Source: an uncultured Clostridia bacterium
Lineage (GTDB): Bacteria; Bacillota; Clostridia; Oscillospirales; Oscillospiraceae
DNA length: 64,000 nucleotides
Assembly (NCBI GenBank): GCA_946531435.1
Contig: CAMNAO010000004.1
Location: forward strand, 6,786-70,785
Direction of reading: 5' to 3'
In this document: positions 1 to 64,000 of the stretch, piece after piece
Layout: each line of letters starts with the position of its first letter
How positions within the stretch are numbered: the first letter of the stretch is position 1
Notes under the pieces: generated by a model
The model's input: the letters and a program-made list of their open reading frames with translations, nothing else
Database searches by the model: none
Told to the model about the DNA's origin: nothing
Translations under genes and position numbers: made by a program

Positions 1-1
1 C

Positions 2-565
2 TATGACCGGCTGATTGCCAACATGGATGAGTTTCACCGACGCGGCCTCATTTTCGGTGCCTCCGTCACCGTGACAACGGAGAATCTTCGGGAGGTCAGC
101 TCGGAGGCTTTTCTCAAAAAGCTCTCCGACCGGGGCTGCAAGCTCGTGATCTTTGTGGAGTTCGTGCCCGTGACTGAGCAGGCCAGGGAGCTTGCCCCCG
201 GAGATGAGGAGCGTGAGATTCTGCGCTCCGAGATCGCCCGTCTCCGCTTGGAGCATCCGGAAATGGTATACATCTCCTTCCCCGGGGACGAGAAGGAATC
301 CGGCGGCTGTGTGGCGGCCGGGCGCGGCTTCTTCCACATCAACTCCCACGGCGGCGCGGAGCCCTGCCCCTTCTCCCCCTATTCCGACGTGAATATCAAA
401 AACAGTTCCCTGCGGGAGGCCATGCACTCGCCGCTCTTCATCGCCCTGCGCAGCGGGGACATCCTGCTGGACGACCACGAGGGGGGCTGCGTTCTTTACG
501 AGAAGCGCGCGCAGGTGGAGGCTCTGCTGGCCGGTCGGTCCGATGCCTTCGACCCGATTCCGTGA
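2..565 (+). CDS. radical SAM-family protein, C-terminal part (5' end lies outside the window)
   Basis: The frame is open from nt 2 with no stop before the listed Met at 23, so the gene starts upstream of the window. The Cys/Gly-rich tail GGCVAAGRGFFHINSHGGAEPCPFSPYSD resembles auxiliary-cluster C-terminal regions of radical SAM maturases. Family recalled, not searched. Confidence 0.45.
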   Translation, partial: YDRLIANMDEFHRRGLIFGASVTVTTENLREVSSEAFLKKLSDRGCKLVIFVEFVPVTEQARELAPGDEEREILRSEIARLRLEHPEMVYISFPGDEKESGGCVAAGRGFFHINSHGGAEPCPFSPYSDVNIKNSSLREAMHSPLFIALRSGDILLDDHEGGCVLYEKRAQVEALLAGRSDAFDPIP

Positions 566-582
566 AGCGGTATTTGCATTAT

Positions 583-627
583 CAACAACAGCCATCGGCA
601 GATCACAAACGCCGATGGCTGTTGTTG
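583..627. terminator. strong hairpin between convergent units (17-bp perfect stem, 11-nt loop), no clear U-tract
   Basis: caacaacagccatcggc (583-599) pairs perfectly with gccgatggctgttgttg (611-627). It lies between the + strand radical SAM gene and the end of the minus-strand cluster. Confidence 0.4.
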
Positions 628-1064
628 CTTACACATATTCTTTTTCCTCTGCTCCTCCGTCCACCTGCAGACCGGCTGATGTATAGCCGGTGCGGAGTCT
701 GAAGGGGAAACGTTTGACTGCTTCTATCGCTGATTTTTGAGGGTACTGGTCAACGCGTCTCTGCCTGCAGCTCCTTTTTAAAGGCTTCAAATCGCTTCTC
801 ATCTGACAATGTTGCAAGCAGCCCCCATTACAAAGGCGTTGCCGACGCTCAGAAACATCGTTCCGAAGGCAGCCCCCAAGGCTGTGCCGGTACCGGCGGC
901 GGCACAAAGCAGGAACGCCGGAAGGGAGCCCAGAAGTGCATTGAACCATTTTGTCTTCTTCGGATAGGGCGTGAGGCTTTTGGCAAAAACCTGGAACTGA
1001 ACGCCGATCATCGGCAGCCAAAACAGCACCAGAAGCAGCTGAAGCGGCAGAATGAAGCTGGAAA

Positions 1065-2153
1065 TCAGCGGTTCGCACCTCCCACCGGGGTCTTCCTGTA
1101 TATGAGCTCTCCCGTCTCCAGATTCCTCCGGAACTGAACCATAAAGCTCCAGATGAGGTCGATCTGCTTCGGGGCCTGAATATGGGGCATACCGAGGATC
1201 TGCCCGAATCTGGCAACATTGTCTCCGTTGATATTTTTGTAGTCACCCAACAGAATGTAGCTGTCCTCAAAAGGGCCGCCCCAGGTCTCATGGAGATCCA
1301 GGCCCAGCTTCCTCTTAACGGCATCGTCGGTGGTCTTGGTTAGTTCCACCATCTCTTTCTGGGTCAGCGGCTTGTAGTCCTTGATTTTTGCCACGTGTTC
1401 CATATAGAAGTTGAAGGCGCTTGCGCACTCCTCCGTGTTCAGCGGCCAGTAGTCCCCTCCGTCCTCCGTTCCCCCGATACAAATGATGGGCATCATGAGA
1501 TCGAAGTTTTCCACATAGTGGGACTGCAGCTCAGCATAGGATGGGCCCCGGAAGCTGTTGGGTCCCGGAGTAGGTGCAATGCAGGCGATCTTGTCCGGGT
1601 GGAGCATGGCCAGGCGCTGGGTGGCGCCCTCCCCTCCGGAAAATCCAAAGACGTAAACCCGCTCATAGTCCACGGGATACTCCTTCTCCTTCAAAAAATC
1701 CAGGATCCGCAGAAACTCTCTCTCCACTCGGGGATTGCCGTGGCCCGAGGCCGAGGGGCACACGGTGATGCACTGACCCATACCGGTGAGATGACCGAAG
1801 CCGTAAAACTCAGCGCCGAAGTTGTTCTCTCCACCCCCGTGAAGGCAGTACACCAGCGGAAACCGCTCCCCATCGTTCTGCTCCATCGGGCTCAGGACGG
1901 AAAACCGCATCTGTTCTTCTGTCCTGGCTTCATCGAAGAGCTCTTTCTTGACACCCTGCGAACGCCAGTACTCCAGCACCTCGGGGTTCATCTGGTCGTC
2001 TCCGCTGCCGTCCGGGTCGTTTTCCAGGTAAAACCGGTGCAGCTCTGTAATGCTGCGCCCCAGCTTCGTCTTCGGGAATCCGACAGGATCATAGGTTCCC
2101 TTCGCCCAGGCGTTCTCCAGTCCCGTATTCAGAAAATGATACTCTTTCCTCAT
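1065..2153 (-). CDS. alpha/beta-hydrolase, PHB-depolymerase/LpqC-like esterase, single domain (paralog F)
   Basis: Has LHGGG, the nucleophile elbow GFSGG, and the C-terminal MPH...WSFMVQFRRNLETGE motif shared with five other hydrolases here. The ATG at 2153 follows GGAGAGAAGG; the ORF-track start at 2159 is a TTG. No signal peptide. Confidence 0.75.
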   Translation of the reverse strand: MRKEYHFLNTGLENAWAKGTYDPVGFPKTKLGRSITELHRFYLENDPDGSGDDQMNPEVLEYWRSQGVKKELFDEARTEEQMRFSVLSPMEQNDGERFPLVYCLHGGGENNFGAEFYGFGHLTGMGQCITVCPSASGHGNPRVEREFLRILDFLKEKEYPVDYERVYVFGFSGGEGATQRLAMLHPDKIACIAPTPGPNSFRGPSYAELQSHYVENFDLMMPIICIGGTEDGGDYWPLNTEECASAFNFYMEHVAKIKDYKPLTQKEMVELTKTTDDAVKRKLGLDLHETWGGPFEDSYILLGDYKNINGDNVARFGQILGMPHIQAPKQIDLIWSFMVQFRRNLETGELIYRKTPVGGANR

Positions 2154-2183
2154 GTTCAATCCTTCTCTCCGTCTGCGGTGTGG

Positions 2184-3497
2184 TCACTCCTTGGGCTCCT
2201 TATCCATAATCTTCTCCACAACACGGATGTGGTCGGAGAAGAAGCGCAGGGCCTTGGCGTTCAATAGAGAGTCCGTCAGCCCATCTTTTCCCCCGGCCCT
2301 GCGAATGGCCTCCTCTTCGGAAACTCTCGCCAGCGCCGCGTTCCGTTTCACACTGCTTTCAAGCTCCTGCTCGGAAATGCCAAGGCCGTATTTCCGGATC
2401 AAATGATCGATGGCAATGGAGCGACGGACATGCTTCTCCGCATTGGGGCGGCACATGTCCAGGAATTCGTCCATGGTCTTTCCCTCGTCCTTCAGCAGCT
2501 CCGCCACAGTCTTTCCCTTGCCCGCCGCGGCATTTCGCAGGGCATCCAGGTATTCGTTCAGAACGGTCTCCACCATCACGTCGGGAAGTCTGCAGGTCAC
2601 TGTGGCTTCCAGTGCATCCTCGACGTGCTTCTCAAACATCTCACCGCAATGCCGGTCGTGGCGGTCCTGAATCTCTTTTCGCAGCTTCTCCCGAAACTCC
2701 GCCACCGTGTTGACCCTGCTGTCATGGATCATCTCCCGGCAATATTCATCGGTGCACGCCACCTGTTCACGAGCCCAGACGCCCCTCAGGCGGACCTTGA
2801 GATCCAGAACAAAGCCCCGAATCGCCTCCCGATGAAAGTCCTCCGGCATTGTCAGCTTCAGTGCCAGCTCATCGCCCTTCCTGCGGCCCAGGAGTGCCTC
2901 GTCCAATCCTGCGAAGAGCTGTCCGCTGCCCATGGGAAAGCGGCATTTGTCGGAGTGGTCATACTCAAACCGTTCACCCTGGTGGGTACCCGAGAAGCTG
3001 ATTTCAACGATGTCACCCATCCGGGCCTCCCGGTCGACCTCGTGGACCCACAGATGCTTGCGCATGTAGTCCTCGAGCGCTTCATCCACCTCGGCATCCG
3101 TCGTCACGACCACAGGCTTTTCCACGGTGATGCCCTCAATGCCGAAGGCCGGAAGATCGGGAAAGGTAGTAAACGACGCTTCAAAGCAGAATCCCTCAAG
3201 ATCCCCTCCGCGCACCACTGCGGAGGGTGGAGAGATGGGCGCCAGCCCCTTTTCCGCACAGGCCCGAAGCAGCAGTGCGTCCACCGCTTCTTTCCCGGCG
3301 GTTTTAATCAGCTCTCTGCCGAAAAAATCGGCGGCGGCTTCTATCGGTGCCCCGCCCGCGGGATAGCCGGGAACGGGCTTTTGCCGCTGCAGCGCATCGG
3401 CCGCTCCGGCAAGGAAGGTCCGCCATTCCTCGCCCTCCGTCGTCACCTTCATCGTCACCCGAAAACCATTATCTATTTGAAGGCTTATTAGTTCCAT
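2184..3497 (-). CDS. trigger-factor-like chaperone / FKBP-type PPIase paralog
   Basis: Collinear with trigger factor: N-domain, FKBP-like middle (MGDIVEISFSGTHQGERFEYDHSD...GSGQLFAGLDEALLG), helical C-arm. RBS GAGGAG lies 6 nt upstream. The ribosome-docking signature GFRxGxxP reads GYPAGGAP. Confidence 0.8.
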   Translation of the reverse strand: MELISLQIDNGFRVTMKVTTEGEEWRTFLAGAADALQRQKPVPGYPAGGAPIEAAADFFGRELIKTAGKEAVDALLLRACAEKGLAPISPPSAVVRGGDLEGFCFEASFTTFPDLPAFGIEGITVEKPVVVTTDAEVDEALEDYMRKHLWVHEVDREARMGDIVEISFSGTHQGERFEYDHSDKCRFPMGSGQLFAGLDEALLGRRKGDELALKLTMPEDFHREAIRGFVLDLKVRLRGVWAREQVACTDEYCREMIHDSRVNTVAEFREKLRKEIQDRHDRHCGEMFEKHVEDALEATVTCRLPDVMVETVLNEYLDALRNAAAGKGKTVAELLKDEGKTMDEFLDMCRPNAEKHVRRSIAIDHLIRKYGLGISEQELESSVKRNAALARVSEEEAIRRAGGKDGLTDSLLNAKALRFFSDHIRVVEKIMDKEPKE

Positions 3498-3693
3498 AGA
3501 ATCTCCTCATTTCTATCCTTCGGATACGGCCTGCGGCGCGGAAAAAGCCGGCCGCAGCGGGACCCCCCTATACGGCCGACTTTCCTGATACAGTGCTTCG
3601 TTCCGCAAGCTCCCTTGTCGGTCCCCACGCTCGGGCGGCCGGGTTCTTCCCCTTCTTCTCCGCCGGATCGGCGCCCCGTATTCCCTTTCATAC

Positions 3694-3722
3694 AGGGTAC
3701 ACGATAGCGCAGGTCCTGTCAA
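3694..3722 (-). promoter_or_regulatory. candidate sigma-A promoter (TTGACA-17 nt-TACCCT) ahead of a leader of about 190 nt for the trigger-factor-like gene
   Basis: On the minus strand, TTGACA sits at 3722-3717, followed by a 17-nt spacer and TACCCT at 3699-3694. It lies in a 280-nt non-coding gap inside an otherwise tightly packed cluster. Confidence 0.35.
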
Positions 3723-3777
3723 GCCGGGTCTGCAGGCGTGGGGAGGCGTCTCTCCTGACTGCCAGCGCGTCTGACAT

Positions 3778-5214
3778 TTATTTATAGAGAATCTTATCGA
3801 ACAGCTCGTTCATATGACGGCTGATCCTGCCGTCCAGGTCGTCCGGATGGGTGGTGGAGCTGTAAAAGGTAAAGGTGTCGTGGTCCTTGGCGTTGTTGCT
3901 GAGAAGATAGCCGCCGTTGAACATGGCATCACCGTGGCAGTGGGAAATGACCACCGTCTTTTTGAAGGGGGACTCCTCCTTCATCCTCCACCCGATCTCC
4001 GTATAGGGTTCCCCGGATACGCCGACCCAGGCCACGTCGCCGAAAACGGCGACCTGCATGTGCAGAGGCGATACGCCGTCCGGGTCATAGACCATGGTGC
4101 CCCGGGTCTCCTTCGGCGGCGTCCGGCCGTTCACCAGCAGCTCCGGATACCTTCGGTTGCAAAGATTGTCGGTAATGGACCAGTCCAGGGCGAAATTCGT
4201 ACCCACGTACTTGTGCCGCGGAAGGTTCAGGATATCACCCTCCGTCCTGATCTCAAAGCTGTCCTCGTACTCGGTGATGCTGTTCAAGGTACGGATGGTG
4301 TCGATGCCGTGCTCGCAGCCCAGGGTCATCATATTCTGATAGGCAAAACCAAAGGGCGGGTCAATGGGCTCGTTATAGCCGTCCAGCTCGTACTTGCGCA
4401 GATAGCCCATGGTACAGACGGGGTTGGTATCACCGGAGCTGCCGTTGGTCCAAAGGCAGACGCAGTCATTGCCGAACCTCTTCTCAACATATTCGCTGGA
4501 GACCCCGGGGAAATCCGGAGCGACCTTGTAGCAGCCGTCCACATCCGGGACCTCCGGGCGCAGACTGGTGGGATGGCAGCCGTAGTTTGTGACGGCGGCA
4601 ATCAGCTTGCCCTCCATATCCACAAACTTCATCACCGCCAGGGTCCTGTCCACGGGACCGCGGAAGTTACAACCCTCCATCCAGTGCCCGTCCTCAAACT
4701 GTACGTCACGATTGACGTTGATGTAGCTGTCACCCTCGGCAAACCCGAACTTTGCAGGCTGCAGGCGGGAGATCGCCAGCTCAATGCCCCCGATGACGGC
4801 GGGATGGACCACCTGGTTATAGTAATCGAACTGCAGGGCGTTGGTGGGATTGCGTCCCCATTTGATATGGGTGGAGTGGTTGTGCGTCCACACGCCGAGA
4901 ATATTCTCCGGCGGGATCCCGAAGGTTTCATGAATCTCATTCTTGAATTCGTCGTCCAGGCTCGGCCCTGAATCCAGGTTCAAAAACAGGAATTTCTTCT
5001 TCCCGTCGTCGATCACCACGATGCGGGTGTAGATATCCATGAAGATCCCCACCGTCTTGTAGGGAACCGGCTTCCAGGGAATCGACGGATAGCCGTGAAG
5101 GCCGGTCGTCGGTTTTTCCTTCGGTTGCATTTCCGCTTTGTAGTCCTCCAGCGGGAACATCTCCGCAGGGGGGTTGATGCACATTTTGGCCGCGCCGACT
5201 CTGATTTTTCCCAT
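3778..5214 (-). CDS. neutral/alkaline ceramidase-like amidohydrolase (paralog P1)
   Basis: N-terminus MGKIRVGAAKMCINPP, with His motifs WTHNHS and NYGCHPT plus GSSGD, typical of bacterial neutral-ceramidase N-domain proteins (recalled). RBS GAAGGAGG. No signal peptide. Confidence 0.6.
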   Translation of the reverse strand: MGKIRVGAAKMCINPPAEMFPLEDYKAEMQPKEKPTTGLHGYPSIPWKPVPYKTVGIFMDIYTRIVVIDDGKKKFLFLNLDSGPSLDDEFKNEIHETFGIPPENILGVWTHNHSTHIKWGRNPTNALQFDYYNQVVHPAVIGGIELAISRLQPAKFGFAEGDSYINVNRDVQFEDGHWMEGCNFRGPVDRTLAVMKFVDMEGKLIAAVTNYGCHPTSLRPEVPDVDGCYKVAPDFPGVSSEYVEKRFGNDCVCLWTNGSSGDTNPVCTMGYLRKYELDGYNEPIDPPFGFAYQNMMTLGCEHGIDTIRTLNSITEYEDSFEIRTEGDILNLPRHKYVGTNFALDWSITDNLCNRRYPELLVNGRTPPKETRGTMVYDPDGVSPLHMQVAVFGDVAWVGVSGEPYTEIGWRMKEESPFKKTVVISHCHGDAMFNGGYLLSNNAKDHDTFTFYSSTTHPDDLDGRISRHMNELFDKILYK

Positions 5215-5289
5215 AGGTTCCTCCTTCTTTCACTCTGATCCTTGTCAGTTTTTCTCCGGGAAGGGATCCAAGAGGATCCCTTCTATCGG

Positions 5290-6261
5290 TTAAGGCCGCG
5301 GAAAAATCTTTCCCAGCTCTCCGCAGAAATCGTCGGGGAGCTTCAGCTCCGCAGCGCGAAGAGAGGACTGCAGCTGCTCCACGGTCCTGGGCCCGGAGAG
5401 GACCGCTGAAACCGCGGGATTCCGGAGCACCCAGGCCAGGGCGACGTTGGATTCGCTCTCCCCCAACTGGCCGCAAAGCTCATGATACTTGGTAAGCCTG
5501 GCCCGCTCCGCATCGGACAGCCTGCCGGAGAACTTTTGGGATCTGCCTCCCTGGGCGATGGTGCCGAAGATGCTGCCGGAGAGCATGCCGCCTGAAAGAG
5601 GGCTGTGGACAATGACGCCGATGCCCTTCTCCTTACAGAGGGGAAGCACATCCTTCTCCGCCTCCCTGGCCAGCAGGCTGTAGCGATGCTCCTCCGTAAC
5701 CAGTCCCAGGATCTGCTTTCTGTCCGCGGTGGCCTGGGCGTCGGAAATATTCTCTGCGGTAAAGTTGGAGGAGCCGACGTAGTCGAATTTCCCCCGATAG
5801 AACTCCCGGTACAGCGCCTCCCAGGCCTCGGTCCAGGTGCAGTTGGGGTCGTAACCGTGCAGATACAGGATCTCGACCCTGTCGGTCTGAAGGCGTCTCA
5901 GGCATGCGTCCAGATGACGGCGGATTTTATAGGTGGAATACCCCATCACATCATTGGGCCCGTCATTGGGATCATTCATGGCGTTGAAAATCTTGGTGGC
6001 CAGGACGGTCTTCTCCCGGCGGCCGCCGCCAAGGGCAAACCATCTGCCGATGATCTCCTCGGTCAGTCCCTTCCGGTTGAAGCCGGTGTCCGGCCGAAAG
6101 CCGTACATGTTGGCGGTGTCAAAGAAGTTGATGCCCGCCTCCAGGGCCGCGTCCATGATGCGGCAGGCCTCCTTCTCATCGGTGGTGGGTCCGAAATTCA
6201 TGGTGCCGAGGGCGACCCGGCTGATTTTCATACCCGTACGGCCAAGATAAGTATATTCCAT
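5290..6261 (-). CDS. aldo/keto reductase
   Basis: MEYTYLGRTGMKISRVALGTMNFG is a typical AKR N-terminus. Its ATG overlaps the TGA of the upstream hydrolase by 1 nt (TGATG), suggesting translational coupling. The ORF-track start at 6264 is a TTG. Confidence 0.9.
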   Translation of the reverse strand: MEYTYLGRTGMKISRVALGTMNFGPTTDEKEACRIMDAALEAGINFFDTANMYGFRPDTGFNRKGLTEEIIGRWFALGGGRREKTVLATKIFNAMNDPNDGPNDVMGYSTYKIRRHLDACLRRLQTDRVEILYLHGYDPNCTWTEAWEALYREFYRGKFDYVGSSNFTAENISDAQATADRKQILGLVTEEHRYSLLAREAEKDVLPLCKEKGIGVIVHSPLSGGMLSGSIFGTIAQGGRSQKFSGRLSDAERARLTKYHELCGQLGESESNVALAWVLRNPAVSAVLSGPRTVEQLQSSLRAAELKLPDDFCGELGKIFPRP

Positions 6262-8006
6262 CAATAAAGCTCCTCAATTTTATGCGTCTGGGGATCTCTG
6301 CGGAAGCGTCGCAGGAAATCCCAGGAGAGTGTGCACATCTTCGCCGTCACCGTATGGGGCATGTTCTGCTGCCGGATCAGCCGGACGTGCTTCTTCCCGT
6401 CCACATTGACAAAGTCGCAGATATAGTGCTCGATCCCGTCCGCCCACAGGGTACGGAATTCATCGGCGGCCACGCAGGTGGTCCTCTGCGTGTAATCCTC
6501 GCTGTCAAAGGCCGCCAGGATCTCCTCCTCACTCTTCACCGGCAGGCGGTAATTGCGCATCATCTGCTGCCACTGGGGCACCCAGCGATTCCGCTTGTCC
6601 TCCTCGTTCTTGGGGAAGCCGGATTCACAGAGGCCGGTGATGCAGACCGTGGGCACGTCATAGTTCGCGATGTTGTAGTCCTTTGTGTAATCCGGCCGGG
6701 CGTTCATCCCTCCGGAGACGTAACTGAAGCCCAGGAGGGCGACGGCGGCCGGGAAGTCGGGGTTCCGGTCCGCCATGGCGAAGGAGAAGTATCCGTCATG
6801 GCTGTGGCCCGTCAGGTAGACGCGGCTGAGATCAAAGCAGAACTCCTCGGCATTGTTTTTCACGATGTCGATGGCCCGGTCATTGCTGACCACGTCCTCA
6901 AGGACGAAGAACACCAGCGCGCATTCGCCCTGGGCCGCAATATCCAGCCACTCTCCCAGGTAGCTGTGGGCCGTCACCGCCAGATGCTCGTTGCCCTCGT
7001 AGACCTCCTGAAGCACCAGGACCACGGGAAGCTTCGTCCTTTCCTCATATTGCTGGCGGGGGCAGGCGATGATATACCTCTCGCCCAGCTCATTGAAACG
7101 GATGGCGTAGATGAGCCCCTTTTTGCGCATCTCCTCCTGGAAGGCCGGGTCATTCACGGTGTCATATTTGTATTCCAGCATAAGGCCGTCCACCATATGC
7201 TTTCCCACCTCGGAATGGACGAACCATTCCCGGTCAAACCGTCCCTCGTTCATCCCGTAGGTCATGACCAGGCCGCGGCCCAGGCTGTCACAGTTGCCCC
7301 AGCGCCCCCGGATGTTAAGGACCGGCAGCTTCAGATCCCCGAAGTACTCGATGAGGCTGTCGGGGTCCACCGGATTGCCCGCCTCATCCTTGAACGCAAG
7401 GCCGGGAACCGAGGAAAGAGGCCCCTCCTCCAGCTGGGCGGAAACGTCCATATACATATGGGGGATATCACAGGGGAAGAGGATGGAGAACTCCTGGATG
7501 ATATTAAAGTAGATCATATCATAGCAGGGGAACTGGTCCACCAGAATCACCAGAATAAAATCCATGCTGCGCTTCAGCATCTCCACCTTGTCCCAGTGGC
7601 GCTTGAGGGCCCGCATCGTCCAGCGGGGATCCTTCTCATCCTCGCAGCCGAAATACATGTAGACAGGGAGCTTTTTCCACTCGTCGATGGCCTTCTGGGG
7701 GCAGAGGCAGATCCAACAGTGCTCCGGTATGTCGCCGGTTCCACCCTGGCCGGTGCATAAATAGTGAAGTCCGGCCGCATTGAGCTCCGCCACAATGCCG
7801 GGATCGTCGATTCCGTGGGTCTTATGGCGATAGAGCGGGTGCTGATGCAGGTCACCGCTGTATGCGTAGGTCGGCTCGTAATCGCTGGGCTGGACCTTCG
7901 CGTTCTCCTGCATATGCCGGATGAGATGGCCCAGGGGGGCCACACGGTCCTTCCAGTACTCGGTCTGCCAGAGCTCAATGTTGGGATAGCTGTAGTATTT
8001 GTTCAT
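6261..8006 (-). CDS. tandem pseudo-esterase + esterase alpha/beta-hydrolase (paralog A)
   Basis: Start MNKYYSYPNIELW follows GGGAGG. The C-terminal half has FDLSRVYLTGHSHDG (nucleophile elbow) and NMPH...WDFLRRFRRDP. The N-terminal half aligns to it, but the elbow reads CDIPHMYMDVS. No signal peptide. Confidence 0.75.
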   Translation of the reverse strand: MNKYYSYPNIELWQTEYWKDRVAPLGHLIRHMQENAKVQPSDYEPTYAYSGDLHQHPLYRHKTHGIDDPGIVAELNAAGLHYLCTGQGGTGDIPEHCWICLCPQKAIDEWKKLPVYMYFGCEDEKDPRWTMRALKRHWDKVEMLKRSMDFILVILVDQFPCYDMIYFNIIQEFSILFPCDIPHMYMDVSAQLEEGPLSSVPGLAFKDEAGNPVDPDSLIEYFGDLKLPVLNIRGRWGNCDSLGRGLVMTYGMNEGRFDREWFVHSEVGKHMVDGLMLEYKYDTVNDPAFQEEMRKKGLIYAIRFNELGERYIIACPRQQYEERTKLPVVLVLQEVYEGNEHLAVTAHSYLGEWLDIAAQGECALVFFVLEDVVSNDRAIDIVKNNAEEFCFDLSRVYLTGHSHDGYFSFAMADRNPDFPAAVALLGFSYVSGGMNARPDYTKDYNIANYDVPTVCITGLCESGFPKNEEDKRNRWVPQWQQMMRNYRLPVKSEEEILAAFDSEDYTQRTTCVAADEFRTLWADGIEHYICDFVNVDGKKHVRLIRQQNMPHTVTAKMCTLSWDFLRRFRRDPQTHKIEELY

Positions 8007-8062
8007 AAAAACCTCCCTGTTTATCAGAATCATTCTGTCCGGTTCCCGGTTTTTACGGGTCC

Positions 8063-9877
8063 TCAGTACAGTTCAAGGATCTTTCCGGTTTTTTCGTCCC
8101 GGGCAAAGCGCTTTAAAAAGCTCCAGGCCAGGTCGATCATGGAGGGTGTCGGCAGATGGGGGACGTTCTCGATCCCCACCAGCCGGAAATGAAACTTTCC
8201 CTCCCGGTTTTTGATATCCGCGATATAGTGGTGTACGCCGTCCAGGTACAGGATATCCGTGCGGTCGGCAGGCACGCCGATCCTTCTTGTGGCCGTATCG
8301 GGACTGGAGAGGGAGGCAATGATCTCCTCACGGCTCCTCATGGGGCAATTCATTGCCCGCAGCCTGCGCTGCCAGCCGCGGATCCGCTCCTCCACCCCAT
8401 CCGCCGGATTGTTTCCCGCGCCGCGGCCGCCGACGCGGCGGCCCGTGTGCTCCCCGGCGACGGGGTAATAGAGGCCCATCTCACACATGCCCGTCATGTT
8501 GATGAGGGGGATATCCTCATCGGCGGTGGCGAGGATCTTCTTTTCATCCGTTTCGGTCCCGGGGACGGCGCTGGTTTCGGCCAGCCAGGGGGCGTTGCCC
8601 AGGGTCGCGAGCCCCGCCAGCAGGGTGGGGTGATGGCGGGCGAACTCAAAAGCGTACATCCCGTTGTGGGAGTGCCCCATGATGTACATCCGGCTCCTGT
8701 CCACAGGAATCTTAGCCGCCGCCTCCTCCAGAATGTCCGTCAAAAGTTCGTTGGAGGCGGGATCCTCCAACACGAAAAACAGGGCGATAAACTCCCCCGC
8801 GGCGGCCAGTTTTACCGCTTCGTAGCAGTAATTGATCGAAGTGACGGCCAGATGCTCATTGGCGCTGCCCACCTCCTGCATCACAATCATGAGGGGCAGC
8901 TTCTCCGCCCCCTCCTCCAGGGCAGACTTGGGCGTAAAGGTCAGCCAGCGGTTGCCGGCGGTCTCATGGAGCAGCAGCTGAACGCCCATGCGATCCCAGT
9001 ATTCCGCAAAGGCCGGATCATCGCAGAAGTCATAGTCATGGTCCATGGCGATCCCCTGCATCATTCTCTCTCCGGTCATACTGTGCAGGAACCGCTGTCT
9101 GTCATACTGCGTGCTGCTGAAATCATCCTGCAGCACCTGTTTCCGGTTCAGGCAGTAGAGGGAGGGCCAGCGATTGCTGATATCCAGCGCGGGGATTTCC
9201 AGGGCGCCGAAAGAAATCAGGCAGGCGTCCGGATCCTCCACGGCGGCTCCGTCTCCGTCACGATAGGTATAACCGGGAACCTCCGCGATTTTGACGCCCA
9301 ATTCACGGAAGAGGGAGCAGTCCAGATACAGGCGGTCACGGTCGATGGGATAGCGGACCGAAGCCTCCTGCAGGATCTCTACGAAATACCCCCCTGTATC
9401 CGGCCCCTCCACCGCGAAAAACAGGAGCAAGGTATCCTTCGACGCGGCGATCATGCGTAGATAGGCGTCGTAATCCGCCAGCATGCGCATCAGCCAGTAG
9501 GGGTCGGAATAGTTCTCCTTATGGTAGACCACCAGAGTCTTCAGCTTGTTCACCTGGTCCCCCAGCGCGGTTTCCGGGCCGCATACGCACCAGCGAATCC
9601 CACCCATGGAACGGCAGGAATAGAAGATCCCCTGACGGTGCCAATACTCCGTGACATCCGGGGCGGCGACACTGTTGGTCTTGCGGGTATAGCAATCCAG
9701 GGTTTTGCAGTCGTCCCCCCTCAGTCCGTCCACAGGTTTTGTATACTCCCAGAAGCCCGTGCTGTCCTTTTCCCCCAGCCACTGGACCAGAGGATAGAGA
9801 GGGCTGTCCTGACGGGTCCCCCAGGGGCCGTCGTTCCACAGCTCATAGTTCGGATAACGATAATACCGATTTGTCAC
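8063..9877 (-). CDS. tandem pseudo-esterase + esterase alpha/beta-hydrolase (paralog B)
   Basis: GTG start follows GAGGAGGGG. N-terminus MTNRYYRYPNYELW. Active half has PVDRSRMYIMGHSHNG; degenerate half has PIDRDRLYLDCS. C-terminus NVPH...WSFLKRFARDEKTGKILELY. Confidence 0.75.
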   Translation of the reverse strand: MTNRYYRYPNYELWNDGPWGTRQDSPLYPLVQWLGEKDSTGFWEYTKPVDGLRGDDCKTLDCYTRKTNSVAAPDVTEYWHRQGIFYSCRSMGGIRWCVCGPETALGDQVNKLKTLVVYHKENYSDPYWLMRMLADYDAYLRMIAASKDTLLLFFAVEGPDTGGYFVEILQEASVRYPIDRDRLYLDCSLFRELGVKIAEVPGYTYRDGDGAAVEDPDACLISFGALEIPALDISNRWPSLYCLNRKQVLQDDFSSTQYDRQRFLHSMTGERMMQGIAMDHDYDFCDDPAFAEYWDRMGVQLLLHETAGNRWLTFTPKSALEEGAEKLPLMIVMQEVGSANEHLAVTSINYCYEAVKLAAAGEFIALFFVLEDPASNELLTDILEEAAAKIPVDRSRMYIMGHSHNGMYAFEFARHHPTLLAGLATLGNAPWLAETSAVPGTETDEKKILATADEDIPLINMTGMCEMGLYYPVAGEHTGRRVGGRGAGNNPADGVEERIRGWQRRLRAMNCPMRSREEIIASLSSPDTATRRIGVPADRTDILYLDGVHHYIADIKNREGKFHFRLVGIENVPHLPTPSMIDLAWSFLKRFARDEKTGKILELY

Positions 9878-9899
9878 GCAGTTTCCCCTCCTCAGCGCT

Positions 9900-11078
9900 C
9901 TATATGAGGCCCTGGGATCTTGCCGCCGAGTACAGACGATCCATCGCGTCCGTGATCACCCATTTCGGGCAGGCGCAGTTGATCCTCAAAAATCCCTCGC
10001 CGGTTTTCCCATAAGCGCCGCCCACGTTGCCGAAAAGATACGCCTTTTGGGTAAAGAACGCGGCAAGTTCCCGGTCGCACATCTTCCAGCTTCGGAAATC
10101 GATCCACATGAGATAGGTGCCCTCGGTCTTCCAGCAGACGACGCCGGGCAAATTCTCCGCAATAAAGTCCTCGCAGTAGCGGATGTTCTCCGCAATGACT
10201 TGAATACACGCGTCCAGCCAGTTCCCAGCACGCTCATAGGCCAGCCTGCAGGCGGTGAAGCCCAGGACATTGGGCTCCTTTCTCGCCATGATCGCCGCAA
10301 AGCGCTCCCGGATTCCAGGGTCGGGAATGAGGATATTGGAGGTCTTCATGCCGGCCAGGTTGAAGGTTTTGCTGGGCGCCGTGCAGATCGCGCAGTTTTT
10401 GAGATAGGGCTCCGGCATCGTTCCCAGGGAACAGGAATGGTAACCCGGCATGATAAGGTCGCCGTGGACCTCGTCGGAAATCACGTAGACCCCGTGGGCC
10501 AGGCAGATCTCGCAAAGGCGCAGAAGCTCCTCCCGGTTCCACACGCGGCCGCCGGGATTGTGAGGATTGCAGAGCAGAAAGCCCTTCACCTCCGGGTCCG
10601 CGGCAATCCTTTCAAAGGCCTCGAAATCGATCTCGTAGGTGTTGCCGACCTCCTTCAGCGCACATTGCTCTACCTTGCACCCAAAGGTCGCCTCGTCAAA
10701 AAAGTGGGCGTACACCGGCGTCAGCGTCATCAGCTTCCCGCCGGAGGAAGTTAACAGTTTTCCCAGCTCATAGAGGGCAACCACCACGCCCGTGGTGAAG
10801 ACGAACCATTCCTTCCGGGGAAGGAAGCCATGGCGCCTCTGCATCCAGCCGATCACCGCGTCATAGTAGTCGTCCATGGGGATGCTGTAGCCCAGAATGT
10901 TTTCCTCCAGGTACTCCTTCAAGCCGTCAAGGATCTCGGGGGCATTCTTAAACTCCATGTCCGCTGTGGAGAGCGGAACGACGTCCTTCGGAAGATCGGG
11001 TGCAGCGGCGCGCATCTTCATCCATTTACGGGAACCGCGCCCGGATCGATCCAGCACCGTTTCAAAATCGTAGTTCAT
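9900..11078 (-). CDS. MalY/PatB-type PLP-dependent C-S lyase (cystathionine beta-lyase family)
   Basis: N-terminus YDFETVLDRSGRGSRKW and PLP-lysine region APSKTFNLAGMK are hallmarks of MalY/PatB aminotransferase class I/II proteins. RBS AAAGGAG. Confidence 0.85.
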   Translation of the reverse strand: MNYDFETVLDRSGRGSRKWMKMRAAAPDLPKDVVPLSTADMEFKNAPEILDGLKEYLEENILGYSIPMDDYYDAVIGWMQRRHGFLPRKEWFVFTTGVVVALYELGKLLTSSGGKLMTLTPVYAHFFDEATFGCKVEQCALKEVGNTYEIDFEAFERIAADPEVKGFLLCNPHNPGGRVWNREELLRLCEICLAHGVYVISDEVHGDLIMPGYHSCSLGTMPEPYLKNCAICTAPSKTFNLAGMKTSNILIPDPGIRERFAAIMARKEPNVLGFTACRLAYERAGNWLDACIQVIAENIRYCEDFIAENLPGVVCWKTEGTYLMWIDFRSWKMCDRELAAFFTQKAYLFGNVGGAYGKTGEGFLRINCACPKWVITDAMDRLYSAARSQGLI

Positions 11079-11111
11079 GGCATCTCCTTTTTGAGAGGCC
11101 TCGCCGCCCCA

Positions 11112-12074
11112 TCACAAGCGGGGCGCCGCGATCTCCAGAATTTCTTTCTCCGACGGCAGGGCCGGGATTGCTCCGATTTTCGTCGTCGTCAGGGCGCCCG
11201 CGGCGCAGGCAAGGGTGACGAAACGGTTCATGGTTTTTTCATCCAGCACAGCGATCTCAGCAGCGCTGAATCCTTTCACACAGTGGTGGAAGGTGCCGGT
11301 AAAGCTGTCCCCCGCGCCGGTGGTATCCCGTACAGAGACCCGGAAGGGCTCCACCCTGCCGCTGCACACGCTGTTTTTGTAGACGGCGCCGTCGCCGCCC
11401 AAAGTCACCAGCACCGCAGCAGGGCCCATGGCCTTCAGAATCTCCGCTCCCGCAAAGGGATCGTCGGTTCCCGTCATGAGCCGCAGCTCCTCCTCATTGA
11501 CCTTCAGAATATCGCAGAGGGGGACGGCCTTAAGAAGCTCTTCCCTGGCGCGGGCTGCATCACTCCATATCGTCTCCCGGTAATTGGGGTCATAGCTGAC
11601 CACCTTGCCCCCAGCACGGGCGTATGCAGCCGCTTTCAGTGTAGCCTCGGCACAGGGGCCCTCAGTGAGAGATACCCCGCCGAAGTGGAAGATCTCACAG
11701 GCGTCGATGACCCCTTTGTCCACCTCTTCCCAGGTGAGCATCATATCCGCCGAGGGATTGCGATAGAAGCTGCAGCTGCGCTCCCCGTTCTCATCCAGGG
11801 AGACCACGGAGAGGGTGGTTGGGTACTCCTTCGAGAAGATGAGGGCACTGGTGTCGATCCCACCCTCTCTCATGTTCTCCTCCAGGTAATGGCCGAAGAC
11901 GTCGTCCCCCACCATGCCGATGAGGGCGACCCTTCCGCCCAGCCTGGCGTTCATGGCAAGGCAATTTGCCGGAGCCCCGCCGGGATTGCGCGCCATCAGC
12001 TTGATGCCCAGCTCATTGACGCCGCATTCCGTCAGGTCGATCAGGCTCTCGCCCAGAGCAACTACGTCGTACAT
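11112..12074 (-). CDS. PfkB-family sugar kinase, fructokinase-like
   Basis: ALGESLIDL N-terminus, and the DTTGAGDSF anion-hole/catalytic motif near the C-terminus. Confidence 0.8.
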   Translation of the reverse strand: MYDVVALGESLIDLTECGVNELGIKLMARNPGGAPANCLAMNARLGGRVALIGMVGDDVFGHYLEENMREGGIDTSALIFSKEYPTTLSVVSLDENGERSCSFYRNPSADMMLTWEEVDKGVIDACEIFHFGGVSLTEGPCAEATLKAAAYARAGGKVVSYDPNYRETIWSDAARAREELLKAVPLCDILKVNEEELRLMTGTDDPFAGAEILKAMGPAAVLVTLGGDGAVYKNSVCSGRVEPFRVSVRDTTGAGDSFTGTFHHCVKGFSAAEIAVLDEKTMNRFVTLACAAGALTTTKIGAIPALPSEKEILEIAAPRL

Positions 12075-12083
12075 CGCTTTCTC

Positions 12084-13124
12084 TCACCAGTCCTGGACGT
12101 CGATGAGGATCTTCATGCTGGTCTCCCGGTTATTGTCAATGTACTGATAAGCCTCGGTATACTGGGAGAACTTGAAGGTCTTGCTCATCAGCGGCTCAAG
12201 CTTGATCTTCCCCTCATTCACAAACTGAATCGCCTCAAGATAATCCTCATTTCGATACATCATGGTGGTGTTGAGATCCAGCTCATGGTCGTTCAGCACC
12301 GCGAGATCCACGTTGGCCATGCCGGCATAGACCGCCACCAGGATGATGGTGCTGCCCTTCCGGGCGTACTTGATGGCCTCATTCATGGTGATGTCGTTGC
12401 CGGCGCAGTCATAGATCACGTCCGCCTTGTCGGGGCCGAAGGCCTCGATCATGGCCTCACCGAAATCCTTGTTCTTTGTATTAAACACATAGTCCGCGCC
12501 GCACTCTTTGGCCTTATTGATGCGGAAATCGCTGACGTCGGTGACCATGACGCTCTCGGCGCCGCAGGCCTTCACGGACTGGGCCACCAGGATCCCGATG
12601 GGGCCCGCCCCGATGACGGCCACCTTCGCTCCGGCCATTTCCGGGAAGCGGCGGGCGGCGTGGACCGCCACCGCCAGGGGCTCGATCATGGCGCCCTGGT
12701 CAAAGGTCATATCGTCAGGAAGCCTGGTGACCTTTTCCCGGTCCGTGCAGAAATAGTGGGACGCCATCCCCGTGGTCTGGAAGCCCATGACCTTTAAATG
12801 CTCGCAAAGATTGTATTTTCCGTGGGTGCAGGGGTAGCACTTGCCGCAGACTACCTGGGGCTGTACCGTCACCTTGTCCCCGATTTTCAGATCGTCCACA
12901 CCCTCGCCCAGCTCCACGACCTCCAGGGCGACCTCGTGGCCCTGGGTCACGGGATACGAAGTAAACGGATGCTTTCCGTGCCATACATGGATGTCACTGC
13001 CGCAGATGCCGATCTTCATGACCTTCATCAGCACCTCTCCGGGGCCCGGCTTCGGCACCGGAACCTCCCGGAAGGTGATCTGGCCGGGGGCCGTCATAAC
13101 CTGCTGTATCATTGTTTTCTCCAT
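12084..13124 (-). CDS. Zn-dependent polyol (sorbitol/L-iditol-type) dehydrogenase, MDR family
   Basis: GICGSDIHVWHG...GHE catalytic-Zn motif, structural-Zn CGKCYPCTHGKYNLC, and Rossmann VIGAGPIG. Confidence 0.85.
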   Translation of the reverse strand: MEKTMIQQVMTAPGQITFREVPVPKPGPGEVLMKVMKIGICGSDIHVWHGKHPFTSYPVTQGHEVALEVVELGEGVDDLKIGDKVTVQPQVVCGKCYPCTHGKYNLCEHLKVMGFQTTGMASHYFCTDREKVTRLPDDMTFDQGAMIEPLAVAVHAARRFPEMAGAKVAVIGAGPIGILVAQSVKACGAESVMVTDVSDFRINKAKECGADYVFNTKNKDFGEAMIEAFGPDKADVIYDCAGNDITMNEAIKYARKGSTIILVAVYAGMANVDLAVLNDHELDLNTTMMYRNEDYLEAIQFVNEGKIKLEPLMSKTFKFSQYTEAYQYIDNNRETSMKILIDVQDW

Positions 13125-13163
13125 GCTTCTACACTCCTTTGCTTCTCTTCTTTTTTGTTCCCA

Positions 13164-14900
13164 TCAGGCCTTCCGGTCAAGGAGGCTCTCGTTGTACACG
13201 ACGCAGCAGTTCCCGTGGTAGTGCATCTTCACAGCGGGATTGTGGAAGCCGTTGGTGTGCTGCTGAATGGCTTCCCCGGGCTGGTCGCCCTCGGTCTTCC
13301 CTTCGGCGATCTCACGGCAGGCCTCCCGGATATTGCGGGGCACGCGCATGCGGTGGGGGCGATTGAGATGGGAGGAGAAGATCATGGTATCCTCAGAGAC
13401 ACGGGTGAAGAAGTTGTCCAGCATCTTCACATAGGCCTTAAAGCCCTCCCGGTCCATTCCCTTCAGATGGGTGTCCACATTCATGGCATCGCCGGACATG
13501 CAGATGCCGGCCTCCTTGCAGTAGAAGGCCATATGTCCCGTGGAGTGGCCGGGGGTGAAGATGCATTCCACCCGGATCCCGCCCAGGTCGAACACATCCC
13601 CGTCGTAAATGGGCTTGATCCTGCTGTCGTCGATGGTCTCCAGCATGTTGGCGTAGGTGTACTCCTGGAACTCCGTAGCGTAGTTGGAGAAGGGCTGTAC
13701 ATCCACAAAACGTCTGGCTTTGTCACAGGCGGCGACCTTCTTGATATCGTTGGGATGCATATATACCTCATCAAACAGGATTGAGCCCCCCGCGTGGTCG
13801 ATGCCCACATGGGTGCAGGCCTCGATCACAGGCTTGCCGCTGCCGGCAAAGCCGCGGATGTAATCCACCAGCTTGTCGTCGATGCCGTGTCCGGAGTCGA
13901 TGCACAGGATCTTATTGTCGCCGATGAATACCATGAGGGTGATTCGGTTGACGGTGGAGTAGTTGATGGTGACAGTATAAATGCGGTCCGTCCACTTTTC
14001 ATGGCTGTAATAGCAGGAGTCCATGACGTTCAGCCGTTTGTCCTTCGCCGCGTCCTGAAGGGAGCGGTCATAGACGGCGCAGACATTGCCCACATAGTGG
14101 CCGCGGATGTTGCGGTTCTGCTTGCGGGCGTGGAAGATCCCGTCGCAGGGGGGATCATGGTCGATGTTCCCCGCGGCAATCTCCGCGCAGGCGGTCCTCA
14201 GGTTTTTGGCCACGTCAATGGTCATTTCCAGCGGCAGGTGGGCGGGATAAATGGTAACGTCATCGCCCACAATGGAAATGAAGTGATCCAGCACCTTCAC
14301 ATACTCACGGAAGCCCGCGGTATCCAGATGCTTCAGGTGGGTGTCTGTATTCACCGCGTCACCGGTGAAGACGTATTTTTCCTCCCTGTTGAAGAAGGCC
14401 ATACTGCCCAGAGAGTGGCCGGGCACCGCGATGGCCTCGATTTTGACCCCACCCAGATCAAAGACGTCGCCGTCCTTGATATCCTTGAATTCCACGCGAT
14501 TGTCAACGATCATGTTCTTCTTGCAATAATCCGCAACGATCTTGCTCTCCAGGGCAAAATCCACGCAGTCGCAGTAGCGGTTGATGGGATCAAAGGGATC
14601 CATCCGCGTGGTCCCCACGTCAAGATGGCTGCAGTAGGCCTCATCAAACTGGCAGGCACTGCCCACATGGTCCAGATGGCCGTGGGTACAAGCACAGATG
14701 ATGGGCTTTTCGGTGCCAACCAGCTCCTCGATGGTCTTTCTCAGGTCCTGATGCATGCCGAGGCCCGCGTCAATGACCAGCACTTTTTCGTCACCGACCA
14801 CCACACCGATGGTGAAGCGGTGGACCATGGAATAGCCCTCCGTCAGGATCAGCAGCCGGTCCGAAAACCATTCGTGACTCAAAAAATTGTACTTCGCCAT
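13164..14900 (-). CDS. tandem (duplicated) MBL-fold metallo-hydrolase
   Basis: Two full-length internal repeats. Repeat 1 has the canonical THGHLDHVG; repeat 2 has THVGIDHAG. Both keep PGHS.G and GDA.N.DTHLK. The ATG for MAKYNF at 14900 follows AAAGGAGA; the ORF-track start 14921 sits inside the RBS. Confidence 0.8.
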   Translation of the reverse strand: MAKYNFLSHEWFSDRLLILTEGYSMVHRFTIGVVVGDEKVLVIDAGLGMHQDLRKTIEELVGTEKPIICACTHGHLDHVGSACQFDEAYCSHLDVGTTRMDPFDPINRYCDCVDFALESKIVADYCKKNMIVDNRVEFKDIKDGDVFDLGGVKIEAIAVPGHSLGSMAFFNREEKYVFTGDAVNTDTHLKHLDTAGFREYVKVLDHFISIVGDDVTIYPAHLPLEMTIDVAKNLRTACAEIAAGNIDHDPPCDGIFHARKQNRNIRGHYVGNVCAVYDRSLQDAAKDKRLNVMDSCYYSHEKWTDRIYTVTINYSTVNRITLMVFIGDNKILCIDSGHGIDDKLVDYIRGFAGSGKPVIEACTHVGIDHAGGSILFDEVYMHPNDIKKVAACDKARRFVDVQPFSNYATEFQEYTYANMLETIDDSRIKPIYDGDVFDLGGIRVECIFTPGHSTGHMAFYCKEAGICMSGDAMNVDTHLKGMDREGFKAYVKMLDNFFTRVSEDTMIFSSHLNRPHRMRVPRNIREACREIAEGKTEGDQPGEAIQQHTNGFHNPAVKMHYHGNCCVVYNESLLDRKA

Positions 14901-14935
14901 AGCATCTTTCTCCTTTTTCAAGCAAGCCCGAAAAA

Positions 14936-16234
14936 TCAGTCGGGCCGGTATTCGTCCACAACGATCTTTCCGGTGACGGAATCGCGCCGGAACATTTTAA
15001 AAAACTCCCAGGTCAGCCTGGCCTGTGTCAGGATGAAAGTGTGATAACAATTCTCTACGGAGTAGACGCGATAGGTGTTGATCCCCTCTTCATTATAAAA
15101 ATCCTCCCGGTAATGGCGGTAGCCGTAATAGGTTTCAACCGCCTCCCCGTCCCCGTAGATCCCCACAAGCCGGTGAAACTCGTCATCGCTGTCCCGATAG
15201 GCCAGGCACCGGTCGATGTCCCGGGGAGTGACACCCTGAACTGCCAGGAACTCGTTGATCTTTTCCAGCTTCCAGCGGTCTGCATCAATGCCGTAGGGCG
15301 GCACGACGCGGAGGGTGGCGCCCGGCGGCACCATCTTTGTGGGATCCTTCTCCAGGTAGATCCTTTGGTCCGGGGAGCGTGTCTCCTCCCACTTTAAGTA
15401 CCCCGCCCAGAGCCTGCCCATCTCCGGCGTGAAATTGGGCCGGTAGTACTTTTTCTCCTCCTTCCAGCCCTCATAGGTATGGACCTCGTTGATATGCGGA
15501 CGGTAGACGTTGGCCGGTGTGATGTTCCCCATCTCGCACATGCCGTTGAGCTGCACACAGGGCAGGACCGCGTCATGAAGCCGTTTCCTGTCCTCATCGG
15601 TATAGAAGCGAGCCGTGCTGTCCTTCAGGCGGTACTGTTCGCCGTTGCAGGGCCCCATGGCGGCGAACACCTCCGGAAGATAATGGGCGCACTCAAAGGT
15701 CTTCGTTCCGCCCTGGGAGTGACCTGTGACATACACGCGCTCGGGATCCACCGGGTATCTCTCCCTGATAATGCCCAGGAGCCTTACCAGGTTATCCGGA
15801 TTGGTGTTCTGCGGAAACACGGGGATAAATCCTTCCTTGGCGGCGATCTCCACATATCCCGGGATGTACTCGCCCGCCTCCAGCGCGTCCCCGCCGCCGT
15901 GGAGCATGAATACGAGAGGATACTTTTTGCCCGGCACGGGATGCAAGGGCGTGTAGATTACCCAGCGGGTATAGAACTCCTCATTGTCGAAGAGTTCTTT
16001 TTTCAGGCCGCAGGATGCCGCGTAGCTCCGGGCGGCGTCTCCCATGGGGTCCCTCTCCAGGGTATACTCCCGATGCAGCCGCCTGGCCAGCTCGGTGCCG
16101 TACTCACTGTTGAGAAAGCCGTTAAGATCGAATTCATTGTTGCCGGCGCGCCACATATAGCCAATATAGTTCTCAAACTGCTCTCCGGTTTCGGGATTCG
16201 TCTCCCTGGACCAGTACGGTGATGCCGTCATCAT
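14936..16234 (-). CDS. alpha/beta-hydrolase, PHB-depolymerase/LpqC-like esterase, single domain (paralog C)
   Basis: LHGGGD, VDPERVYVTGHSQGG, and C-terminal CYH...WEFFKMFRRDSVTGK. The true start MMTASPYW at 16234 follows AAGGAGG. The 81-aa extension in the ORF track overlaps the upstream gene and is Arg/Pro/Thr-rich. Confidence 0.75.
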   Translation of the reverse strand: MMTASPYWSRETNPETGEQFENYIGYMWRAGNNEFDLNGFLNSEYGTELARRLHREYTLERDPMGDAARSYAASCGLKKELFDNEEFYTRWVIYTPLHPVPGKKYPLVFMLHGGGDALEAGEYIPGYVEIAAKEGFIPVFPQNTNPDNLVRLLGIIRERYPVDPERVYVTGHSQGGTKTFECAHYLPEVFAAMGPCNGEQYRLKDSTARFYTDEDRKRLHDAVLPCVQLNGMCEMGNITPANVYRPHINEVHTYEGWKEEKKYYRPNFTPEMGRLWAGYLKWEETRSPDQRIYLEKDPTKMVPPGATLRVVPPYGIDADRWKLEKINEFLAVQGVTPRDIDRCLAYRDSDDEFHRLVGIYGDGEAVETYYGYRHYREDFYNEEGINTYRVYSVENCYHTFILTQARLTWEFFKMFRRDSVTGKIVVDEYRPD

Positions 16235-16250
16235 GGGTGCCTCCTTGTCG

Positions 16251-17600
16251 TCAGGTTTCCACGGGATACGGGGCGCCCCCGTAGCGTTCGTTGGTGTCCA
16301 GCATATACCGGTTGAGAAGGTTATTGAAGCCGGTAAAACAAGCGCCGTAGGACATCCGCATGGTGTAGGTGTCCGTCTGAAGGGACGCGTGGCAGTTGAG
16401 GGGATTCTCCTCGTATTTGGGGGGTGCGATGCCGCCCACGCTGCCGAAGCAGTCGTCAAAGAAAACCGTGGTCTCAAAGGGCATCAGATCGGCGACCTTC
16501 TTATAAATTTCCGAGAAGCATCTGCCGTTGACGGCGCAGAAGGCGATCCCGTCGATCACCGCCAGCTTAAAGCGGAATGGAATAGGCTTCTCGCCCTGGG
16601 TCGGCTTCACATTGGTGGTCTTGGGATCAAACACCATGGGCGGATGACCGAAGGGCTTCCGGGAGGGGACGTCGATCTTCTCCTCATCCGACCAGTAAAC
16701 GAACTCATCGGAGTAGTGCTCGATCTTTCCCATCGCGCGGAGAATGTCCTGCCCCTGTTCACAGGCGTAAAAACGCATAAGCTTCAGATTGGCGTCAATG
16801 GGCATATAGTCGTGAACGTAATAGAACTCGCCGGCGTCATTGACCTCCATCTTATCCATGAGGGAGTAGGTGATGGCCTGCTGATCCTGTCCGGCCCCGC
16901 AGGACCACATCAGCGGGAACTGGTGCTTTCCGGCTTTCTCCACGTAGTCAATGATCTGGCCGGCCACATCGCTGGCGAAATAGGGGAATTGGCCGTAATG
17001 ACTGTTCCAGTAAAGGGAGCAGTTCTGCATGCAGTAATTGGCCAGCACGCACATGGTCCGTCCTTCCGTATCCTCCACCCGCACGACCCGGAGCCAGGGG
17101 GCCCGGGGGCCGTTGTGGGCCATGGACTCGAAGTTTCCGATCTCGGTATACTGCTCCCGGAAGGTGTTGATCCAACTGTCCACAACAATGCCGCCGATCC
17201 TGGCGGGCCGCACCGTGGCGGCAGCCTCCCGGATGCTCTCTACCAGAGCCTTCAGATACATTTTGCCGTAAGCCTTGTGTCCCTCATCCATCTCGTCAAA
17301 GCGCTTGTCCTGCCAGCCGCTGACGCCGTTATGGCAGCGGGTGCCGCTGAAGAAGCAGTCCTTCAGCTCGACGCCCAGGTCAGCAAGGGCCTCTCTCAGG
17401 TCGTCGTTGAGGGTCATGTAGCTGAGATCATTGCAGACATACACAAAGCGCCGCTGGCCGTCGGTCAGCACCAGGACCTTCACCGACATCCGGTTATAAA
17501 TCCCATCATACTTATAGTTCGTCGTGTTTTTGATGAGTTCCAGCATCTCAGCGTCGGGAGTGATATCCCTTGACGCAACGCCTGCCAACAGTTTTCCCAT
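16251..17600 (-). CDS. divergent neutral-ceramidase-like protein (paralog P2), possibly catalytically degenerate
   Basis: N-terminus MGKLLAGVASRDITP matches the family. By-eye alignment puts TRCHNG opposite THNHS and NYCMQNCS opposite NYGCHPTS. RBS GAAGGAGG. Confidence 0.5.
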   Translation of the reverse strand: MGKLLAGVASRDITPDAEMLELIKNTTNYKYDGIYNRMSVKVLVLTDGQRRFVYVCNDLSYMTLNDDLREALADLGVELKDCFFSGTRCHNGVSGWQDKRFDEMDEGHKAYGKMYLKALVESIREAAATVRPARIGGIVVDSWINTFREQYTEIGNFESMAHNGPRAPWLRVVRVEDTEGRTMCVLANYCMQNCSLYWNSHYGQFPYFASDVAGQIIDYVEKAGKHQFPLMWSCGAGQDQQAITYSLMDKMEVNDAGEFYYVHDYMPIDANLKLMRFYACEQGQDILRAMGKIEHYSDEFVYWSDEEKIDVPSRKPFGHPPMVFDPKTTNVKPTQGEKPIPFRFKLAVIDGIAFCAVNGRCFSEIYKKVADLMPFETTVFFDDCFGSVGGIAPPKYEENPLNCHASLQTDTYTMRMSYGACFTGFNNLLNRYMLDTNERYGGAPYPVET

Positions 17601-17618
17601 GGTTTTCCTCCTTCGTCC

Positions 17619-19043
17619 TCAATCCGTTTTGCCCATCAGCGTATCGAACATTTCCAGCATTCTGTCACAGATCCGCTTGTCGTTCCCGCCCGGAAAGGTG
17701 GTGGTGTGGTATCTCGTAAAAGTATCGTGGTCCTTGGCGTTGTCGCTGAGGAGATATCCCCCGTTCCGCATCGCGTCGCCGTGGCTGTGAGAGATGATCA
17801 CCGTCTTTTTGAAGGGGGATTCCTTCTTCATCCTCATGCCGATCTCGCAATAAGGCTCCCCGGAGACACCCACCCATGCCACGTCGCTGAAGAGGGCGAT
17901 CTGCATACTCAGGGGGGAGACGCCGTCCGGGTCCAGAACCATCCTGCCCCGGGTCTCCTTGGCAGGGGAGCGGCCGTTCACCAAGAGTTCGGGACAGCGC
18001 TTGCGCACGATGTTGTCCGTAATTGCCCAGTCAAGGTAGTTGTCTTTACCCTCATACTTCTGCCGGGGGAGATTGAGAACCGACGCCGTTGTCCGGATCT
18101 CCATGGTCTCCTTCATCTCAACGATGCTTTTAATCACCCGGTAGGTGTCGATCCCGTGTTCCATGCCCAGCGTCATCATATTCTGATAGGCAAAGCCGTA
18201 GGGCGGGTCCGCGGGCTCATTATAGCCGTCCAGCTCATAGTTGCGGAGGTAACCCATGGTGCATACCGGGTTGACGTCGCCGGAGGATCCGTTGGTCCAC
18301 AGCATGACAGCGTCGCCGCCAAAGCGCTTTTCCACCAGCTCCGCAGCGACACCGGGGAAATCCGGGGCGACCTTGCGAACGCCGTCCGCATCCGGAAGCT
18401 CCGGCCGAAGGCAGGTGGGATGGCAGCCGTAGTTGGAAACCGCGGCGATGAGGCTGCCGTCCAGAGCCTCAAACTTCATCACCGCCAGCGTCCGGTCCAC
18501 CGGTCCGCGGAAGTTGCAGCCCTCCATCCAATGGCCATCCTCGAACTGCATGTCACGGTTGACGTTGATATAGCTGTCCCCTTCGCCAAAGCCCCACCGG
18601 GCAGGCTGCATCTTTGAGATTGCGGTCCCGATCACCTCGTCCACCGCCTTTTCGATGAGCCCGAGATAACGGTAACTCAGCTCTCTATTCGGGTCGCGCC
18701 CCCACTTCAGTTGGGAGGAATGGTTGTGGGTCCACACGCCCAGGATATTCTGGGGCGGGATCCCGTATTTTTTATGGATCGCCTCTTTGAACTCGGTATC
18801 CAGGCTGGGGCCGCAGTCCAGATTCAAAAACAGGAATCTTACGTCTCCGTTGTCGATGACCACCGCCCTGGTATAGACGTCCATAAAGACGCCGGCCATG
18901 ACCGGGGACGCATCCTTCGCCGCGCTCTCCCGGTTCATGTGCACGCGGGAAACTGGGCCGTTCTTTTGTTTGCTTTCCAAGGGGAACCAGTCCGCCGGCG
19001 GAGTAATGCATACCTTTGCCGCCCCAACTTTGATTTTTCCCAT
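17619..19043 (-). CDS. neutral/alkaline ceramidase-like amidohydrolase (paralog P3, close to P1)
   Basis: Aligns end to end with P1, including long identical runs such as GDSYINVNRD.QFEDGHWMEGCNFRGPVDRTLAVMKF. Has WTHNHS and NYGCHPT. RBS AGGAGG. Confidence 0.6.
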   Translation of the reverse strand: MGKIKVGAAKVCITPPADWFPLESKQKNGPVSRVHMNRESAAKDASPVMAGVFMDVYTRAVVIDNGDVRFLFLNLDCGPSLDTEFKEAIHKKYGIPPQNILGVWTHNHSSQLKWGRDPNRELSYRYLGLIEKAVDEVIGTAISKMQPARWGFGEGDSYINVNRDMQFEDGHWMEGCNFRGPVDRTLAVMKFEALDGSLIAAVSNYGCHPTCLRPELPDADGVRKVAPDFPGVAAELVEKRFGGDAVMLWTNGSSGDVNPVCTMGYLRNYELDGYNEPADPPYGFAYQNMMTLGMEHGIDTYRVIKSIVEMKETMEIRTTASVLNLPRQKYEGKDNYLDWAITDNIVRKRCPELLVNGRSPAKETRGRMVLDPDGVSPLSMQIALFSDVAWVGVSGEPYCEIGMRMKKESPFKKTVIISHSHGDAMRNGGYLLSDNAKDHDTFTRYHTTTFPGGNDKRICDRMLEMFDTLMGKTD

Positions 19044-19127
19044 TGTGATCCTCCTGTTCTTAAGGGATTGCTCCCTGAAATTACCGTCTTCTTCCCCGGT
19101 CCATGGACGCCATCGGGGATTCCCTTC

Positions 19128-20255
19128 TCAGGCAAAAACCATATTCGCGGCGCCGATGGGAAGCGGGATCCGATGGTCGAAGGCAATGGTACCGTCTTCG
19201 GCAATGGCATAGATTTTCAGCGAGGGGCTGTTTTCCACTCTGCTGCAAGCCAAAAGGAATCTTCCGTCCGGGGATACCGCCATTCCTCTCGGTGCCTCCG
19301 CTCCATCCTCCACCAACTGAATTCTCTTGAAGCTGCCGTCCGGCGCAACCGAGAAAACACCGATGGAATCCGGGTCGCGTACGTTTACATAAAGCATCAT
19401 GCCGTCCGGGGATACGGCGATATCGCTGGGATGACCCCGGCCGTCGTCCCGCAGGGCAACCGCCTGTGTCGGCGTGATCGAATCCGCACCCGGGCGATAT
19501 GCAAAGGAGTAAACCACCGGTTCCGTTTCGCAATTGCTGTAGAACATCCCGGTCCTGTTGTTGAAATAACTGTATCGGGGCGCTGTGCCGCGTCGTGCGT
19601 CCACGGTATCGCTCACCGCCAGCTTCCGGTTTTCCCGGTCAATGGTGAAGACATATCGTCGGTCGAGTCCTTTGTCACATACAAGGAATGCGTCGCTGTC
19701 ACCGGCGCGGACAACAGAATGCAAATGGGGGAAGCTGTGGGTGCCGTAACGATCGTGCCCTTCAATTTCAACTGCGTCACAGAGCTCGCCAATCCGTCCG
19801 TCCGCTTCCAATGCATAGAGAACCGCCGTTGCGGTGTCGTAGGTCAGCTTGATCCCGAAGCTTCCGTCCGGTCTTCGGTCCAGGGTGGAGGCGGTATTGC
19901 TGAGGCCGTGGTGGACCACCAGCAAAAACTCTCTGGCATTGTCATAGCTCACATAGCAGGGATTGTTTCCAAACGTCCTGCATCTGGAAATCTCGGTCAG
20001 CTTCCCTGTATCCCGATCCTGTCTGAACGCCAGCACATATCCACCGCCGCCGGTACGGCCCTTGAGATCGCTGACCTCGTTGACTGCATACAGTACACCG
20101 TTCTTTTCGTCAAAGCACTGCTGACCGATGGATAGATCGGGAACGTAGTTTTCTATCATTTCAATATTGCAGGTTTCGCTGAGGTAACGATAGGCGGTAA
20201 TGCCCATCGTCGTTTTCGGGTCTCTGCCGAAGCTGCCAAGATAAAGAGTATTCAT
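19128..20255 (-). CDS. beta-propeller lactonase-family protein (6-phosphogluconolactonase-like, 7-bladed)
   Basis: Repeated blade-like segments (VLYAVNEVSD..., GKLTEI..., YVSYD...) typical of the Lactonase family (recalled). The second ATG (MNTLYLG, 20255) is preferred because the first ATG (20273) has no RBS. Confidence 0.65.
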   Translation of the reverse strand: MNTLYLGSFGRDPKTTMGITAYRYLSETCNIEMIENYVPDLSIGQQCFDEKNGVLYAVNEVSDLKGRTGGGGYVLAFRQDRDTGKLTEISRCRTFGNNPCYVSYDNAREFLLVVHHGLSNTASTLDRRPDGSFGIKLTYDTATAVLYALEADGRIGELCDAVEIEGHDRYGTHSFPHLHSVVRAGDSDAFLVCDKGLDRRYVFTIDRENRKLAVSDTVDARRGTAPRYSYFNNRTGMFYSNCETEPVVYSFAYRPGADSITPTQAVALRDDGRGHPSDIAVSPDGMMLYVNVRDPDSIGVFSVAPDGSFKRIQLVEDGAEAPRGMAVSPDGRFLLACSRVENSPSLKIYAIAEDGTIAFDHRIPLPIGAANMVFA

Positions 20256-20279
20256 AGGAAAGCCTTTCTGCATACAGTG

Positions 20280-22028
20280 TTAAAACAGCTCCCGGATCCT
20301 TCCGGTCTCCGGGTCCAGCCGAAAGCGGCGCAGGAAATCCCAGGAGAGGGTGCACATCATAGGCGTCACCGTATGGGGCATATTCTCCTGCCTGATGACA
20401 CGGAGGTGCTCCTTCCCCTCAACATTTCTGAAATCCACAATGTAATGCTCGATCCCGTCGCTCCAGAGCGTAGAAAAGCGGTCACCCGGCAGGCAGGTCA
20501 TGCGCTCCGCATATTCGGCGCTTTCAAATACGGCGAGATACCGCTCCGCGCTCCTGGGGGGGATCCGGTGGACCTTGAAGAAGTACTCCCATTGGGGCAT
20601 GAACCGTTCCAGCATGTCCTGCCTGTCCGCCGGTGGATTGCCCTCCCACATGGCGTTGATGACAACGGTCGGCATATCACGATCCATCAGTTCATGCCGC
20701 AGGCTGTAATCCCATCGGGCGTTCATCGCCTTCGGCGCCGGGGCGCTGCCGAGGAGAGCGATGGCAGTGATAAAATCCGGATGCCGGTTGGCTAACTCAA
20801 AGGCAAAGTAGCCATCGTGGCTGTGCCCCGTGGCATACACTCTCGTGAGATCGAAGGGATAGCGCTCAGCACACCGGCGGGCGATCTCGATGATCCGCTC
20901 ATTGGTGTCGTTATTCTCCATCACATAGTAAAGGAGACCGCATTCTCCCTGGGCCGCGATCTCCAGCCACTCCCCCAGATAGCTGTGGGCGGTTACGGCA
21001 AGGTGCTCGTTCCCTCCGTACACCTCCTGAAGCACCATCACCAGGGGGACGGGCTTTCGCGTCTCGTAAGCCTCCCTGGGGAAGGCTACGATATACCGGT
21101 CGCCGTATTCGTCCCGGGCAACCTCGTAAACAAAGCCCTTGTCTTCCATCTCCTTTTGAAAGCGGGGATCCTCCACTGTGTCATATCGGTACTCATACAG
21201 CATATCCCGGGCCATGCGCTTCCCGACGCCGCTGTGAATGAACCGCTCCCGGTCAAAGCGGCCCTCGTTCATGTCGTAGGTGACCACAAGGCCCCTCTCC
21301 AGGGAATCGCAGTTGCCCCAGCGGCCGGAAATATCCAGAACGGGAATGCCGGTACCAAGGAAATCCTCTATGGCCCCGTCGGGGTCCAGCGCCGCACCGC
21401 TTCGGTCGGTGTAGCGAAAGCCCTCCACCTGGGACAGCTTCCCGTAAGCCGCGGCCACGGTCACATCCAGATAGAACCGGTCCACGTCGCAGGGAAAGAG
21501 AACGGAGAACTCCTGCATGATATTGAAATAGACCTTATCGTACCCGGGCTTTTCATTGACCAGGACAGCAAAGATAAAATCCTGTCTTAACGCTGCCAAA
21601 TCGATGTATTTCTCGTAGCGCTTCACCGCCCGCATCATCCACAAAGGGTTTTTCTCATCCTCCACGTCGAACACGCATAAAACGGGCAGCTTTTTCTTCT
21701 GTTCCACAGCCCACTTCGGGCAGAAAATATACCACGGATGACCTGCCGAATCCTTACCGCCCTGGCTGGTGGCATGGTATATGAGTCCCTTTTCCTCCGC
21801 TGACTGAAATACCGCAGGGTCCTCATAGCCCCGAAGCTTCCAGTTGTAATAAGGGGATCTCTTCACATCCTCAATTGCGTCCGCGTCAAAGGATGGGATG
21901 TAATCACTCTCAAGAATCGGTGTGATCTCCTGAATATGCTCGATGAGTTTGGAAACAGGGGCGACTCTGTCCGACCATGTTTCAGTCTTCCAGAGCTCGA
22001 TATTCGGATAGGAATAGTATCTGTTCAT
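20280..22028 (-). CDS. tandem pseudo-esterase + esterase alpha/beta-hydrolase (paralog D, close to A)
   Basis: Start MNRYYSYPNIELW at 22028; the 38-aa upstream extension in the ORF track is discarded. Active elbow FDLTRVYATGHSHDG; degenerate half CDVDRFYLDVT. C-terminus NMPH...WDFLRRFRLDPETGRIRELF. Confidence 0.75.
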   Translation of the reverse strand: MNRYYSYPNIELWKTETWSDRVAPVSKLIEHIQEITPILESDYIPSFDADAIEDVKRSPYYNWKLRGYEDPAVFQSAEEKGLIYHATSQGGKDSAGHPWYIFCPKWAVEQKKKLPVLCVFDVEDEKNPLWMMRAVKRYEKYIDLAALRQDFIFAVLVNEKPGYDKVYFNIMQEFSVLFPCDVDRFYLDVTVAAAYGKLSQVEGFRYTDRSGAALDPDGAIEDFLGTGIPVLDISGRWGNCDSLERGLVVTYDMNEGRFDRERFIHSGVGKRMARDMLYEYRYDTVEDPRFQKEMEDKGFVYEVARDEYGDRYIVAFPREAYETRKPVPLVMVLQEVYGGNEHLAVTAHSYLGEWLEIAAQGECGLLYYVMENNDTNERIIEIARRCAERYPFDLTRVYATGHSHDGYFAFELANRHPDFITAIALLGSAPAPKAMNARWDYSLRHELMDRDMPTVVINAMWEGNPPADRQDMLERFMPQWEYFFKVHRIPPRSAERYLAVFESAEYAERMTCLPGDRFSTLWSDGIEHYIVDFRNVEGKEHLRVIRQENMPHTVTPMMCTLSWDFLRRFRLDPETGRIRELF

Positions 22029-22048
22029 TTTTGTCCTCAATAACTCTT

Positions 22049-22084
22049 TTCCCGGATTGGAGAAGCTCTGCACCAATCCGGGAA
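22049..22084 (-). other. intercistronic hairpin (12-bp perfect stem) between the last ABC gene and hydrolase D
   Basis: ttcccggattgg (22049-22060) pairs with ccaatccgggaa (22073-22084). No U-tract follows, so it is not a terminator. An RBS and ATG follow directly. Confidence 0.45.
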
Positions 22085-22172
22085 GTAGATTCGGTCTATA
22101 TCCCCCCGTCGACACCAATGACAACACCGGGAATCCCGGCATCTGCCGCTGCGGAGATCGAACCGCGTCCGG

Positions 22173-23156
22173 TCAGGCCAGGGTCTGTTTGGCGGCTGTC
22201 GCCCTTGTCTCCTCCCAGTAATGGCAGGCCACGCAGTGGCCGGGGGCGACCTCCTGCAGTTGGGGCGTCTCATTTTCGCACTTTTCGCGGCTCATCCAGC
22301 AGCGGGGCGCGAAACGGCAGCCGGGTTTGGGATTGATCGGACTTGGCACATCGCCCTCCAGGACAATCCTCTTGGTTTTGTTGGCAAAGTCGATGCGGGG
22401 CACAGCGGAAAGAAGCGCCGTGGAATAGGGGTGCAGCGTATTGGCAAAGATCTCATCCGTCGGCGCAATCTCAACGATCTGCCCGAGATACATGACCGCG
22501 ACACGATTGGAGATGTGACGCACCACGCTCAGATCGTGGGAAATGAACAAATAACTGAGGCCCATTTGCTTCTGAAGCTTCATCAGCAGATTGATGATGA
22601 TCGCCTGAACCGAGACGTCAAGGGCGGAGACCGGCTCGTCACAGATGATGAATTTCGGGTTCAGCGCCAGTGCTCTCGCAATGCCGGTAAGCTGACGCTT
22701 ACCGCCATCCATCTCATGGGGGAACATTTCAAGCACATAAGGCTCCAGCCCCACAAGATCGGCCATCTCACGAACCTTTTCCTTCAATTCCTTTCCACGA
22801 TACATATGATGGATCTGGTACGGGTCGGAGAGAATGGCTTCCACAGACTCTCTGGGGTTTAAGGACGAATACGGATCCTGGAAAATGATCTGCATTTTTT
22901 TATGAAGCTCGCGCCGCTGGGCCTTGTTGTACTCAAGAATGTTCTCACCCTCGAAGTACACCTTGCCGTCGGTCGCTTTCAGGAGCTGGATCAGCACGTT
23001 GCCGATCGTGCTTTTTCCGCAGCCGGACTCGCCAACGAGGCCAACCGTCTCGTTGGGCATGATGTCGAAAGAGACGTCGTCCACCGCGTGGAGCTTGCCC
23101 TTGCCGGAGACATTAAAATACATCTTCAGATGTTCTACTTTTACCAAAGGCTCCAT
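22173..23156 (-). CDS. ABC transporter ATP-binding protein (OppF/DppF-like)
   Basis: Walker A GESGCGKST, signature LSGG-like region, and the C-terminal oligopeptide-type extension with Cys residues. Confidence 0.9.
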   Translation of the reverse strand: MEPLVKVEHLKMYFNVSGKGKLHAVDDVSFDIMPNETVGLVGESGCGKSTIGNVLIQLLKATDGKVYFEGENILEYNKAQRRELHKKMQIIFQDPYSSLNPRESVEAILSDPYQIHHMYRGKELKEKVREMADLVGLEPYVLEMFPHEMDGGKRQLTGIARALALNPKFIICDEPVSALDVSVQAIIINLLMKLQKQMGLSYLFISHDLSVVRHISNRVAVMYLGQIVEIAPTDEIFANTLHPYSTALLSAVPRIDFANKTKRIVLEGDVPSPINPKPGCRFAPRCWMSREKCENETPQLQEVAPGHCVACHYWEETRATAAKQTLA

Positions 23157-23157
23157 C

Positions 23158-24171
23158 TTAATCCTCCATTACCCAGCAAGCAGCCTGATGTGATTCCGTA
23201 ATCTTTGTCATAGCAGGGGCCTCTGTCTTGCACTTTTCGGTGCAGTGGCTGCAGCGCGGATGGAACTTGCAGCCCTGGGGCAGATTCTTCGCGTTGGCCA
23301 CAAGCCCGGGAATCGCTTGAAGCTCCTCGCGGGGTCCGGTCAGATTGGGAATTGCATGCACCAGTCCATAGGTGTACCAGTGTCTGGGATTTGTGAACAC
23401 CTCCTCAACGGTGCCATATTCCACGATCTCTCCGCCATACATGACGGCCACCTGCTGACACAGCTCAGCTACGATCCCCAGGTTGTGGGTGATCATCACA
23501 AGAGATGTGGAGAACTCCTTCTGCAGCTTCTTCATCAGCTCCAGAATCTGCGCCTGAATGGTTACGTCAAGGGCCGTAGTCGGCTCATCGCAGAGGAGCA
23601 GCTCGGGATTGCACGCCAGCGCAGCGGCAATACCCACACGCTGTCTCATTCCGCCGGAGAACTGATGGGGGTAGTCATCCAGCCGATATCTGGCGATGCC
23701 GACAGTTTCCAGCAGCTGGGCAGTGCGTTCCGCCGCCTCTCTCTTTCCCAGGCCCTCATGCTTCATGATCCCCATGGCAATCTGGTGACCTACAGTAAAC
23801 AGGGGATTCAGGGAAGAAAGCGGATTCGCGAAAACCATGGAAATGGATTTGCCGCGGATGTGTTCCATCTCCCTATCGCTCTTTTTAAAGATGGACTCGC
23901 CGTGGAAGAAAATATCGCCGTCCGTAACGAAGGAGACCCGATCAGGAAGCAAATTCATGATGGAGAGGGCGGTCGTGGTTTTTCCCGCTCCGGATTCGCC
24001 CACGATTCCAAGAGCCTCACCTTTGTTGATCACAAGGTTTACGCCGTTTACCGCCTTCGCCACGGCGCCTCCCGCACGATATTCCACATGGAGATTCCTG
24101 ATTTCCAACAATGCGTCTGGATGCTCGGGAGTATACGCAGTCCGGATTATTCCATTTTTTCTCATATTCAA
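23158..24171 (-). CDS. ABC transporter ATP-binding protein (OppD/DppD-like)
   Basis: Walker A GESGAGKTT, signature FSGGMRQR, Walker B LLLCDEPTTALD. There is a 1-nt gap to the next ATPase gene. Confidence 0.9.
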   Translation of the reverse strand: MNMRKNGIIRTAYTPEHPDALLEIRNLHVEYRAGGAVAKAVNGVNLVINKGEALGIVGESGAGKTTTALSIMNLLPDRVSFVTDGDIFFHGESIFKKSDREMEHIRGKSISMVFANPLSSLNPLFTVGHQIAMGIMKHEGLGKREAAERTAQLLETVGIARYRLDDYPHQFSGGMRQRVGIAAALACNPELLLCDEPTTALDVTIQAQILELMKKLQKEFSTSLVMITHNLGIVAELCQQVAVMYGGEIVEYGTVEEVFTNPRHWYTYGLVHAIPNLTGPREELQAIPGLVANAKNLPQGCKFHPRCSHCTEKCKTEAPAMTKITESHQAACWVMED

Positions 24172-24187
24172 CGCTCACAATCCGACA

Positions 24188-25042
24188 TTAGTCTGTATTC
24201 TTCGGGTCAAAGACGTCGCGAATACCGTCGCCCAGGAAATTGAAGCCCAGAACCGTAAGAGCAAGAGCAATACCGGGGAAAACAACGATCCACGGACAGC
24301 TGCTGAGATACGTCCGGCCGTCAGCGATCATGTTGCCCCAGGTCGGCGTGGGAGGCGCGATGCCGAGGCCAAGATAGGACAGATTGGTCTCCACCAGGAT
24401 CGTCCCCCCAAGGTGCCCGCTGGCGTCGATCAAGAGCTGCGTAAGCGTATTGGGGAAAAGCTCTTTCCAGATGATACGCCAATCGCTGGCGCCAAGGACT
24501 CTGGAAGCGGAAATGAATTCCTTATTCTTCATTGCAAGGACTGCGGAACGGACCAGACGGGCTGTGCCGACCCAGCCCGAAACGGTCAAAGTGAAGATCA
24601 GGACGCCCATACTGTTGCCAAGGAAGGCAATGATGGTCAGAGCCATCAGCATTTGAGGCAGCGCAGCAAGGATATCGCAGATCCGCATCAGCACCATATC
24701 AATAATGCCGCCGTAAAACGCGGAAACCATGCCCACAAGGGCGCCCAGGGCCATACTGATAACGGTAACGATCACCGCGATTCTGAGAGAGATCCTTCCC
24801 CCGACAAAGAGGCGGCTTAGAACATCACGCCCCAAAGCATCCGTGCCGAAAGGGTGTCCCTGCAGGCCGTCAGTAAAGTAATCCGGGGGGATCAGTCTCT
24901 CTCTCAGGGAACCCACCTCGGGATTCCAGTGAATCCAGAGCTTGGCCGAAGAGCATAGAAGGATCAGAATCAGCAGAAGGCAGAAGCCGATCATAAAGAG
25001 TCTGTTTTTGCGCATGCGACGCAGAACAGTTGATAATTTCAT
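24188..25042 (-). CDS. ABC transporter permease (OppC/DppC-like)
   Basis: Multi-pass membrane protein with an EAA-like loop (SASRVLGASDWRIIWKELFPN). Confidence 0.9.
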   Translation of the reverse strand: MKLSTVLRRMRKNRLFMIGFCLLLILILLCSSAKLWIHWNPEVGSLRERLIPPDYFTDGLQGHPFGTDALGRDVLSRLFVGGRISLRIAVIVTVISMALGALVGMVSAFYGGIIDMVLMRICDILAALPQMLMALTIIAFLGNSMGVLIFTLTVSGWVGTARLVRSAVLAMKNKEFISASRVLGASDWRIIWKELFPNTLTQLLIDASGHLGGTILVETNLSYLGLGIAPPTPTWGNMIADGRTYLSSCPWIVVFPGIALALTVLGFNFLGDGIRDVFDPKNTD

Positions 25043-25060
25043 ATCGCGTTCTCCCTTCTC

Positions 25061-25981
25061 TCAGTTGAAGGTAATTCTCGGGTCGATAATCGTATATACG
25101 ATATCGGCCAGCATGTTGCAGACAACAAGCAGTGCGGCGGTGAACAGCAGGAAGGACTGAACCAGCTGATAGTCTCGCTGGTTGATTCCGGTGATCAGCG
25201 CCTGTCCCATGCCGGGCAGATTGAAGATGTTCTCAACCACGACGGCGCCGGAAACCAACCGGCCGATCTGACCGCCAATGTTCGTTACGATGGGCAGCAG
25301 AGCGTTCTTCAGTGCGTACTTGAAATAGGTCTTATTCCGGGAGATGCCGCGAGCGCGGGTGGCGGTGACATAGTCCTCCCGGAGGACGTCCACCATGCCG
25401 GAGCGCATCAGACGGGTCTGGTGCGCCGCGGTGCCGAAGCCCACACAGAGGCACGGCATGATCAGGCTCCTGGCTCCCTGGACGCCTTGGACCGGCAGCC
25501 AGCCCAGCTTCACAGCGAAGATCAGAATCAACATGAAGCCCAGCCAGACCGTGGACATGGACTGACCCACCACAGCAAAGAACATAGCGAAAAAGTCAAC
25601 GCCGCTCCCCTGATGGATGCCGGCGATGACCCCAAGGATTATTGAGAAGACGCAGGCCCAGAGGATGCCCAGAACGCTGATGCGCAGCGTCTGCGGAATA
25701 CGGATGGCAAACAGTTCAGATACAGGCATGGAAAACGCCCAGGAATACCCCAGATCACCATGAAGCACGTTGTTCATATAGGTGAGGTACTGCTGAACGA
25801 CAGGCTTGTCAAGGCCCATGCGTACGCGCATATCCTCCACTTCCTGGTCTGAGGCAAGCTCACCGGCAAGCATTCTCGCCGGATCGGCGCCATCCAAACG
25901 GACCAGAGCAAAGGAGAAGATTGAGATCGCGATGAGGACGATCACTGACGCGATCAATCGTTTACCCAATTGTCTAAGCAT
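25061..25981 (-). CDS. ABC transporter permease (OppB/DppB-like)
   Basis: Typical N-terminus MLRQLGKRLIASVIVL and EAA loop YVTATRARGISRNKTYFKYALKNAL. Confidence 0.9.
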   Translation of the reverse strand: MLRQLGKRLIASVIVLIAISIFSFALVRLDGADPARMLAGELASDQEVEDMRVRMGLDKPVVQQYLTYMNNVLHGDLGYSWAFSMPVSELFAIRIPQTLRISVLGILWACVFSIILGVIAGIHQGSGVDFFAMFFAVVGQSMSTVWLGFMLILIFAVKLGWLPVQGVQGARSLIMPCLCVGFGTAAHQTRLMRSGMVDVLREDYVTATRARGISRNKTYFKYALKNALLPIVTNIGGQIGRLVSGAVVVENIFNLPGMGQALITGINQRDYQLVQSFLLFTAALLVVCNMLADIVYTIIDPRITFN

Positions 25982-26022
25982 AGAATTCTTCCCTCATCAT
26001 TCGGAGTTTGTCTGTTTAAGGA

Positions 26023-26053
26023 GGGGGCAGATGCCCGTCGGGCATCCGCCCCC
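26023..26053 (-). other. intercistronic stem-loop after the substrate-binding-protein (SBP) gene (14 bp including one G-U pair)
   Basis: gggggcagatgccc (26023-26036), loop gtc, then gggcatccgccccc (26040-26053). No U-tract. Its position downstream of the SBP gene is typical of ABC operons. Confidence 0.5.
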
Positions 26054-26086
26054 CAATCTGTCATGCGGGAATATGGATCCGGAAAC

Positions 26087-27790
26087 TCAGTCGTTGACGA
26101 CGATGGCGTGGCAGTCCAGCACGGTGGCGTTGTGGTTCAGAATGTTGGTAACATTTTTCTGGCAGGCAAAGATCTTCTGCGGCGCGTACAGGTACAGGTT
26201 GGGCTGGCACTCGTCAGCCTCGATCTCGAAGATCCTTCCAAGCAGCTCGGTCTGCTTCTCGGGAGAGACGGTGATCTGCAGCTCCTGGCAGAGGCCTCTC
26301 AGCTCCTCATTCTGGTAACCGGTGTTGAACTTGTCGTTGCCGATAACCTCGGGATAGGTCAGTCTCTGGTAAGGTGCGGAGGCACCGATGTTGGCCAGAA
26401 CAATGTCGAAGTCACGGGCGTCACGGGCCGCGTCATACAGGGAGACATCCAGGGGCTCCAGCTTGACGTTGATGCCCGCCTCCTGCCACATCATCTGCAG
26501 GGCCTGAGCAACTTCGTTGCCGTTGGAGACCGTAGACAGGGTATATACCAGTCTGAACTCACGTCCGTCATAGTTGGCCTTCTGCAGGAACTCTTTGGCC
26601 TTGTCCAGGTTGTACTCATACTTGGGGGCATCCTCATAGCCGTAGTAACCGGGCTGTGCGCCGCAGGTGCTGGGAACCGCAAAGCCATCCATGAGGGAGG
26701 AAACCAGCAGTTCACGGTCGATGGCGTAGTTGAGCGCACGGCAGAGGTCCTTGTTCTCGAAGGCGTCACCGGCGCCACAGGCCAGCTGCAGGAAGACCTG
26801 GTTGGCGGAGGGAAGCACGTTGACAGAGATGGAATCGATGCCGCTGAGATTGCCAAGCTCGGAGGTGGGGACGTTGTCGATGATGTCGACCTCACCGGTC
26901 TTCAGGGAGGCGATACGGGTGGTCTCCTCGGGGGAGTTCTCGAAGGTCAGATACTTGACGTTGGTATAGTAGCCGGTCTTCCTGTAGCCCCAATAGCCGT
27001 TCTCATCCTCTCTCAGCTTCAGAGTGACCTTGGAGTTGGTCAGGTCCACCTCGTCATAGGTGTAGGGACCGGATCCCACGGGGCACTGCCAGTAGGCGTC
27101 CCAGCCCATGGACTCGATGGTCTCAACGGGCATGATCTGAAGGCTGGCGCCGAAGTTGGCGACGAAGGCAGGCATGGGCTTGGTGAACTTGATGCGGATG
27201 GAATACTCACCGGTCTCCTCGATGCTGTCCAGATAAGGTCTCCAGGCCTTTACAATGCCGTCGGGGTAATACTCGCTGGCGCGAAGGTTCTCCATGGCCC
27301 ACCAGAGGTCATGGGCCGTCATATGAACGCCGTTGGTGAAATACACATCGTCGCGGATGGTGACGTCGCAGGTCAGATAGTCGTCGGACAGCTGGTAGTC
27401 GGTGGCAAGATAGTTCTCATACTCAAAATTCTCAGGGTTCACCCAGATCGGGCCGTCATAAACACAGTACATCTGGGATCCCAGGAAGTCACCGCCGGTG
27501 GCGGTCCACTTCTGAAGCGTGTGAGCCGTGGAGCCCATGTGATAGACCACGGTCTTGTCGGCGTCCGCTTCGGTCCAGGTCTCCTCCTTGGCGGCCGCCT
27601 GCTCCATGGTCACGCTCTGGGTCGTGCCGTCGCTGACTGGAGCTGTAGCGGGCTTATTCCCGGAGGGCTCGGACGTCGATGGCGTTCCGGTCTCCCCCTT
27701 GCCGCCGCAAGCCGCGAGAGCCATAGCGCTAATGGCCGCGGTGCTGAGGCCGGCAACCTTCAGGAAGTCTCTACGGGTTAAGGTCTTCAT
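26087..27790 (-). CDS. ABC transporter substrate-binding lipoprotein, family 5 (peptide/nickel/oligosaccharide type)
   Basis: ATG at 27790 follows AAAGGAG. The signal MKTLTRRDFLKVAGLSTAAISAMALAACGG carries a twin-arginine consensus (TRRDFLK) and a lipobox (LAAC). The mature part is typical of family-5 SBPs. Confidence 0.9.
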   Translation of the reverse strand: MKTLTRRDFLKVAGLSTAAISAMALAACGGKGETGTPSTSEPSGNKPATAPVSDGTTQSVTMEQAAAKEETWTEADADKTVVYHMGSTAHTLQKWTATGGDFLGSQMYCVYDGPIWVNPENFEYENYLATDYQLSDDYLTCDVTIRDDVYFTNGVHMTAHDLWWAMENLRASEYYPDGIVKAWRPYLDSIEETGEYSIRIKFTKPMPAFVANFGASLQIMPVETIESMGWDAYWQCPVGSGPYTYDEVDLTNSKVTLKLREDENGYWGYRKTGYYTNVKYLTFENSPEETTRIASLKTGEVDIIDNVPTSELGNLSGIDSISVNVLPSANQVFLQLACGAGDAFENKDLCRALNYAIDRELLVSSLMDGFAVPSTCGAQPGYYGYEDAPKYEYNLDKAKEFLQKANYDGREFRLVYTLSTVSNGNEVAQALQMMWQEAGINVKLEPLDVSLYDAARDARDFDIVLANIGASAPYQRLTYPEVIGNDKFNTGYQNEELRGLCQELQITVSPEKQTELLGRIFEIEADECQPNLYLYAPQKIFACQKNVTNILNHNATVLDCHAIVVND

Positions 27791-27823
27791 GTGCAATCTC
27801 CTTTTTCATTTTTTCGGTACCGG

Positions 27824-29077
27824 TTAAGGTGCCGTTATTCTTTTTTCTTGCCCCTTGCCGCCTTCGGCGTACAGCTCCCTGGGCTTGTCGAAAAGCTCTT
27901 CCTCCGCCAGGACCGCCGCGCCAAGAAGCACCGGGTCTGATTTGAGACTGGTATAATCGACGGTGAGATCCTCCGCCAGCTTGGGCAGGACCCGCTCCTT
28001 TAGGGTCTGCCTTACAGCCTCCAGGAAGGGCTCCCCTCCACCGGTCATCTCGTCTGTGATGACAATCCGCTTTGGATTGTAGAGGTAGACTGCGTTGGCC
28101 AGGCCGCAGCCCAGGTACCTGCCCGCCTCCCGCACCTTTTCCGTTGCGTAGGCATCTCCCAGGCGCATATGGGCGAACACCGTCTTTGCATCGATATGCT
28201 TCTCCGCGTTCAGGCTGCTTTCAGGGCGGTTGATAAGGCCGCTTTTTACATTCTCGGAAAACGCAAGGGATGAGCAGTACAGCTCCAGACAGCCGTAATT
28301 CCCGCAGGAGCACCTGGGGCCGTCGCTTTTGATCGACATGTGGCCCAGCTCTACGGCGGTTCCATCGGAGCCGTGAAGCAATCTGCCGTTCACCACAAGA
28401 CCCGCGCCCACGCCCTCGCCCACGTAGACGCTGAGAAGCGTTCCCTGCTGGCTGCGGAAGCGTCCATCTGTCCCGTAATACCACTCAGCACAGGCACTGG
28501 CGTTGGTATCGTGCTCAATCACCACAGGGATGCGGAAGGCCTGGCCCAAACTGTCAACGATGTTGATTTTGTCCCAGCCCTCAAATTGGGACATCATGGC
28601 GATACGGCCTTGTTCCCTCAAGTACGGACCGGGTACGGCAACCCCGATGGCCCGTACGTCTCCGTAGCGCTCCATATAGTCCTTACACACATGGATCATC
28701 TCTTCGATGACCTGGGCCGGCTTTGTCTTACCCGCCTCAAAGGGCACCATTCGGCTCTCCAGCAGGCTGCATCGAAGATCAAAAACACCGACCGTAAAGG
28801 AGCGCCTCGCCAGCTTGACACCGATGATACGACAGAAGCTCCTGTTAAGATGGATCTTGATGGCCCGTCGTCCCTTTCTGCCGGTTGACAGATCCCCCTC
28901 CACGACGAGATTCGCTTCGATCAGTTCAGAAATAATCTTGCTGATGGAGGCCTGCGTCAAGCCGATCTCCTCCGCAAGCTCGGTGCGGGTGCAGACATCC
29001 CGCTGCGACAACAGCCGCAGAACAAGAAAGCGATTTCCCGCCTGCATGGATTCGCTGTTCGTGCCGGAAGCTTTCAT
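27824..29077 (-). CDS. ROK-family transcriptional regulator (ROK1)
   Basis: N-terminal winged HTH (LSQRDVCTRTELAEEIGLTQASISKIISEL) plus a ROK sugar-kinase-like fold with the Zn motif CSCGNYGCLE. The ATG at 29077 (MKASGTNSESMQAGNR) parallels the ROK2 N-terminus; the ORF-track start is a TTG. Confidence 0.85.
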   Translation of the reverse strand: MKASGTNSESMQAGNRFLVLRLLSQRDVCTRTELAEEIGLTQASISKIISELIEANLVVEGDLSTGRKGRRAIKIHLNRSFCRIIGVKLARRSFTVGVFDLRCSLLESRMVPFEAGKTKPAQVIEEMIHVCKDYMERYGDVRAIGVAVPGPYLREQGRIAMMSQFEGWDKINIVDSLGQAFRIPVVIEHDTNASACAEWYYGTDGRFRSQQGTLLSVYVGEGVGAGLVVNGRLLHGSDGTAVELGHMSIKSDGPRCSCGNYGCLELYCSSLAFSENVKSGLINRPESSLNAEKHIDAKTVFAHMRLGDAYATEKVREAGRYLGCGLANAVYLYNPKRIVITDEMTGGGEPFLEAVRQTLKERVLPKLAEDLTVDYTSLKSDPVLLGAAVLAEEELFDKPRELYAEGGKGQEKRITAP

Positions 29078-29109
29078 CTCAACCGTCCCGCCTATGATCA
29101 ATCTCTGTA

Positions 29110-29262
29110 TTACTTATACCAAATAATTAATTAACCCGCGCTATTTCTCAACGTCGTTAATTATTAACATCGTTAATTTATCATGTTTGTGAAGTAATTG
29201 CAATCCTTTATTCATCATTGTCACAATTTTGCGCACAATTGACAAATTGAAGTGAAGATTCA
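29110..29262. promoter_or_regulatory. AT-rich promoter/operator region upstream of ROK1 and the importer
   Basis: Sharp GC drop. Contains palindromes TTAATTAA and GTTAAT-t-ATTAAC, the direct repeat TCGTTAAT twice, and repeated ACAATT/CAATTG units. Confidence 0.35.
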
Positions 29263-29316
29263 CAGCACTTTGACGAACAGCCCCGCCTGCGTTTTTGAAG
29301 ATCGGCTGCATAATGC

Positions 29317-29361
29317 AAAAGAGACAGGAGCCGGGATTTCTTCCCGTCTCCTGTCTCTTTT
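29317..29361 (-). terminator. intrinsic terminator after hydrolase E
   Basis: A 16-bp stem with one mismatch (gagacaggagccggga / tcccgtctcctgtctc), loop tttct, flanked by AAAA and TTTT. Confidence 0.7.
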
Positions 29362-29376
29362 GATCTCCGGCTCCTT

Positions 29377-31113
29377 TCAGAAGCACTCGCGGATCCCGCC
29401 CGTCTCCGGATCCCTGCGGAATCTGCGGAGGAATCCGAAGGTCAGCCACGGCATATGCGCGGTCGTTCCATGGGGCATGTTGTCCAGGGTCACGACGCGC
29501 AGGTGGGTTTTCCCTTCCCTGTTGACGCAGTCCCCGATATAGCACTCATCCCCCTCAAAATACAGGGTCTCACTGTGATCCGTGGGGACTCCCAGCTTCC
29601 GGTCGGCCTTGGAGGGGCTGCGGGAGATCCCCAGGATCTCCTCCGGGCTCTTCGGCTCGCAATTGAAGGCGCGAAGTCGGTTCTGCCAGAGGGTGATCCT
29701 TCGTTCCTCGCTGAGGAAACGGCTCTTCTCCAGGTCGATGAAGCTGTTCTCCCAGTCGCCGTTGATGTTGATAAAGGGCATGTCTACCTTTGCCATCTCA
29801 TCCAGTTCCTCCCCGCTCAGCTTCGGGGCCGCGTGGCCGTCTCCGTATCCGTGGTTTCCGCCCATCACACCGCAGCCGGCAAGGAACGTGGGATGCCTGC
29901 GGTAAAACTCCATGGCATAGCCTCCGTTGTGGGAGTGACCGGTGATATACAGCGCTGTCCGATCCAGAAAGGGGTACATCTCCCCGGCCTCCTGCACGAG
30001 ATCGATGAGCAGCTCGTTGTCCTCCACATCCTCCAGGACGAAAAACAGCAGCATCAGATCCCCCTGGGCAGCGATCTCCAGGTATTCGTACCACATCGCG
30101 TAAGCGGACAGGACCGTGTGCCGGTCCGCGGGGTTGATCTCCTGCATGATGCACATGCACGGCAGCGGCTCCTCCGGGCGGTCAAGGGCGGATTTCGGGA
30201 CAACGGTGACCCAGCCGCGGCCGTCCGTTTCATGATACCGCGCCTCGATTCCCATGGTATCGAACAGTTCCCGGACGCCGGGCTCGTCAACCCGATCAAA
30301 GGCGTATTCCAGATGAATGGCGGCGGCACAGCGTCTGCCGATATGGCTGTAGATCAGGCGGTCATAATCCAGCGGGACCGTGCCGATCCCCCCGTTATAA
30401 AAATTTGCAAGCTGCAGGCTGTTGCGGCTGGCCCATTTCCCGGTGATGTTGATCGCACGCACACCGTAATCGAAGAAGTTCTCAATAACGGGCGTTTCCC
30501 CGGGACAGTATTTCTCGATAAACCCCGGGACCTCCTCCAGCCGGCAGCCGGCGGCGCAGAAGCGCTCGATATCCAGATACAGCCGTCCGTGCCTGACCCG
30601 ATAGCGCTGGGTAAGCTCACGCAGAATGATCACCGCGAGCTCCGTCCGGTCGGATCTGCAGATGGTCGTGAAGACGAGCAGATTCCCTGCGGCGGCGGCC
30701 GCCTCCAGGCGATCCCTGTAGATCTCCACGGCATCCAGGGCATAATAGGGATCGGAGCGATAGTCGACCTCATTCAGGATAAGAAGAGTTTTGGGGTTGT
30801 TTTCCCTGCCCTCAAGAACGCTGTCCGGGATCAGGGCCATCCAGTGCTCCCCCGCGTGATTCAGGACAAGGCGGCAGCCCTTCTCTTCCCACTCGCGGAA
30901 CAGGGAATCCGGAAGCCAGGCGTTCAACCGTTTGTCAAAGGCGGCGTTCTCCTCCATCGCCCTCCGTTCCTCCGCGCTTCTCGGAAGCGGCTCATCCCGG
31001 TAGAGGCCCCTCTCGGCGGTGTAGGCAGTCAGATCAGCCAGGGGGCTGATCTTCTCCCGCCAGGCCTCCTCCCGCCAGAGCTCCATGTTTTCATATCTGT
31101 AGTACCGATTCAT
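29377..31113 (-). CDS. tandem pseudo-esterase + esterase alpha/beta-hydrolase (paralog E)
   Basis: N-terminus MNRYYRYENMELW. Active elbow RTALYITGHSHNG; degenerate half HGRLYLDIE. C-terminus NMPH...FGFLRRFRRDPETGGIRECF. Own RBS GGAGG. Flanked by terminators on both sides. Confidence 0.75.
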   Translation of the reverse strand: MNRYYRYENMELWREEAWREKISPLADLTAYTAERGLYRDEPLPRSAEERRAMEENAAFDKRLNAWLPDSLFREWEEKGCRLVLNHAGEHWMALIPDSVLEGRENNPKTLLILNEVDYRSDPYYALDAVEIYRDRLEAAAAAGNLLVFTTICRSDRTELAVIILRELTQRYRVRHGRLYLDIERFCAAGCRLEEVPGFIEKYCPGETPVIENFFDYGVRAINITGKWASRNSLQLANFYNGGIGTVPLDYDRLIYSHIGRRCAAAIHLEYAFDRVDEPGVRELFDTMGIEARYHETDGRGWVTVVPKSALDRPEEPLPCMCIMQEINPADRHTVLSAYAMWYEYLEIAAQGDLMLLFFVLEDVEDNELLIDLVQEAGEMYPFLDRTALYITGHSHNGGYAMEFYRRHPTFLAGCGVMGGNHGYGDGHAAPKLSGEELDEMAKVDMPFININGDWENSFIDLEKSRFLSEERRITLWQNRLRAFNCEPKSPEEILGISRSPSKADRKLGVPTDHSETLYFEGDECYIGDCVNREGKTHLRVVTLDNMPHGTTAHMPWLTFGFLRRFRRDPETGGIRECF

Positions 31114-31161
31114 TCTCGCCTCCGCATTCTTTCCGCTCCGTTTCCCGGGCAGAGTATTTGC

Positions 31162-31174
31162 TTAACTTTGTTAA
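31162..31174. promoter_or_regulatory. candidate operator palindrome TTAAC-ttt-GTTAA upstream of hydrolase E
   Basis: Perfect 5-bp arms. The half-site resembles the GTTAAT/ATTAAC palindrome upstream of ROK1. Confidence 0.3.
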
Positions 31175-31220
31175 CAAAATCATACCCTATTCCGCACAAA
31201 AACGCAAGCAGATTCTGCTG

Positions 31221-31257
31221 CAAAAAAACACCGCCGTTTTTGTGGAAACGGCGATGT
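31221..31257 (-). terminator. intrinsic terminator after ROK2
   Basis: Minus-strand RNA reads ACAUCGCCGUUU-CCACAA-AAACGGCGGUGU followed by U7. Confidence 0.7.
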
Positions 31258-31279
31258 TCTGTCTGATGCATTCCTTCTG

Positions 31280-32497
31280 TTATTCATCTCTGTAAAGCAT
31301 GCGGGGGTTCTTGAATACCTCCGCGGTGGCTATGGCGGCGGCACCCATCAGCATCGGATCCTCCCCCAGATGCGAATAGTGGATGGACAGGCCGGCAAAA
31401 AGCTTTGGCAGGGTACGCTCCTGAACGGTCTCGAGGATGGAGGCGAGAAGGATATCACCGCCCTGCTTGATCACGTCGGCAAGAATAATCTTCTCGGGAT
31501 TGTAGATATAGACGATATTTGCGAGCCCGACTCCGATATAATGCCCAAGCTCCCGCACCTTCTGAATGGCATAGCTGTCCCCGCGACGCATGTGCAGGAA
31601 CGCGACCTCCGCCGTGATCTCTTTTTCAGTATTCAGAGAGCTCTCCGGATGCTGGGGCAGATCACGCACGACGGACGCCGCGAAAGCGGGGGCCGAGCAG
31701 TAGGTCTCCAGGCAACCGCGGTTGCCGCAGATACATTTTGGGCCGTTCATATCGATGGTCATGTGCCCCACCTCTCCGAAGATGCCGTTAGAGCCGTGAA
31801 GAATGACCGAATCCTCGATCACCCCGGCGCCGACTCCGTCATTGGAGAGGAAGCTAACCAATGTGCCATGCTCCTTGAAGCGCTCCGAGGAGCCGTAGAG
31901 GAACTCGGCATATACGGCGGCATTGGTGTCGTGCTCCACAACCACAGGGATCTCAAAGCAATCCGTCAGTTCTTTTTGAAAATCTACCATCTCCCAGCCG
32001 CTGAAACCGCTCATCAGCGCAATCCTGCCGGCATCGCGGAGATAGGGTCCCGGCACCGCGACGCCGATGCCACGCACGGAAGGGTATTCTTTCAGAAGGG
32101 AGCGAACGGTCTCCTTGATTTTGCGCATGACGTCGTCCGGCTTCAATAGTCCCTTGGGAAGCTTCACCTGTACACTCTTCAGCACCGCTGCTTGAAGGTC
32201 AAACACTGCCGCGGAAAAATACCTTCTGGCAAGCTTGACGGCGATCACATGGAAATAATCGGAAACAAGAGAGAGCTCAATCCTCCGTCTGCCGATCTTC
32301 CCGGCGGCACCGAGCTTTTCGCTGACCACGCCTGCTTCAATGAGCTCATCAACGATCTTGCTGATAGACGCCTGCGTGAGGCCCATCATTTTTGCGAGTT
32401 CGGATCTTGAAATCGACCCTCGCCGCAGAATAAAGCTCAGGGCCAGCGCGCGGTTGCCCGCCTGCATCGTTGAAACATTTTGTCCGGAAATTGCCAT
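31280..32497 (-). CDS. ROK-family transcriptional regulator (ROK2, paralog of ROK1)
   Basis: HTH LRRGSISRSELAKMMGLTQASISKIVDEL, Zn motif CICGNRGCLE, collinear with ROK1. Confidence 0.85.
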   Translation of the reverse strand: MAISGQNVSTMQAGNRALALSFILRRGSISRSELAKMMGLTQASISKIVDELIEAGVVSEKLGAAGKIGRRRIELSLVSDYFHVIAVKLARRYFSAAVFDLQAAVLKSVQVKLPKGLLKPDDVMRKIKETVRSLLKEYPSVRGIGVAVPGPYLRDAGRIALMSGFSGWEMVDFQKELTDCFEIPVVVEHDTNAAVYAEFLYGSSERFKEHGTLVSFLSNDGVGAGVIEDSVILHGSNGIFGEVGHMTIDMNGPKCICGNRGCLETYCSAPAFAASVVRDLPQHPESSLNTEKEITAEVAFLHMRRGDSYAIQKVRELGHYIGVGLANIVYIYNPEKIILADVIKQGGDILLASILETVQERTLPKLFAGLSIHYSHLGEDPMLMGAAAIATAEVFKNPRMLYRDE

Positions 32498-32663
32498 AAG
32501 GAATCCGCCTTTCCGTTTTTTTCATAAACACGTTTGCTGCATCAGGGCGCGAATCGATGGGTCTCCCTGCCTGACAGGCCCGGGCCCATCCCTTTCCGCT
32601 TACAAATCCCGGCGTCGGTAGAGGCAGGAAACGTTTCTCGGGTGTTGGCCGGGAAGTCGCAGG

Positions 32664-33905
32664 TCAATGCCTCTGGAAATACCGGTCCAATTCCTTCTTC
32701 ATGCTTTCGGGCATTTCTCTCTTCACAGGAAGAACAATGCTGTTCGCTGTCCGCTCAATCAGCGCGGAGGAAAACGCTCCGATCTTCTGAAGTTCGTCCG
32801 CGGATATGGTCGCCAGAACGTCATGCCGGGTATGGATTTCGGCGCTTTTGGTTCCCCTGGATATGCCGATTGACGGCACTCCTCGATCCGCAAAGGGCGC
32901 CGAATCGCTGGAGTGCACCCTCACCTGCAGATCCGCAGACCACCCGACTTCCTTGCAATACTGATCCACATAGGAATAGAGGTCATCCCCTCCCGTGATC
33001 TTGATATTATTCGATCCCAGGATGGTGCCGCACATATCGAAGTTGAAGCACAGTCGGATGCTTTCCACAAGCTCCGGATTGGCGTCAACAAATGCGTGGC
33101 TGCCGAGCAGTCCCTGTTCCTCGCTGCCGCACCATAAGAATCTCAGCGTCCTCCGGGTGGGGCGGGACAGGAAGGTTTTGTACAGATACATCAGGTTCGC
33201 GCTGCCGGTGGCATTATCCCAGGAACCGGTGCCCACCGCCACGCTGTCATAATGGGCGGTCAGAACAATGGATTCCTCCGGAGAAGCCGTACCGGGGATC
33301 ACCGCCAAGAGATTATGGGATTTCCTTTCGATCTCCCGCTGGGAAAGCCGGATCCGGATCCGCTTCGTTTTTCTTCTTACCAACTCCATGGCGTCCCTGG
33401 CAATCAGCATGAAGCCGGGAATCCTTCCGTTTTCCAAAAACTCATATCGAATCGATCTGGGATTCAGATCCGCGGTCTTTTCCGATTGATAGTACATCCC
33501 ATTGACGGTTAAAAAGGCCGCCGCCTTTTTTTCGCAAAGGATCTTATATGCGTCATAAGTCAGCGCATTGATCAGAACAACACTGTTTTCCAGGCTATCG
33601 ATCCCCGCGTAATCCATCGCTTTGCCATCTCCAGCATAGAAAAACCCAAATTCTCCGTCTAGATCCCCGCTCCTTCCATAGGGGAGCACATGGATGGTTT
33701 TCTCATAAGGGGCCGTGACTTCAAAAAGCAGGTTCTCATTCTCATAGGCCTTGATCGGAAAAGGCAATGCCTCACAAGTCCCGCCCGCCTTAAAAATCTC
33801 ATTGGCCAGGATCTCCCGCGCCCGGTCCTCCTCCGGGGTCCCTCCATATCGAACAAAACTGAGTTTTTTTACGAGTTCGTACTGATCCTTTCCGCGCTGT
33901 TTCAT
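32664..33905 (-). CDS. M28-family metallopeptidase (aminopeptidase-like, with PA-like insert)
   Basis: Metal-ligand pattern LTAHYDS, WDNATG, GSEEQGLLGS, FNFDM. Confidence 0.8.
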   Translation of the reverse strand: MKQRGKDQYELVKKLSFVRYGGTPEEDRAREILANEIFKAGGTCEALPFPIKAYENENLLFEVTAPYEKTIHVLPYGRSGDLDGEFGFFYAGDGKAMDYAGIDSLENSVVLINALTYDAYKILCEKKAAAFLTVNGMYYQSEKTADLNPRSIRYEFLENGRIPGFMLIARDAMELVRRKTKRIRIRLSQREIERKSHNLLAVIPGTASPEESIVLTAHYDSVAVGTGSWDNATGSANLMYLYKTFLSRPTRRTLRFLWCGSEEQGLLGSHAFVDANPELVESIRLCFNFDMCGTILGSNNIKITGGDDLYSYVDQYCKEVGWSADLQVRVHSSDSAPFADRGVPSIGISRGTKSAEIHTRHDVLATISADELQKIGAFSSALIERTANSIVLPVKREMPESMKKELDRYFQRH

Positions 33906-33971
33906 CTTCTCGGATAACTCCTTTCTGATGTATCATGCTCGCTGAAAAGCGTTAAAACCCAGGGACCGGCC

Positions 33972-35354
33972 TCACTTCTTCTGGTCTACAAGCAGGCGGC
34001 GGGTCTTCCACTTGCCGCTGAGGAAATAAGCCATGGCCGTAAGTCCGGGGACCAGCTGACAAAGTGCCGCGCCCCAGAAATAGCTGTCGGCGCCCAGATG
34101 AAAGACGTTGAGGCAGACGTAGATGACAATAAGGCGGCAGGCCGGATCCAGGATCCCCAGCAGGAAGATGAGGGTCGGTGAGCCGACACCCACGCCGATG
34201 GACTTGAACGCACCGGCAAAGGCCGTAACGAGGCAGCCGAAGGACATGATCTGCAGAAACACCACACCATACTCGATCACCGCAGCGTCGGTAGAAAAGA
34301 AGCCAAAGAGCTGCCGCGGGATCGTACGGAACAGCACAGAGACGCAGACGCCCATACACATTGTGATTGCCAGGGTGGTCCACATCGTCTTGGCCGCACG
34401 GTCGCTTTTCCGTGCGCCCAGGTTCTGCGCCATCATGGCTCCGCAGGCGCCGTCTACACCCTGCTGGAAAACGTTCATGAATTTCTCCACCTTGTTGCCG
34501 ACGCCATAGGTGGCAGAGGCCACAAGTCCATAGGTGTTGACGCTTGCCTTGACGTAAGCAAGGGTCCCGTTGATGACAATCGTGCGAAGCAGCTGGGGGA
34601 TGCCCACCTTCATCATTGCCAGAAGAAGCTCTCTGTCAATCTTAAAGAACGCCAGATTGAGTTCAAAGCCAAACTGATCCCGGTTGATATAAAGATACCG
34701 GAACGCCAGCAAAAAGGAGAGCAGTTGAGAGAGCGCGGTAGCTATCGCCACACCGGCCGCCTCCAGGTGGAACAGCGCCACAAAAATGAGTGCAAGGATG
34801 ATATGGACGATAGAGGAGATCGTGACAAAAGTAAGCGGCTTTTTCGCCTCACCCATGCCGCGAAGGACACCGCACACCGCATTGTAGCCGAAAACCACGG
34901 GAATGCCGAAGGCGGAGACGACCATATAGGTCTGTGCCTGTCCGAAGGCCTCCTCCGGGCAGTTCATGATCCGGAGAATAGGGCCGGAGAAGAACAGGGG
35001 AAAGATCATAAAGATCAGGGAAAGGCCGAAGGATACCGTCAGCAGCGTGCCGATGGACTTCTTGAACCGGGTCATATCCTGCATGCCGAAAAGCTGGGCG
35101 ATCAGCACCTGTCCCCCCATGGCAAGGGCGGTGGAAAAGGGCAGCATCAGGTCATTGACCTCTCCCCCGTTGGAAATACCAGAGGAACCGATACTCCCCA
35201 CAAACTTACCCATGATGGCCATATCGACAACGGAATAAAGCTGTTGAACCACGCTGGCAAGGATGATCGGGATGGCAAAAGAAACCAGTGTTTTCAGGAC
35301 CGGCCCCTCTGTCAGATTTTTACCAACCTTCTTCTTTGCTTCAGGCACTGACAT
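33972..35354 (-). CDS. MATE-family efflux transporter
   Basis: 12-TM profile with the N-terminus LTEGPVLKTLVSFAIPIILASVVQQLYSVVD typical of MATE/NorM. The ATG at 35354 follows GGGAAAGGAG; the ORF-track start is a GTG inside the RBS. Confidence 0.9.
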   Translation of the reverse strand: MSVPEAKKKVGKNLTEGPVLKTLVSFAIPIILASVVQQLYSVVDMAIMGKFVGSIGSSGISNGGEVNDLMLPFSTALAMGGQVLIAQLFGMQDMTRFKKSIGTLLTVSFGLSLIFMIFPLFFSGPILRIMNCPEEAFGQAQTYMVVSAFGIPVVFGYNAVCGVLRGMGEAKKPLTFVTISSIVHIILALIFVALFHLEAAGVAIATALSQLLSFLLAFRYLYINRDQFGFELNLAFFKIDRELLLAMMKVGIPQLLRTIVINGTLAYVKASVNTYGLVASATYGVGNKVEKFMNVFQQGVDGACGAMMAQNLGARKSDRAAKTMWTTLAITMCMGVCVSVLFRTIPRQLFGFFSTDAAVIEYGVVFLQIMSFGCLVTAFAGAFKSIGVGVGSPTLIFLLGILDPACRLIVIYVCLNVFHLGADSYFWGAALCQLVPGLTAMAYFLSGKWKTRRLLVDQKK

Positions 35355-35738
35355 AGCATACTCCTTTCCCACGAACCATGATCATATTGATGAGGCTATT
35401 GGACATACAGCTTTAGTATATCCCAGTCATTTCCTTATTGTCAATCTGCCTCTGGGTCAGGCAAAGCTAAAAGCGGTATAAAAACAAGAAGTTCAAAACA
35501 TCTATTTGTTTTAATATTACAAATAGTGGCCGACGCATGGAATCAGCGCAGCAATCGATGGTCGAAATCTCTCCTTCCCGTATATCCCGGAGCTCTATGG
35601 CCCTTATATTGCTGTTATTCGCAGATAAGTCCAGGAAAGAGCCGAAACACCCAGCGTCGGGTAAGCGGAGGGGGGTAATTGCAAAACAGGGCCTGTTGTG
35701 CTATGCTTGGAGAAAGCACAGCGGGAAAGGGTTTCGAT

Positions 35739-36422
35739 ATGAAATACGACATTCTGGAAACCAGGGAGCGGGTCACGGCCGACAACACGCGGGAGGCCGC
35801 ACGGCTGCGGGAAAGCATGCGCTCCGACGGTGTTTTCTTCATCAATCTGATGGCCTCCCCCGGCGCGGGGAAGACCACCCTTCTAAAGCGAACGATCCAG
35901 GCCCTGGGGGAGGAATACCGCATCGCGGTCATGGAGGCGGACGTGGATTCGGACGTGGACGCCAGGGCCATCAGTGAGCTGGGGGCACGGGTGATCCAAC
36001 TGCACTCCGGCGGCCTCTGCCACATGGACGCGGACATGACAGCCCGGGGCGCGGCGGCCATGGACCTCAGCGGGGTAGACATCCTGTTTTTGGAGAACAT
36101 CGGGAATCTGGTCTGCCCGGCGGAGTTCGACGTGGGCTCTCACAGGCGGGTCATGCTGCTGAGTGTGCCGGAGGGGGACGACAAGCCCCTGAAATATCCC
36201 CTGATGTTCCGGGTCAGCGACCTGTTGCTGGTCAGCAAGATCGACACCCTGCCCATCTTCGACTTCCAGAAGGAAGCGCTGGAGGCGGGGGTACGGACGC
36301 AGAATCCGAAGATGCCCATTCTGTATCTCAGCGCCAAGACAGGCGAGGGATTGGACGCCTGGCTGGACTGGCTGCGCCGGGAGGTCCGGGCCTTCCGGAC
36401 CCGGGCCGGAAAGGAGGACTGA
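35739..36422 (+). CDS. hypB: HypB nickel-incorporation GTPase (copy 1)
   Basis: P-loop ASPGAGKTT, metal-binding LCHMDA and ENIGNLVCPAEFD, and NKxD-like SKID. ATG for MKYDIL at 35739. Confidence 0.9.
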   Translation: MKYDILETRERVTADNTREAARLRESMRSDGVFFINLMASPGAGKTTLLKRTIQALGEEYRIAVMEADVDSDVDARAISELGARVIQLHSGGLCHMDADMTARGAAAMDLSGVDILFLENIGNLVCPAEFDVGSHRRVMLLSVPEGDDKPLKYPLMFRVSDLLLVSKIDTLPIFDFQKEALEAGVRTQNPKMPILYLSAKTGEGLDAWLDWLRREVRAFRTRAGKED

Positions 36423-36425
36423 TCC

Positions 36426-37100
36426 ATGCGCGTAATCGAACTGCATCGCTCCGTCACGGAGTCCAACGACCGGGATGCCGCCCGGCTGCGGGCTGAACTC
36501 AAGGAGAAGGGCGTCCTTCTCATCAATCTCATGAGCGCTCCGGGGGCGGGAAAGACCACCCTGCTCATCCGGATCATCACCGACCTCAGGGGAAAGCTCT
36601 CCATCGCCGTGCTGGAGGCCGACATCGAGGCCTCCGTGGACGCGGAACGCATCGAGGCGCTGGGGGCCCGCTCCGTCCAGGTCCACACCGACGGCATGTG
36701 CCACATGGACGCGGGCATGACCCGGACCGGGTTGGAAGCCCTGGATCTGGACGGCATTGACCTGGCCTTCCTGGAAAACATCGGCAATCTGATTTGCCCC
36801 GCCGAGTACGACACCGGCGCGGGGCTGAATCTGATGATCTCCGGCGTGCCGGAGGGGGATGACAAGCCGCTGAAATACCCCTTGATGTACAAGGAATCCC
36901 AGGCATTGGTGCTCTCCAAGCTGGATACCCTGCCCTATTTTGACTTCGACGTGGAAAAGTTTCGGGAACGGGTGCTGTTCTTAAACCCCGGGATCCGGAT
37001 CTTCCCGGTCTCCGCCAGGACGGGCGAGGGGATGGAGGCGCTGGAGCAGTGGCTATCGGAGGAGACGGCCAAATGGCAGGAGCGGGAAGAACATGCATGA
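36426..37100 (+). CDS. hypB: HypB nickel-incorporation GTPase (copy 2, tandem paralog)
   Basis: P-loop SAPGAGKTT, MCHMDA, ENIGNLICPAEYD, SKLD. RBS AAGGAGG. Starts 3 nt after the copy 1 stop. Confidence 0.9.
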   Translation: MRVIELHRSVTESNDRDAARLRAELKEKGVLLINLMSAPGAGKTTLLIRIITDLRGKLSIAVLEADIEASVDAERIEALGARSVQVHTDGMCHMDAGMTRTGLEALDLDGIDLAFLENIGNLICPAEYDTGAGLNLMISGVPEGDDKPLKYPLMYKESQALVLSKLDTLPYFDFDVEKFRERVLFLNPGIRIFPVSARTGEGMEALEQWLSEETAKWQEREEHA

Positions 37101-37443
37101 GCTGAGTGTTGTACTGCATATCGCCAAGACGCTGGACGAGCTGGCGGAGGAGAACCGTCTCTCCCGGATCGGGTCCGTCACCCTGCAGGTGGGAGAGGTC
37201 TCCGGCATCATGACGGACTACTTCACGGAGTGCTGGGACTATTTCAAGAAAAAGCATCCCCTGCTCTCCGACTCCAGGTTGAAGCTGGAGACGCTCCCCG
37301 CCGTCACCTTCTGCGAGGGCTGCCGGCAGGAGTACGAGACCGTCCGATACGGCAGGATCTGCCCATACTGCGGCAGCGAGCGCACCTATCTTCTCACGGG
37401 AAATGAGTGCATCATCAAGGAAATTGAAGCAGAGGACCAATAA
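37093..37443 (+). CDS. hypA: HypA nickel-insertion metallochaperone
   Basis: N-terminal MHE nickel motif and Zn site CEGC...CPYCGS. Overlaps the hypB copy 2 stop by 8 nt. Confidence 0.9.
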   Translation: MHELSVVLHIAKTLDELAEENRLSRIGSVTLQVGEVSGIMTDYFTECWDYFKKKHPLLSDSRLKLETLPAVTFCEGCRQEYETVRYGRICPYCGSERTYLLTGNECIIKEIEAEDQ

Positions 37444-37463
37444 GAAAAGAGACGAATAAGCTA

Positions 37464-37499
37464 AGCCGCCCGGCAGAATTTGCCGGGCGGCTCTATTCT
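37464..37499 (+). terminator. intrinsic terminator after hypA
   Basis: 12-bp stem agccgcccggca / tgccgggcggct, loop gaatt, followed by a weak T-rich tail (ctattct). Confidence 0.6.
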
Positions 37500-37837
37500 G
37501 GATCATCGTGAAGCTATAGGGAGTGAAAGTGTGGTAAACTAAGCCCTCTCTCCGAGGAGAAGGTGCCCATCGCTTTGCTCCGCCCAGTTCGCAAACCAGG
37601 GCGGATGTGCCGGAAACTTACCGGTTCTGAGCAATATCGAAATATCACGCAAGCAGCAAAGGAACACCTCATCCGTCTCGTCCCTCGCGGGAGATCGGGC
37701 CGAGCCACCATCCAACACAAGGCACCTCGCCGCGGCTGCGGAATCATAGATTCCGGCCGCGCCGGGCCTCCAGGGGAAGGCATTTTGCAGCATTCCGCAG
37801 TCTCCTCTCTTTCGTGCATGAAAGAATCGTGAAGAAC
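37499..37837. repeat. mosaic intergenic repeat, copy 1 (about 335 bp)
   Basis: Shares blocks with 62139-62463: tggatcatcg.gaa.ct.tagggagtgaaagtg.ggtaa.ctaagcc; ctccgcccagttcgcaaac; ttctgagcaa.atcg; acacctcatccgtctcgtccctcgcgggagatcgggccgagccacc; tccaggggaaggcattttgca; gtgcatgaaagaatcgtgaag. It lies between convergent genes. Confidence 0.8.
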
Positions 37838-37858
37838 ACTTTTTTCGCTTTCGCGTTT

Positions 37859-40645
37859 TTATTTCTTCTTGTTCAGCATGATCTTCACGCCGCGGCTTAC
37901 GATGTTGGGCAGGATCGCCTTCAGCTTGCCGTTCTCCGCCGTGTACATCCGGGAGTTGGCCGGAATATCCCGGCTGAGGTGGATGGCGTCAAACTCGCAG
38001 CGGGTGGTGCAGAGGCCGCAGCCGATGCAGCGGTTCTCATCCACATAGGATGCGCCGCAGGACAGGCAGCGGTTGGCCTCGGCCTTGACCTGCTCCTCGG
38101 TCAGGGTGAGGCGCAGATCCTCATAGGTACGGGCCGCGTCGCCGGGCTTCATGCCGGGGACCTGGCGGCTGGCGTTGTCATAGCTCTCCACCTTGATGTC
38201 GTCCCGATCCAGCTCGATGAACTTTCTCAGGTCGCGGCCGATGGTCAGGCTCTGCCCCTCGTGGACAAAGCGGTTGATGGAAACCATACCCTCCCGGCCG
38301 TCCGCGATGGCGTCGATGGCGAATCTGGCGCCATGGAAGATGTCGCCGCCCACGAAGATGTCCGGCTCGCCGGTCTGCAGCGTCACAGGGTCCGCCACTG
38401 CCGTTCCGTTGGGCCGCAGCTCCACCTTGGTGCCCTTCAGGAGATCGCCCCACACGGCCGCCTGGCCGATGGAGAGGATGACCGCGTCACAGGGGACGGT
38501 CTTCAGCTCATTCTCGTCATAGAGGGGAGCGAAGCGGCCGTCCTTGTCATAGACCTGGGTGCACTGCTTGAGAACGATCCCGGTCACCTTTCCGTTTTCG
38601 GTCAGGACCTCCTTGGGACCCCAGCAGTTCTTGATGACGACGCCCTCTTCCCTGGCCTCGGCGATTTCGTCCTTGGCGGCGGGCATTTCGTCCGGTCCCT
38701 CCAGGCAGTACATCTCCACCTCATCGGCGCCAGCGCGAAGGGCAGTCCTGGCCACGTCCATGGCCACGTTGCCGCCGCCGATCACCACGGTCTTGCCGGA
38801 GAGCAGCTTTGCCTGGGTCTCGTTGGCCCGGCGCAGAAACTCCACGCCGGACATGGCGGCCTCCTCACCGGGGACGCCGGCCTTGCGGCCGGCCTGCAGG
38901 CCGATGGCCACGTAGAATGCCTTGAAGCCCTGGGCCCGCAGCTCTTCAATGGTCACGTCCTTGCCCACCTCGACGCCGCAGCGGATCTCGGCGCCCATCT
39001 GGCGGATGACCTCGATCTCCGCGTCGATGACCTTCTTCTCCAGCCGGAAGCTGGGGATGCCGTAGGTCAGCATGCCGCCGGGCTGCTGCTCCTTCTCAAA
39101 GATGGTCACGGGATAGCCCTTGGTACGCAGATAGTAAGCGGCGGAAAGGCCGGCAGGGCCGGAGCCGATGACGGCGATTTTCTTGTCATCCCACTGCTCG
39201 CCCACGTCGTTGTAGCAATGCGGGATATAACGGGTCTCCGCGTTCAGCTCCTGGGCGGCGATGAATTTTTTGATCTCGTCGATGGCCACGGGCTGATCGA
39301 TGAGGCCTCTGGTGCAGCGCTCCTCACAGCGGCGGTTGCAGATGGCGCCGCAGACGGCGGGCAGGGGATTATCCTGCTTGATGAGCTTCAGGGCGTCCAT
39401 AAAGCGCCCTTCCGCTGCCATCTTCACATAGCCCTGCACCGCCAGGTGGGCCGGACAGGCCGTTTTACAGGGGGCGGTGCCGGTTTCGTACACATTGATC
39501 TTGGCGTCATCCCGGTAGTTCTTGTTCCACTTGTCCGGGCCCCACTTCTGGGCGTCGGGCAGCTCGGTCTTGGGATAGGTAAAGGCCTCGCCGGAGGCGT
39601 GGCAGAGCTTCTGCCCCAGCTTGGCGGCGCCCACAGGGCAGACCTCCACGCACTTGCCGCAGGCGACACACTTCAGCTTATCCACATGGGCCCGATAGGC
39701 GGAGGCGGACATATTGGGGGTATTGAAGAGCTGGGAGGTACGGATGGCGTCACAGGTGCCGGCGGAGCAGTTGCAGATGCCCACGATCTTGTCCTCGCCG
39801 TCCAGATTGGTGATCTGGTGGACGAAGCCCTTCTCCTCGGCCCGCTCCAGGATCTCCATAACCTCGTCATAGGTGATGTAGCGGGCGTCCTTGTGGGTCT
39901 CCACCAGGTACTCCGCCATGTCGCCCACGGCCAGGCACATATAGCCCTCGATATCGCCGACGCCCTCGCCCCGCATCCGCTGCTGGCGGCGGCAGGCGCA
40001 GACATCCACGCAGTATTTGTCATATTTCTTCAGCCAGTGGGAGAGATGCTCCACACTCACCGACTTGCTCTCGTGCTGGATGGCTTTCTCCACCGGGATG
40101 ACGTGCATCCCCAGGCCGCCGCCGCCGTGGGGCACGAAGCGGGCCACTTTTCCCACCGGAACGCTGGATGCGTAGTTGAAGAAGGTGGCGATCTCCGGAT
40201 GCTTCTCCAGGATGCGGCTCGTCATCATCATGTACTCGCCGGAGCCGACCACCCACTTGGGGATAAAGTACTGGCGGCGATGATCGGGACGCTCCCGGTC
40301 AAACTCCATAAGGCCGATCTCACAGATCTCGAAGGCCATCTTCTCGGCCTCCTCGGGGGTCATGCCGTTGCGCTGGGCCATTTCCTCAGGAACCAGCTTC
40401 ACGGTGCGCTTTTTCTTAAAGGACAGCATGAACCTGACCTGCTCCTTGGTGAGCAGCCGGTCCAGGATCCAGTAGTCCGGGTGCTGATGGGTGATGTCCT
40501 TGGGGCCGTGGACCTGAATGTCGTCCGTGATCATGGCTGCCAGCTTTTTCACCAGCTGATCCTTCTCCGGATCCGTCACGACAAAGCCCTCGTTAAAGAA
40601 ATCGTTCTCGTTAAACATGTAGTTTTCCAGGTTCTTCGGGATCAT
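37859..40645 (-). CDS. large multidomain Fe-S flavoprotein: Cys-rich N-domain, GltD-like NAD(P)H/FAD oxidoreductase, and 2x[4Fe-4S] ferredoxin tail
   Basis: CVACGKCVEVCP; GltD-type CPAHLAVQGY...CNRRCE; dinucleotide folds KIAVIGSGPAGLSAA and KTVVIGGGNVAMDVA; C-terminal CLSCG...CIGCGLCTTRC. Confidence 0.75.
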   Translation of the reverse strand: MIPKNLENYMFNENDFFNEGFVVTDPEKDQLVKKLAAMITDDIQVHGPKDITHQHPDYWILDRLLTKEQVRFMLSFKKKRTVKLVPEEMAQRNGMTPEEAEKMAFEICEIGLMEFDRERPDHRRQYFIPKWVVGSGEYMMMTSRILEKHPEIATFFNYASSVPVGKVARFVPHGGGGLGMHVIPVEKAIQHESKSVSVEHLSHWLKKYDKYCVDVCACRRQQRMRGEGVGDIEGYMCLAVGDMAEYLVETHKDARYITYDEVMEILERAEEKGFVHQITNLDGEDKIVGICNCSAGTCDAIRTSQLFNTPNMSASAYRAHVDKLKCVACGKCVEVCPVGAAKLGQKLCHASGEAFTYPKTELPDAQKWGPDKWNKNYRDDAKINVYETGTAPCKTACPAHLAVQGYVKMAAEGRFMDALKLIKQDNPLPAVCGAICNRRCEERCTRGLIDQPVAIDEIKKFIAAQELNAETRYIPHCYNDVGEQWDDKKIAVIGSGPAGLSAAYYLRTKGYPVTIFEKEQQPGGMLTYGIPSFRLEKKVIDAEIEVIRQMGAEIRCGVEVGKDVTIEELRAQGFKAFYVAIGLQAGRKAGVPGEEAAMSGVEFLRRANETQAKLLSGKTVVIGGGNVAMDVARTALRAGADEVEMYCLEGPDEMPAAKDEIAEAREEGVVIKNCWGPKEVLTENGKVTGIVLKQCTQVYDKDGRFAPLYDENELKTVPCDAVILSIGQAAVWGDLLKGTKVELRPNGTAVADPVTLQTGEPDIFVGGDIFHGARFAIDAIADGREGMVSINRFVHEGQSLTIGRDLRKFIELDRDDIKVESYDNASRQVPGMKPGDAARTYEDLRLTLTEEQVKAEANRCLSCGASYVDENRCIGCGLCTTRCEFDAIHLSRDIPANSRMYTAENGKLKAILPNIVSRGVKIMLNKKK

Positions 40646-40747
40646 TTCTTTCTCCTCCCTTTTACAGGCGTAATCGGCTGAATTCCGAGGATGCTTCCAG
40701 CGAGATGATTATAGCATACGCCCTGCTTCATCGCAAGGAGATCTCCC

Positions 40748-41140
40748 CTATTTGGCGGGCAGGATCACCGACAGCCATCCGACAAGGGTGAGAGAGACGC
40801 CCACAATCCAGTAGATCGATGTGAGGGGATTGCTTGTACCGTAGATCTCCAGCACTCCCTCCACGACGCTGCCCACGGTAAGCGCAGCTATGCCGGCATG
40901 AAGGATGTTTCTTCTTATATAACCCGGGAATGGGCTTCCGGCCCTTTGCCTCATGAAAAACGGGACGGCGCCCAGAAGCAGCGGAAAGGCAAAGGCATAG
41001 ATCATGGAGAATGCATAGACGCCGTGACTGAAGAGTTCATAGACCGCGCCGAAAAGCGCACAGAAAACCGTCGCGATCAAATAGGCGCCTATGATGGCAT
41101 TGTATCCGGTTTTTCCCGCCCCCTTATCCGATGTAAACAA
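40748..41140 (-). CDS. small integral membrane protein (4 predicted TM segments), function unknown
   Basis: Hydrophobic profile. TTG start with GAAAGGAG 11 nt upstream. Overlaps the upstream gene by 17 nt. Confidence 0.5.
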   Translation of the reverse strand: MFTSDKGAGKTGYNAIIGAYLIATVFCALFGAVYELFSHGVYAFSMIYAFAFPLLLGAVPFFMRQRAGSPFPGYIRRNILHAGIAALTVGSVVEGVLEIYGTSNPLTSIYWIVGVSLTLVGWLSVILPAK

Positions 41141-42056
41141 TGTCGCTTACGCTCCTTTCCTTGATTTCCCTGCCGCTTGATGTGGGATTGTTGATGACCT
41201 TTCCCTGAAACACCATGGTTGACGATCCGCCGCCATCCAGATTGTAGGCCGTCTGCACGCCCTTGCTTTGCAGAAAGGCCGCCAGCTCGTACAGGGACAA
41301 GCCTTCGCTCTCCTCCGTTCTGCCGTCGGAAACAACAAAGAGATAGTGCAGTTCGTCAATGATCGCAATGGCCGTGCGCGGGTTGCTGGCTTTTGCGCGC
41401 CCCACTTCTTCATTCAGCGACACCGCAAGCTCTCCATTTTCAACCAGGGCCGGGCCAAAGCTGAATACCTCCCGCGCTCCGCTTTCCAAAAGCTCCCGGG
41501 CGGTGATCTCCGATTCCTGTATGATCCCCAGGCTGCCGTCTTCATAGATCACCAGATCCTCCGCATCCTTTTGGGCAGAATCCCGATACAGGACCCCGTT
41601 TCTGATCACATAACCGGATTGCCGGGCGCCGTAAAAATCGCCGTTGATGGCCAGCACGGCATTCACCGACTCCGCGATGGCCGAGGTCTTCTCCGTGACG
41701 TTTCGCCCATAGGTGCTGTCCGCAAAGGCGGTTTTGAGATCATCAGCGGATGAGAGTACCACATCAGCAACATATACCGTCGTGTCACCGATCCGCTCCT
41801 CCGATATGGTGATCGCAACGCCCCCGTCTTCATAGGAGCTTTCCGTCCCAAGGGGCTCCGTATTGGTGATTTCCTCCTCCCGGACCTGGAGCTGCGGAAC
41901 GTCCAGGGCTTCCGATACGGATTCACTCCCTGCCTCCGGCGTCTGAACGACCTCAATTTTACGCACAAGGACGAAGGTATCCAGGAGGACATAGCCTGTG
42001 AATGCCAGCAACGCACACAGAAATACGGGCAGAAAGCAGTGTCCGATTCTTCTCAT
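41124..42056 (-). CDS. phosphodiester glycosidase (NAGPA/DUF2233) family protein, membrane-anchored
   Basis: N-terminal TM anchor and a LAINGDFYG...GYVIRNG core, as in DUF2233 proteins (recalled). RBS AAAGGAGGG. Confidence 0.65.
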   Translation of the reverse strand: MRRIGHCFLPVFLCALLAFTGYVLLDTFVLVRKIEVVQTPEAGSESVSEALDVPQLQVREEEITNTEPLGTESSYEDGGVAITISEERIGDTTVYVADVVLSSADDLKTAFADSTYGRNVTEKTSAIAESVNAVLAINGDFYGARQSGYVIRNGVLYRDSAQKDAEDLVIYEDGSLGIIQESEITARELLESGAREVFSFGPALVENGELAVSLNEEVGRAKASNPRTAIAIIDELHYLFVVSDGRTEESEGLSLYELAAFLQSKGVQTAYNLDGGGSSTMVFQGKVINNPTSSGREIKERSVSDIVYIG

Positions 42057-42320
42057 GAGAATTCCCTCCTTTCGCTTTCATGGCAAAAAGATAGCATGCG
42101 TACCTTATAATTACCTGAAAGGCATGAAAGGAGAACTGAACAATGCTATTCATAAAGGCGCCGGAGATTGTGATACACACATTCCCCGGTGCCTCTCTCC
42201 TCTTTCGGACATACGGGCCAGGGTGTTCTTTTACTATGTATTCAACCTCACAATTGCCGACGGAAAGCAGAATCCGCGTATCTCCGTGAAAGCTCGGGAA
42301 AGTTTATTCCCTCCCCGCCC

Positions 42321-42349
42321 TTGATTTGCGGCCCGGGATCAAGTATACT
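42321..42349 (+). promoter_or_regulatory. candidate sigma-A promoter TTGATT-17 nt-TATACT for the glutaredoxin-like gene
   Basis: Hexamers at 42321-42326 and 42344-42349, about 110 nt upstream of the ATG. Confidence 0.4.
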
Positions 42350-42460
42350 GCTGCCAAAGCGGCGCTTTCACGGCCATCGCGGAATATGCAGCGCAGCAAA
42401 GGAATTTGAGGCGCTGAAGGCCGCACGGGAAACAACGATTTCAGAAGGGAGCTTCAGAAA

Positions 42461-42772
42461 ATGATCAAGATTTACGGAATGCCCACATGCCCCTACTGCG
42501 ACTATGTGCATGAGCAGATCGCAGGACGGGAGAGCGAGTTTGAGTACATCAACATCGGCGAAAACATCCGGAACATGAGTGCCTTCACCCGGCTGCGGGA
42601 CACAAGCCCCGTCTTCGACCACTGCAAAGCCATCGGCGACGTAGGGATCCCGGCCTTCGTGTTCGAGGACGGCCGCGTTTCCGTGGATCCTGCGGACGCG
42701 GGCCTCATCGAATACGGTTCCCCCAATGCCTGTTCCATCGAGGATCACAAGAGCGGAAGAAAGGGCTGCTGA
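42461..42772 (+). CDS. glutaredoxin-like small redox protein (CPYC motif)
   Basis: MIKIYGMPTCPYCDYV thioredoxin-fold N-terminus. RBS GAAGGGAG. Confidence 0.75.
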   Translation: MIKIYGMPTCPYCDYVHEQIAGRESEFEYINIGENIRNMSAFTRLRDTSPVFDHCKAIGDVGIPAFVFEDGRVSVDPADAGLIEYGSPNACSIEDHKSGRKGC

Positions 42773-42947
42773 GGTTTTTCTGCGATCCCCCATACCGGAG
42801 CGGATTCCCTGCAAGATACCCTATAATCAGCATATACGCAAAATCCGGAGGACTTTTCATAAAGTCCTCCGGATCCTTTTACCCCCATGGGGCAGATCAA
42901 TGGAGTCAGACGGTGCCAAGGGAAAAGAGAAGGATCAAAGCGGCCCC

Positions 42948-43925
42948 TCAATGGCTGGCGGAATGAGTAGAGGCCGCGCTGCTGCTGATAATAATCAACA
43001 TGAGGATCATGGTAATGATCGCAAGCTCGACAGAGGCGGTCATCATCGCCGAAGCGCCGAGACTCTCCTCACCGGAGAGGGATGCCTGCACCATCTGCAC
43101 GGCAAACATCCTCCGGCAGTCTTTGCCGACGCCGAAGATTCCCCGGAAGGGCTTATACTGCTTCAGGAAGTCATCCGTTTCCGCGATTCGCTCCACCAGC
43201 GCGTCGGCAGAGAGGCCGGCATCGGCAAGGAGGCCGAGAATGGCAAGCCGGCTCCCGCCGCCCAGGGAGCGCTTCGCCGCCTTCAGTCCGCCGGCCAGCG
43301 CACAGAGCTTTTCGCATTTTGTATCCGTCCGACCGCTGCGGACGGCAAGGATATGGCTGAGCATCTGCAGGGTATCTCTGTCCACGCGCAGGTTTTCCTT
43401 AAGATACGCATAAATCTCTTCCGCTTCCGCATAGATAGAGGCGGCGTCTCTCCCGGAAACCGCCATCAGCGCGGCAAAGGGCAGATCATTCTCAGAAGTC
43501 AGCCAGGGGTGCGCCTCCTTCATCTCCTTATAGATCTGCTTCGTCTTTTCCGCCAGTCCCTCTCTGTGGTCCTGCTCCGCCAGGATCATGGCGGCGAGGA
43601 CGGTCTGCTCCCCGCTGAAGAAGGTTTTCAGGCTCCGATACTCTCTTTCCAGATTATCAAAATAGAGGGCAGGGTCGTCGGCAAGGGCCATCTTGCAGCG
43701 GACCAGGAGCTCGTCCTGGCCGCGGAAGTTGGAAAAAATCCCCGCCTTGCTCTTTAAAAGCTTTTTGCACTCCTTCACCCTGCTCATGTCCGGGGTCACG
43801 CCCGCAACAAGATAGATCCCGGCACAGGCCAGAAGCATTTCCGAGAACTCCCATTTGTTCCCTGCCGCCAGGATCCGGTAGTTTTCAACCAGGTTAAGGC
43901 ACTTGTTTTCAATCTGTCGATCCAT
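42948..43925 (-). CDS. hypothetical protein, DUF4003-like, with a hydrophobic C-terminal tail
   Basis: Good RBS (GAGGGAAG) and coherent helical-repeat composition. The DUF4003 assignment is from memory only. Confidence 0.5.
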   Translation of the reverse strand: MDRQIENKCLNLVENYRILAAGNKWEFSEMLLACAGIYLVAGVTPDMSRVKECKKLLKSKAGIFSNFRGQDELLVRCKMALADDPALYFDNLEREYRSLKTFFSGEQTVLAAMILAEQDHREGLAEKTKQIYKEMKEAHPWLTSENDLPFAALMAVSGRDAASIYAEAEEIYAYLKENLRVDRDTLQMLSHILAVRSGRTDTKCEKLCALAGGLKAAKRSLGGGSRLAILGLLADAGLSADALVERIAETDDFLKQYKPFRGIFGVGKDCRRMFAVQMVQASLSGEESLGASAMMTASVELAIITMILMLIIISSSAASTHSASH

Positions 43926-44207
43926 ATATTCTTCCCTCTTTTTTCCGTATCATCCGGGTTTCTGTCAAGCCGGGCGGAATCCGTTTTCGGCCTCGATCCA
44001 GTATAACACGGGCGCAGCGCTCTGTCAGCCCTCAATTCCGAACGGGGAAAGAAAACGGTTGCTTCTGTTGTCCCTGCTTTTTCCATCAAGACTCTTATCT
44101 GAGGCAAGTTCAAAAGCAGAGAACAAATCCTCCATTCTCCGGAATCCGCTTCTTATCCCGGCAGATTTTCCCCTCGGGCGTTCTGCCAGGGGGCCGCCTT
44201 GGGCCGC

Positions 44208-45077
44208 TCAAAGGCCGAAATGCTCCAGCATCCTGCGGATGCACGCTTCCTCGCAGTCGTGGCCTCTGCCGGGGATCACATCGTATGTGATATCCGCGGG
44301 CCCGAGCTTCTCCGCATACCTGCGAAACCGCTGTACGCCCGGATAGCACCCGTCCCGATCCCCGCAGGAGAAGAAGAGCTTCGGCAGCATTCCCGAGGCC
44401 AGCACCTCCGGATACCGGTTCCAGGTGCACTCCTCTCCGTCCACATAGTCCCGTACCGTGGGGTAACGGGCGATCATATTGATCTCCTTCAGCGTGATCC
44501 CCAGGGCGGGATTGCCGAACTCCGTGGGAAGCCGGGTCCGGTCCTCCTCCGCGAACGCCCGGAATTCCGGGCCTGTCATGTCCAGATAGGGCTGGAGGAA
44601 ATCCGACTCCCGCATGGAGCTTCCCAGGGCGCCGATGCCCGCAAAGCGCTCGGGATGCCGGAAGCCCAGAAGCAAAGCGCCCGCGCCGCCCATGGAGTAG
44701 CCGCCGATATAATTATCCTCTCTCCGTTCGCTGCCGCGTAGGGAATGCTGAACAAAGGGCATCAGCTCCTCAAAGAAGAAATCCATGAAGGCAAAGCCGG
44801 TGGCAAACTGCATATGGTTGGCAAAGTCGCTGGTATATGCAGAGGGGATCACCACCATGAGCCGCCGGTTCCGAAACACATCCAGCAGGGTGTCCTCCGT
44901 CATCAAAGTCTCCCAGTCACAGCCGCCCCCGTGGAGAAGCCACAGCACCTTCCGGCGCTCATCGGAGGCATAGTAGGTCTTGAGGTCCTCATTGCGGCCG
45001 GGCTCCGGCAGCAGCACCATAACGGGAACGCTGGTGCCGACCCTGCGGCTCTTCAGTTTCAGTGAAAGCTGCGTCAT
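44208..45077 (-). CDS. esterase-family serine hydrolase (PF00756 'putative esterase' type), paralog 1
   Basis: LHGGG, nucleophile GGYSMGGAGA, and a C-terminal GRGHD catalytic His region. The ATG for MTQLSL follows GAGGAGGGGG. Confidence 0.75.
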   Translation of the reverse strand: MTQLSLKLKSRRVGTSVPVMVLLPEPGRNEDLKTYYASDERRKVLWLLHGGGCDWETLMTEDTLLDVFRNRRLMVVIPSAYTSDFANHMQFATGFAFMDFFFEELMPFVQHSLRGSERREDNYIGGYSMGGAGALLLGFRHPERFAGIGALGSSMRESDFLQPYLDMTGPEFRAFAEEDRTRLPTEFGNPALGITLKEINMIARYPTVRDYVDGEECTWNRYPEVLASGMLPKLFFSCGDRDGCYPGVQRFRRYAEKLGPADITYDVIPGRGHDCEEACIRRMLEHFGL

Positions 45078-45088
45078 ATTCCCCCTCC

Positions 45089-45952
45089 TCACAGTCCGAA
45101 GTGATCGATGAGCTTTTTGAGCTCCAGATCCCACAGGCGGCCGGAGTGGCCGACCCCCTCCACCAAATCAAAGGTGATGTTCTCTGCGCCACAGTCCTCC
45201 GCCAGTGCCTTCATCCGCAGGGTGGGGCCGTAAAAAAGGTCCTCCGTCCCGCAGGCGATGTACATGGGCGGCAGCTTCCCCGACGCCGCCGCCTCCGGGA
45301 AGCGCCGGTACATGCACTCCGGGGAGTTCAGAAAATCGCGGACGGTGGGGTACTTTGCGATCACGTTGATTTCCTTGGGCTTGATCCCTTCCGCCGGATC
45401 TCCGTACTCCGTGGGCAGCTCCTTTCGATGGGCCATGGCATAGGCCCGGAATTCGGCGCCCGTCATCTCCGTGAAGGGCTCCAGAAAGGCGGATTCCCGG
45501 AGAGAACAGCCAAAGGCGCCGATGCCGCCGAAGCGCTCGGGATGCTGGAGCCCCAGGCTGAGGGCACCGAAGCCGCCCATGGAGGCCCCGGCCAGGATCT
45601 GATCCTCCGGGCGGGAGGAGGCGGGAAGCTCACCGAAGACGAAGGGCATCAGCTCCTCAAAGAAATAGGCGGGAAAATCGTATCCGCCGCCAAAATCCGG
45701 ATAGCACCCGTAATCGCTGTTCAGCGCCGAGGGCATCACCGCCATGGTGTCGCGGCCCCGCAGGTATTGGGCCAGGTGACTCCCATATCTCCATTCCGTA
45801 TGGTCGCCGGAGGCCCCATGCAGAAGCCAGAGCACCTTATACTTTTTATCGAACTCCCGCTCCCTTCCCAAGGGCGGATCCGGGAGGAAGACAGAGATAT
45901 CCGTATTCATGAAGAGAATCCGGCTCTTCAGTTTTACCGTTGCAAAGCTCAC
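45089..45952 (-). CDS. esterase-family serine hydrolase (PF00756 type), paralog 2
   Basis: LHGASGD, GASMGGFGA, GVGHS. GTG start follows AAGGAGG. Confidence 0.75.
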   Translation of the reverse strand: MSFATVKLKSRILFMNTDISVFLPDPPLGREREFDKKYKVLWLLHGASGDHTEWRYGSHLAQYLRGRDTMAVMPSALNSDYGCYPDFGGGYDFPAYFFEELMPFVFGELPASSRPEDQILAGASMGGFGALSLGLQHPERFGGIGAFGCSLRESAFLEPFTEMTGAEFRAYAMAHRKELPTEYGDPAEGIKPKEINVIAKYPTVRDFLNSPECMYRRFPEAAASGKLPPMYIACGTEDLFYGPTLRMKALAEDCGAENITFDLVEGVGHSGRLWDLELKKLIDHFGL

Positions 45953-46076
45953 AGGCAGTCCTCCTTTTATAAACGAAATATCATTTCCCTTTTCCCGGCA
46001 GGGAATCGTGTGCTTTCAGGGGCGGAGGGGGAAACCGGGTTTCCTCCCCAGGCCCGGCAGGCATCGCCCGATACAC

Positions 46077-46126
46077 AGGAAAAACGACAAATCCGGAATG
46101 GCCTTTCGAATCTGTCGTTTTTCACA
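46077..46126 (-). terminator. intrinsic terminator after the ferredoxin gene
   Basis: Minus-strand hairpin CGACAGAUUC...GGAUUUGUCG followed by U5, with an A-run on the other side. Confidence 0.55.
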
Positions 46127-46185
46127 GTTTCCCGTCCGACCGCGGGACGAAAACAGATAACACTTCTATGGAGCCCTGAGAGCAA

Positions 46186-46488
46186 TCAGGGCAGCTCGCC
46201 CCGGGTCATCTCTGTCAGGACGCCGGGCTCCGTCACCACCACCCGGTTCATGGGGGCGGTGGTGGTCTGACGCATGGCGGGGATGGCAAAGCCGAACATA
46301 TCGTTGCTCATCCCAAGGCTCCGGCCCTGGCAGTGGACAAAGCACTGGCCGCAGCTCTGGCAGTTCTCGGGGTAGGCGATCACGGATTTGTGGGCGGTGT
46401 GATCGAAATAGAACACGTCCATGGGGCAGACCTTGACGCAGCTTTCACAGCCGATGCACTTGGATAGATCCACACGCACAACACTCAC
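46186..46488 (-). CDS. 4Fe-4S dicluster ferredoxin-domain protein
   Basis: CIGCESCVKVCP and CQSCGQCFVHC. Overlaps the upstream flavoprotein gene by 4 nt. Confidence 0.8.
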   Translation of the reverse strand: MSVVRVDLSKCIGCESCVKVCPMDVFYFDHTAHKSVIAYPENCQSCGQCFVHCQGRSLGMSNDMFGFAIPAMRQTTTAPMNRVVVTEPGVLTEMTRGELP

Positions 46489-48332
46489 GGTTTTTTCCCT
46501 CCTCCCATCCAGCGGGGCGGCTCCACATGGAAGCCCCTGGCCTCCGGCTCCCCGGGGTAATAGCAGAGATAGCGCTTTTCATAGGCCTGCTCCCGGTCTC
46601 CGGTCCACTCCTCCTTCACCGGCACCTCCCGGATCTCCATCCCCTCGCCGGTCTTATTCACCGTGAGGTAGCAGAGGAAATGCTCATCGTCCCGATAGGG
46701 GTAGTCCTCCCGGTAGGTGGCGCCCCGGCTCTCCTTCCGGTAGAGGCTGGCTCGCAGCTTCATCTCCGCCGACAGGATCTTGTGCTTCATCTCATGGCAG
46801 AGGCGCAGATCGTGGCTGGTCCTGGCCATGAGATAGGGGGCCACGTGGTCCCGCATATACTCCACCTGGACGAGGGTGGCCTCCAGCACCTTCTCGGACT
46901 TGGAAATGGTCACCCAGTAGGGGGCCATGAAGCCGTGGAGCACATCCCGGGCCCAATTGGGGTCGAAGCCCCGCTCCACCCGAAGGGGTGCGGTGATCGC
47001 CTCCGTCCGCTCGGCAACGGTTTCCTCCGAAAGGGGCTGAAGCGTCGCTTCCGCGGCGAAGGCGGCGGCCGCCCTCCCGGCGTGGTCGCCGTCGATGGAA
47101 CAGAAGCAGCTGGTGAAGCCCCGGCCGCAGGGATAGCTGGCCCCGCCGGGATAGCTGGCGTGCATGCCGTCCCCCGCCACATAGAGGCCGTCGATGCCGG
47201 TCCTGCCGGAGACATCCTCCAGGTCGCAGAGCACGCCGCCGGTGAGGTGGCTGGACATGCCGATGGCCCCGCCGTGGGTATCCGAGGCCGGCAGCGGGGA
47301 GCCCAGCTTGCCGCTGCGGATCTCGTCCGGGTCCGTCTCATAGCCCAGGGCAGCCCCCCGGCGCAGGGCGTTGGTCTCCGCCTCCCGCGTCACCTCTTTG
47401 CCTGTGCTGGCAGGGAGCCGGTTCTTCGCCGCCCGGGCCCGTCCCAGGACCACAAAATTTACCTTGGATTCGATGAAGGGCTTCAGATTGTCTTGGGAGG
47501 CATCCCCGCCGCCGGGCCAGATATTCTCCAGATACTGCCAGTTCATATAATAGAAGGGGCTGCCCGGAGCCACGCTGGAGGTGCCGTGGGAATCCTCAAA
47601 CTCCTTGCCGGAGATGGGCAGGCCCAGCTCATAGGCGATGTACTCCCCGTCGAAGGTGTCGCCGCCCGCCGGGAAGCCCGAGGGCTTATAGCAGCCGCCG
47701 CCCATGGCCATGACCACCGCCCTGGCCGAAATGGCAATCACCTTTCCCGAGGGCACATGGAAGCCCATGACGCCGCGGACGCGGCCCTCCTCCACGATCA
47801 CATCGGTGACCATGGTGTACTCCAGGAAGGGGATCCCGTTCTTCTCCAGCACCTCCACCCACTTCTCGTGGCGGTCAAGCTGCTGAAAGGCCTCCCGGTA
47901 GCCGGCGTAATCCTGGCGCTCAAAGAAGTCCCCTGCCTCCTGGGGCTTGGGGAAGGGGGTCAGCATGCCCCAGTCCCGCAGCCGATGGTAGATCCGCTTG
48001 GAGTCGGTGATCCACTCCTCATACCACTTCATATTGCTGATGTAGTCGCCCCCGATAAGCACCGCCCTGCGGAAGGCATCGGCGTCATCTTTCTCCGGGT
48101 CGAACCAGCGGAAGCTGGAGGGCCAGGGACTGAGTCCCGAAAAGCCCGGCCTCCCCTTATCCACCACCAGCACCCGCCGGCCGCTCTCTCTCGCGGTGAC
48201 GGCGGCGTTGAGGCCCGCGAAGCCGCAGCCCAGCACCACCACATCCGTCTCATAGCGCGCCTCATAGGGGCAGGGAACCGATGCGGGTCTCGGAAGCTCT
48301 TTTGTCACGGGTTTTCGCTCTTTGTTCTCCAC
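46485..48332 (-). CDS. FAD-binding flavoprotein of the fumarate reductase / succinate dehydrogenase (FAD_binding_2) superfamily
   Basis: DVVVLGCGFAGLNAA dinucleotide fold. The GTG at 48332 is preferred because AAGGAGG sits 5 nt upstream. The ORF-track start at 48395 is also a GTG and is possible. Confidence 0.8.
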   Translation of the reverse strand: MENKERKPVTKELPRPASVPCPYEARYETDVVVLGCGFAGLNAAVTARESGRRVLVVDKGRPGFSGLSPWPSSFRWFDPEKDDADAFRRAVLIGGDYISNMKWYEEWITDSKRIYHRLRDWGMLTPFPKPQEAGDFFERQDYAGYREAFQQLDRHEKWVEVLEKNGIPFLEYTMVTDVIVEEGRVRGVMGFHVPSGKVIAISARAVVMAMGGGCYKPSGFPAGGDTFDGEYIAYELGLPISGKEFEDSHGTSSVAPGSPFYYMNWQYLENIWPGGGDASQDNLKPFIESKVNFVVLGRARAAKNRLPASTGKEVTREAETNALRRGAALGYETDPDEIRSGKLGSPLPASDTHGGAIGMSSHLTGGVLCDLEDVSGRTGIDGLYVAGDGMHASYPGGASYPCGRGFTSCFCSIDGDHAGRAAAAFAAEATLQPLSEETVAERTEAITAPLRVERGFDPNWARDVLHGFMAPYWVTISKSEKVLEATLVQVEYMRDHVAPYLMARTSHDLRLCHEMKHKILSAEMKLRASLYRKESRGATYREDYPYRDDEHFLCYLTVNKTGEGMEIREVPVKEEWTGDREQAYEKRYLCYYPGEPEARGFHVEPPRWMGGGKKP

Positions 48333-48552
48333 TTCTGCCTCCTTCGCGGCCCCGTTCTTTCCCGCCGGGGCCCTTCTTTTTCTCCAGTATATCACAAGTG
48401 TGCTGCATCAGAAAATGTAAAAACTGAAAGGGATCTTTCGGTTTTTGATCGCAAAGATCATTTTGGGAGGGGGACGCTTACCGCTCCCCATCCTTCTGTG
48501 ATGGATCCCCGCAATCTTTCCAGCGCCAGGCTCATTGGCCTCTCCGCCCGCT

Positions 48553-49302
48553 TTATTCCGCCCGGGGGAAGATCGCCTCATGGCGCAGGGGAAGCATATG
48601 GTCCAGGGCGGCGGCAACCATTCTGTCCCAGAAGGGCCAGGAGTGCCCGTCCCCTTCCTCATACAGTCTTGTCAGAGGATATCCCATCTCATCCAGTCTG
48701 TCGATCACGGGCACATAGGCAGGGAAGCCCCGATCTCCGCTGCCCGTGGCAAAGAAGAGGTGGGGCAGCGGCTGCCCCGAGGCCAGATTCTTCTCCGCCA
48801 GGCCGTAGACGTCAAAGTGGAGCTTGAAGTTGGTCTCCTTGGGATCATGACTGTGGGTTGTTCCGGCGGCGCTCATCACCAGAGCGGCCCCGTAGCGGTC
48901 CGGATGCTCCAGGACCGCCTTCAGCGAGCAGTCTCCTCCATGAGAGAGGCCACCGATGAAGTTATCCTCCCTCGATGGACTGAGAGGGAAAAGCGTGCGA
49001 AGGACCTTGGGCAGCTCCTCGGTCACGAAGCTGTAATAGGGCTCCTCAAAAAACCTGCCGGGGCAGGAGGGCATCACCACCGCCGTGCGGGCGTTTTCCG
49101 CGTAACGCAGGATGCTGCTGTAATTCATAAAGTCGTTGTTGTCCCCCATGCCTCCGTGAAGGAGCCAGAGGGTCTGAAACTTCACCCCGGGGACATACAC
49201 CGACGGCGCCCCCTCTTTGAAACCGTCCGTGGGCAGAACGATGCTGACGGTGGTTGCCCCGCGAAGGATCGTGGAGCGGTAGTTGAATGTGATCAATGCC
49301 AT
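48553..49302 (-). CDS. esterase-family serine hydrolase (PF00756 type), paralog 3
   Basis: LHGGMGD, GGLSHGG, DGHSW. The ATG for MALITF follows GAGGGAGGG. Confidence 0.7.
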   Translation of the reverse strand: MALITFNYRSTILRGATTVSIVLPTDGFKEGAPSVYVPGVKFQTLWLLHGGMGDNNDFMNYSSILRYAENARTAVVMPSCPGRFFEEPYYSFVTEELPKVLRTLFPLSPSREDNFIGGLSHGGDCSLKAVLEHPDRYGAALVMSAAGTTHSHDPKETNFKLHFDVYGLAEKNLASGQPLPHLFFATGSGDRGFPAYVPVIDRLDEMGYPLTRLYEEGDGHSWPFWDRMVAAALDHMLPLRHEAIFPRAE

Positions 49303-49522
49303 ATGGTTCCCTCCCTCATGTAATACGGGCCTTTCCATGCCTTTTTTCCATCATAGCATCAAGGTCGAAATAATACAAGTATTCTTTTGAAGAAGATCTC
49401 CTCTTTCCCCCCATCACAGGAATCCCTTGCCTGCAGGCGCAGATGGTGGTATTCTTGGGACGAAGGGCCCCAACACCTGCCCCTTTGCCCCAAGTATCCG
49501 ACGCGGAAGAAAGGAGGGCGGC

Positions 49523-50452
49523 ATGATCATCAACACCGGACAGCGGACCGACATCCCCGCTTTCTACGCCCCATGGTTCGCCGGTCGGCTGAAAGCGGGC
49601 TTCGTATGCGTCCGCAATCCCTATAACCCCAGCCAGGTCAGCCGCTACCGCCTGGATCCGTCGGTGGTGGATGTGATCGGCTTCTGCACCAAGAACCCCG
49701 CGCCCATGTTCCCTTACATGGATCTTCTGAAGGGCTACGGGCAATACTGGTTCGTCACCATTACCCCCTATGGGCGCGACATTGAGCCCAATGTGCCGGA
49801 AAAGCACAAGCTCATAGAGGATTTCAAGCGGCTGTCAGACATGGTGGGCGTCCCCTCCATCGGGTGGAGATACGATCCCATTTTCCTTTCAGAGCGCTAT
49901 TCCCCGGACTACCATCTGGGTGCCTTTGAGAAAATCGCTTCCGCGCTGGAGGGCCGGACAGAGACGGCGGTCATCAGCTTCATCGACCTGTATCCCAAGG
50001 TCCGCCGAAACTTTCCGGAGGCGCGGGAGGTGCCAAGGGAGCAGCGGCTGGAGCTGGGGAAGGCGCTCATCGGGATCGCCGCCCGCCACGGCATGACCGT
50101 CAAGCCCTGCGCCGAGGGGGATGAGCTTGCCCCTTACGGTGCGGACTGCGGCGGCTGCATGCGCTATAGCGACTATGAAAAGGCCATCGGCAAACGGCTG
50201 AACGCCCCGAAAAGGAAAGGGGCGCGGGCGGAATGCGCCTGCTATCTCTCCTGCGACATCGGCGCATACAATACCTGCAGGCATCTCTGCAGATACTGCT
50301 ATGCCAATGCAGGACCCGCAGAGGTCCTGGCGCAAAGCCGCCTGCACGATCCGAAATCGCCTTTTCTCATCGGCAATTACATGGACGGCGACAGGATCCA
50401 TGACGTGCCGCAGGAATCGTGGATCGATGAACAACTTGTAATGGAGGGATGA
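49523..50452 (+). CDS. DUF1848-family protein (Cys-rich, Fe-S/radical-SAM-like)
   Basis: MIINTGQRTDIPAFYAPWF N-terminus and a C-terminal Cys cluster CACYLSCDIGAYNTCRHLCRYCYAN. RBS GAAAGGAGGG. Confidence 0.7.
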   Translation: MIINTGQRTDIPAFYAPWFAGRLKAGFVCVRNPYNPSQVSRYRLDPSVVDVIGFCTKNPAPMFPYMDLLKGYGQYWFVTITPYGRDIEPNVPEKHKLIEDFKRLSDMVGVPSIGWRYDPIFLSERYSPDYHLGAFEKIASALEGRTETAVISFIDLYPKVRRNFPEAREVPREQRLELGKALIGIAARHGMTVKPCAEGDELAPYGADCGGCMRYSDYEKAIGKRLNAPKRKGARAECACYLSCDIGAYNTCRHLCRYCYANAGPAEVLAQSRLHDPKSPFLIGNYMDGDRIHDVPQESWIDEQLVMEG

Positions 50453-50654
50453 ATCTCATCATTTTAAACCATCCGGGCGGAAATCCATGGGCATAAACAG
50501 TGATATCGGGGACATCCTGAAAAAGCTGAAATAGAGCGCTCCCCTTGTCCGTGTCCGATCCCGGGCGATGAAAAAGCGCGGGAGCCCGTCCCCTTCCGGA
50601 TCGCGGGGCAGCAATGATCACCGGAATCACGATCCGGCTCTTTTGCAGGAGAAC

Positions 50655-50698
50655 ATAAAAAACAGAAAAGCTCCCGGTGATCATCCGATCACCGGGAG
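50655..50698 (-). terminator. intrinsic terminator after the EIIC-like permease gene
   Basis: 12-bp perfect stem ctcccggtgatc / gatcaccgggag. On the minus strand it is followed by CUUUUCUGUUUUUU. Confidence 0.6.
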
Positions 50699-50800
50699 TC
50701 GCATTGATAGGGGGATACCGGCAGTTTCAGGAGCATAACCGGCATTTTAAAGGCGCTTTTATGCCGAGAGCCTTCCAAAAAGCGAAGGATGATCCCTCTT

Positions 50801-51874
50801 TTACTGTAACCTCAGATCCCCGTCCTTCACCCAGCCTGCCCTGCGGCAGAGGAGGTGGATAAGGGGGCAGAGCACCGCAGGCAGCACGATGCTGACAAGA
50901 AGGAGGCCCAGCCAGTCCATGGCGGCGGGGGTGATGGCCTGTGCCCCCCTTGAAACAGCGGCCTCGCTGGGGGCGATCCAGCCCGTCCAGACGCCGATAG
51001 GCCCGCAGAGGCCGCAGGTTCCCATACCCGCGTTGATGGGCGCTCCGTTCATCTCCAGCCTGAAAAGGCAGGTGGCAATGGGCCCCGTAATCGCGCTGGT
51101 GAGGATCGGCGCGATCCAGACGCGGGGATTCTTCACGATGTTCGGCATCTGCAGCATGGAGGTTCCGAGGCCCTGGGAGACGAGTCCGCCCCAGCGGTTT
51201 TCACGGAAGCTGATCACGGCGAAGCCCACCATCTGGGCGCAGCAGCCCGCCAGCGCGGCGCCGCCGGCAAGGCCGGTGAGGCCAAGCACAGAGCAGATCG
51301 CCGCGGAGGAGATGGGCAGCGTCAGCGCAATCCCCACCAGCACCGAAACCGCAATGCCCATCCAGAAGGGCTGCAGCTTCGTCGCCTCGTCAATCACAAG
51401 CCCGAAGGCGCTCGCCGCCGTACCGATGGGGGGCGCGATCCACTTTGCCAGCGCCACACCCACAAGGATCGTTACGGCCGGCGTGACCAGAATATCGATC
51501 TTCGTCTCCCTGGAGACCGCTTTGCCGCACTCTGCCGCTACAATGGCGATCACCAGGACAGCCAGCGGTCCCCCCGCGCCGCCCTCGGCATTGGCCGCCC
51601 AGCCCACCGCCGCCAGGGAAAACAACACCATGGGGTCGGCCTTGAGAGCGTAACCGATGGCAACGGCCATCGCGGGGCCGGAAACCGCCATGGCATAGGA
51701 TCCGATATCGGTCAAAACCGCGAGACCCAGCTGCTGTCCCAGGGTACGGATGATCGTACCGATGAGCAGAGAGCAGAAAAGGCCCTGGGCCATGGCGCCG
51801 AGGGCGTCGATCAGATAACGCTTTGCAGAAAACTCAATGTTTTTGCGCTTTAAAAACCGTTTCAGCTTTTCCAT
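50801..51874 (-). CDS. PTS EIIC-like (PTS_EIIC_2 type) membrane permease
   Basis: Polytopic, Gly/Ala-rich. The MEKLKRFLKRKNIEFSAKRYLIDALGAMAQGLF N-terminus resembles stand-alone EIIC-2 permeases (recalled). The upstream 44-aa extension is discarded. Confidence 0.55.
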   Translation of the reverse strand: MEKLKRFLKRKNIEFSAKRYLIDALGAMAQGLFCSLLIGTIIRTLGQQLGLAVLTDIGSYAMAVSGPAMAVAIGYALKADPMVLFSLAAVGWAANAEGGAGGPLAVLVIAIVAAECGKAVSRETKIDILVTPAVTILVGVALAKWIAPPIGTAASAFGLVIDEATKLQPFWMGIAVSVLVGIALTLPISSAAICSVLGLTGLAGGAALAGCCAQMVGFAVISFRENRWGGLVSQGLGTSMLQMPNIVKNPRVWIAPILTSAITGPIATCLFRLEMNGAPINAGMGTCGLCGPIGVWTGWIAPSEAAVSRGAQAITPAAMDWLGLLLVSIVLPAVLCPLIHLLCRRAGWVKDGDLRLQ

Positions 51875-52205
51875 TGCAGCATACGCCTCTCTAAAACAGC
51901 AGGTTTGGGATGAACGTCCATCTCTTTGCATTATACAAAAAACCTCCCCCCTGTCAATCGAAAGTTTTAAGGCGTGCCGTACCTGCGGGACCGCCTCATC
52001 CGTCATCCGGCTTGTATTTGACGCCGAATGACACCTTCCCCTCCAGGGGAAGGCTTTGCCGGCGCAAATCGAACCCCATAAAAAAGTTTATTCCATCGAC
52101 ACTCTTGATTTACGGAGCGAGATCAACTATACTACAAGTTGCGTGGTGCCTCAATGGCTATCACAAAATATGGTTGTCCATCCGGTGAAAGGGAGATGCG
52201 TTGCA

Positions 52206-52397
52206 ATGGATTTCGGGAGCGGAAATACCTTGGAGTATCAGGCCATGAACTACAGCGAAAAGAATCACGATCTATTGATGCGGCAAAAGGTCGTTCTGGA
52301 CCTCTTCCTGGAGAGGAGAGCCATCACCAAAGCCGATTATGACAGAGGGCTCAAGGCCATTGAAGCCATGGAGCGAAATGCCCCCTCCGCCTTTTGA
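52206..52397 (+). CDS. small hypothetical protein (63 aa)
   Basis: ATG lies 10 nt after AAGGGAG. Helical, charged composition. No family recognised. Confidence 0.3.
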   Translation: MDFGSGNTLEYQAMNYSEKNHDLLMRQKVVLDLFLERRAITKADYDRGLKAIEAMERNAPSAF

Positions 52398-52509
52398 GGA
52401 CAGCATCCCCGGCCGCATTGCGGATCGGGGATTTGTCTTTTTTGAAAAAACTGTGATCCCACGGAAAAAGACACTGCGCTCCCTTGGGGGCCGGATTGGA
52501 GGAAAAATC

Positions 52510-53397
52510 ATGGTGAAAACGGAATTCAACAAGACCCGGGTGGTGAAATATCTCTGTTGGACCTTCGGCCTTGCATATCTTATACAGGTGGGGGCGGCCT
52601 TTCTCTATCAAAGCGGGAAGGCGGCCATCGGGCAGCTGGTGATTGCTGCGATGATGTTTGTACCCGCGCTGGGCGTCCTGCTCTCCGGGGCCGGGCTGAA
52701 AAGCATGGGCTGGAAGCCCGGGATCCGGAAAAACATTACATTCTATTTGATCGCCTGGTTTGCCCCGCTCCTTCTCACCATCGTCGGCGCGGCGCTGTAT
52801 TTCCTGCTCTTCCCCGCTCACCTGGATCTCAAGGGGGAAGCCCTCCTCCTGAGCGGTGGCGGGGAGGCCCTCGCCGCCATGGAGGCCCAGGGGATCTCTT
52901 ACCCGATGTATATCCTCATGAGCGCCATCGCAAGCATCACTTATGCACCGTTTATCAACATGGTCCTGGCGCTGGGGGAGGAGCTGGGCTGGCGCGGATT
53001 CCTGTATCCCCAGCTGAAGGCCAGGTTCGGGCGGCAGAAGGGGCTATACCTGGGCGGCGCCATTTGGGGCGCGTGGCACTGGCCGCTCATCTGGCTCATC
53101 GGCTATGAGTATGGCGCGGAATACTTCGGCTTCCCGGTTGTCGGCATGCTGCTCTTCTGTGTGATCACTATAGGGTGGGGCATCCTGCACGATTGGCTCT
53201 ATGAAAAAAGCGGCAGCATCTGGGTGCCCTCCCTCTTCCATGGCGCCATCAACGCGGCGGGGACCCTCCCCCTGGCGATCTGCCTCAGCACCGGCGGTTC
53301 CTCGCGGCTTTTGGGGCCGGCGCCGGTGGGCCTTCTTGCCGGTCTGCCGTTCCTTCTTCTCGCGGCGATCCTGCTCCGGCGGAAGGAAGAGCCATAA
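52510..53397 (+). CDS. CPBP-family (CAAX/Abi) intramembrane glutamic endopeptidase
   Basis: Motifs EELGWRG, WHWPL and HGAINA. RBS GGAGG. Confidence 0.85.
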   Translation: MVKTEFNKTRVVKYLCWTFGLAYLIQVGAAFLYQSGKAAIGQLVIAAMMFVPALGVLLSGAGLKSMGWKPGIRKNITFYLIAWFAPLLLTIVGAALYFLLFPAHLDLKGEALLLSGGGEALAAMEAQGISYPMYILMSAIASITYAPFINMVLALGEELGWRGFLYPQLKARFGRQKGLYLGGAIWGAWHWPLIWLIGYEYGAEYFGFPVVGMLLFCVITIGWGILHDWLYEKSGSIWVPSLFHGAINAAGTLPLAICLSTGGSSRLLGPAPVGLLAGLPFLLLAAILLRRKEEP

Positions 53398-53417
53398 GGG
53401 GCTTTTCAAGTCTCAGA

Positions 53418-53461
53418 GCAGCACCGCGCAATTGCGTCTTCGGCGCATTGCGCGGTGCTGC
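53418..53461 (+). other. 15-bp perfect hairpin between the CPBP and hydrolase genes (no U-tract)
   Basis: gcagcaccgcgcaat (53418-53432) pairs with attgcgcggtgctgc (53447-53461). Confidence 0.4.
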
Positions 53462-53480
53462 CTTAGAAAAGGAGTTCTCC

Positions 53481-54236
53481 ATGGAAAGAGAGTTTCATAT
53501 CAACCAAAACGGATGCAGCATTCCCTGCCTTCTCTATGCCCATGACCATCAGGAGACAAAGCGGGTCATTCTGTATGGCCACGGCTTCGGCGGCCACAAG
53601 GGCAACCGGGCGGCGGCAAGATTCGCGGAGCATGTTCTTTCAAAGCAGAAGGGGGTCGCCGTGCTCTGCTTTGACTGGCCCTGCCACGGCGAGGACGCCC
53701 GGAAAAAGCTGCTGCTGGGCGACTGCGAGACCTATCTTGACTGCGTCATCGACCATGTGGATGCCCGGTTTCCGGAGGCGAAGAAGCAGGTCTACACCAC
53801 CAGCTTCGGCGGCTATCTCCTTCTGAAATATCTGTCTGAGCACGGCAATCCCTTTGAAAAGCTCGCCCTGCGCTGTCCTGCGATCCCGATGTACGACGTG
53901 CTGATGAGGGCGATCATTCTGCCGGAGGAGCAGGCGAAGCTGGATAAGGGGAAGGACGTGTCGGTGGGCTTTGACCGGAAGATCCGGATCAGCCCGGACT
54001 TCCTGGAAAGCCTGCGTGAAAATGATCTGCGCCAAAGAGATTTCACGCCCTATGCCGACGAGCTTATCATTCTGCACGGCACAAAGGACGAGATCGTCCC
54101 CTTTGCTGAGGTGGAGGGCTTTGCCGGGAAAAATCACATTCCCTTCTTCCCCATACAAAACGCCGACCACCGTTTCTCGGATCCGGGGACCATGCGGGAG
54201 GCCATCGGGCTGATCGCAGAATTTTTAGAGGATTGA
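53481..54236 (+). CDS. alpha/beta-hydrolase (BAAT/DLH-like serine hydrolase)
   Basis: YGHGFGGHK, nucleophile TTSFGG, and C-terminal NADHRF. RBS AAAGGAG. Confidence 0.7.
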   Translation: MEREFHINQNGCSIPCLLYAHDHQETKRVILYGHGFGGHKGNRAAARFAEHVLSKQKGVAVLCFDWPCHGEDARKKLLLGDCETYLDCVIDHVDARFPEAKKQVYTTSFGGYLLLKYLSEHGNPFEKLALRCPAIPMYDVLMRAIILPEEQAKLDKGKDVSVGFDRKIRISPDFLESLRENDLRQRDFTPYADELIILHGTKDEIVPFAEVEGFAGKNHIPFFPIQNADHRFSDPGTMREAIGLIAEFLED

Positions 54237-54244
54237 AGGAAGAA

Positions 54245-54850
54245 ATGATGATGGATACAGCCCAAATGAAATGGATAAGGGAACCTGAGGATTACGAAAT
54301 CAGCCCGGACAGGATTGCGATCACAACCGCGCCCCATACGGACCTCTGGCAGAGGACCTATTACCACTTCCGCAACGACAATGCGCCGGTTTTGCAGCTT
54401 GAGACGGAGGAGCGGTACTTCTCCTTTCTCGTGAAGACGGACTTCACCCAGAGCCATCACCGCTTTGACCAGTGCGGAATCGTGATGTATCTGGACGCCG
54501 GGAACTGGCTGAAGGCGTCGGTGGAATATGAAAACGACGTCTTTCAGCATCTGGGGTCTGTGGTGACGAATCACGGTTACTCCGACTGGGCGACCACGGC
54601 GATCCCCGCGGACGTCAAAACCATGTGGTACCGCCTCAGCCGAAGGGAGGACGACTATCGCATCGAGTGCTCGCCCGACGGAAAAGTCTTTACGCAGATG
54701 CGCATCTGCCACATGTGGGAGGGGGCCGGGGCCATCCGCTTCGGTATCTATGCCTGCAGTCCGGAGAACTCCAGCTTTCGGGCCGTCTTTACGGATTTTG
54801 CAATCACCCCCTGCGCCTGGAAGGCCCACGACGGCCAGCAGCCGGATTGA
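54245..54850 (+). CDS. DUF1349-family protein (concanavalin-like fold)
   Basis: WIREPEDYEISPDRIAITTAPHTDLWQRTYY matches the DUF1349 N-terminus (recalled). The first ATG is preferred over the TTG in the ORF track. Confidence 0.65.
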   Translation: MMMDTAQMKWIREPEDYEISPDRIAITTAPHTDLWQRTYYHFRNDNAPVLQLETEERYFSFLVKTDFTQSHHRFDQCGIVMYLDAGNWLKASVEYENDVFQHLGSVVTNHGYSDWATTAIPADVKTMWYRLSRREDDYRIECSPDGKVFTQMRICHMWEGAGAIRFGIYACSPENSSFRAVFTDFAITPCAWKAHDGQQPD

Positions 54851-54941
54851 CAAATATCAAAGCTGTACGCCTCCACTGCGGTACACGCGGCTGCTTTTCC
54901 GGTTTTTTGACAAGCCCATTTTCCAGGGAGGAGGAAGCAAT

Positions 54942-56174
54942 ATGAACCAATTGCTCAGAAGCCACGCGGATCAAATCGTACGTGAAGCCATTGCCGCCGT
55001 TCAGCCGGACGCCGCTGTCCAGCGGGCGCTGCAGGGGATGCATTTTTCCGGGCGCGTCCTTCTGGTGGCCGCGGGAAAAGCCGCCTGGCAGATGGCGAAA
55101 GCCGCCGGCGACTGTCTGGGCAGCCGAATCGAAAACGGCGTAGTGGTAACCAAATACGACCACGTGATGGGTCCCATCGCCAATGTTACCTGCTTTGAGG
55201 CGGGGCACCCCGTGCCGGACGAGAACTCCTTCCGGGGGACCCAGGCGGCGCTGGATCTAGTCTCCGATCTCACGGAAAAGGACACCGTCCTCTTCCTGCT
55301 TTCCGGCGGCGGCAGCGCCCTTTTTGAGAAGCCCCTGGTGCCCGCGAAAGAGCTTCAGGACATTACGGGACAGCTTCTGGCCTGCGGCGCGGATATTGTG
55401 GAGATCAACACCATCCGCAAACGGCTCAGCGCGGTCAAGGGCGGCCGCTTCGCCCAGCTCTGCTGGCCCGCCCGGGTGGAGGCCGTGGTACTCTCCGACA
55501 TTTTGGGGGATCCCCTGGATATGATCGCCTCCGGCCCCGCCTGCCCCGATACCGCCACCGCCGAGGACGCCTGGCGGATCCGCAAAAAGTACAATCTCCG
55601 GATGTCTGAGGCTGCGGAAAAGCTTCTGGATGTGGAAACGCCCAAGAGCCTGGACAACGTGCGCACCCAGATCAACGGCAGCGTGCGGGAGCTCTGCGCC
55701 GCCGCCGGCAGCGTATGCAGACGGCTGGGCTATGAGCCGATCCTGCTGACCGATCAGCTCTGCTGTCAGGCCCGGGAGGCGGGAAGCTTCCTCGCCTCCA
55801 TCCTGAAGACACACGCGGACGACGGCAAGGCGCTGGCCTTCATCGCGGGCGGCGAGACCGTAGTGAAGCTGACGGGGCACGGCCTGGGCGGCCGGAACCA
55901 GGAGATCGCACTGGCTGCCGCCGCCGGGATCAGCGGAATGCCCAATGCGGCGGTCTTCTCCGTGGGCAGCGACGGAACGGACGGCCCCACCGACGCCGCC
56001 GGCGGCTACGCGGACGGCGACACCTGCCGGGAGCTCACGGAGCAGGGGCTTGCCATCGACGCCGTCCTGCAGGACAACGACGCCTATCACGCCCTGCAAA
56101 AGACGGGCGGTCTCATAATGACCGGTCCCACCGGCACCAACGTGAACGACGTGGCGGTCGCCCTGTTGGGGTAA
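54942..56174 (+). CDS. glycerate 2-kinase / hydroxypyruvate reductase-like (DUF4147 + MOFRL)
   Basis: LLVAAGKAAWQMA, LLSGGGSALFE, FIAGGETVVKLTGHGLGGRNQE, SVGSDGTDGPTDAAG. RBS GGGAGGAGG. Confidence 0.8.
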   Translation: MNQLLRSHADQIVREAIAAVQPDAAVQRALQGMHFSGRVLLVAAGKAAWQMAKAAGDCLGSRIENGVVVTKYDHVMGPIANVTCFEAGHPVPDENSFRGTQAALDLVSDLTEKDTVLFLLSGGGSALFEKPLVPAKELQDITGQLLACGADIVEINTIRKRLSAVKGGRFAQLCWPARVEAVVLSDILGDPLDMIASGPACPDTATAEDAWRIRKKYNLRMSEAAEKLLDVETPKSLDNVRTQINGSVRELCAAAGSVCRRLGYEPILLTDQLCCQAREAGSFLASILKTHADDGKALAFIAGGETVVKLTGHGLGGRNQEIALAAAAGISGMPNAAVFSVGSDGTDGPTDAAGGYADGDTCRELTEQGLAIDAVLQDNDAYHALQKTGGLIMTGPTGTNVNDVAVALLG

Positions 56175-56206
56175 CGAAAAGGGCGCGATCCAATCTCCCA
56201 ATAGAC

Positions 56207-56255
56207 AGGCCTCCCATGGGGTGCATAGCACCCCTTGGGAGGCCTCTTTGTTCTG
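56207..56255 (+). terminator. intrinsic terminator after the glycerate kinase gene
   Basis: 18-bp stem with one mismatch (aggcctcccatggggtgc / gcaccccttgggaggcct), loop ata, then a T-rich tail. Confidence 0.7.
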
Positions 56256-56302
56256 TCAATGGTCGGCGCAGAGCGCTCCAAGACGCTTATGAAAGATCTT
56301 GC

Positions 56303-57145
56303 TTACCTTTTTTCAAACGCGGGGCGCCAGCCTGCGAATTGGCTGAGCTGCTCATCCGTGCGGTGGTAATAACGGCGTCCCGCATCCAGCTTCGCGATCT
56401 CCGCCATCTCCTCCTCCGTCAGGCAGAAATCCAGGATGTTCAGATTATCCCGGATGTGATCCACATTTCTGCTGCCGGGGATGACCGCAAATCCCATCTG
56501 GGTATGCCAGCGAAGGATGACCTGGGCAGGGGACTTTCCGTACTTCCGGCCGAGGGTCTCAAACACCGGCTCCTTCAACAGGGACTTATCCCCGTGGCCC
56601 AGAGGGTACCAGCTCATGAGCCGGATGCCGAAGCTGTCCAGCGTCTCCCGCAGCTCCTTCTGGGTGTCGTAGGGATGGGCCTCCGCCTGCATGAACTGGG
56701 GCACGATCTCCCACTTGGTCTTCAGCTCCTCCAGGTACTTCCCCTCAAAGTTGGAGATTCCGATGGATCTGGCCTTCCCCTCCCGGAAAGCCTTCTCCAA
56801 CCGGCGGTATCCGGCGAGCCAGTTGCCCGCGGGCTGGTGGATATAGAGAAGGTCCACATAGTCCACACCCAGACGCTCCAGGGTCTCCTCCAGGGCGTTG
56901 GGGTTTTCATATTCGCTGGGCCACAGCTTGGTGGAGAGGAAGACCTCCTCCCGGGGAAGGCCGCTGGCCCTGATGCCCCGACCGACGGCCCGCTCATTGA
57001 CGTAGGCGTTGGCCGTATCCACCAGAGAATAGCCCATCTTCAGCGCCTCGCGCACGCTGTTCTCCGCGTCCGAAGGGGAGAGCATAAAGGTCCCGATGCC
57101 GACGGACGGGCACTTGACGCCATTGTTCAGCAAAATATACTCCAT
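56303..57145 (-). CDS. aldo/keto reductase (DkgA-like)
   Basis: LNNGVKCPSVGIGTF, DTANAYVNE, SNF... Confidence 0.9.
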   Translation of the reverse strand: MEYILLNNGVKCPSVGIGTFMLSPSDAENSVREALKMGYSLVDTANAYVNERAVGRGIRASGLPREEVFLSTKLWPSEYENPNALEETLERLGVDYVDLLYIHQPAGNWLAGYRRLEKAFREGKARSIGISNFEGKYLEELKTKWEIVPQFMQAEAHPYDTQKELRETLDSFGIRLMSWYPLGHGDKSLLKEPVFETLGRKYGKSPAQVILRWHTQMGFAVIPGSRNVDHIRDNLNILDFCLTEEEMAEIAKLDAGRRYYHRTDEQLSQFAGWRPAFEKR

Positions 57146-57155
57146 AAATACCTCC

Positions 57156-57524
57156 TTAGTAGGTTGATGCCCGGGAGCCGGTGAATTTCCAGACGCCCGC
57201 TTCCTTTTGCAGGGTGAACGTTCCCTGCAGCCTCCATCTCATCTTCCCTCCGCCATAGACGGCGGCAAGGACCCGGCTTTGCCCGATCATGGACGCCCGC
57301 TCACCGTCCACCGTGACCTCGATGCTGTCATGCTCGGCCTCATAATAGTTGAAGGTTCCGTCCCGCAGGCCCTTCAGAAAGCTGTCCGCCGACTGCGTAA
57401 CGCCGGTCATGTGCCGCAATCGGTAATCCTTCGCCATCAGCCGCCGCAGGCCCTCCGTGTCCTTGGCGATCATGTACCGCCAGTACTGCCGGTACATCTC
57501 GCGGATCTCTTCCCGATCCTCCAC
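57156..57524 (-). CDS. NTF2-like (SnoaL/DUF4440) family protein
   Basis: Size and the N-terminal EIREMYRQYWRYMIAKDTEGLRRLMAKDY pattern. Confidence 0.6.
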   Translation of the reverse strand: MEDREEIREMYRQYWRYMIAKDTEGLRRLMAKDYRLRHMTGVTQSADSFLKGLRDGTFNYYEAEHDSIEVTVDGERASMIGQSRVLAAVYGGGKMRWRLQGTFTLQKEAGVWKFTGSRASTY

Positions 57525-57535
57525 GGGCTGCCGCC

Positions 57536-58057
57536 TTATCTCAGCCCGTTGGCCTTCAGCCAGCGCTCCAGGCTACCCCGGGAATTCGCGGCAGCGCTGC
57601 CGGTGATGGGGAGGCCCTTTTTCACCTCCGCGCCGGGGGCGTATTTCTTCACGTCCCGCTCGCTTACGCCCATGCCGCTGCCCTCATTGGTGCAGAGGGG
57701 AAGGATCGTCTTGCCGGAGAAATCATAGTTCTCCAGGAAGGTGGCCACCGCCATGGGGCAGGTGCCCCAGTAGTTGGGGTAGGCCAGGATCACGGTATCG
57801 TAATCCTCCATACTCTCAGGCCAGGCGATCAGTTCCGGACGGGCCTTCTCCCGCAGGTCCCTCTTGGCCTCCTCGATGCAGGTCATGTACACCGGGGAAT
57901 AGGGCTCCTTCATCTCGATTTTGAAGGTATCCGCCGGGATCAGCTCCCGCAGGATGTTGCAGACGATCTCCGTATTGCCCACCTTCACATAGCGCATGGC
58001 GCCGCCGAAGTAGTTCTCATCCGCCCGGGAAAAATAAGCGATCAGTGTCTTTGCCAT
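57536..58057 (-). CDS. flavodoxin-like protein
   Basis: MAKTLIAYFSRADENY and TVILAYPNYWG. RBS AAGGAGG. The upstream extension is discarded. Confidence 0.8.
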   Translation of the reverse strand: MAKTLIAYFSRADENYFGGAMRYVKVGNTEIVCNILRELIPADTFKIEMKEPYSPVYMTCIEEAKRDLREKARPELIAWPESMEDYDTVILAYPNYWGTCPMAVATFLENYDFSGKTILPLCTNEGSGMGVSERDVKKYAPGAEVKKGLPITGSAAANSRGSLERWLKANGLR

Positions 58058-58101
58058 TATCGAAGCCTCCTTGTTTTTTCTGTCTCTATCATACCCGATA
58101 A

Positions 58102-58134
58102 CTATTGCAAAGTCCAATAGATATCGTATATAAT
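58102..58134. promoter_or_regulatory. LysR-type operator candidate (CTATTG-N7-CAATAG) plus a TATAAT -10 box, in a divergent intergenic region
   Basis: Perfect inverted repeat at 58102-58107 / 58115-58120. TATAAT at 58129-58134, 33 nt before the lysR ATG. Confidence 0.4.
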
Positions 58135-58167
58135 CCATTTAAAATATAAATAGCAGGAGCAGAAGCC

Positions 58168-59055
58168 ATGACAACAAAACAGATCGACTACTGCATTGAG
58201 CTGGCCCATACGCTGAATTTCAGCCGGGCGGCGGAAAACCTGTTCGTCAGCCAGCCCACCTTCTCCTATCAGATCCGGCTCCTGGAGGAGGAGATCGGGT
58301 TTACGGTTTTTGAGCGCAGCGGCAGGGGCGCCGTGCTGACGCCCGCCGGGGCGCAATTTGTCTCCTTCCTCACCGGCATGCGGGAGGACTTGAAGCGGGC
58401 CATCGAGCAGGGACAGAACTTCAGCGCCAGATACCGGGACAGCATCTCCCTGAGCCTCATGGTGCGGCAGGCCGTCTTTTTTCTTCCGGAGGCCATACGC
58501 CTTTTCGGGCTGAGCCACCCGGAGGTGCAGATCACGCCGGTCTTTCGCTATGAAAACGGGCTGGATTCCTTCTTGCGAAACGAAGCCGACGTTCTGTTCG
58601 CCCTCCGGGAGGAGCTGCGGCAGACCCCGGGCATCACCATCCACCCCCTCTTTGAGAGCCGTATCTACCTCATCGCGGAGAGGGACGATCCCCTGGCGGA
58701 GAAGGATCTCCTTCGGGAGGAGGATCTCTACGGGCGGACTTTGATGGTGGGCGGGGGCTCCCCCGCCGCCCTCCGGGCGGTGCAGCACCGCCTTTTGGCC
58801 TCCGGCCGGATCCGGTATTTCAACAGCCCCGATCACGACACGACCCTGACCAATGTGGCCGCCGGGCGGGGCGTCTGCCTGGCGCCGGGCTTTCTGAACG
58901 ACCACAGCGGCCAGTTCGCCTGGATCCCCTTTGACTGCAAAGAGCGCTTTTCCTGCGTCCTCTGCACCCACAGGAACGATCTGCGGCCAAGCCTCGGGGC
59001 CTTTATCGGTCTTCTGCAGCAGCTCTACCGGGACGCCGTTGCCTTCCCCCTTTGA
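58168..59055 (+). CDS. LysR-family transcriptional regulator
   Basis: N-terminal HTH MTTKQIDYCIELAHTLNFSRAAENLFVSQPTFSYQIRLLEEEIG. Confidence 0.9.
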   Translation: MTTKQIDYCIELAHTLNFSRAAENLFVSQPTFSYQIRLLEEEIGFTVFERSGRGAVLTPAGAQFVSFLTGMREDLKRAIEQGQNFSARYRDSISLSLMVRQAVFFLPEAIRLFGLSHPEVQITPVFRYENGLDSFLRNEADVLFALREELRQTPGITIHPLFESRIYLIAERDDPLAEKDLLREEDLYGRTLMVGGGSPAALRAVQHRLLASGRIRYFNSPDHDTTLTNVAAGRGVCLAPGFLNDHSGQFAWIPFDCKERFSCVLCTHRNDLRPSLGAFIGLLQQLYRDAVAFPL

Positions 59056-59109
59056 GAAAAGGCGCCCGACATTTTTTCGTGAGCTTTGGAAAAGGCGGGG
59101 CTCCGTCCC

Positions 59110-59138
59110 TTGACCTTGGGAGACGTTTATAGTAAACT
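59110..59138 (+). promoter_or_regulatory. candidate promoter TTGACC-17 nt-TAAACT for proBAC
   Basis: Hexamers at 59110-59115 and 59133-59138, about 60 nt upstream of proB. Confidence 0.3.
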
Positions 59139-59197
59139 AAAGAACTAAACAGAGAAATCAGTAAGGCCCTTCGGGTCGGAGACAGAGGACAAGAAAC

Positions 59198-59971
59198 ATG
59201 AGAATCGTCATCAAGGTCGGCACCTCAACGCTGACCCACGCCACCGGGCACATGGACATCCGGCGGGTGGAGACGCTTTGCACGGTGCTGAGCGACATCA
59301 AAAACGCGGGACACGAGCTGGTGTTTGTGTCCTCCGGGGCCATCGGGATGGGCGTCGGCAAGCTGAATCTGCGGGAAAAGCCCACGGATATGCCCACGAA
59401 GCAGGCGGCGGCCGCCGTGGGCCAGTGTGAGCTGATGTACGTCTACGACAAGCTCTTCTCCGAGTATAACCACAAGGTGGCCCAGATCCTGCTCACCGGG
59501 GAGGATCTGCGGGATGAGGTCCGGCACCTGAACTTTTCCAACACCCTCCGGCGCCTTCTGGAGATGGACGTTCTGCCCATCGTCAATGAGAACGACACCG
59601 TCTCCACCCAGGAGATTGCCGTGGGCGACAACGACACCCTGGGGGCCCTGGTGGCCGTCAGCGCCGGCGCGGACCTTCTCATCATCCTCACGGACACCGA
59701 CGGGCTCTTTACCGCCGACCCCCGGACGGATCCCGACGCCCGGCTGATCCCCGAGGTCCGGGAGATCACCCCCGCCATGCGGGAGAGTGCGGGCGGCAAC
59801 GGCACCGCCCTCTCCACCGGGGGGATGACCACAAAGCTGATAGCGGCCGATCTCTGCATGGACGCGGGGATCGACACGGTGATCGTAAACGGCGCAAGGC
59901 CGGCGATCCTCTACGATGTGCTGGAGGGGAAGCCGGTGGGCACCCGCTTTATCGGAAGGAGATCCAAATGA
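59198..59971 (+). CDS. proB: glutamate 5-kinase (short form without PUA domain)
   Basis: IVIKVGTSTL, FVSSGAIG, NENDTV. ATGA overlap with proA. Confidence 0.9.
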   Translation: MRIVIKVGTSTLTHATGHMDIRRVETLCTVLSDIKNAGHELVFVSSGAIGMGVGKLNLREKPTDMPTKQAAAAVGQCELMYVYDKLFSEYNHKVAQILLTGEDLRDEVRHLNFSNTLRRLLEMDVLPIVNENDTVSTQEIAVGDNDTLGALVAVSAGADLLIILTDTDGLFTADPRTDPDARLIPEVREITPAMRESAGGNGTALSTGGMTTKLIAADLCMDAGIDTVIVNGARPAILYDVLEGKPVGTRFIGRRSK

Positions 59972-61224
59972 AAACAACAGCGGAGATTTTGCGGGAAACC
60001 CGGGCCTCCCGGGGCGCCCTGACGGGCGAGAGAGAAAAAAAGAACGCCGCCCTGCGGGCCATTGCCGGGCGTCTCCTCTCAGAGCAGGCGACAATTCTGG
60101 AGGCCAACCGTCTGGATGTGGAGGCTGCCAGATCCCGCTACGGCGAGGTGATGCTGGATCGGCTGACCCTGACGGGGGCCCGGATCGAAGCCATGGCCCA
60201 GGGTGTTCTGGATGTGGAGGCCCTGCCCGATCTGGAGGGCCGGGTCCTGTCAAGGGTGGAGCGGCCCAACGGCCTTGTCATCGAAAAGGTTTCCGTGCCC
60301 CTGGGCGTGGTGGCCATCATCTATGAGAGCCGCCCCAACGTCACCTCCGACGCCGCGGCGCTGGCCCTGAAATCCGGCAACGCAGTGGTGCTGCGGGGCG
60401 GGCGGGAAGCCTTCTGCTCCAACAGGGCCGTTGTTCAGGCCATCAGGCTGGGGCTGGAGGACGCGGGCCTTCCCCCGGAGTTGGTGGGCTTTGTGGAGGA
60501 TACGGACCACGCCAGCGCCGAGGAGCTGATGCGCGCCGTGGGGCTGGTGGATCTGCTGATCCCCCGGGGCGGGGCCGGGCTCATCCGCCGCTGCATCGAA
60601 AACGCCCGGGTACCCTGCATCCAGACCGGCACCGGGATCTGCCACATTTTTGTGGACGCGTCCGCAGACCTCAATATGGCGCTTAAGGTCATTGAGAACG
60701 CCAAGGCCAGCCGTCCCTCCGTCTGCAATGCCGAGGAGGTCCTGCTGGTACACCGGGACGTGGCTGCCGCCTTCCTCCCCCGGCTCCGGAAGTGCCTGAC
60801 TCAGGACCGCGTCGCCCGGGGCCTTCCCCCCGTGGAGCTGCGCCTGGACGATAAGGCCGCGGCCATCATCCCCGGCACCCCGGCGGGAAAAGAGGATTTC
60901 GACACGGAATTTCTGGATTACATTCTGGCCGTGGCGGTGGTGGAGGACGTAAACGCCGCCATCCGGCACATCGCCCGGCACTCCACCGGGCACAGTGAGG
61001 CCATCCTCACCCGGGATGAGGCCAACGCCGCCGCCTTCACCGCCCAGGTGGACGCCGCCGCCGTCTACGTCAACGCCTCCACCCGGTTTACCGACGGCGG
61101 GGAGTTCGGGCTGGGCTGCGAAATGGGCATCTCCACCCAGAAGCTCCACGCCAGAGGCCCCATGGGGCTGGAGGAGCTGAACAGCTACAAATACATTGTC
61201 CGCGGAGACGGACAGATTCGATAA
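59968..61224 (+). CDS. proA: glutamate-5-semialdehyde dehydrogenase
   Basis: VIYESRPNVT, the catalytic Cys region (SRPSVCNAEE), and HSTGHSEAI. Confidence 0.95.
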   Translation: MKTTAEILRETRASRGALTGEREKKNAALRAIAGRLLSEQATILEANRLDVEAARSRYGEVMLDRLTLTGARIEAMAQGVLDVEALPDLEGRVLSRVERPNGLVIEKVSVPLGVVAIIYESRPNVTSDAAALALKSGNAVVLRGGREAFCSNRAVVQAIRLGLEDAGLPPELVGFVEDTDHASAEELMRAVGLVDLLIPRGGAGLIRRCIENARVPCIQTGTGICHIFVDASADLNMALKVIENAKASRPSVCNAEEVLLVHRDVAAAFLPRLRKCLTQDRVARGLPPVELRLDDKAAAIIPGTPAGKEDFDTEFLDYILAVAVVEDVNAAIRHIARHSTGHSEAILTRDEANAAAFTAQVDAAAVYVNASTRFTDGGEFGLGCEMGISTQKLHARGPMGLEELNSYKYIVRGDGQIR

Positions 61225-61234
61225 GGAGGCAGAC

Positions 61235-62038
61235 ATGTACAGGGCCGGATTCATCGGCTGCGGCAACATGGGGGGCACCCTGGCTGCCGTGGCGGCAAAA
61301 AGCGTGGGCGGGGATCAGATCCTGACTTTAGACCACCACCGGGAAAAGCTGGAAGCCCTGCATAAGGCCTGGGGCTGCATCCCGGCCACGGCGGAGAAGG
61401 CCGCGAAGGAGTGCCGGATCCTCTTTCTCGGCGTCAAGCCCCAGGTCATGGGCAAGCTGGCGGAGGAGCTTCGCGAGCCCCTGAAAAGCCGCGCCGCCCC
61501 TCCCCTGCTGGTCAGCATGGCGGCGGGTCTTTCCATCGAGACCGTCTCCTCCCTCTTTGGCGGCGCCAGGGTCCTGCGGATCATGCCCAACACCCCGGCG
61601 GCTGTGGGCGAGGGCGTCCTTCTCTATGCGCCGGGCCCCGGCGTGACGGCGGAGGACGAGGCGGACTTTCTGGAGCTGATGGCCCCGGCCGGGCTCTGCG
61701 CCCGGCTGCCGGAGGAGAAGATCGACGCGGGCAGCGCCGTGACCGGCTGCGGCCCCGCCTTCGTGTGCCTGATGATGGAGGCCATGACCGAGGCCGGCGT
61801 CCGCTGCGGCCTTCCCCGGGCCCAGGCCAGGACCTTCGCGCTGCAGACCTTTGCCGGGACCGCCCGGCTGGCTCTGGAGACCGGGACCGATCCGGCGGAG
61901 CTGCGGGGGGCGGTGTGCTCCCCCGCCGGCAGCACCATTGAGGGCGTCGCCGCCCTGGAGGCCCACGGGGTCCGCTATGCCGTGATGGAAGCCGTGGACG
62001 CCGCTCTCCGGCGCACCCGGGAGCTGGGGAAGAGCTGA
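61235..62038 (+). CDS. proC: pyrroline-5-carboxylate reductase
   Basis: FIGCGNMGG, PNTPAAVGEG, SPAGSTIEG. RBS AAGGAGG. Confidence 0.9.
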   Translation: MYRAGFIGCGNMGGTLAAVAAKSVGGDQILTLDHHREKLEALHKAWGCIPATAEKAAKECRILFLGVKPQVMGKLAEELREPLKSRAAPPLLVSMAAGLSIETVSSLFGGARVLRIMPNTPAAVGEGVLLYAPGPGVTAEDEADFLELMAPAGLCARLPEEKIDAGSAVTGCGPAFVCLMMEAMTEAGVRCGLPRAQARTFALQTFAGTARLALETGTDPAELRGAVCSPAGSTIEGVAALEAHGVRYAVMEAVDAALRRTRELGKS

Positions 62039-62095
62039 GTGGCTTCCGGGCATCCGGCAGAGCGCATGGATCATGAAAAAATACGCAAAGATGAT

Positions 62096-62139
62096 ATTCG
62101 GCAAATTCGTGTACTCCGCGAATTTGCCGAATATTTTTT
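62096..62139 (+). terminator. intrinsic terminator after proC
   Basis: 14-bp perfect stem attcggcaaattcg / cgaatttgccgaat, 9-nt loop, then ATTTTTT. Confidence 0.8.
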
Positions 62140-62463
62140 GGATCATCGAGAAACTTTAGGGAGTGAAAGTGCGGTAAGCTAAGCCTTCTCCTTGAGGCCC
62201 AGCGTGGCCGAAATCTTTGATTTCGCAGCCGCGGTGAGGTGCCTTGTGCTGGAAGGTGCCCTCCGCTCCGCCCAGTTCGCAAACTGGGAAGAAGGGGTGG
62301 AAACTGACCGATTCTGAGCAACATCGCACAAGCAGCATAGTAACACCTCATCCGTCTCGTCCCTCGCGGGAGATCGGGCCGAGCCACCTTCCCCTCCAGG
62401 GGAAGGCATTTTGCACCATTCTGCGGTCTCCTTTCTTTAGTGCATGAAAGAATCGTGAAGAGC
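62139..62463. repeat. mosaic intergenic repeat, copy 2 (about 325 bp)
   Basis: Same conserved blocks, order and orientation as copy 1 at 37499-37837. Starts at the last T of the proC terminator. Lies between convergent genes. Confidence 0.8.
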
Positions 62464-62539
62464 CGTATTTTTTGGTATTGTGCTTATACGGAATCACAGG
62501 GCGGAAGCGGAATGCCGCCTTATTTCGCGTCCGGGCTCT

Positions 62540-62741
62540 TCACAAAGCCGATCTGCGCGCCCTCTCCCTGCTCATCAGGTGGAAATTGCATTCATCGTCG
62601 CCGCAGCCCAGGGTCTTTGTTCTGTCAAGGACGGCGCCCTGCATCTCAAAAGTGTAATAGTCCATCATGCAGAGGTACTTTGTGATCTCCCCGCAGTGCT
62701 CCGTCCTCTCGGAGCAGCGGCGTCAGACAGTCCATGCTCAT
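62540..62741 (-). pseudogene. possible remnant of an ATC-hydrolase-family gene (C-terminal roughly 60 codons only)
   Basis: The minus-strand frame reads SERTEHCGEITKYLCMMDYYTFEMQGAVLDRTKTLGCGDDECNFHLM, resembling the C-terminal Cys motif of L-2-amino-thiazoline-4-carboxylate hydrolase-like proteins (recalled). No in-frame start. An ATG overlapping the upstream stop is in another frame. Confidence 0.3.
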
Positions 62742-63997
62742 GGAGGGCTGCGATGCACGCTGACGGACGCGTCCTCCAGCGCAGCCTTTACGGCGTCGAT
62801 CAAGGCGCCGGAGGAGTAGGTGGCCCCGCTGATGGTGTCGATCTCCGGGCTTTGTTTTGACAGCATCTCTCCGATCATAGCGCCGCCGTCCGCCTCCTCA
62901 TCAAAGTAGGCCGGGTCGTCCATAAAGCCAATGATCCGAATTGCCGTCATCTCGCCCCCCGCGATCTCCACCTCCACGGTGATCTCGCCGTTGTTGCCCA
63001 TGGCAGAGCCGGTGTAGACGCCGTCCCGATAAAAACCCGCGGGAGCTTCGTCCTCCTCTGTACGCTTCTCCTCCGTGTTTTCCACCTCAGCCTTTTCTGA
63101 TTCCTCCTCTGATCGGGTTTCTTCCCCTTCGTCGGCCGCAGCGCCGTCAGAAGCCGCTGTCTCGGCTGCCGATGCCGGCGTTTGCGTCGCAGTGCTTTCC
63201 GAAGCCGGTTTCTTCCGCGCAGCCGCGCCAAGCAGGGTCACGCTGCCGGTGAGGGCCGCCGCCAGCAAAAGTCCGCAGATAAGGCCGATCAGCTGCCTGC
63301 GGGGGAGCGTCTCCCTCGCTTTTTTCTCACGGGCCAGGGCTTTCAAAACGCGGCAAATGGCATAGGCAAAGAATACGCCGCTGTAGACGAACACCGTAAG
63401 CCGATAGCCCGGCCGCCCCTGGAGGGCATAGGGGATCGTCAGGAGCAGGATATGGGCGCACAGCATTCCGTAAAAGAGATACGCCCAGCGCTGCAGCCGT
63501 TTCCATCGCCTGCCGCCCATCCGCCTCCGCACGGCAGGAAAGCTGGTGACAAAGAGGGGCAGCATAATGAGAATCATGCAGACCGAAAGCACTGCCGCCA
63601 GAAGCTGATTGACAGGCAAACGCCCCGGATTGGAAAAGAGCAGTACAAAATAGGTCTTTCCATAGGCCGTGTTGTGCCCCAGGGTCAGAAGACTGGCCAG
63701 AATGGAGAGCTCACCCCTGAGAGGGATCAGGAGCTTTTGGCCCCGGCTTTTCGGCGGGAAGGCGCCCGCCGCCATCACCAATATAAACAGCGCCCCCGCC
63801 AGGGCGCCCCGGGCAAAGACCGGCCAGATCCAGGTGCCGAACCAGGCGGGAAAACGCACGCCCCTCCAGGTCCCCAGTACCACGGCCACATCCACAGCCA
63901 GCGCACAGCAATAGAAGACCCGGGGATGTTTTTTGAGCGCATTGCCCCCCGCAAATACCAAAACCAGGGCCAACGCCATGGCGATCAAAAATACCAT
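62738..63997 (-). CDS. membrane protein with a ferric-reductase-like TM domain and a C-terminal FMN-binding (FMN_bind) domain
   Basis: N-terminal polytopic region with spaced His (LGHNTAYG, LCAHILL), a low-complexity acidic linker, and C-terminal YRDGVYTGSAMGNNGEITVEV...DTISGATYSS. The start lies 3 nt from the window edge, so the 5' end is not verifiable. Confidence 0.65.
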   Translation of the reverse strand: MVFLIAMALALVLVFAGGNALKKHPRVFYCCALAVDVAVVLGTWRGVRFPAWFGTWIWPVFARGALAGALFILVMAAGAFPPKSRGQKLLIPLRGELSILASLLTLGHNTAYGKTYFVLLFSNPGRLPVNQLLAAVLSVCMILIMLPLFVTSFPAVRRRMGGRRWKRLQRWAYLFYGMLCAHILLLTIPYALQGRPGYRLTVFVYSGVFFAYAICRVLKALAREKKARETLPRRQLIGLICGLLLAAALTGSVTLLGAAARKKPASESTATQTPASAAETAASDGAAADEGEETRSEEESEKAEVENTEEKRTEEDEAPAGFYRDGVYTGSAMGNNGEITVEVEIAGGEMTAIRIIGFMDDPAYFDEEADGGAMIGEMLSKQSPEIDTISGATYSSGALIDAVKAALEDASVSVHRSPP

Positions 63998-64000
63998 ATC

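Follow-up and report, generated by a model that had tools for sequence, protein, structure and literature searches.

Aldo-keto reductases of the AKR12D type are aldehyde reductases of broad range (PMC10923870). One of them, AKRtyl (AKR12D1, the tylosin C20-aldehyde reductase), is matched at 1e-87 by the product of g04, a gene within the 64,000-nucleotide stretch of DNA (the window) analysed here. The binding protein of the same locus, g20, is nearest among solved structures to AccA (agrocinopine), YliB/GsiB and AgaA (E 1e-26 to 1e-21); the ligands of these top-ranked relatives are sugar-phosphodiester opines, an opine lactam and glutathione, whereas OppA, AppA and DppA rank lower. For the long hydrolase g06, a Foldseek search with an AF2 model (pLDDT 93.4) gave PHB depolymerase and feruloyl and acetyl-xylan esterases as nearest matches; a preliminary description of the DNA had called this group PHB-depolymerase-like. 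That description knew of no characterised pathway of this composition, and no characterised orthologue was found in the PDB, Pfam, NCBIfam, source annotations or the literature. The locus is a real gene cluster of the nutrient-breakdown type, horizontally shared among anaerobic gut and sediment bacteria and centred on an importer and several uncharacterised enzyme families; it probably represents an enlarged form of a module that moved between phyla.

Organisation of the locus

ORF listing and family scans reproduced the 23 tightly packed, co-directional genes described for positions 1065 to 32497; all features below lie on the minus strand. The intergenic distance is at most 39 nt at 16 of the 22 junctions, and the remaining, wider spacers measure 75, 84, 105, 144, 166 and 275-280 nt. 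Both junctions that had suggested translational coupling are present: the stop of g05 overlaps the start of g04 as TGATG at 6261, with a GAGGAG ribosome-binding site upstream and the ATG at 6261 as the probable start of g04, and g17 and g16 are separated by 1 nt at 23157. Between g21 and g03 no spacer exceeds 144 nt; this part has ribosome-binding sites and includes both coupled junctions, and g21 is probably the opening gene of a long operon. Its neighbour g22 is probably set apart from this operon by a terminator, a hairpin at 29316 to 29362 (inverted repeat I7; 21-nt arms, 95% complementary, 5-nt loop) that, by its coordinates, lies just downstream of g22. Weakly indicated promoter-like sites precede g21 (29245-29217 and 29151-29123); the top-scoring site of the region, at 35444-35415, is that of the MATE gene g25, and overall promoter-like sites do not exceed the shuffle expectation. 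Apart from the membrane subunits, the binding protein alone has a hydrophobic N-terminus. The hydrolases lack signal peptides, as noted earlier, which places them in the cytoplasm.

Six serine esterases

BLASTP confirmed the paralogy of six alpha/beta-hydrolases: four long (hydL; g05, g06, g15 and g22), one of middle length (hydM; g11) and one short (hydS; g01). The long paralogs share 28-53% identity pairwise. The upper value is that of g05 (6261 to 8033) and g15 (20280 to 22028, start revised to 22028, MNRYY...), which are parts of a hydL-X-cerA block that is segmentally duplicated within the locus (about 75% nucleotide identity); the two-domain esterase g22 (29377 to 31113), for which the Pfam scan matched no family, aligns along its whole length with g05, g06 and g15 at 28-34% identity. 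The reference sequence of the family, g06 (8063 to 9877), has an N-domain that duplicates the C-domain in degenerate form. By its numbering, GHSHNG (S403) and H574 are invariant in the hydL family and D538 is near-invariant; the invariant motif and histidine, together with the fold, argue for esterase chemistry. The nucleophile elbow, GHSHNGH, resembles the motif of esterase D. For g11 (14936 to 16234; 432 aa, GHSQGG) the gene call on an identical public contig places the start at about 16234 and not at 16477. It scored highest of the six against PHB-depolymerase-type models, yet below the cut-offs (62 vs 150; 42 vs 107.85), and g01 (1065 to 2159; 364 aa, GFSGG), a paralog of g11 and of the hydL C-domain, gave weak matches of the same type. 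The esterase of about 590 aa has neither a family-level Pfam or NCBIfam assignment nor a source name.

Metallo-beta-lactamase-fold and ceramidase-fold proteins

PF00753 matches twice in g10 (13164 to 14921; MBL2), a tandem metallo-beta-lactamase-fold hydrolase. The double MBL protein of the preliminary description is thereby confirmed in its fold; domain 1 carries the motif HGHLDH, but HVGIDH in domain 2 is degenerate. In Foldseek, its AF2 model (pLDDT 94) aligned with targets over the length of one MBL unit only (roughly 210-310 columns; TMq near 0.3), and all targets among the matches listed are single-domain. Generic MBL domain models alone match MBL2, with no family-level Pfam or NCBIfam assignment and no source name; hydroxyacylglutathione hydrolases are its best named matches, and the lactonases AttM, AidB and AiiA match weakly. 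In a database of 5.8 billion proteins, 70 match it at E <= 1e-60. MBL2 and hydL are both very rare and often share contigs, and 1000-aa proteins (P0110, P0111 and P0113) are MBL2-hydM fusions.

All three ceramidase-like proteins had been regarded as amidases. The fold is present in each, and g03 (3778 to 5214; cerA copy 1) and g13 (17619 to 19043; cerA copy 2), which are 67% identical, are candidate short Zn-amidases. PF04734 matches g03 with 36.6 vs 32.1 and neutral ceramidase 2zws at 1e-05; the H/H/R/H/E/Y set is conserved in g03 and retained by g13 as H111, H113, R169, H214, E402 and Y436. The third protein, g12 (16251 to 17600; cerB), is a degenerate paralog with 21-24% identity to g03 and g13. 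Through the substitutions H111->R, H214->Q, E402->R and Y436->I, which recur in the orthologue at locus L020, it has lost four putative metal-ligand positions that are otherwise conserved (three invariant, one at least 90% conserved), and to judge from its sequence it is probably not an amidase. The pairing of a predicted active module with a degenerate copy, missed in the preliminary description, is found in three families of the cluster.

Importer and regulators

The family-5 solute-binding lipoprotein g20 (26087 to 27796; PF00496, 213.5 bits) carries a twin-arginine signal (TRRDFLK...LAAC; TIGR01409 17.1 vs cut-off 16.7). Genes g19-g16 (22173 to 25981), assigned by Pfam as OppB, OppC, OppD and OppF, encode two permeases and two ATPases, the latter with oligo_HPY tails. 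Orthologues of g20 at other loci are 38-42% identical. The Opp subunits reach 60-81% at Spirochaetota, Chloroflexota and most Firmicutes loci, and OppB/OppC drop to 48-59% in the Clostridium-type loci L015/L016/L019. The two regulators reported before, g23 (31280 to 32497; PF00480, MarR-type HTH in an N-terminal winged helix) and g21 (27824 to 29101; PF00480, 192.8 bits, and HTH), are ROK-family paralogs of 49% identity in BLASTP; g23 is NagC/Mlc-like with a score below the cut-off.

Accessory and flanking genes

Family scans verified the lactonase, C-S lyase, aldo-keto reductase and trigger-factor paralog as well as the Opp-type importer. The lactonase g14 (19128 to 20273; PF10282, 160.5 bits), a 7-bladed beta-propeller, is weakly similar to 6-phosphogluconolactonases and to the gluconolactonase PpgL and has orthologues of about 33% identity. 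The AKR12-like reductase g04 (5290 to 6261; PF00248, 200 bits) also matches DON-epimerising AKRs (1e-41 to 1e-44), and orthologues of 50-56% identity adjoin hydL at several loci. The 'polyol dehydrogenase' and 'fructokinase' of the preliminary description correspond to best matches that fall below curated cut-offs. The former, g09 (12084 to 13124; PF08240 and PF00107), is a Zn-dependent medium-chain dehydrogenase of the sorbitol-DH / ketose-reductase / threonine-DH type by its PDB neighbours; it is below cut-off for all NCBIfam equivalogs, the L-idonate 5-DH model being among the scoring ones, and has an orthologue of 73% identity at L005, L006 and L018. The latter, g08 (11112 to 12074; PF00294, 195.6 bits), is a PfkB sugar kinase best matched by fructokinase (structures at 1e-49; NCBIfam 204 vs cut-off 450), with no counterpart near hydL at other loci. 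Counterparts were likewise absent from the other loci examined for the PatB/cystalysin-type PLP-dependent C-S lyase g07 (9900 to 11078; TIGR04350 336.7 vs 340; cystalysin 1e-98) and from related loci for g02 (2184 to 3497; TIGR00115 217 vs 180; Trigger_N/FKBP/Trigger_C), the trigger-factor paralog.

The originally described interval left out g25 (33972 to 35372; PF01554 and TIGR00797 above cut-off), a MATE efflux transporter that probably belongs to the functional unit; MATE genes of 44-48% identity adjoin hydL/MBL genes at other loci. Membership of the M28 metallopeptidase g24 (32664 to 33905; PF04389, 119.5 bits) is doubtful; it is not kept in related loci, where M20 or S10 peptidases are found instead.

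Recurrence in other genomes

At 17 further non-redundant loci, drawn from Firmicutes, Spirochaetota and Chloroflexota, a core adjoins the esterase of about 590 aa. Its members are the Opp importer and binding protein, hydL in 1-4 copies, MBL hydrolases, AKR, lactonase and MATE exporter. Carriers are Sphaerochaetaceae, Oceanispirochaeta, Anaerolineales, Lachnospiraceae, Oscillospiraceae and two cultured Clostridium isolates, and include river-sediment, marine-type spirochaete, Hadza gut and infant gut genomes. Counted over 18 non-redundant loci, window included, the esterases occur at 18, Opp ATPases at 13, MatE at 12, single-domain MBL at 11, the unknown family U300 at 10, AKR, binding protein and MBL2 at 9 each and the lactonase at 8. 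Ceramidase-fold genes are restricted to the window and two others: in L020 the ceramidase pair accompanies hydL, hydM, MBL2 and AKR, and in L021 its companions are Opp, lactonase and MatE. ROK proteins occur at 3 loci. Zn-ADH recurs at some loci; PatB, PfkB, trigger factor and M28 were seen in the window alone. Part of the neighbourhood is conserved across unrelated genomes, but the 23 genes are not co-conserved as a whole. Regulators around the relatives and in the window are of the ROK, GntR-UTRA and LacI types; carbohydrate-type accessory enzymes are YdjC, GFO_IDH_MocA, AP_endonuc_2, FGGY and PfkB kinases, ROK kinase and DUF4432, and one related module sits on a CUT2 sugar transporter beside an aldose epimerase. 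D-2-hydroxyacid dehydrogenase is found at 5 loci, FMN-dependent 2-hydroxyacid dehydrogenase at 3, and M20 and S10 peptidases at L020. The peptidases (M28, M20, S10) and 2-hydroxyacid/FMN dehydrogenases of the relatives would also suit a depsipeptide-like substrate.

Proposed function and alternatives

The claimed catabolic character, with an importer feeding cytoplasmic hydrolases, is supported. We tentatively propose (probability about 0.4) a substrate-inducible catabolic locus of an anaerobic Clostridia-type bacterium that imports an acylated carbohydrate-type conjugate and de-esterifies it in the cytoplasm. A functional link between the genes is suggested by the core conserved around hydL homologues, the MBL2-hydM fusion, the AKR gene coupled or adjacent to hydL, and the shared contigs and similar rarity of hydL and MBL2; the carbohydrate-type accessory genes and the opine and glutathione binders nearest to g20 point to the substrate class. 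We infer the catabolic direction and the order of the following steps, as well as the carbohydrate nature of the core and the identity of the acyl group. Surface lipoprotein g20 and importer g19-g16 would bring in a small, multiply esterified conjugate, from which the four hydL enzymes, hydM, hydS and the tandem MBL would strip acyl groups at different positions; in the window genome, N-acyl groups may be removed by the two putative Zn amidases g03 and g13. The remaining sugar, polyol or sugar-acid core could reach central metabolism via the AKR12-like reductase, beta-propeller lactonase, Zn-dehydrogenase and PfkB kinase, while the MATE exporter would expel the freed acid, whose acyl moiety may be aromatic or toxic in some other way, and the ROK regulators would respond to a sugar-type product. 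The single conjugate with ester, amide and lactone bonds and a polyol, envisaged earlier, is unsupported as stated, and one 'amidase' is degenerate. An aldolase or dehydratase that would complete a sugar-acid route is absent, which counts against this proposal, as do the sub-cut-off kinase and dehydrogenase, the unconserved PfkB, PatB, trigger factor and M28, and the peptidases and dehydrogenases that also suit a depsipeptide.

Among the alternatives, catabolism of a depsipeptide or acyl-peptide is unlikely, though it ranks highest. An Opp-imported, peptide-like natural product with ester, amide and perhaps lactone bonds would be linearised by esterases, MBL and amidases, finished by peptidases, and its 2-hydroxy acids oxidised. 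Transporter architecture, the M28, M20 and S10 peptidases, both 2-hydroxyacid dehydrogenases, the aminotransferase fold of PatB and the ceramidase-fold amidases fit this, but the peptidases are unconserved among loci, carbohydrate types prevail among regulators and accessory enzymes, oligopeptide binders rank below the opine and glutathione binders for g20, and AKR, lactonase, Zn-ADH and sugar kinases are left unexplained. Rather improbable is a pathway centred on a uronic or aldonic acid ester or lactone, with the hydrolases as lactonases and esterases and with AKR, 2-hydroxyacid DH, Zn-ADH and kinase as a reductive uronate/idonate-type route. Four lactonase-capable folds recur (MBL, beta-propeller PF10282, PTE, and alpha/beta including DLH), the L-idonate 5-DH model scores on g09, MBL2 weakly matches lactonases, and the AKR and 2-HADH families match those of ketogluconate/idonate metabolism. 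Yet every equivalog score is far under cut-off, dehydratase, aldolase and gluconate kinase are all absent, and the folds nearest to hydL are those of esterases that act on carbohydrates and polyesters rather than those of lactonases. We give little credence to independent operons (regulators; importer and core hydrolases; amino-acid/sugar block; chaperone) that share a strand by chance: the partial conservation, the window-specific genes, the hairpin after g22 and spacers of 166-280 nt at four junctions agree with it, but are opposed by the close spacing and coupling from g21 to g03, the internal duplication and the company kept by the ceramidase pair in L020 and L021.

Two further readings are very improbable, both to the same degree. 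Low-molecular-weight thiol conjugates or thioesters could enter by GsiB-like import, lose their ester groups to glyoxalase-II-like MBL and esterase-D-like enzymes and be cleaved by PatB as beta-lyase, given the GsiB/YliB match of g20, the hydroxyacylglutathione hydrolases heading the named matches of MBL2, the esterase-D-like nucleophile elbow of hydL, S-formylglutathione hydrolases among the hydL fold matches and the proximity of PatB to cystalysin and cysteine-S-conjugate lyases; however, these similarities are at superfamily level only, PatB is missing from all other loci, no gamma-glutamyl transferase is present and the carbohydrate-type accessory genes have no place in this scheme. An island for detoxification or resistance, directed at antibiotics or mycotoxins that contain esters or lactones and built from ring-opening esterases and MBL, an aldehyde/ketone-reducing AKR and MATE efflux, would accord with the AKRtyl and DON-epimerase likeness of g04, the conserved exporter and a possible livestock rumen origin suggested by the label of the public contig. 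Against it stand the dedicated high-affinity importer and the sugar kinases and dehydrogenases, which point to nutrition and not defence, the range of habitats of the module and the breadth of AKR12D enzymes.

For the acylated carbohydrate-type conjugate that we favour, an oligosaccharide core is unlikely because glycoside hydrolases are absent from the cluster, and the target of lactonase g14 may be a sugar-lactone intermediate rather than the substrate itself.

Organisation of the cluster

The list of 23 genes on the minus strand from 1065 to 32497 (g01 to g23) given in the preliminary description was reproduced by an ORF list combined with Pfam and NCBIfam scans. The tight packing reported there was likewise found, with 16 of the 22 intergenic distances at 39 nt or less and g17 and g16 separated by 1 nt. 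The proposed coupling site at 6261 is present as a TGATG in which the stop codon of g05 overlaps the ATG of g04, with a GAGGAG ribosome-binding site upstream. Wider gaps of 166 nt after g23 and g24, 275 nt after g22 and 280 nt before g02 interrupt the series. A near-perfect 21-bp hairpin (29316-29362, 95% complementary) is located just downstream of g22 inside the 275-nt gap, where it probably acts as a terminator and sets g22 and g23 apart from the main operon. With the exception of this one strong hairpin, scans for promoter and terminator consensus sequences gave no more than expected from shuffled sequence. No Rfam family was detected anywhere in the window, and plasmid records gave no match.

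All-against-all BLASTP agreed with the claimed paralogy of six alpha/beta-hydrolases, three ceramidase-fold proteins and two ROK regulators, the latter sharing 49% identity. The hydrolases comprise four long proteins of ≈580-600 aa (g05, g06, g15 and g22, hereafter hydL), one of 432 aa (g11, hydM) and one of 364 aa (g01, hydS); the start of g11 was corrected to give 432 aa according to the call on an identical public contig, and that of g15 was corrected to MNRYY. A block of one hydL gene, one variable gene and one ceramidase-fold gene is present in two copies of ≈75% nucleotide identity, a segmental duplication that comprises g05-g04-g03 (3778-8033) and g15-g14-g13 (17619-22028), with an aldo-keto reductase (AKR) as the middle gene of the first copy and a lactonase as that of the second. 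Apart from the binding protein, only membrane proteins have hydrophobic N-termini.

Recurrence in other genomes

Neighbourhoods of homologues came from a 2.47-Mb Sphaerochaetaceae contig, from Oceanispirochaeta, Anaerolineales, Lachnospiraceae and Oscillospiraceae MAGs, from an infant-gut Clostridiaceae MAG and from the cultured isolates Clostridium sp. chh4-2 and MCC353. The core was defined by tblastn of the window proteins against these loci and by clustering of all ORFs in 18 non-redundant loci. A hydL-type esterase is present in all 18 (39 copies), followed by the Opp ATPases (13 of 18), OppC and a MatE exporter (12 each), OppB and a single-domain metallo-beta-lactamase-fold (MBL) protein (11 each, the latter in 20 copies) and a family of ≈300 aa that we designate U300 (10). 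AKR, the binding protein and a tandem MBL protein were each found in nine loci, the lactonase in eight and a Zn-dependent alcohol dehydrogenase in six; type-B carboxylesterase, MFS, YdjC and 2-hydroxyacid dehydrogenase each occur in five, GntR in four, and ROK, ceramidase-fold and FMN_dh proteins in three each. PatB, PfkB, the trigger factor and the M28 protein were seen in the window only, among the loci examined. The preliminary description named a lack of co-conservation as refuting; across these loci the core is co-conserved, and part of the periphery is not.

The membrane and ATPase subunits of the window's importer share 60-81% identity with those of the loci from Spirochaetota and Chloroflexota and of most loci from Firmicutes, with OppB and OppC falling to 48-59% in Clostridium-type loci, and these values across phyla indicate that the module has spread laterally. 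The MATE protein g25 (33972-35372), outside the interval first reported, is 44-48% identical to MATEs that adjoin hydL elsewhere and is for this reason to be counted in. Ceramidase-fold pairs recur in locus L020, together with hydL, hydM, the tandem MBL, AKR, 2-hydroxyacid dehydrogenase, M20 and S10 genes, and in L021, together with four PF00756 esterases, a carboxylesterase, Opp, lactonase and MatE. At L026 (6019-12044) an MBL-AKR-ceramidase-fold-MFS-MatE module is located beside a CUT2 sugar ABC transporter, an aldose epimerase and an AraC-type two-component system; judged by this gene content, the hydrolase and exporter module appears to combine with different importers. The two cultured human-gut isolates, chh4-2 and MCC353, carry a compact 13-kb operon of the order OppBCDF-carboxylesterase-three MBL-U300-lactonase-hydL-MatE.

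U300 (for example L013 17545-18441, L016 7874-8830 and L022 13565-14458) is absent from the window and gave nothing above threshold in Pfam, NCBIfam and PDB sequence searches. A mutarotase-like assignment of U300 was not supported by profile comparison with one DUF4432 protein, a weak, single-sequence test.

Esterases, tandem MBL and ceramidase-fold proteins

Searches of Pfam, NCBIfam and PDB sequences returned nothing above threshold for hydL. An AlphaFold model that draws on 44 homologues reached a pLDDT of 93.4. Foldseek, with matches that include 8daj (1e-11), 8iy8, 9j07 and 5vol, placed its C-terminal half nearest to a PHB depolymerase (8daj) and to feruloyl and acetyl-xylan esterases from fungi or Bacteroides; these matches cover about half of the protein at a TMq of ≈0.3. 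In the family alignment the residues G401-H-S403-H-N-G406 and H574 are invariant and D538 is near-invariant. Profile-profile comparison (hhalign, 99.6% probability, E 6.6e-25) showed that residues 66-241 duplicate the C-terminal hydrolase domain in diverged form, with the nucleophile elbow replaced and partly deleted. This internal tandem duplication is found in g06 (8063-9877) and likewise in g05, g15 and g22. Each hydL protein therefore consists of a pseudo-hydrolase domain followed in tandem by an active one.

The hydL C-terminal domain resembles the clade of PHB depolymerases and CE1 feruloyl and acetyl-xylan esterases in its alpha/beta-hydrolase fold, its Ser nucleophile elbow and its Ser-His(-Asp) set, but it differs from that clade in several respects. 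The elbow reads GHSHNG instead of GLSAGG, a degenerate copy of the same fold is added at the N-terminus, and the enzymes are cytoplasmic: none of the six paralogs has the N-terminal hydrophobic segment of a secreted enzyme acting on polymer granules. Scores fall far under the family cut-offs of TIGR01840 and NF050058, at 42.3 vs 107.85 and 62.1 vs 150 for g11, the best of them, and at no more than 28 bits for the hydL paralogs. Only 73 homologues of hydL were found in a database of 5.8 billion proteins, all of them unnamed or 'hypothetical', and among 1.84 billion cluster representatives, searched exhaustively by HMM, there are 145 matches at E < 1e-30, ≈50 of which are full-length two-domain forms.

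A comparable arrangement was observed in the tandem MBL protein g10 (MBL2; predicted model with pLDDT 94). Its first domain has the canonical HGHLDH motif, and with H73, H75, D77, H78, H162, D181 and H221 conserved it carries the metal ligands expected of PF00753 (HxHxDH and downstream His/Asp/His); in the second domain the second His is gone (HVGIDH). The targets listed by Foldseek of the model against the PDB are generic single-domain MBL proteins alone, with neither a tandem MBL nor a functional pointer among them. The 5.8-billion-protein database contains 72 matches, 70 of them at E <= 1e-60, which often share contigs with hydL. Three metagenomic proteins (P0110, P0111 and P0113) are natural fusions of 1000 aa that join a tandem MBL to a hydM-type esterase, from which we infer that g10 and g11 are functionally linked.

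Among the ceramidase-fold proteins, g03 exceeds the PF04734 gathering score (36.6 vs 32.1) and matches the neutral ceramidase 2zws of P. aeruginosa; the same scan gave no match for g13 and g12, which are tied to g03 by BLASTP alone, g13 with 67% identity and g12 distantly. For g12, moreover, Pfam, NCBIfam and PDB sequence searches gave nothing above threshold. H111, H113, R169, H214 and Y436 are invariant in the g03/g13 family and E402 is found in at least 90% of its sequences, a set that may be equivalent to the Zn-ligand and catalytic residues of the ceramidase crystal structure. The likeness to neutral/alkaline ceramidases comprises the catalytic N-terminal domain and, presumably, the His/His/Arg/His/Glu/Tyr set kept in g03 and g13. 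Unlike those enzymes, the proteins are short (449-478 aa vs 646-688 aa in solved ceramidases), have neither the C-terminal domain nor a signal peptide, and stand among esterases and sugar-type genes instead of lipid metabolism. At four positions of this set, putative metal ligands, g12 (16251-17600) and its L020 orthologue (5902-7245) have R, Q, R and I/V, so that a degenerate paralog of this type is kept beside an intact copy in two genomes. Taken together, the hydL, MBL2 and ceramidase-fold sequences point to the pairing of an active module with a degenerate one in three unrelated hydrolase folds. Apart from these degenerate copies (g12, MBL2 domain 2 and the hydL N-domain), the catalytic motifs of the cytoplasmic serine and metal hydrolase set are intact as a whole.

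Accessory enzymes and regulators

The closest solved relative of the AKR g04 is AKR12D1 (AKRtyl), matched over the full length with 297 bits and E 1e-87; AKRs that epimerise DON come next. Under the AKR nomenclature rule of >40% identity to a family member, g04 is a candidate member of AKR12. AKRtyl from Streptomyces is an NADPH-dependent tylosin C20-aldehyde reductase that acts on a glycosylated lactone (PMC10923870). Since AKR12D enzymes are broad-range (PMC10923870), this likeness does not name a substrate, and g04 differs from AKR12D1 in phylum and gene context. The PatB/cystalysin-like protein g07 scores 336.7 against the TIGR04350 cut-off of 340, with matches to cystalysin (1e-98) and PatB 6qp3 (5e-82). 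The Zn-dehydrogenase g09 is of the sorbitol-dehydrogenase, ketose-reductase or threonine-dehydrogenase type and the PfkB kinase g08 has fructokinase as best match, both far under equivalog cut-offs. The propeller lactonase g14 clearly belongs to PF10282 (160.5 vs 21.7) and is far under the cut-offs of equivalog models. Both ROK proteins, g21 and g23, combine PF00480 with the N-terminal winged helix (MarR/HTH_24) of a repressor. The trigger-factor paralog g02 exceeds TIGR00115 (217.2 vs 180.2) with Trigger_N, FKBP_C and Trigger_C all found.

Importer and binding protein

The importer has the complete domain set of an Opp/Dpp (PepT) system: a family-5 binding protein (PF00496, g20), two BPD_transp_1 permeases (PF00528 with PF19300 and PF12911) and two ATPases with the oligo_HPY C-terminal extension (PF00005 and PF08352, each twice). 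Nearest solved relatives of g20 (26087-27796) are AccA (agrocinopine), YliB/GsiB (glutathione) and AgaA (agropinic acid), and by sequence it appears to group with opine and glutathione binders and not with peptide binders. In the window only, g20 carries a twin-arginine lipoprotein signal (TRRDFLK...LAAC); its orthologues at nine other loci have Sec-type signals. The window is also the sole locus with the trigger-factor paralog g02 (2184-3497), possibly a Tat chaperone resembling PceT.

In its logic the locus follows known opine and Opp-type sugar catabolic operons, which likewise unite an Opp-type importer with cytoplasmic hydrolases and a repressor of the sugar type. The Agrobacterium opine operons (acc for agrocinopine, moc/agc for mannityl opines) share with it a family-5 importer for a non-peptide, sugar-derived conjugate (here a proposal), cytoplasmic hydrolases, lactone- or lactam-opening steps and a sugar-responsive repressor, and AccA, with AgaA, is among the closest solved relatives of g20. 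However, the similarity of g20 to AccA (E 1e-26) is at the level of a superfamily subgroup, and the window has no AccF-type phosphodiesterase and no moc-type Amadori or oxidoreductase genes. To our knowledge, the hydL, tandem MBL and ceramidase-fold families do not occur in Agrobacterium opine operons. Opp-type sugar uptake in Firmicutes and Thermotoga resembles the window in having an Opp-family transporter under ROK control. In the Thermotoga and chitobiose systems of this type the imported carbohydrate is processed in the cytoplasm. Unlike these systems, the cluster has no glycoside hydrolases, and solved chitooligosaccharide binding proteins are distant matches of g20 (1e-06).

Proposed function

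What is seen in the window is a dedicated importer, a large set of cytoplasmic serine and metal hydrolases, a few redox enzymes with a kinase, and a conserved exporter. We propose that a small, multiply esterified compound would be imported and would lose its acyl groups one position after another to the paralogous esterases and MBL enzymes, with g03 and g13 in the window genome presumably acting as N-deacylases as well. The core would then be converted by AKR, lactonase, Zn-dependent alcohol dehydrogenase and kinase, and the released acid exported. Conservation of the MATE pump suggests that the exported product is either toxic or cannot be fermented. A carbohydrate-type core (sugar, polyol or sugar acid) is favoured by the ROK, GntR-UTRA and LacI regulators, by the recurrent YdjC, GFO_IDH_MocA, AP_endonuc_2 and DUF4432 proteins and FGGY, PfkB or ROK kinases, by the aldose epimerase found with a CUT2 transporter and by the grouping of g20 with opine and glutathione binders. 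At one locus an FMN_bind+FAD_binding_2 reductase is encoded directly upstream of hydL. Since hydroxycinnamate reductases share this domain architecture, it is reasonable to guess that the acyl group is a plant phenolic one.

This reading is weakened by the lack of glycoside hydrolases, aldolases and dehydratases in the cluster and by sugar-enzyme assignments that lie under threshold. A depsipeptide substrate is fitted equally well by the peptidases and 2-hydroxyacid dehydrogenases, and besides the view of unrelated neighbouring operons a sugar-acid lactone route, thiol conjugates and a detoxification island compete with the proposed deacylation of an imported ester. Among individual substrates we weighed tannins, hydroxycinnamoyl esters, acyl-sugars, glycolipids, siderophore trilactones, muropeptides, lipid A, AHLs, macrolides and trichothecenes, between which the evidence cannot discriminate. 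Three of these, the siderophore, AHL and lipid A readings, were dropped, as each clashes with the transporter type or with the carbohydrate-type accessory genes.

In agreement with the preliminary description, no characterised orthologue of the core was found in any resource searched, which argues for new enzyme families in a system of known type. Literature searches with the family names and NCBI product names gave nothing relevant and those with strain names a genome announcement only; source annotations of the homologues are 'hypothetical' or generic throughout. The hydrolase families either fail curated thresholds (the PHB depolymerase-like esterases) or differ in defining features (the short cytoplasmic ceramidase-fold proteins and the tandem MBL). 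The most far-reaching interpretation, to which we assign a probability of roughly one in three, is an undescribed catabolic system, mobile between phyla, for ester-rich small molecules without known bacterial route, such as sugars, polyols or sugar acids that carry plant phenolic or acyl groups in ester linkage. It would comprise at least three new families (the pseudo/active esterase, the active/degenerate tandem MBL and U300), each hydrolase family forming an active/inactive pair, and a MATE pump that removes the product.

Very rare families with a dedicated importer and exporter that recur in three phyla probably mark a real, unrecognised nutrient or xenobiotic niche; anaerobes of gut, rumen and digester harbour many conserved loci to which no function has been given. 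Identity of the substrate would give function to families that have no representative in Pfam, NCBIfam or PDB and would also explain the active/degenerate pairing in three unrelated folds, and cytoplasmic esterases or lactonases of new types, of use in plant-ester or polyester chemistry, may come from the work. The compact version in two cultured human-gut Clostridium isolates makes the question accessible to experiment.

Flanking genes

Upstream of the cluster, the minus strand between 37859 and 48395 encodes a 928-aa Fer4/Pyr_redox_2 oxidoreductase, a DUF4003 protein, an NAGPA phosphodiester glycosidase (41124-42056), a PF00756 esterase (44208-45134) and a fumarate-reductase-like flavoprotein (46485-48395). 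At the downstream end, a radical-SAM/SPASM gene and a flavodoxin-like gene are found on the opposite strand (23-565, plus strand, in the window; 19313-20437 at locus L001). A 28-nt inverted repeat is present near the same end of the cluster (572-638).

Follow-up and report, generated by a model that had tools for sequence, protein, structure and literature searches.

A trigger factor paralog with a degenerate docking loop in a catabolic island of gut Clostridia, and its Tat-linked relatives

Described relatives of the window trigger factor

Trigger factor (TF) counts as an almost universal chaperone that is present in a single copy. One of its homologs, PceT, is not known to have the N-terminal domain that binds the ribosome. 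Ahead of Tat export, PceT attaches to the twin-arginine signal peptide of PceA, its client (PMC10624902, PMC8905343). Of the genomes that contain TF, 97.4% have one copy only, and Clostridia account for 209 of the 390 genomes with several copies (PMC11559001). Only one motif-bearing copy is kept in 367 of these 390 genomes, and a dosage constraint linked to ribosome binding acts on extra copies (PMC11559001). In the survey by Wan et al. 2024, the N domain is usually missing from such additional TF homologs (PMC11559001).

A TF paralog is encoded in a 64-kb stretch of DNA from an uncultured Clostridia bacterium, which is referred to here as the window. Like PceT/RdhT of the reductive dehalogenase clusters of Desulfitobacterium and Dehalobacter, it is a TF homolog in an accessory cluster and not at a tig locus. 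Its clade of relatives shares with them a tie to the Tat pathway, which in the clade is one of genomic association. By analogy, the window TF would work most like PceT/RdhT, yet no rdhA or rdhB is found at its locus and it retains a folded N domain, which extra TF homologs generally do not have (PMC11559001). Its clade is tied to translocase genes and a NapF-like FeS protein instead of to one redox enzyme, and the candidate clients in the window are a binding lipoprotein or cytosolic hydrolases.

Two other groups of TFs can be compared. The window TF has the three-domain architecture and predicted fold of canonical Tig (TIGR00115; E. coli 1W26) and passes the equivalog cut-off. However, it reads GYPAGGAP in place of GFRKGKxP, scores 217 bits against 408-444, has no clpP/clpX neighbours and belongs to a multi-copy, fast-evolving clade. 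The N-truncated TF duplicates of Myxococcus and others are likewise extra copies without the ribosome-binding motif (PMC11559001). In those the domain is deleted, whereas the window TF carries point substitutions within a retained N domain. The proposed cytosolic binding of Tat precursors or signal peptides before export would also resemble that of TorD, DmsD, NapD and SlyD. The fold of TorD, DmsD and NapD is unrelated to that of the window TF, and SlyD shares only the FKBP domain.

The paralog, its docking loop and its neighbours

The gene lies on the minus strand at 2184-3497. It has an ATG start, a TGA stop and an uninterrupted frame of 437 codons, and its 437-aa product is an intact, full-length TF homolog with three domains, each above its Pfam cut-off. 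The N-terminal, ribosome-binding-type domain (Trigger_N, PF05697; aa 10-143; 3069-3470, minus strand) spans positions 9-143 of the 144 in the profile. The FKBP-type PPIase domain (FKBP_C, PF00254; aa 156-226; 2820-3032, minus strand) scores 34.1 bits against a cut-off of 21.1. The C-terminal arm that forms the substrate cradle (Trigger_C, PF05698; aa 264-417; 2247-2708, minus strand) spans profile positions 1-157 of 162. The whole protein scores 217.2 bits with TIGR00115 ('tig'; cut-off 180.2), at the equivalog level. An AlphaFold2 model made from the clade alignment has a mean pLDDT of 90.9, and its top Foldseek matches are the full-length TFs 2vrh, 1w26 and 3gty (TM 0.67-0.70). The modelled N domain is matched by 1oms at a target-normalised TM of 0.73. 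A preliminary description of this DNA had taken the FKBP and arm regions to be intact, and the Pfam scores, the model and the full-length matches bear this out.

There are 29 invariant and about 50 near-invariant positions common to the paralog and its clade. Most are in the FKBP domain, in which the clade-specific LFAGLDEA stands where E. coli TF has IPGFEDG. A protein identical to the window paralog recurs on 11 contigs, which come from several gut metagenome assemblies.

The TF signature GFRxGxxP is degenerate in this protein. A HMMER alignment places GYPAGGAP (aa 44-51; 3345-3368, minus strand) opposite GFRKGKVP of the E. coli (1w26) and V. cholerae TFs. The changes are R45 to P, K46 to A and K48 to G in E. 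coli numbering, in agreement with the earlier statement that the basic residues are lost. A mutant of E. coli TF in which FRK is changed to AAA loses ribosome binding, and because of this the window paralog is inferred to bind the ribosome weakly or not at all. It matches neither GFRxGxxP nor the relaxed GxRxG pattern applied in PMC11559001. The loop lies between helices 23-39 and 52-59 in the AlphaFold2 model. The rest of the N domain is intact in the window copy, and other ribosome contacts might suffice.

The gene was described as lying outside the tig-clpP-clpX context, between an esterase and a ceramidase-like gene, and both statements hold on the Pfam and homology evidence. A PHB-depolymerase-like esterase of 362 aa (1065-2153, minus strand) follows 30 nt after the TF stop codon. 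A Shine-Dalgarno sequence, GGAGAGAAGG, precedes it, and it is probably transcribed together with the TF paralog. Upstream of TF is a cytosolic, neutral-ceramidase-like hydrolase of 478 aa (Ceramidase_alk, PF04734, 36.6 bits; 3778-5214, minus strand), which has paralogs in the window at 17619-19043 and 16251-17600. These genes form part of a 34-kb stretch in which catabolic genes follow one another on the same strand. No clpP, clpX or lon was identified in the 64-kb window when almost all of its major ORFs were scanned with Pfam, and no reductive dehalogenase domain turned up in those window ORFs and neighbours that were scanned.

The window also contains the Tat-type binding protein that was described earlier. 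This SBP_bac_5 lipoprotein (26087-27796, minus strand) starts MHMKTLTRRDFLKVAGL...LAACGG, with the consensus twin-arginine signal TRRDFLK ... LAACGG, in which a lipobox comes after the RR motif. Its signal peptide is MHMKTLTRRDFLKVAGLSTAAISAMALAAC, and it scores 17.1 with TIGR01409 (cut-off 16.7). No other Tat-type precursor is present in the window, and this one is encoded 22.6 kb from the TF gene. An Opp-type ABC importer with two permeases and two ATPases (22173-25981, minus strand) belongs to this binding protein, as judged by homology to genes of the loci L022 and L014, where the homologous transporter genes flank TF paralogs.

A clade of relatives and its genomic company

A word-indexed search returned about 22 clusters that are 37-46% identical to the TF paralog, followed by a gap to the canonical TFs at no more than 29%. 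An exhaustive profile search of 1.84 billion representatives gave about 20 clade clusters (50% identity) with scores from 679 down to about 300 bits. The canonical TFs come next, at no more than 280 bits, and read GFRKGKAP almost without exception. The window protein scores 612.7 bits on this profile. In a neighbor-joining (NJ) tree without support values, the clade is a single group apart from the canonical TF outgroups. By profile score and tree, the window TF falls with P0002-P0021 and P0064-P0079 and outside the canonical TFs. The seven members scored with TIGR00115 reach 190-273 bits vs 408-444 for canonical TFs.

The members all come from gut or rumen Clostridia MAGs, and none was found on IMG/VR contigs in a check for phage carriage. 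When every GTDB species was scanned through one genome, 11 clade loci were identified in 9 MAGs among 185,579 species representatives. These MAGs are labelled Oscillospiraceae, Lachnospiraceae or Clostridiales, and their GC content ranges from 43 to 58%. The TFs of L012 and L017 are 76% identical, and the neighbouring genes are 87-96% identical, mostly 91-96%. On these comparisons the clade is small and fast-evolving, and its TF diverges faster than the adjacent genes.

The loss of the signature holds for the window copy and not as a property of the clade. GYRAGKAP is the commonest reading of the docking loop, and since most members keep it, it is the window copy that has lost the basic residues; its sisters read GYRKGKAP or GYRAGKAP. 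K46 is replaced almost always across the clade. R45 has become P in the window copy and L021/P0015, K in L010, and E in P0013 and P0077. Eroded loops are present in L021 (GYPDGGAP) and P0013 (GYEAGTAP), and the loop is deleted or replaced in P0073, P0074 and P0075. GxRxG is absent from 7 of 36 clade members vs 1 of 127 canonical-range TFs (Fisher p = 1e-4). In the NJ tree, GYPxGGAP arose independently in the window copy and in L021, whose respective sisters read GYRKGKAP and GFRAGxAP. Judged from these alignments, erosion of the docking motif is recurrent and convergent and not due to chance, and the loop is expendable within the clade.

Many clade members do keep GxRxG. Their genomes would thus join the rare genomes with more than one TF carrying the ribosome-binding motif, 23 of 390 (PMC11559001). 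As the clade keeps the ribosome-binding domain and erodes the docking loop piecemeal, its members could be used as naturally occurring intermediates in tests of the dosage-constraint idea.

No other neighbour of the clade TFs is as frequent or as tightly linked as a Tat module. The genes tatB-tatA-tatC and a gene for a NapF-like polyferredoxin adjoin the TF paralog in L007, L008, L010, L012, L015, L017, L021 and L024, and the module is 4.3 kb away in L022. The total is nine of 18 distinct loci in a census that combined the GTDB species scan with further contig look-ups and left out JGI metagenome contigs. The TFs of the different groups are at most 55% identical, and four gene orders are represented: the FeS gene on the opposite strand and then tatB-tatA-tatC-TF; TF-tatB-tatA-tatC-FeS; TF-FeS-tatB-tatA-tatC; and TF, four genes, then FeS-tatB-tatA-tatC. 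The intergenic gaps are 41-169 nt. Going by gene content and the tree, a dedicated Tat module (tatB-like, tatA, tatC and NapF-like polyferredoxin) accompanies the TF gene across the deepest branches of the clade. Tat-linked loci occur on all of the deep branches, and the simplest reading is therefore that the ancestor of the clade already had this linkage. The other half of the loci have no tat genes within the sequence examined.

The module's TatA scores 62.6 bits with TIGR01411 (cut-off 53.9) and its TatC 174 bits with TIGR00945 (cut-off 132.7), with a TatB-like protein alongside. The FeS partner is a multi-[4Fe-4S] protein of 330-400 aa, and its C-terminal half can be aligned with the beginning of NapF and NapG. 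An internal twin-arginine-like motif, SRRxLFxF, is invariant in this protein, and no N-terminal signal peptide was found on it. Tat genes and catabolic genes are combined in L022, which has, all in one direction, an RR-signal SBP, OppBCDF, an MBL gene, a PhzA/B-like gene, TF, an FGGY kinase, a second MBL gene, a DAPG hydrolase, the FeS protein, TatB, TatA and TatC.

The window differs in this respect. Queries for tblastn and HMM searches were built from genes of L007, L010, L017, L020 and L021, and no tat genes or FeS partner were identified in the window or in the rest of its 76-kb contig, which is covered by the extensions L001 and L027. The sole match in the window was a weak, generic ferredoxin (46186-46488). 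The analogy with PceT drawn in the preliminary description is strongly backed by comparison, since half of the clade loci encode the paralog beside tatB-tatA-tatC. In the window itself tat genes are absent and the N domain is retained, and the PceT-like reading is upheld in part. No literature was found on a TF homolog encoded with tat genes beyond the rdh systems of PceT/RdhT. The linkage would extend the precedent of PceT, a TF-like Tat proofreading chaperone, from organohalide respirers to gut Clostridia, and would widen it from a single redox enzyme to a partnership at the level of the translocase.

The second recurring setting of the clade, as seen in the gene content of its loci, is the catabolic island, in which cytosolic hydrolases are combined with an Opp-type importer and its RR-signal lipoprotein SBP. 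RR-signal SBPs are also encoded close to the TF of L014, L019 and L022, and their mutual identity is only 23-27%. The window, L014 and L019 have such an SBP and no tat genes. It may be that RR-type signals are simply habitual for binding proteins of this lineage. The window, L014, L019, L021, L022 and L026 have hydrolase families in common. MBL genes are located near the clade TF in L014, L019, L021 and L022, and L021 has a PHB-depolymerase-like esterase that is 34% identical to window 14936-16477. In L026, the distant clade member (TF 38% identity) has beside it an MBL gene and four tandem ceramidase-like genes, 33-35% identical to 3778-5214 and 17619-19043. The immediate neighbours in the window are not conserved around the TF relatives in GTDB genomes; only gene families recur.

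The earlier suggestion that TF serves a hydrolase cluster is therefore partly upheld. The MBL, ceramidase-like and PHB-depolymerase-like families do recur near clade TFs, but no twin-arginine or other signal peptides were found on the hydrolases of the window and the clade loci examined. The large island hydrolases concerned are the esterase, the ceramidase-like enzymes, alpha/beta hydrolases of 580-620 aa and a double MBL. The clade flags uncharacterised catabolic islands (ceramidase-like, MBL, PHB-depolymerase-like) in gut and rumen, which may need a private chaperone.

Copy number and possible roles

The clade and canonical-TF profiles were run over all window ORFs of at least 50 aa, and they match only 2184-3497, so that no second TF is present in the window. 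Two clade copies each are found in the MAGs CALWYM01 (L009, L014) and JAJPXG01 (L010, L016). The window contig is scaffold_568 of ERZ28612959 (ENA), and L019 is scaffold_947 of the same sample. L019 encodes a sister protein, P0009, which is 40% identical to the window TF, reads GYRKGKAP and scores 189.8 with TIGR00115; no FKBP domain was detected in it by Pfam. The GC content of L019 is 58.3%. Its tetranucleotide correlation with the window is 0.983, and another part of the window contig itself gives 0.974. From the shared sample and this correlation, the organism probably has at least two clade members. Taken with the low TIGR00115 scores, the fast divergence and the expendable docking loop of the clade, this indirect evidence makes it very likely that a canonical tig is present elsewhere in its genome.

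Because the docking residues are lost and its relatives usually stand beside a private Tat machine, the window TF is probably a specialised off-ribosome chaperone and not a housekeeping TF. On balance, and with moderate confidence, its most likely role would be that of an off-ribosome holdase for Tat-routed or island-encoded clients, within a Tat-linked clade. Point loss of the docking residues would leave ribosome binding weak or absent, which would allow the paralog to escape the dosage constraint on extra ribosome-binding TFs and would therefore suggest a post-translational role. It would serve the proteins of its own island after translation, as a holdase or foldase. By analogy with PceT, the first-choice client would be the precursor of the Tat-signal SBP (26087-27796), which could be kept export-competent until it is passed to a Tat translocase whose genes lie elsewhere, in the way that PceT acts on PceA. 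Second in line as clients would come the esterase, co-transcribed with TF, and the remaining large hydrolases. Against a Tat client stand the absence of tat genes and of an FeS partner from the window and the rest of the 76-kb contig, the distance of 22.6 kb to the candidate SBP, and the immediate operon partner, which is a signal-less esterase.

A broader and more tentative proposal is that gut Clostridia carry an undescribed, self-contained export module made up of a full-length TF paralog, a NapF-like polyferredoxin and TatB-TatA-TatC. Such a module could travel with catabolic islands and serve Tat-signal SBPs, and hydrolases without a signal might be exported along with these by hitch-hiking. 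On this proposal, the window copy would be a derivative that has become uncoupled from both the ribosome and the tat genes, and it would represent a second evolutionary route round the TF dosage constraint, by point loss of docking residues as opposed to deletion of the N domain. The window copy alone is of modest interest, and the clade-level association of TF, Tat and polyferredoxin is more interesting.

The alternative that survives best, and which is considered rather unlikely, is that the window TF is a dedicated cytosolic folding helper for the signal-less hydrolases of its island and has no Tat role, the Tat linkage of its relatives being ancestral history that the window copy has abandoned. 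The window has no tat genes, the esterase gene is only 30 nt from TF, and the 34-kb same-strand run is catabolic; the TF of L026 stands beside four tandem ceramidase-like paralogs and an MBL gene, and esterase and MBL genes are neighbours in L021 and L022. However, the hydrolase families next to TF vary between loci, while the Tat module is the most frequent and tightest neighbour, with gaps of 41-169 nt. Nor is there any sign of folding difficulty in these hydrolases.

It is very improbable that the window TF is the organism's sole housekeeping TF, drifted and relocated from clpP/clpX and docking through other contacts. The paralog does pass the TIGR00115 equivalog cut-off with an intact N-domain fold, and it is the only TF within the 64-kb window. 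Yet its TIGR00115 score is about half those of canonical TFs, and TF is single-copy in 97.4% of genomes, with canonical-range TFs reading GFRKGKAP almost invariably (PMC11559001 for the copy number). The clade, in addition, is multi-copy in two MAGs and probably in the window organism, evolves faster than the adjacent genes, has a docking loop that is repeatedly eroded or deleted, and is limited to 9 of the 185,579 species representatives, these 9 spanning 43-58% GC.

The least probable account, a decaying duplicate without specific function that is heading for loss, could draw on the eroded signature and on the second-lowest TIGR00115 score of the seven members scored (P0009 is lower, at 189.8 bits), but it is at odds with the intact 437-codon frame, the confident three-domain model (pLDDT 90.9), the identical protein on 11 contigs from different samples, the 29 invariant and about 50 near-invariant positions kept with the clade, and the good RBS and operon-like position of the gene.

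The TF paralog gene is preceded by a 280-nt leader with a predicted RNA fold of -86.6 kcal/mol (z = -2.3). No Rfam match to a riboswitch or leader RNA upstream of TF was found at the gathering threshold or at E<=1. The leader contains a terminator-like hairpin followed by U5 (3542-3580, minus strand), about 45 nt upstream of the start codon. It can be speculated that this hairpin keeps expression of the paralog low, which would be compatible with a dosage constraint.

The catabolic island and its hydrolase families

The genes at window positions 1065-35372 (-) form a same-strand run of about 34 kb, which is a single catabolic island. Its enzymes are an esterase, hydrolases, an aldo-keto reductase, a PatB-type C-S lyase, a PfkB kinase, and a Zn-ADH. 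There are also a double MBL protein (585 aa), a 7-bladed lactonase, and an M28 peptidase. Transport is represented by an Opp-type importer and a MATE exporter, and regulation by two ROK proteins. The gene for the trigger factor (TF) paralog is also located inside this island.

Four paralogs of 578-620 aa, with mutual identities of 28-53%, are encoded at 6261-8033, 8063-9877, 20280-22142, and 29377-31113, all on the minus strand. The C-terminal half of these proteins matches alpha/beta-hydrolase or PHB-depolymerase only faintly, and an N-terminal motif, NRYYxYPNxELW, is conserved in all four. They lack signal peptides and belong to no Pfam family. Ceramidase-like paralogs are present three times in the window (3778-5214, 16251-17600, and 17619-19043, each on the minus strand) and four times in tandem in L026 (420-6132), a contig locus carrying another member of the TF clade. 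All of them are signal-less, and no more than one or two score at or above the Pfam Ceramidase_alk threshold. The group appears to be an uncharacterised family of cytosolic amidases, expanding in these islands.

Long ORFs of 300-600 aa also run antisense to the genuine minus-strand genes of the window, among others at 2403-3491, 3814-4971, and 6282-7760 (all +). These ORFs, which even match antisense ORFs of homologous loci in BLAST, were rejected as genes; they are artefacts that arise from high GC content and the conservation of coding sequence.

Leader and sister paralog of the TF gene

The TF gene is preceded by an intergenic leader of 280 nt. A strong hairpin followed by UUUUU (3542-3580, minus strand) lies about 45 nt 5' of the start codon, and a promoter-like site, TTGACA / 17 nt / TACCCT, lies upstream of it near 3715-3687. 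The hairpin region has no Rfam family match. The hairpin may serve either to end transcription of the upstream gene or, as an attenuator, to restrict TF dosage.

A sister paralog, P0009, is encoded in L019 (7001-8311; ENA ERZ28612959 scaffold_947). The shared sample and a tetranucleotide r of 0.983 make it probable that P0009 and the window copy come from one organism. P0009 retains the docking loop, GYRKGKAP. Its FKBP domain is degenerate (GSGQLF to GYEELF), and Pfam FKBP_C was not detected in it. This pattern is the reverse of that in the window copy, which suggests that the two paralogs are degenerating in complementary fashion.

Neighbours of other clade members

Wherever tatB-tatA-tatC lies beside a TF paralog, a gene for a 330-400-aa multi-[4Fe-4S] (FeS) protein is present (L007 6706-7908 (-), L010 about 10034-11338, L012 13522-14682, L015 about 3820-4977, L017 10268-11428, L021 7871-8857, L022 15623-16609, and L024 3446-4648 (-)). 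The protein has no N-terminal signal and no match to any curated family; its C-terminal half aligns with the N terminus of NapF/NapG. An invariant SRRxL..F motif is internal, and Met precedes it in three of eight sequences. The protein may be a cytosolic maturation factor for Tat substrates or a signal mimic.

A gene for an Rce1-like CAAX protease is directly 3' of the TF paralog in L011 (11334-11957) and L016 (2472-3095), and comes after the TF-tat-FeS block in L012 (14687-15307) and L017 (11433-12056), a pattern that would fit insertion or loss of the tat-FeS block between the two genes. The next gene in L012, L015, and L017 encodes an HtrA-like PDZ protease. The Rce1-like gene of the window (52339-53397) is distant from TF.

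Clade members were not found in IMG/VR viral contigs. A Y1 transposase and a phage-type integrase are encoded directly 3' of the TF paralog in L026 (9449-11331), and a phage capsid-like gene is close to the Tat-TF module in L024 (137-1231). These genes hint that the modules are mobile.

Follow-up and report, generated by a model that had tools for sequence, protein, structure and literature searches.

A partial duplicate of the catalytic core, devoid of triad residues and under purifying selection, in a rare family of predicted serine esterases from Clostridia and other bacteria

Four long esterase paralogs (A-D) are encoded, together with a shorter relative (E), in the window, a 64,000-nucleotide stretch of a contig from an uncultured Clostridia bacterium (Table 1). 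In all four, the N-terminal half is homologous to the C-terminal half. A first-pass annotation of this DNA had described an inactivated esterase domain fused to an active one, and a dead copy does stand beside a copy of the active type. However, the protein does not combine two domains that are both complete: rather than a whole domain whose serine has mutated, the N copy represents a partial internal duplicate of the core of the same family, and it is maintained by purifying selection. We consider it probable that A-D represent an unnamed serine-esterase family in which this dead duplicate was retained by selection for a structural or substrate-shaping role, the paralogs forming an esterase battery for imported esters.

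Table 1. Coordinates of the five paralogs and of their parts in the window; catalytic residues are predicted.
Feature	Position	Strand	Description
Paralog A	6261..8006	minus	581 aa, two-copy esterase; ORF, with a matching 581-aa gene call on the source contig
A, N-terminal motif MNKYYSYPNIELW	7950..8006	minus	residues 1-19
A, dead partial copy of the alpha/beta-hydrolase core	7287..7817	minus	residues 64-240
A, pseudo-site YMDVS	7443-7445	minus	nucleophile-equivalent codon, Val188
A, helical linker	7140..7286	minus	residues 241-289, N-terminal extension of the catalytic domain
A, catalytic core copy	6618..7139	minus	residues 290-463
A, Ser402	6801-6803	minus	codon, in TGHSHDG
A, Glu461	6624-6626	minus	codon
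A, C-terminal tail	6264..6617	minus	strand 8 and His551 (NMPH; codon 6354-6356)
Paralog B	8063..9877	minus	604 aa, GTG start, two-copy esterase; ORF
B, N-terminal motif MTNRYYRYPNYELW	9818..9877	minus	residues 1-20
B, dead partial copy	9155..9676	minus	residues 68-241
B, strands of the dead copy			84-91, 94-101, 112-120, 149-156, 178-186, 220-223, 228-232 (AF2 model)
B, pseudo-site YLDCS	9317-9319	minus	nucleophile-equivalent codon, Cys187
B, linker helices	9008..9154	minus	residues 242-290; conserved S242, D259, S266, G269, E279
B, catalytic core copy	8471..9007	minus	residues 291-469
B, loop after strand 3 of the catalytic core			Q334-E335-V336...N340-E-H342
B, Ser403	8669-8671	minus	codon, in GHSHNG
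B, Glu466	8480-8482	minus	codon
B, tail	8066..8470	minus	residues 470-604; insertion, strand 8 (564-569), His574 (codon 8156-8158)
Paralog C	20280..22028	minus	582 aa; ORF
C, dead copy (YLDVT)	21306-21833	minus	
C, catalytic core	20634-21158	minus	Ser403 codon 20820-20822, Glu462 codon 20643-20645
C, His552	20373-20375	minus	codon
Paralog D	29377..31113	minus	578 aa; ORF
D, dead copy (YLDIE)	30421-30924	minus	
D, catalytic core	29740-30273	minus	Ser394 codon 29932-29934, Glu455 codon 29749-29751
D, His548	29470-29472	minus	codon
Paralog E	14936..16234	minus	432 aa from MMTASPYW; single-domain relative

Unless stated otherwise, residue numbers refer to paralog B, which is identical to database protein P0001. 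The start codons of the four long paralogs are backed by the family alignment and by independent gene calls of 581 and 604 aa (the lengths of A and B) on the source contig. Paralog A shares 53% identity with C and 34% with B. The landmarks first read from the sequence were all recovered: the N-terminal motif MN(K/R)YY(S/R)Y.N.ELW in each of the four long paralogs, the GHSH(D/N)G elbow, the NMPH...W.F.RRF.RD..TG tail, and the pseudo-sites DVS, DCS, DVT, and DIE. The proteins would thus read, in order, N-terminal motif, partial core duplicate, helical linker, catalytic core, and a tail with strand 8 and the His. Y8, W14, and W19 of the N-terminal motif reach 96-100% conservation across the family alignment. 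As single-domain relatives also retain this motif, it belongs with the catalytic domain. The helical linker is also present in single-domain proteins, namely P0139 and paralog E, the latter lacking an N copy and showing the canonical motifs HGGG and GHSQGG.

The homology of the two halves was assessed on a family alignment of 75 sequences, which was cut at residue 290 before comparing the resulting profiles with hhalign. The halves match with a probability of 99.6% (E 9e-24, score 168), residues 76-241 being paired with 291-469 in the same register as originally quoted, while reversed or column-shuffled N halves score at most 23 (E 0.025 or worse). Consensus residues are identical between the copies at 48 of the 161 aligned positions. 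In all-against-all BLASTP, no off-diagonal alignment pairing the N with the C half was listed for any single protein of A-D, so that Smith-Waterman comparisons with shuffles and profile methods were needed to detect the match; in the former, the N and C parts of each paralog scored above all 300 shuffles (z of 30 for B, 9.4 for C, 10.2 for D, and 5.4 for A). Homologous stretches in A-D cover residues about 68-241 and about 283-469. Residues 1-75 and the linker (242-290) align over only 13 junction columns (68-80 to 283-295, E 1e-3), which may place the start of the duplicated unit near residue 63-68, and the N part shows no resemblance to the tail (470-604; E 0.2). Paralog E matches the C part of B (254-601, E 2e-31) and, in a second, independent match, the N copy (95-185, E 2.4e-6).

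Structure prediction, one of the checks initially proposed, supports a shared fold order. In the AF2 model of B (pLDDT 94, pTM 0.92), strands and helices follow the same order in both halves, and the N half modelled alone has a pLDDT of 91. The unrelated fold that the first-pass annotation named as fatal to its reading was not what we found. Some results could still be taken to mean that chance, composition, or alignment produced the similarity as an artefact, with an unrelated fold in the N half. Besides the BLASTP result, the Pfam and NCBIfam matches of A-E all stayed below threshold and around the elbow, neither the N half nor D having any, the N-half profile retrieved nothing meaningful from PDB sequences, and Foldseek matches of the N half alone in the PDB are weak (best E 1.2e-3, about 130 columns, TM about 0.27). 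However, these Foldseek matches are almost all alpha/beta hydrolases, the secondary-structure order agrees, A-D and the independent paralog E all show the same register, and the hhalign and Smith-Waterman controls refute the artefact at the level of sequence statistics, leaving it with virtually no chance of being correct.

How much has the N copy lost? It had been claimed that its serine is missing in every paralog. The serine is indeed gone, but the loss is wider and includes the whole elbow, most of helix C, strand 8, and the His loop. The N copy lies between the N-terminal motif and the linker and spans about 170 residues, or roughly strands 1-7. The hhalign alignment has an 18-column gap where the elbow and most of helix C stand in the C copy, and the N copy stops after its counterpart of strand 7. 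It is a partial alpha/beta-hydrolase fold rather than a complete one, with about 130 columns aligning to solved hydrolases. Val, Ile, Leu, Met, or Cys occupies the nucleophile position (in the strand/helix register of the model), and the equivalents of Q334, E335, H342, E371, N376, R396, and E466 are all degenerate. That only the C-terminal copy keeps the elbow was borne out, as no N copy contains a GxSxG in the 75 sequences of the first alignment or in a second, overlapping alignment of 60 rows, and all triad elements are missing. Judging from these sequences, the N copy cannot perform Ser-His-acid chemistry.

A second active site in the N copy, built around a displaced or different nucleophile, would draw on candidates such as D186, S188, or E171. 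These residues lie on the former active-site face, and they are well conserved: D186 is Asp in 72 of the 75 sequences, E171 is invariant, and position 188 is Ser in 56 and Ser or Thr in 64. Yet several members have H, E, N, or Q instead of S188 (Glu in paralog D), the acid equivalent (residue 238) is Glu in only 55%, and no His is conserved among residues 1-241 in the 75-sequence alignment. Given in addition the deletion of the GxSxG elbow and helix C and the lack of strand 8 and its His loop, no displaced nucleophile was found, and we regard a second site as extremely improbable.

The C copy has a GxSxG elbow between strand 5 and helix C, an acid after strand 7, and a His after strand 8, the latter two assigned by topology and invariance. 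G401, H402, S403, H404, E466, and H574 are invariant in the 75 sequences, and the elbow as a whole, G401-H402-S403-H404-(D/N)-G406, is invariant or nearly so. In the AF2 model, the elbow joins a strand (392-402) to a helix (404-415), E466 follows strand 458-463, and H574 follows strand 564-569. The predicted catalytic residues are Ser403, Glu466, and His574, located after strands 5, 7, and 8, respectively. The loop Q334-E335-V336...N340-E-H342 is likewise invariant or nearly so in the 75 sequences; as QEV is unusual in place of the canonical HGG oxyanion motif, it is only from invariance that we infer the catalytic competence of the C copy.

A Foldseek search of the PDB with the full model gave 452 matches at E 0.001 or better, the best 50 of which are alpha/beta hydrolases. 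The PHB depolymerase 8DAJ comes first (E 1e-10), and esterases of the Esterase_phb / PHB-depolymerase family (an ESTHER family described in PMC12103068) and fungal CE1-type feruloyl and acetyl-xylan esterases make up the best structural matches (E 1e-10 to 3e-7), among them LtPHBase (8DAJ), AsFaeE (8IY8), and AoAxeB (9J07). The alpha/beta-hydrolase fold and a Ser-His-acid triad in canonical positions, both predicted in A-D, are common to the two groups, and the A-D family is very distantly related to this PHB-depolymerase / feruloyl / acetyl-xylan branch of alpha/beta hydrolases. The best profile matches, weak and around the elbow, involve NF050058, TIGR01840, and PF10503: A-D reach at most 28.4 bits for the first (cutoff 150), only C among them matches the second (13.7 bits, cutoff 107.85), and none matches the third, so that scores of 13-28 bits stand against curated cutoffs of 107-150. 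Paralog E scores 62 and 42 bits against PHB-depolymerase-family models, also below the cutoffs. Thus, members of the A-D family are predicted to work like PHB-depolymerase esterases but, by the PF10503, TIGR01840, and NF050058 cutoffs, are not members of that family, and the link to CAZy carbohydrate esterase family 1 consists only of structural resemblances to CE1 enzymes. Furthermore, PHB/CE1-type esterases are single-domain proteins of about 250-300 aa and are mostly secreted. A-D differ from them by the GHSH(D/N)G elbow, the QEV...NEH loop replacing the HGG oxyanion motif, and Glu as the acid; in addition, their catalytic domain is extended N-terminally by a helical stretch of about 50 residues and interrupted behind strand 7 by about 95 inserted residues, and, most importantly, it is preceded by the dead partial duplicate.

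The same architecture could in principle result from the fusion of two different esterase genes instead of intragenic duplication. Multi-esterase fusions do exist, an example being DmCE1B, whose two CE1 domains are 35% identical (PMC8040265). However, an N-half profile searched against 1.84 billion representative proteins retrieved only 101, nearly all of 560-605 aa and matching in two stretches, which makes the family's own C copy, and not another esterase, the nearest relative of the N copy; nothing was found outside the family, nor in the PDB by sequence. The N copy matches its own C copy far better (E 9e-24) than the more distant paralog E (E 2.4e-6). In addition, the family-specific N-terminal motif precedes the N copy and persists in single-domain members, indicating that the copy sits inside the original frame of the gene. 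Fusion is thus very unlikely. Under the duplication that we favour, the N copy would have arisen within one gene by in-frame internal duplication of roughly strands 1-7, and would then have lost the nucleophile elbow and most of helix C; strand 8 and the His loop may never have been part of it, or may have been lost later.

The first-pass annotation took the retention of the dead domain to suggest a binding or scaffolding role, and substitution rates back the idea that it has some function. Among three Diplocloster orthologs, with unsaturated dS (0.24-0.60), dN/dS amounts to 0.14-0.17 in the N copy versus 0.03-0.06 in the catalytic core, i.e. the N copy is under purifying selection at a ratio 2-5 times above that of the core. 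The N copies are the most diverged part of the four paralogs (identities of 20-46%, versus 30-55% for the catalytic core), and their mean column entropy is higher (2.12 versus 1.64 bits). This lower conservation, and the fact that one clade has lost the N copy while keeping the gene neighbourhood, could be expected if the N copy were a decaying relic without present function, persisting as its removal requires a precise in-frame deletion. The dN/dS values speak against such decay, as do the invariance of W19, P101, E171, and W237, the conservation above 90% of W96, W128, M130, Q170, and D186, and the confident modelling of the N half alone as a folded domain. Moreover, none of the 47 full-length two-domain representatives examined lacks the N copy, and about 60 clusters (at 50% identity) across Clostridia, Spirochaetes, Anaerolineales, and Acidobacteria have retained it. 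We consider the relic explanation improbable.

Not all relatives carry the N copy. At least one clade, that of P0139, P0144, and P0145, consists of complete single-domain genes without it, P0139 being found on more than 15 contigs in a gene neighbourhood similar to that of two-copy members. The N copy is thus not indispensable for folding or catalysis in general. It was not found as a separate gene next to the single-domain relatives either, the gene upstream of P0139 encoding a GDSL lipase. In a neighbour-joining tree, the single-domain forms are nested inside the two-copy family (clade support 90/100, versus 0/100 for a basal position), and they likely arose by secondary loss, to the extent that a simple tree method and an outgroup, E, only about 26% identical allow. 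E335 is 94% conserved in the 47 two-domain sequences, whereas all four sequences without N copy lack it and have a loop 4-8 residues shorter with no NEH, while keeping all other catalytic invariants. This correlation, which represents a single evolutionary event, hints that the N copy may be coupled to the active-site loop QEV...NEH.

We favour a structural or substrate-shaping role as the most likely one for the N copy. The pTM of the full model suggests that N copy and catalytic domain would form one rigid body. The former active-site face of the N copy would carry the N-copy-specific conserved residues W128, M130, Q170, E171, D186, and W237, and probably packs against, or shares a pocket with, the remodelled QEV...NEH loop beside the oxyanion hole. 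A bolder version, which we put forward only tentatively and think rather doubtful, makes the dead half-copy an obligatory partner in a composite active site: its face would dock on the QEV...NEH loop, the dead copy in the resulting intramolecular pseudo-dimer would set or gate substrate specificity, and the paralogs would constitute a specificity-diversified set directed at one class of imported ester-rich substrates.

The genomic context of the family is in line with a function in the processing of imported esters. The five paralogs are clustered with an Opp-type importer and other hydrolases, and this arrangement suggests an esterase battery for imported ester-bearing compounds. Among 51 loci of other genomes, an Opp/Dpp ABC transporter occurs in 22, MBL-fold genes in 16 and 7, AKR genes in 16, and MatE genes in 15. 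As no signal peptide is visible in their sequences, the A-D proteins are probably cytoplasmic. NCBIfam scans of the neighbouring genes identified no pathway or substrate, and the scanned genes (positions about 600 to 40,600) included no identified glycoside hydrolase. The family is rare and unnamed, and inhabits gut and rumen Clostridia along with a few other phyla.

Several known systems resemble this arrangement in part. The best PDB match by sequence profile is LC-Est1 (3WYD; E 4.5e-8 over the elbow region), which is also a Foldseek match. We take 3WYD to be the C-terminal esterase domain of LC-Est1 and the only solved part of it; LC-Est1 itself, an esterase from a metagenome, reportedly (PDB entry title; Okano et al., in 2015) carries a long, structurally uncharacterized N-terminal region before the esterase domain. 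The gut bacterium Dysgonomonas mossii has two homologous alpha/beta-hydrolase esterase domains on one polypeptide, DmCE1B (7B5V), one of which is almost inactive on model substrates; both CE1 domains are complete, however, and keep a Ser-His-Asp/Glu triad, a CBM48 lies between them, and the protein is secreted (PMC8040265). A-D are not tandems of this type with a triad in both esterase domains, as their shortened N copy has none of the three triad elements and directly adjoins the catalytic domain.

Alpha/beta-hydrolase folds that have lost the nucleophile and are kept for binding or scaffolding are found in DPP6/DPPX, the neuroligins, and the cholinesterase-like domain of thyroglobulin, and DPPX (1XFD) is among the Foldseek matches of the N half. 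These are whole domains with point substitutions, in separate proteins or receptor domains, while A-D carry a partial intragenic duplicate beside its presumably active parent. Enzymes paired with a dead duplicate include the pseudokinase-kinase pair of JAK, the D1/D2 domains of receptor tyrosine phosphatases, and double hot-dog thioesterases with one active half. They follow the same logic, in which one copy loses catalysis after duplication and is kept for regulation or for completing the active unit, but with other folds and chemistry. Our limited, keyword-based literature search (few queries) yielded nothing relevant on the family or on dead tandem alpha/beta-hydrolase copies, and no described enzyme / dead-duplicate pair in this fold; if the composite active site is real, the A-D family would be the first such pair described.

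A dead duplicate beside an active enzyme is thus an already familiar principle, found here in a rare and unstudied family. Having no name and no Pfam or NCBIfam model, this family is a defined blind spot (101 representatives among 1.84 billion). As regards annotation, domain databases miss half of each protein, and this half should not be read as a second esterase. The alpha/beta-hydrolase fold is among the best-studied enzyme scaffolds, and the family provides a compact test of how a partial duplicate is recycled as a non-catalytic module, including a natural experiment in which two-copy and one-copy relatives occupy the same neighbourhood and differ in the loop by the oxyanion hole.

The four long esterase paralogs A, B, C and D have two related halves, a partial N-terminal copy (residues ~68-241, in the numbering of the family reference B, used throughout) and a C-terminal catalytic core (residues 291-469); E is a shorter single-domain relative. 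A and C are 53% identical, and every other pair is 28-34% identical. Start codons proposed in the first-pass annotation, which had been made from the sequence alone, match those implied by the family alignment, independent gene calls on the source contig (a 76-kb metagenome scaffold) likewise give 581 and 604 aa, and the motifs it quoted are all found in the translations of the paralogs. For E, the mechanical ORF (14936-16477, minus strand, 513 aa, TTG start) runs into the upstream gene and opens with low-complexity sequence; the true start is likely the ATG at 16234 (MMTASPYW), 16 nt below that gene's stop.

Coordinates of the esterase paralogs and of neighboring features in the window
Feature	Position	Strand	Remarks
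Paralog A	6261-8006	-	581 aa ORF
Paralog B	8063-9877	-	604 aa ORF
Paralog C	20280-22028	-	582 aa ORF
Paralog D	29377-31113	-	578 aa ORF
Paralog E	14936-16234	-	432 aa with MMTASPYW as the start
Ceramidase-type protein	3778-5214	-	Pfam Ceramidase_alk, E 2.8e-9
Ceramidase-type paralog	17619-19043	-	clear paralog of 3778-5214; no Pfam match
Third protein	16251-17600	-	no family match
Double MBL-fold protein	13164-14921	-	585 aa; two Lactamase_B stretches
Opp/Dpp-type ABC importer	22173-27796	-	
Two paralogous ROK-family regulators	27824-29101, 31280-32497	-	N-terminal winged-helix domains; bracket esterase D

Using B as a query, we retrieved 73 database clusters, all full-length (560-622 aa) except for one partial match; no Pfam family covers the esterase in any of them, and the few that carry a name are listed as hypothetical. 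A 75-sequence alignment was split at residue 290 and the two halves were compared profile against profile. They match with a probability of 99.6% (E 9e-24, score 168), residues 76-241 aligning on 291-469, whereas controls with reversed or column-shuffled N halves never exceed a score of 23 (E 0.025 at best). The alignment register quoted in the first-pass annotation (PIDRDRLYL versus PVDRSRMYI) is the same in this profile-profile alignment. Local alignment of the N and C parts of single sequences yields z-scores of 30 (B), 9.4 (C), 10.2 (D) and 5.4 (A), the real score lying above all 300 shuffles in each paralog, so that the claimed resemblance of the two halves is borne out in all four. The consensus sequences of the two copies are identical at 48 of the 161 aligned positions. 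E matches residues 254-601 of B (E 2e-31) and, separately, the N copy (residues 95-185, E 2.4e-6).

An AlphaFold2 model of B built with the family alignment (pLDDT 94, pTM 0.92) shows the same order of secondary-structure elements in both halves. The N half comprises a helix (73-81), three strands (84-91, 94-101, 112-120), helices (128-146), a strand (149-156), a helix (164-175) and further strands (178-186, 220-223, 228-232). The C half comprises a helix (288-296), three strands (299-306, 309-316, 327-333), helices (341-359), a strand (364-367), a helix (375-389), a strand (392-402), a helix (404-415), a strand (422-426), a helix (445-452) and a strand (458-463). Structure matches of the full model include the PHB depolymerase 8DAJ (E 1e-10), TmEstA, LC-Est1C, and fungal feruloyl and acetyl-xylan esterases. 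By sequence, the N half finds nothing in Pfam, NCBIfam or PDB. Modelled alone (residues 1-285, 28 sequences, pLDDT 91), it has PDB matches that are nearly all alpha/beta hydrolases and weak (best E 1.2e-3, ~130 columns, TM ~0.27), as expected of a partial fold.

In the C copy, G401-H402-S403-H404-(D/N)-G406, E466 and H574 are invariant across the 75 sequences, and S403, E466 and H574 follow strands 5, 7 and 8 of the model, where nucleophile, acid and histidine canonically lie. Alignment and model thus concur in designating the C copy as the active one, with S403/E466/H574 as its predicted triad. The serine is flanked by an invariant histidine on either side (G-H-S-H), and E371 and N376 do not vary either. 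Where E retains the canonical HGG oxyanion motif, as LHGGG, the catalytic copy of B (window positions 8471-9007) and its equivalents in A, C and D have Q334-E335-V336 and N340-E-H342. In such numbers, conserved His, Glu, Asn and Gln residues around a serine elbow could indicate a metal or an unusual substrate. Although the catalytic copy resembles Esterase_phb/CE1-type esterases in its working, it is not a member by their models (at most 28 bits, for cutoffs of 107-150), and its elbow and oxyanion segment, its acid and its insertions are unusual.

The profile alignment leaves an 18-column gap in the N copy, exactly at the elbow and helix C. In the register of the model (strand end at 186, short helix 188-193), the equivalent of the nucleophile is residue 187, which is Val in 59 of the 75 sequences and Ile, Leu, Met or Cys in the others; it is flanked by D186 (Asp in 72 of 75) and by S188, a Ser in 56 of the 75 and a Glu in paralog D. 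Only 55% of sequences have Glu at position 238, the equivalent of the acid, strand 8 and the His loop have no counterpart in the N copy, and no conserved His occurs within residues 1-241. The invariants specific to the C copy (Q334, E335, H342, E371, N376 and R396) are all degenerate, and GxSxG is absent from the N copy both in the 75-row alignment and in a second representative set (60 rows, overlapping the first). Given the gap at the elbow and helix C, the degenerate acid position and the missing strand 8 and His loop, the N copy is best described, from alignment and model, as a truncated, dead duplicate devoid of all three triad elements. The first-pass annotation had proposed a duplicated domain inactivated by loss of its serine. 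Duplication and inactivation both stand, but the serine is not the only loss, as the entire triad is gone, and the duplicate is a partial copy within the original frame of the gene instead of a full domain with a point-mutated serine. The main interpretation, a dead esterase copy joined to an active one, is upheld.

Such an arrangement could have arisen through intragenic duplication or through fusion with a foreign esterase. The N-half profile, searched against 1.84 billion representative proteins, retrieved 101 proteins at E <=1e-3 (60 at <=1e-30), nearly all of them 560-605 aa long with two matched stretches. As the profile finds almost only its own family, the closest relative of the N copy is its own C copy, which supports intragenic duplication over fusion. 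The same search provided complete single-domain genes, P0139 (377 aa, >15 contigs), P0144 and P0145, which possess the MNxYxxYP..W motif, the linker and the GHSHYG catalytic domain and lack the N copy. Retention of motif and linker in these genes implies that both are part of the catalytic unit, with the dead copy lying between them. In a neighbor-joining tree of the catalytic region rooted with E (a simple method with a distant outgroup), the single-domain genes form one clade (90/100) nested within the two-copy family and are basal in 0/100 replicates; they have thus likely lost the N copy secondarily. The QEV...NEH loop, 94-100% conserved in two-copy members, is absent from single-domain members. 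P0139, P0144, P0145 and P0159, together with locus L054 (5001-6134), represent these single-domain members with a GHSHYG elbow. P0159 begins with an apparent signal peptide, judged by eye (MRNRFRQTCATLLAILLFISVCF...), and an exported variant of the family may therefore exist.

Whole proteins or domains with a dead alpha/beta-hydrolase fold are known, DPPX and the neuroligins among them, and an enzyme joined to its own dead duplicate is a familiar theme in other folds. DmCE1B, one of the known esterases with two alpha/beta-hydrolase domains, has both of them complete and with triads kept (PMC8040265), while the N copy described here is partial and its triad is gone. Limited literature searches turned up neither a description of the esterase family of A-D nor an alpha/beta-hydrolase fold with a dead, partial duplicate of intragenic origin.

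Members of the family were found in Lachnospiraceae, Oscillospiraceae, Clostridium, Diplocloster, Faecalicatena, Pseudobutyrivibrio and Ruminococcus, as well as in genome bins of Spirochaetes, Anaerolineales and Acidobacteria, and multiple copies per genome are common. Two-copy members 35-44% identical to B, often two within ~15 kb, are found at eight loci (L004, L005, L009, L016, L017, L021, L037 and L048) in bins labelled Anaerolineales, Oceanispirochaeta, Sphaerochaetaceae, Acidobacteriaceae and 'proteobacterium', which suggests either that the gene set has spread horizontally or that contigs were mis-binned.

All five esterases lie inside a minus-strand cluster (~3.8 to 35.4 kb of the window) which, besides the tabulated genes, holds a beta-propeller lactonase, an aldo-keto reductase (AKR), a PatB-type C-S lyase, a PfkB kinase, a Zn-dehydrogenase, an M28 peptidase and a MatE exporter. 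At 51 loci from other genomes, the neighbors that recur no more than 6 kb from the esterase are the Opp/Dpp transporter (22), MBL-fold proteins (16 and 7), AKR (16) and MatE (15), and more rarely MFS (12), YdjC (10), COesterase (7) and lactonase (6). No counterpart of the ROK regulators was detected in these 51 neighborhoods, and ROK regulation thus appears particular to this lineage. The neighborhood of P0139 comprises ceramidase-like, MBL, GDSL-lipase, MFS and MatE genes, the Ceramidase_alk-like genes flanking this single-domain esterase on another contig; ceramidase-type genes seem to belong to the same pathway as the esterases. The esterases have no visible signal peptide, and a set of cytoplasmic enzymes that process imported compounds with ester or lactone groups is a reasonable reading. 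In the double MBL-fold protein, the first half keeps HxHxDH (THGHLDH) and the second reads THVGIDH (second His replaced by Gly), making it a second family of the cluster with an internal duplication and one degenerate copy. Single (~316 aa) and double (~596 aa) MBL genes both adjoin the esterase family in other genomes.

With a mean column entropy of 2.12 bits, the N copy is less conserved than the catalytic core (1.64 bits). Among orthologs from three Diplocloster species (dS 0.24-0.60), its dN/dS is 0.14-0.17, versus 0.03-0.06 for the core. The N copy is thus maintained under clear purifying selection, 2-5 times more relaxed than that acting on the core. The whole-chain pTM of 0.92 suggests that the two domains are held in a fixed arrangement. 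Residues whose conservation is specific to the N copy lie in the loops that make up the active-site face in alpha/beta hydrolases. They follow strand 3 (D125, W128 and M130), precede strand 5 (Q170/E171), sit at the former elbow (D186) and follow strand 7 (W237). We also checked C-domain positions at least 90% conserved in 47 two-copy sequences against four sequences without the N copy. One position stands out, E335 in the QEV...NEH segment that follows strand 3: none of the four has it, and they show a shorter loop without NEH while keeping S403, H404, R396, E371, H574 and an acidic residue at 466. This co-occurrence of the N copy and the E335/NEH loop, which amounts to one evolutionary event, suggests that the dead copy acts with the active-site region of the live copy, as a pocket wall or a stabilizer; one clade has probably discarded both the N copy and this loop beside the active site.
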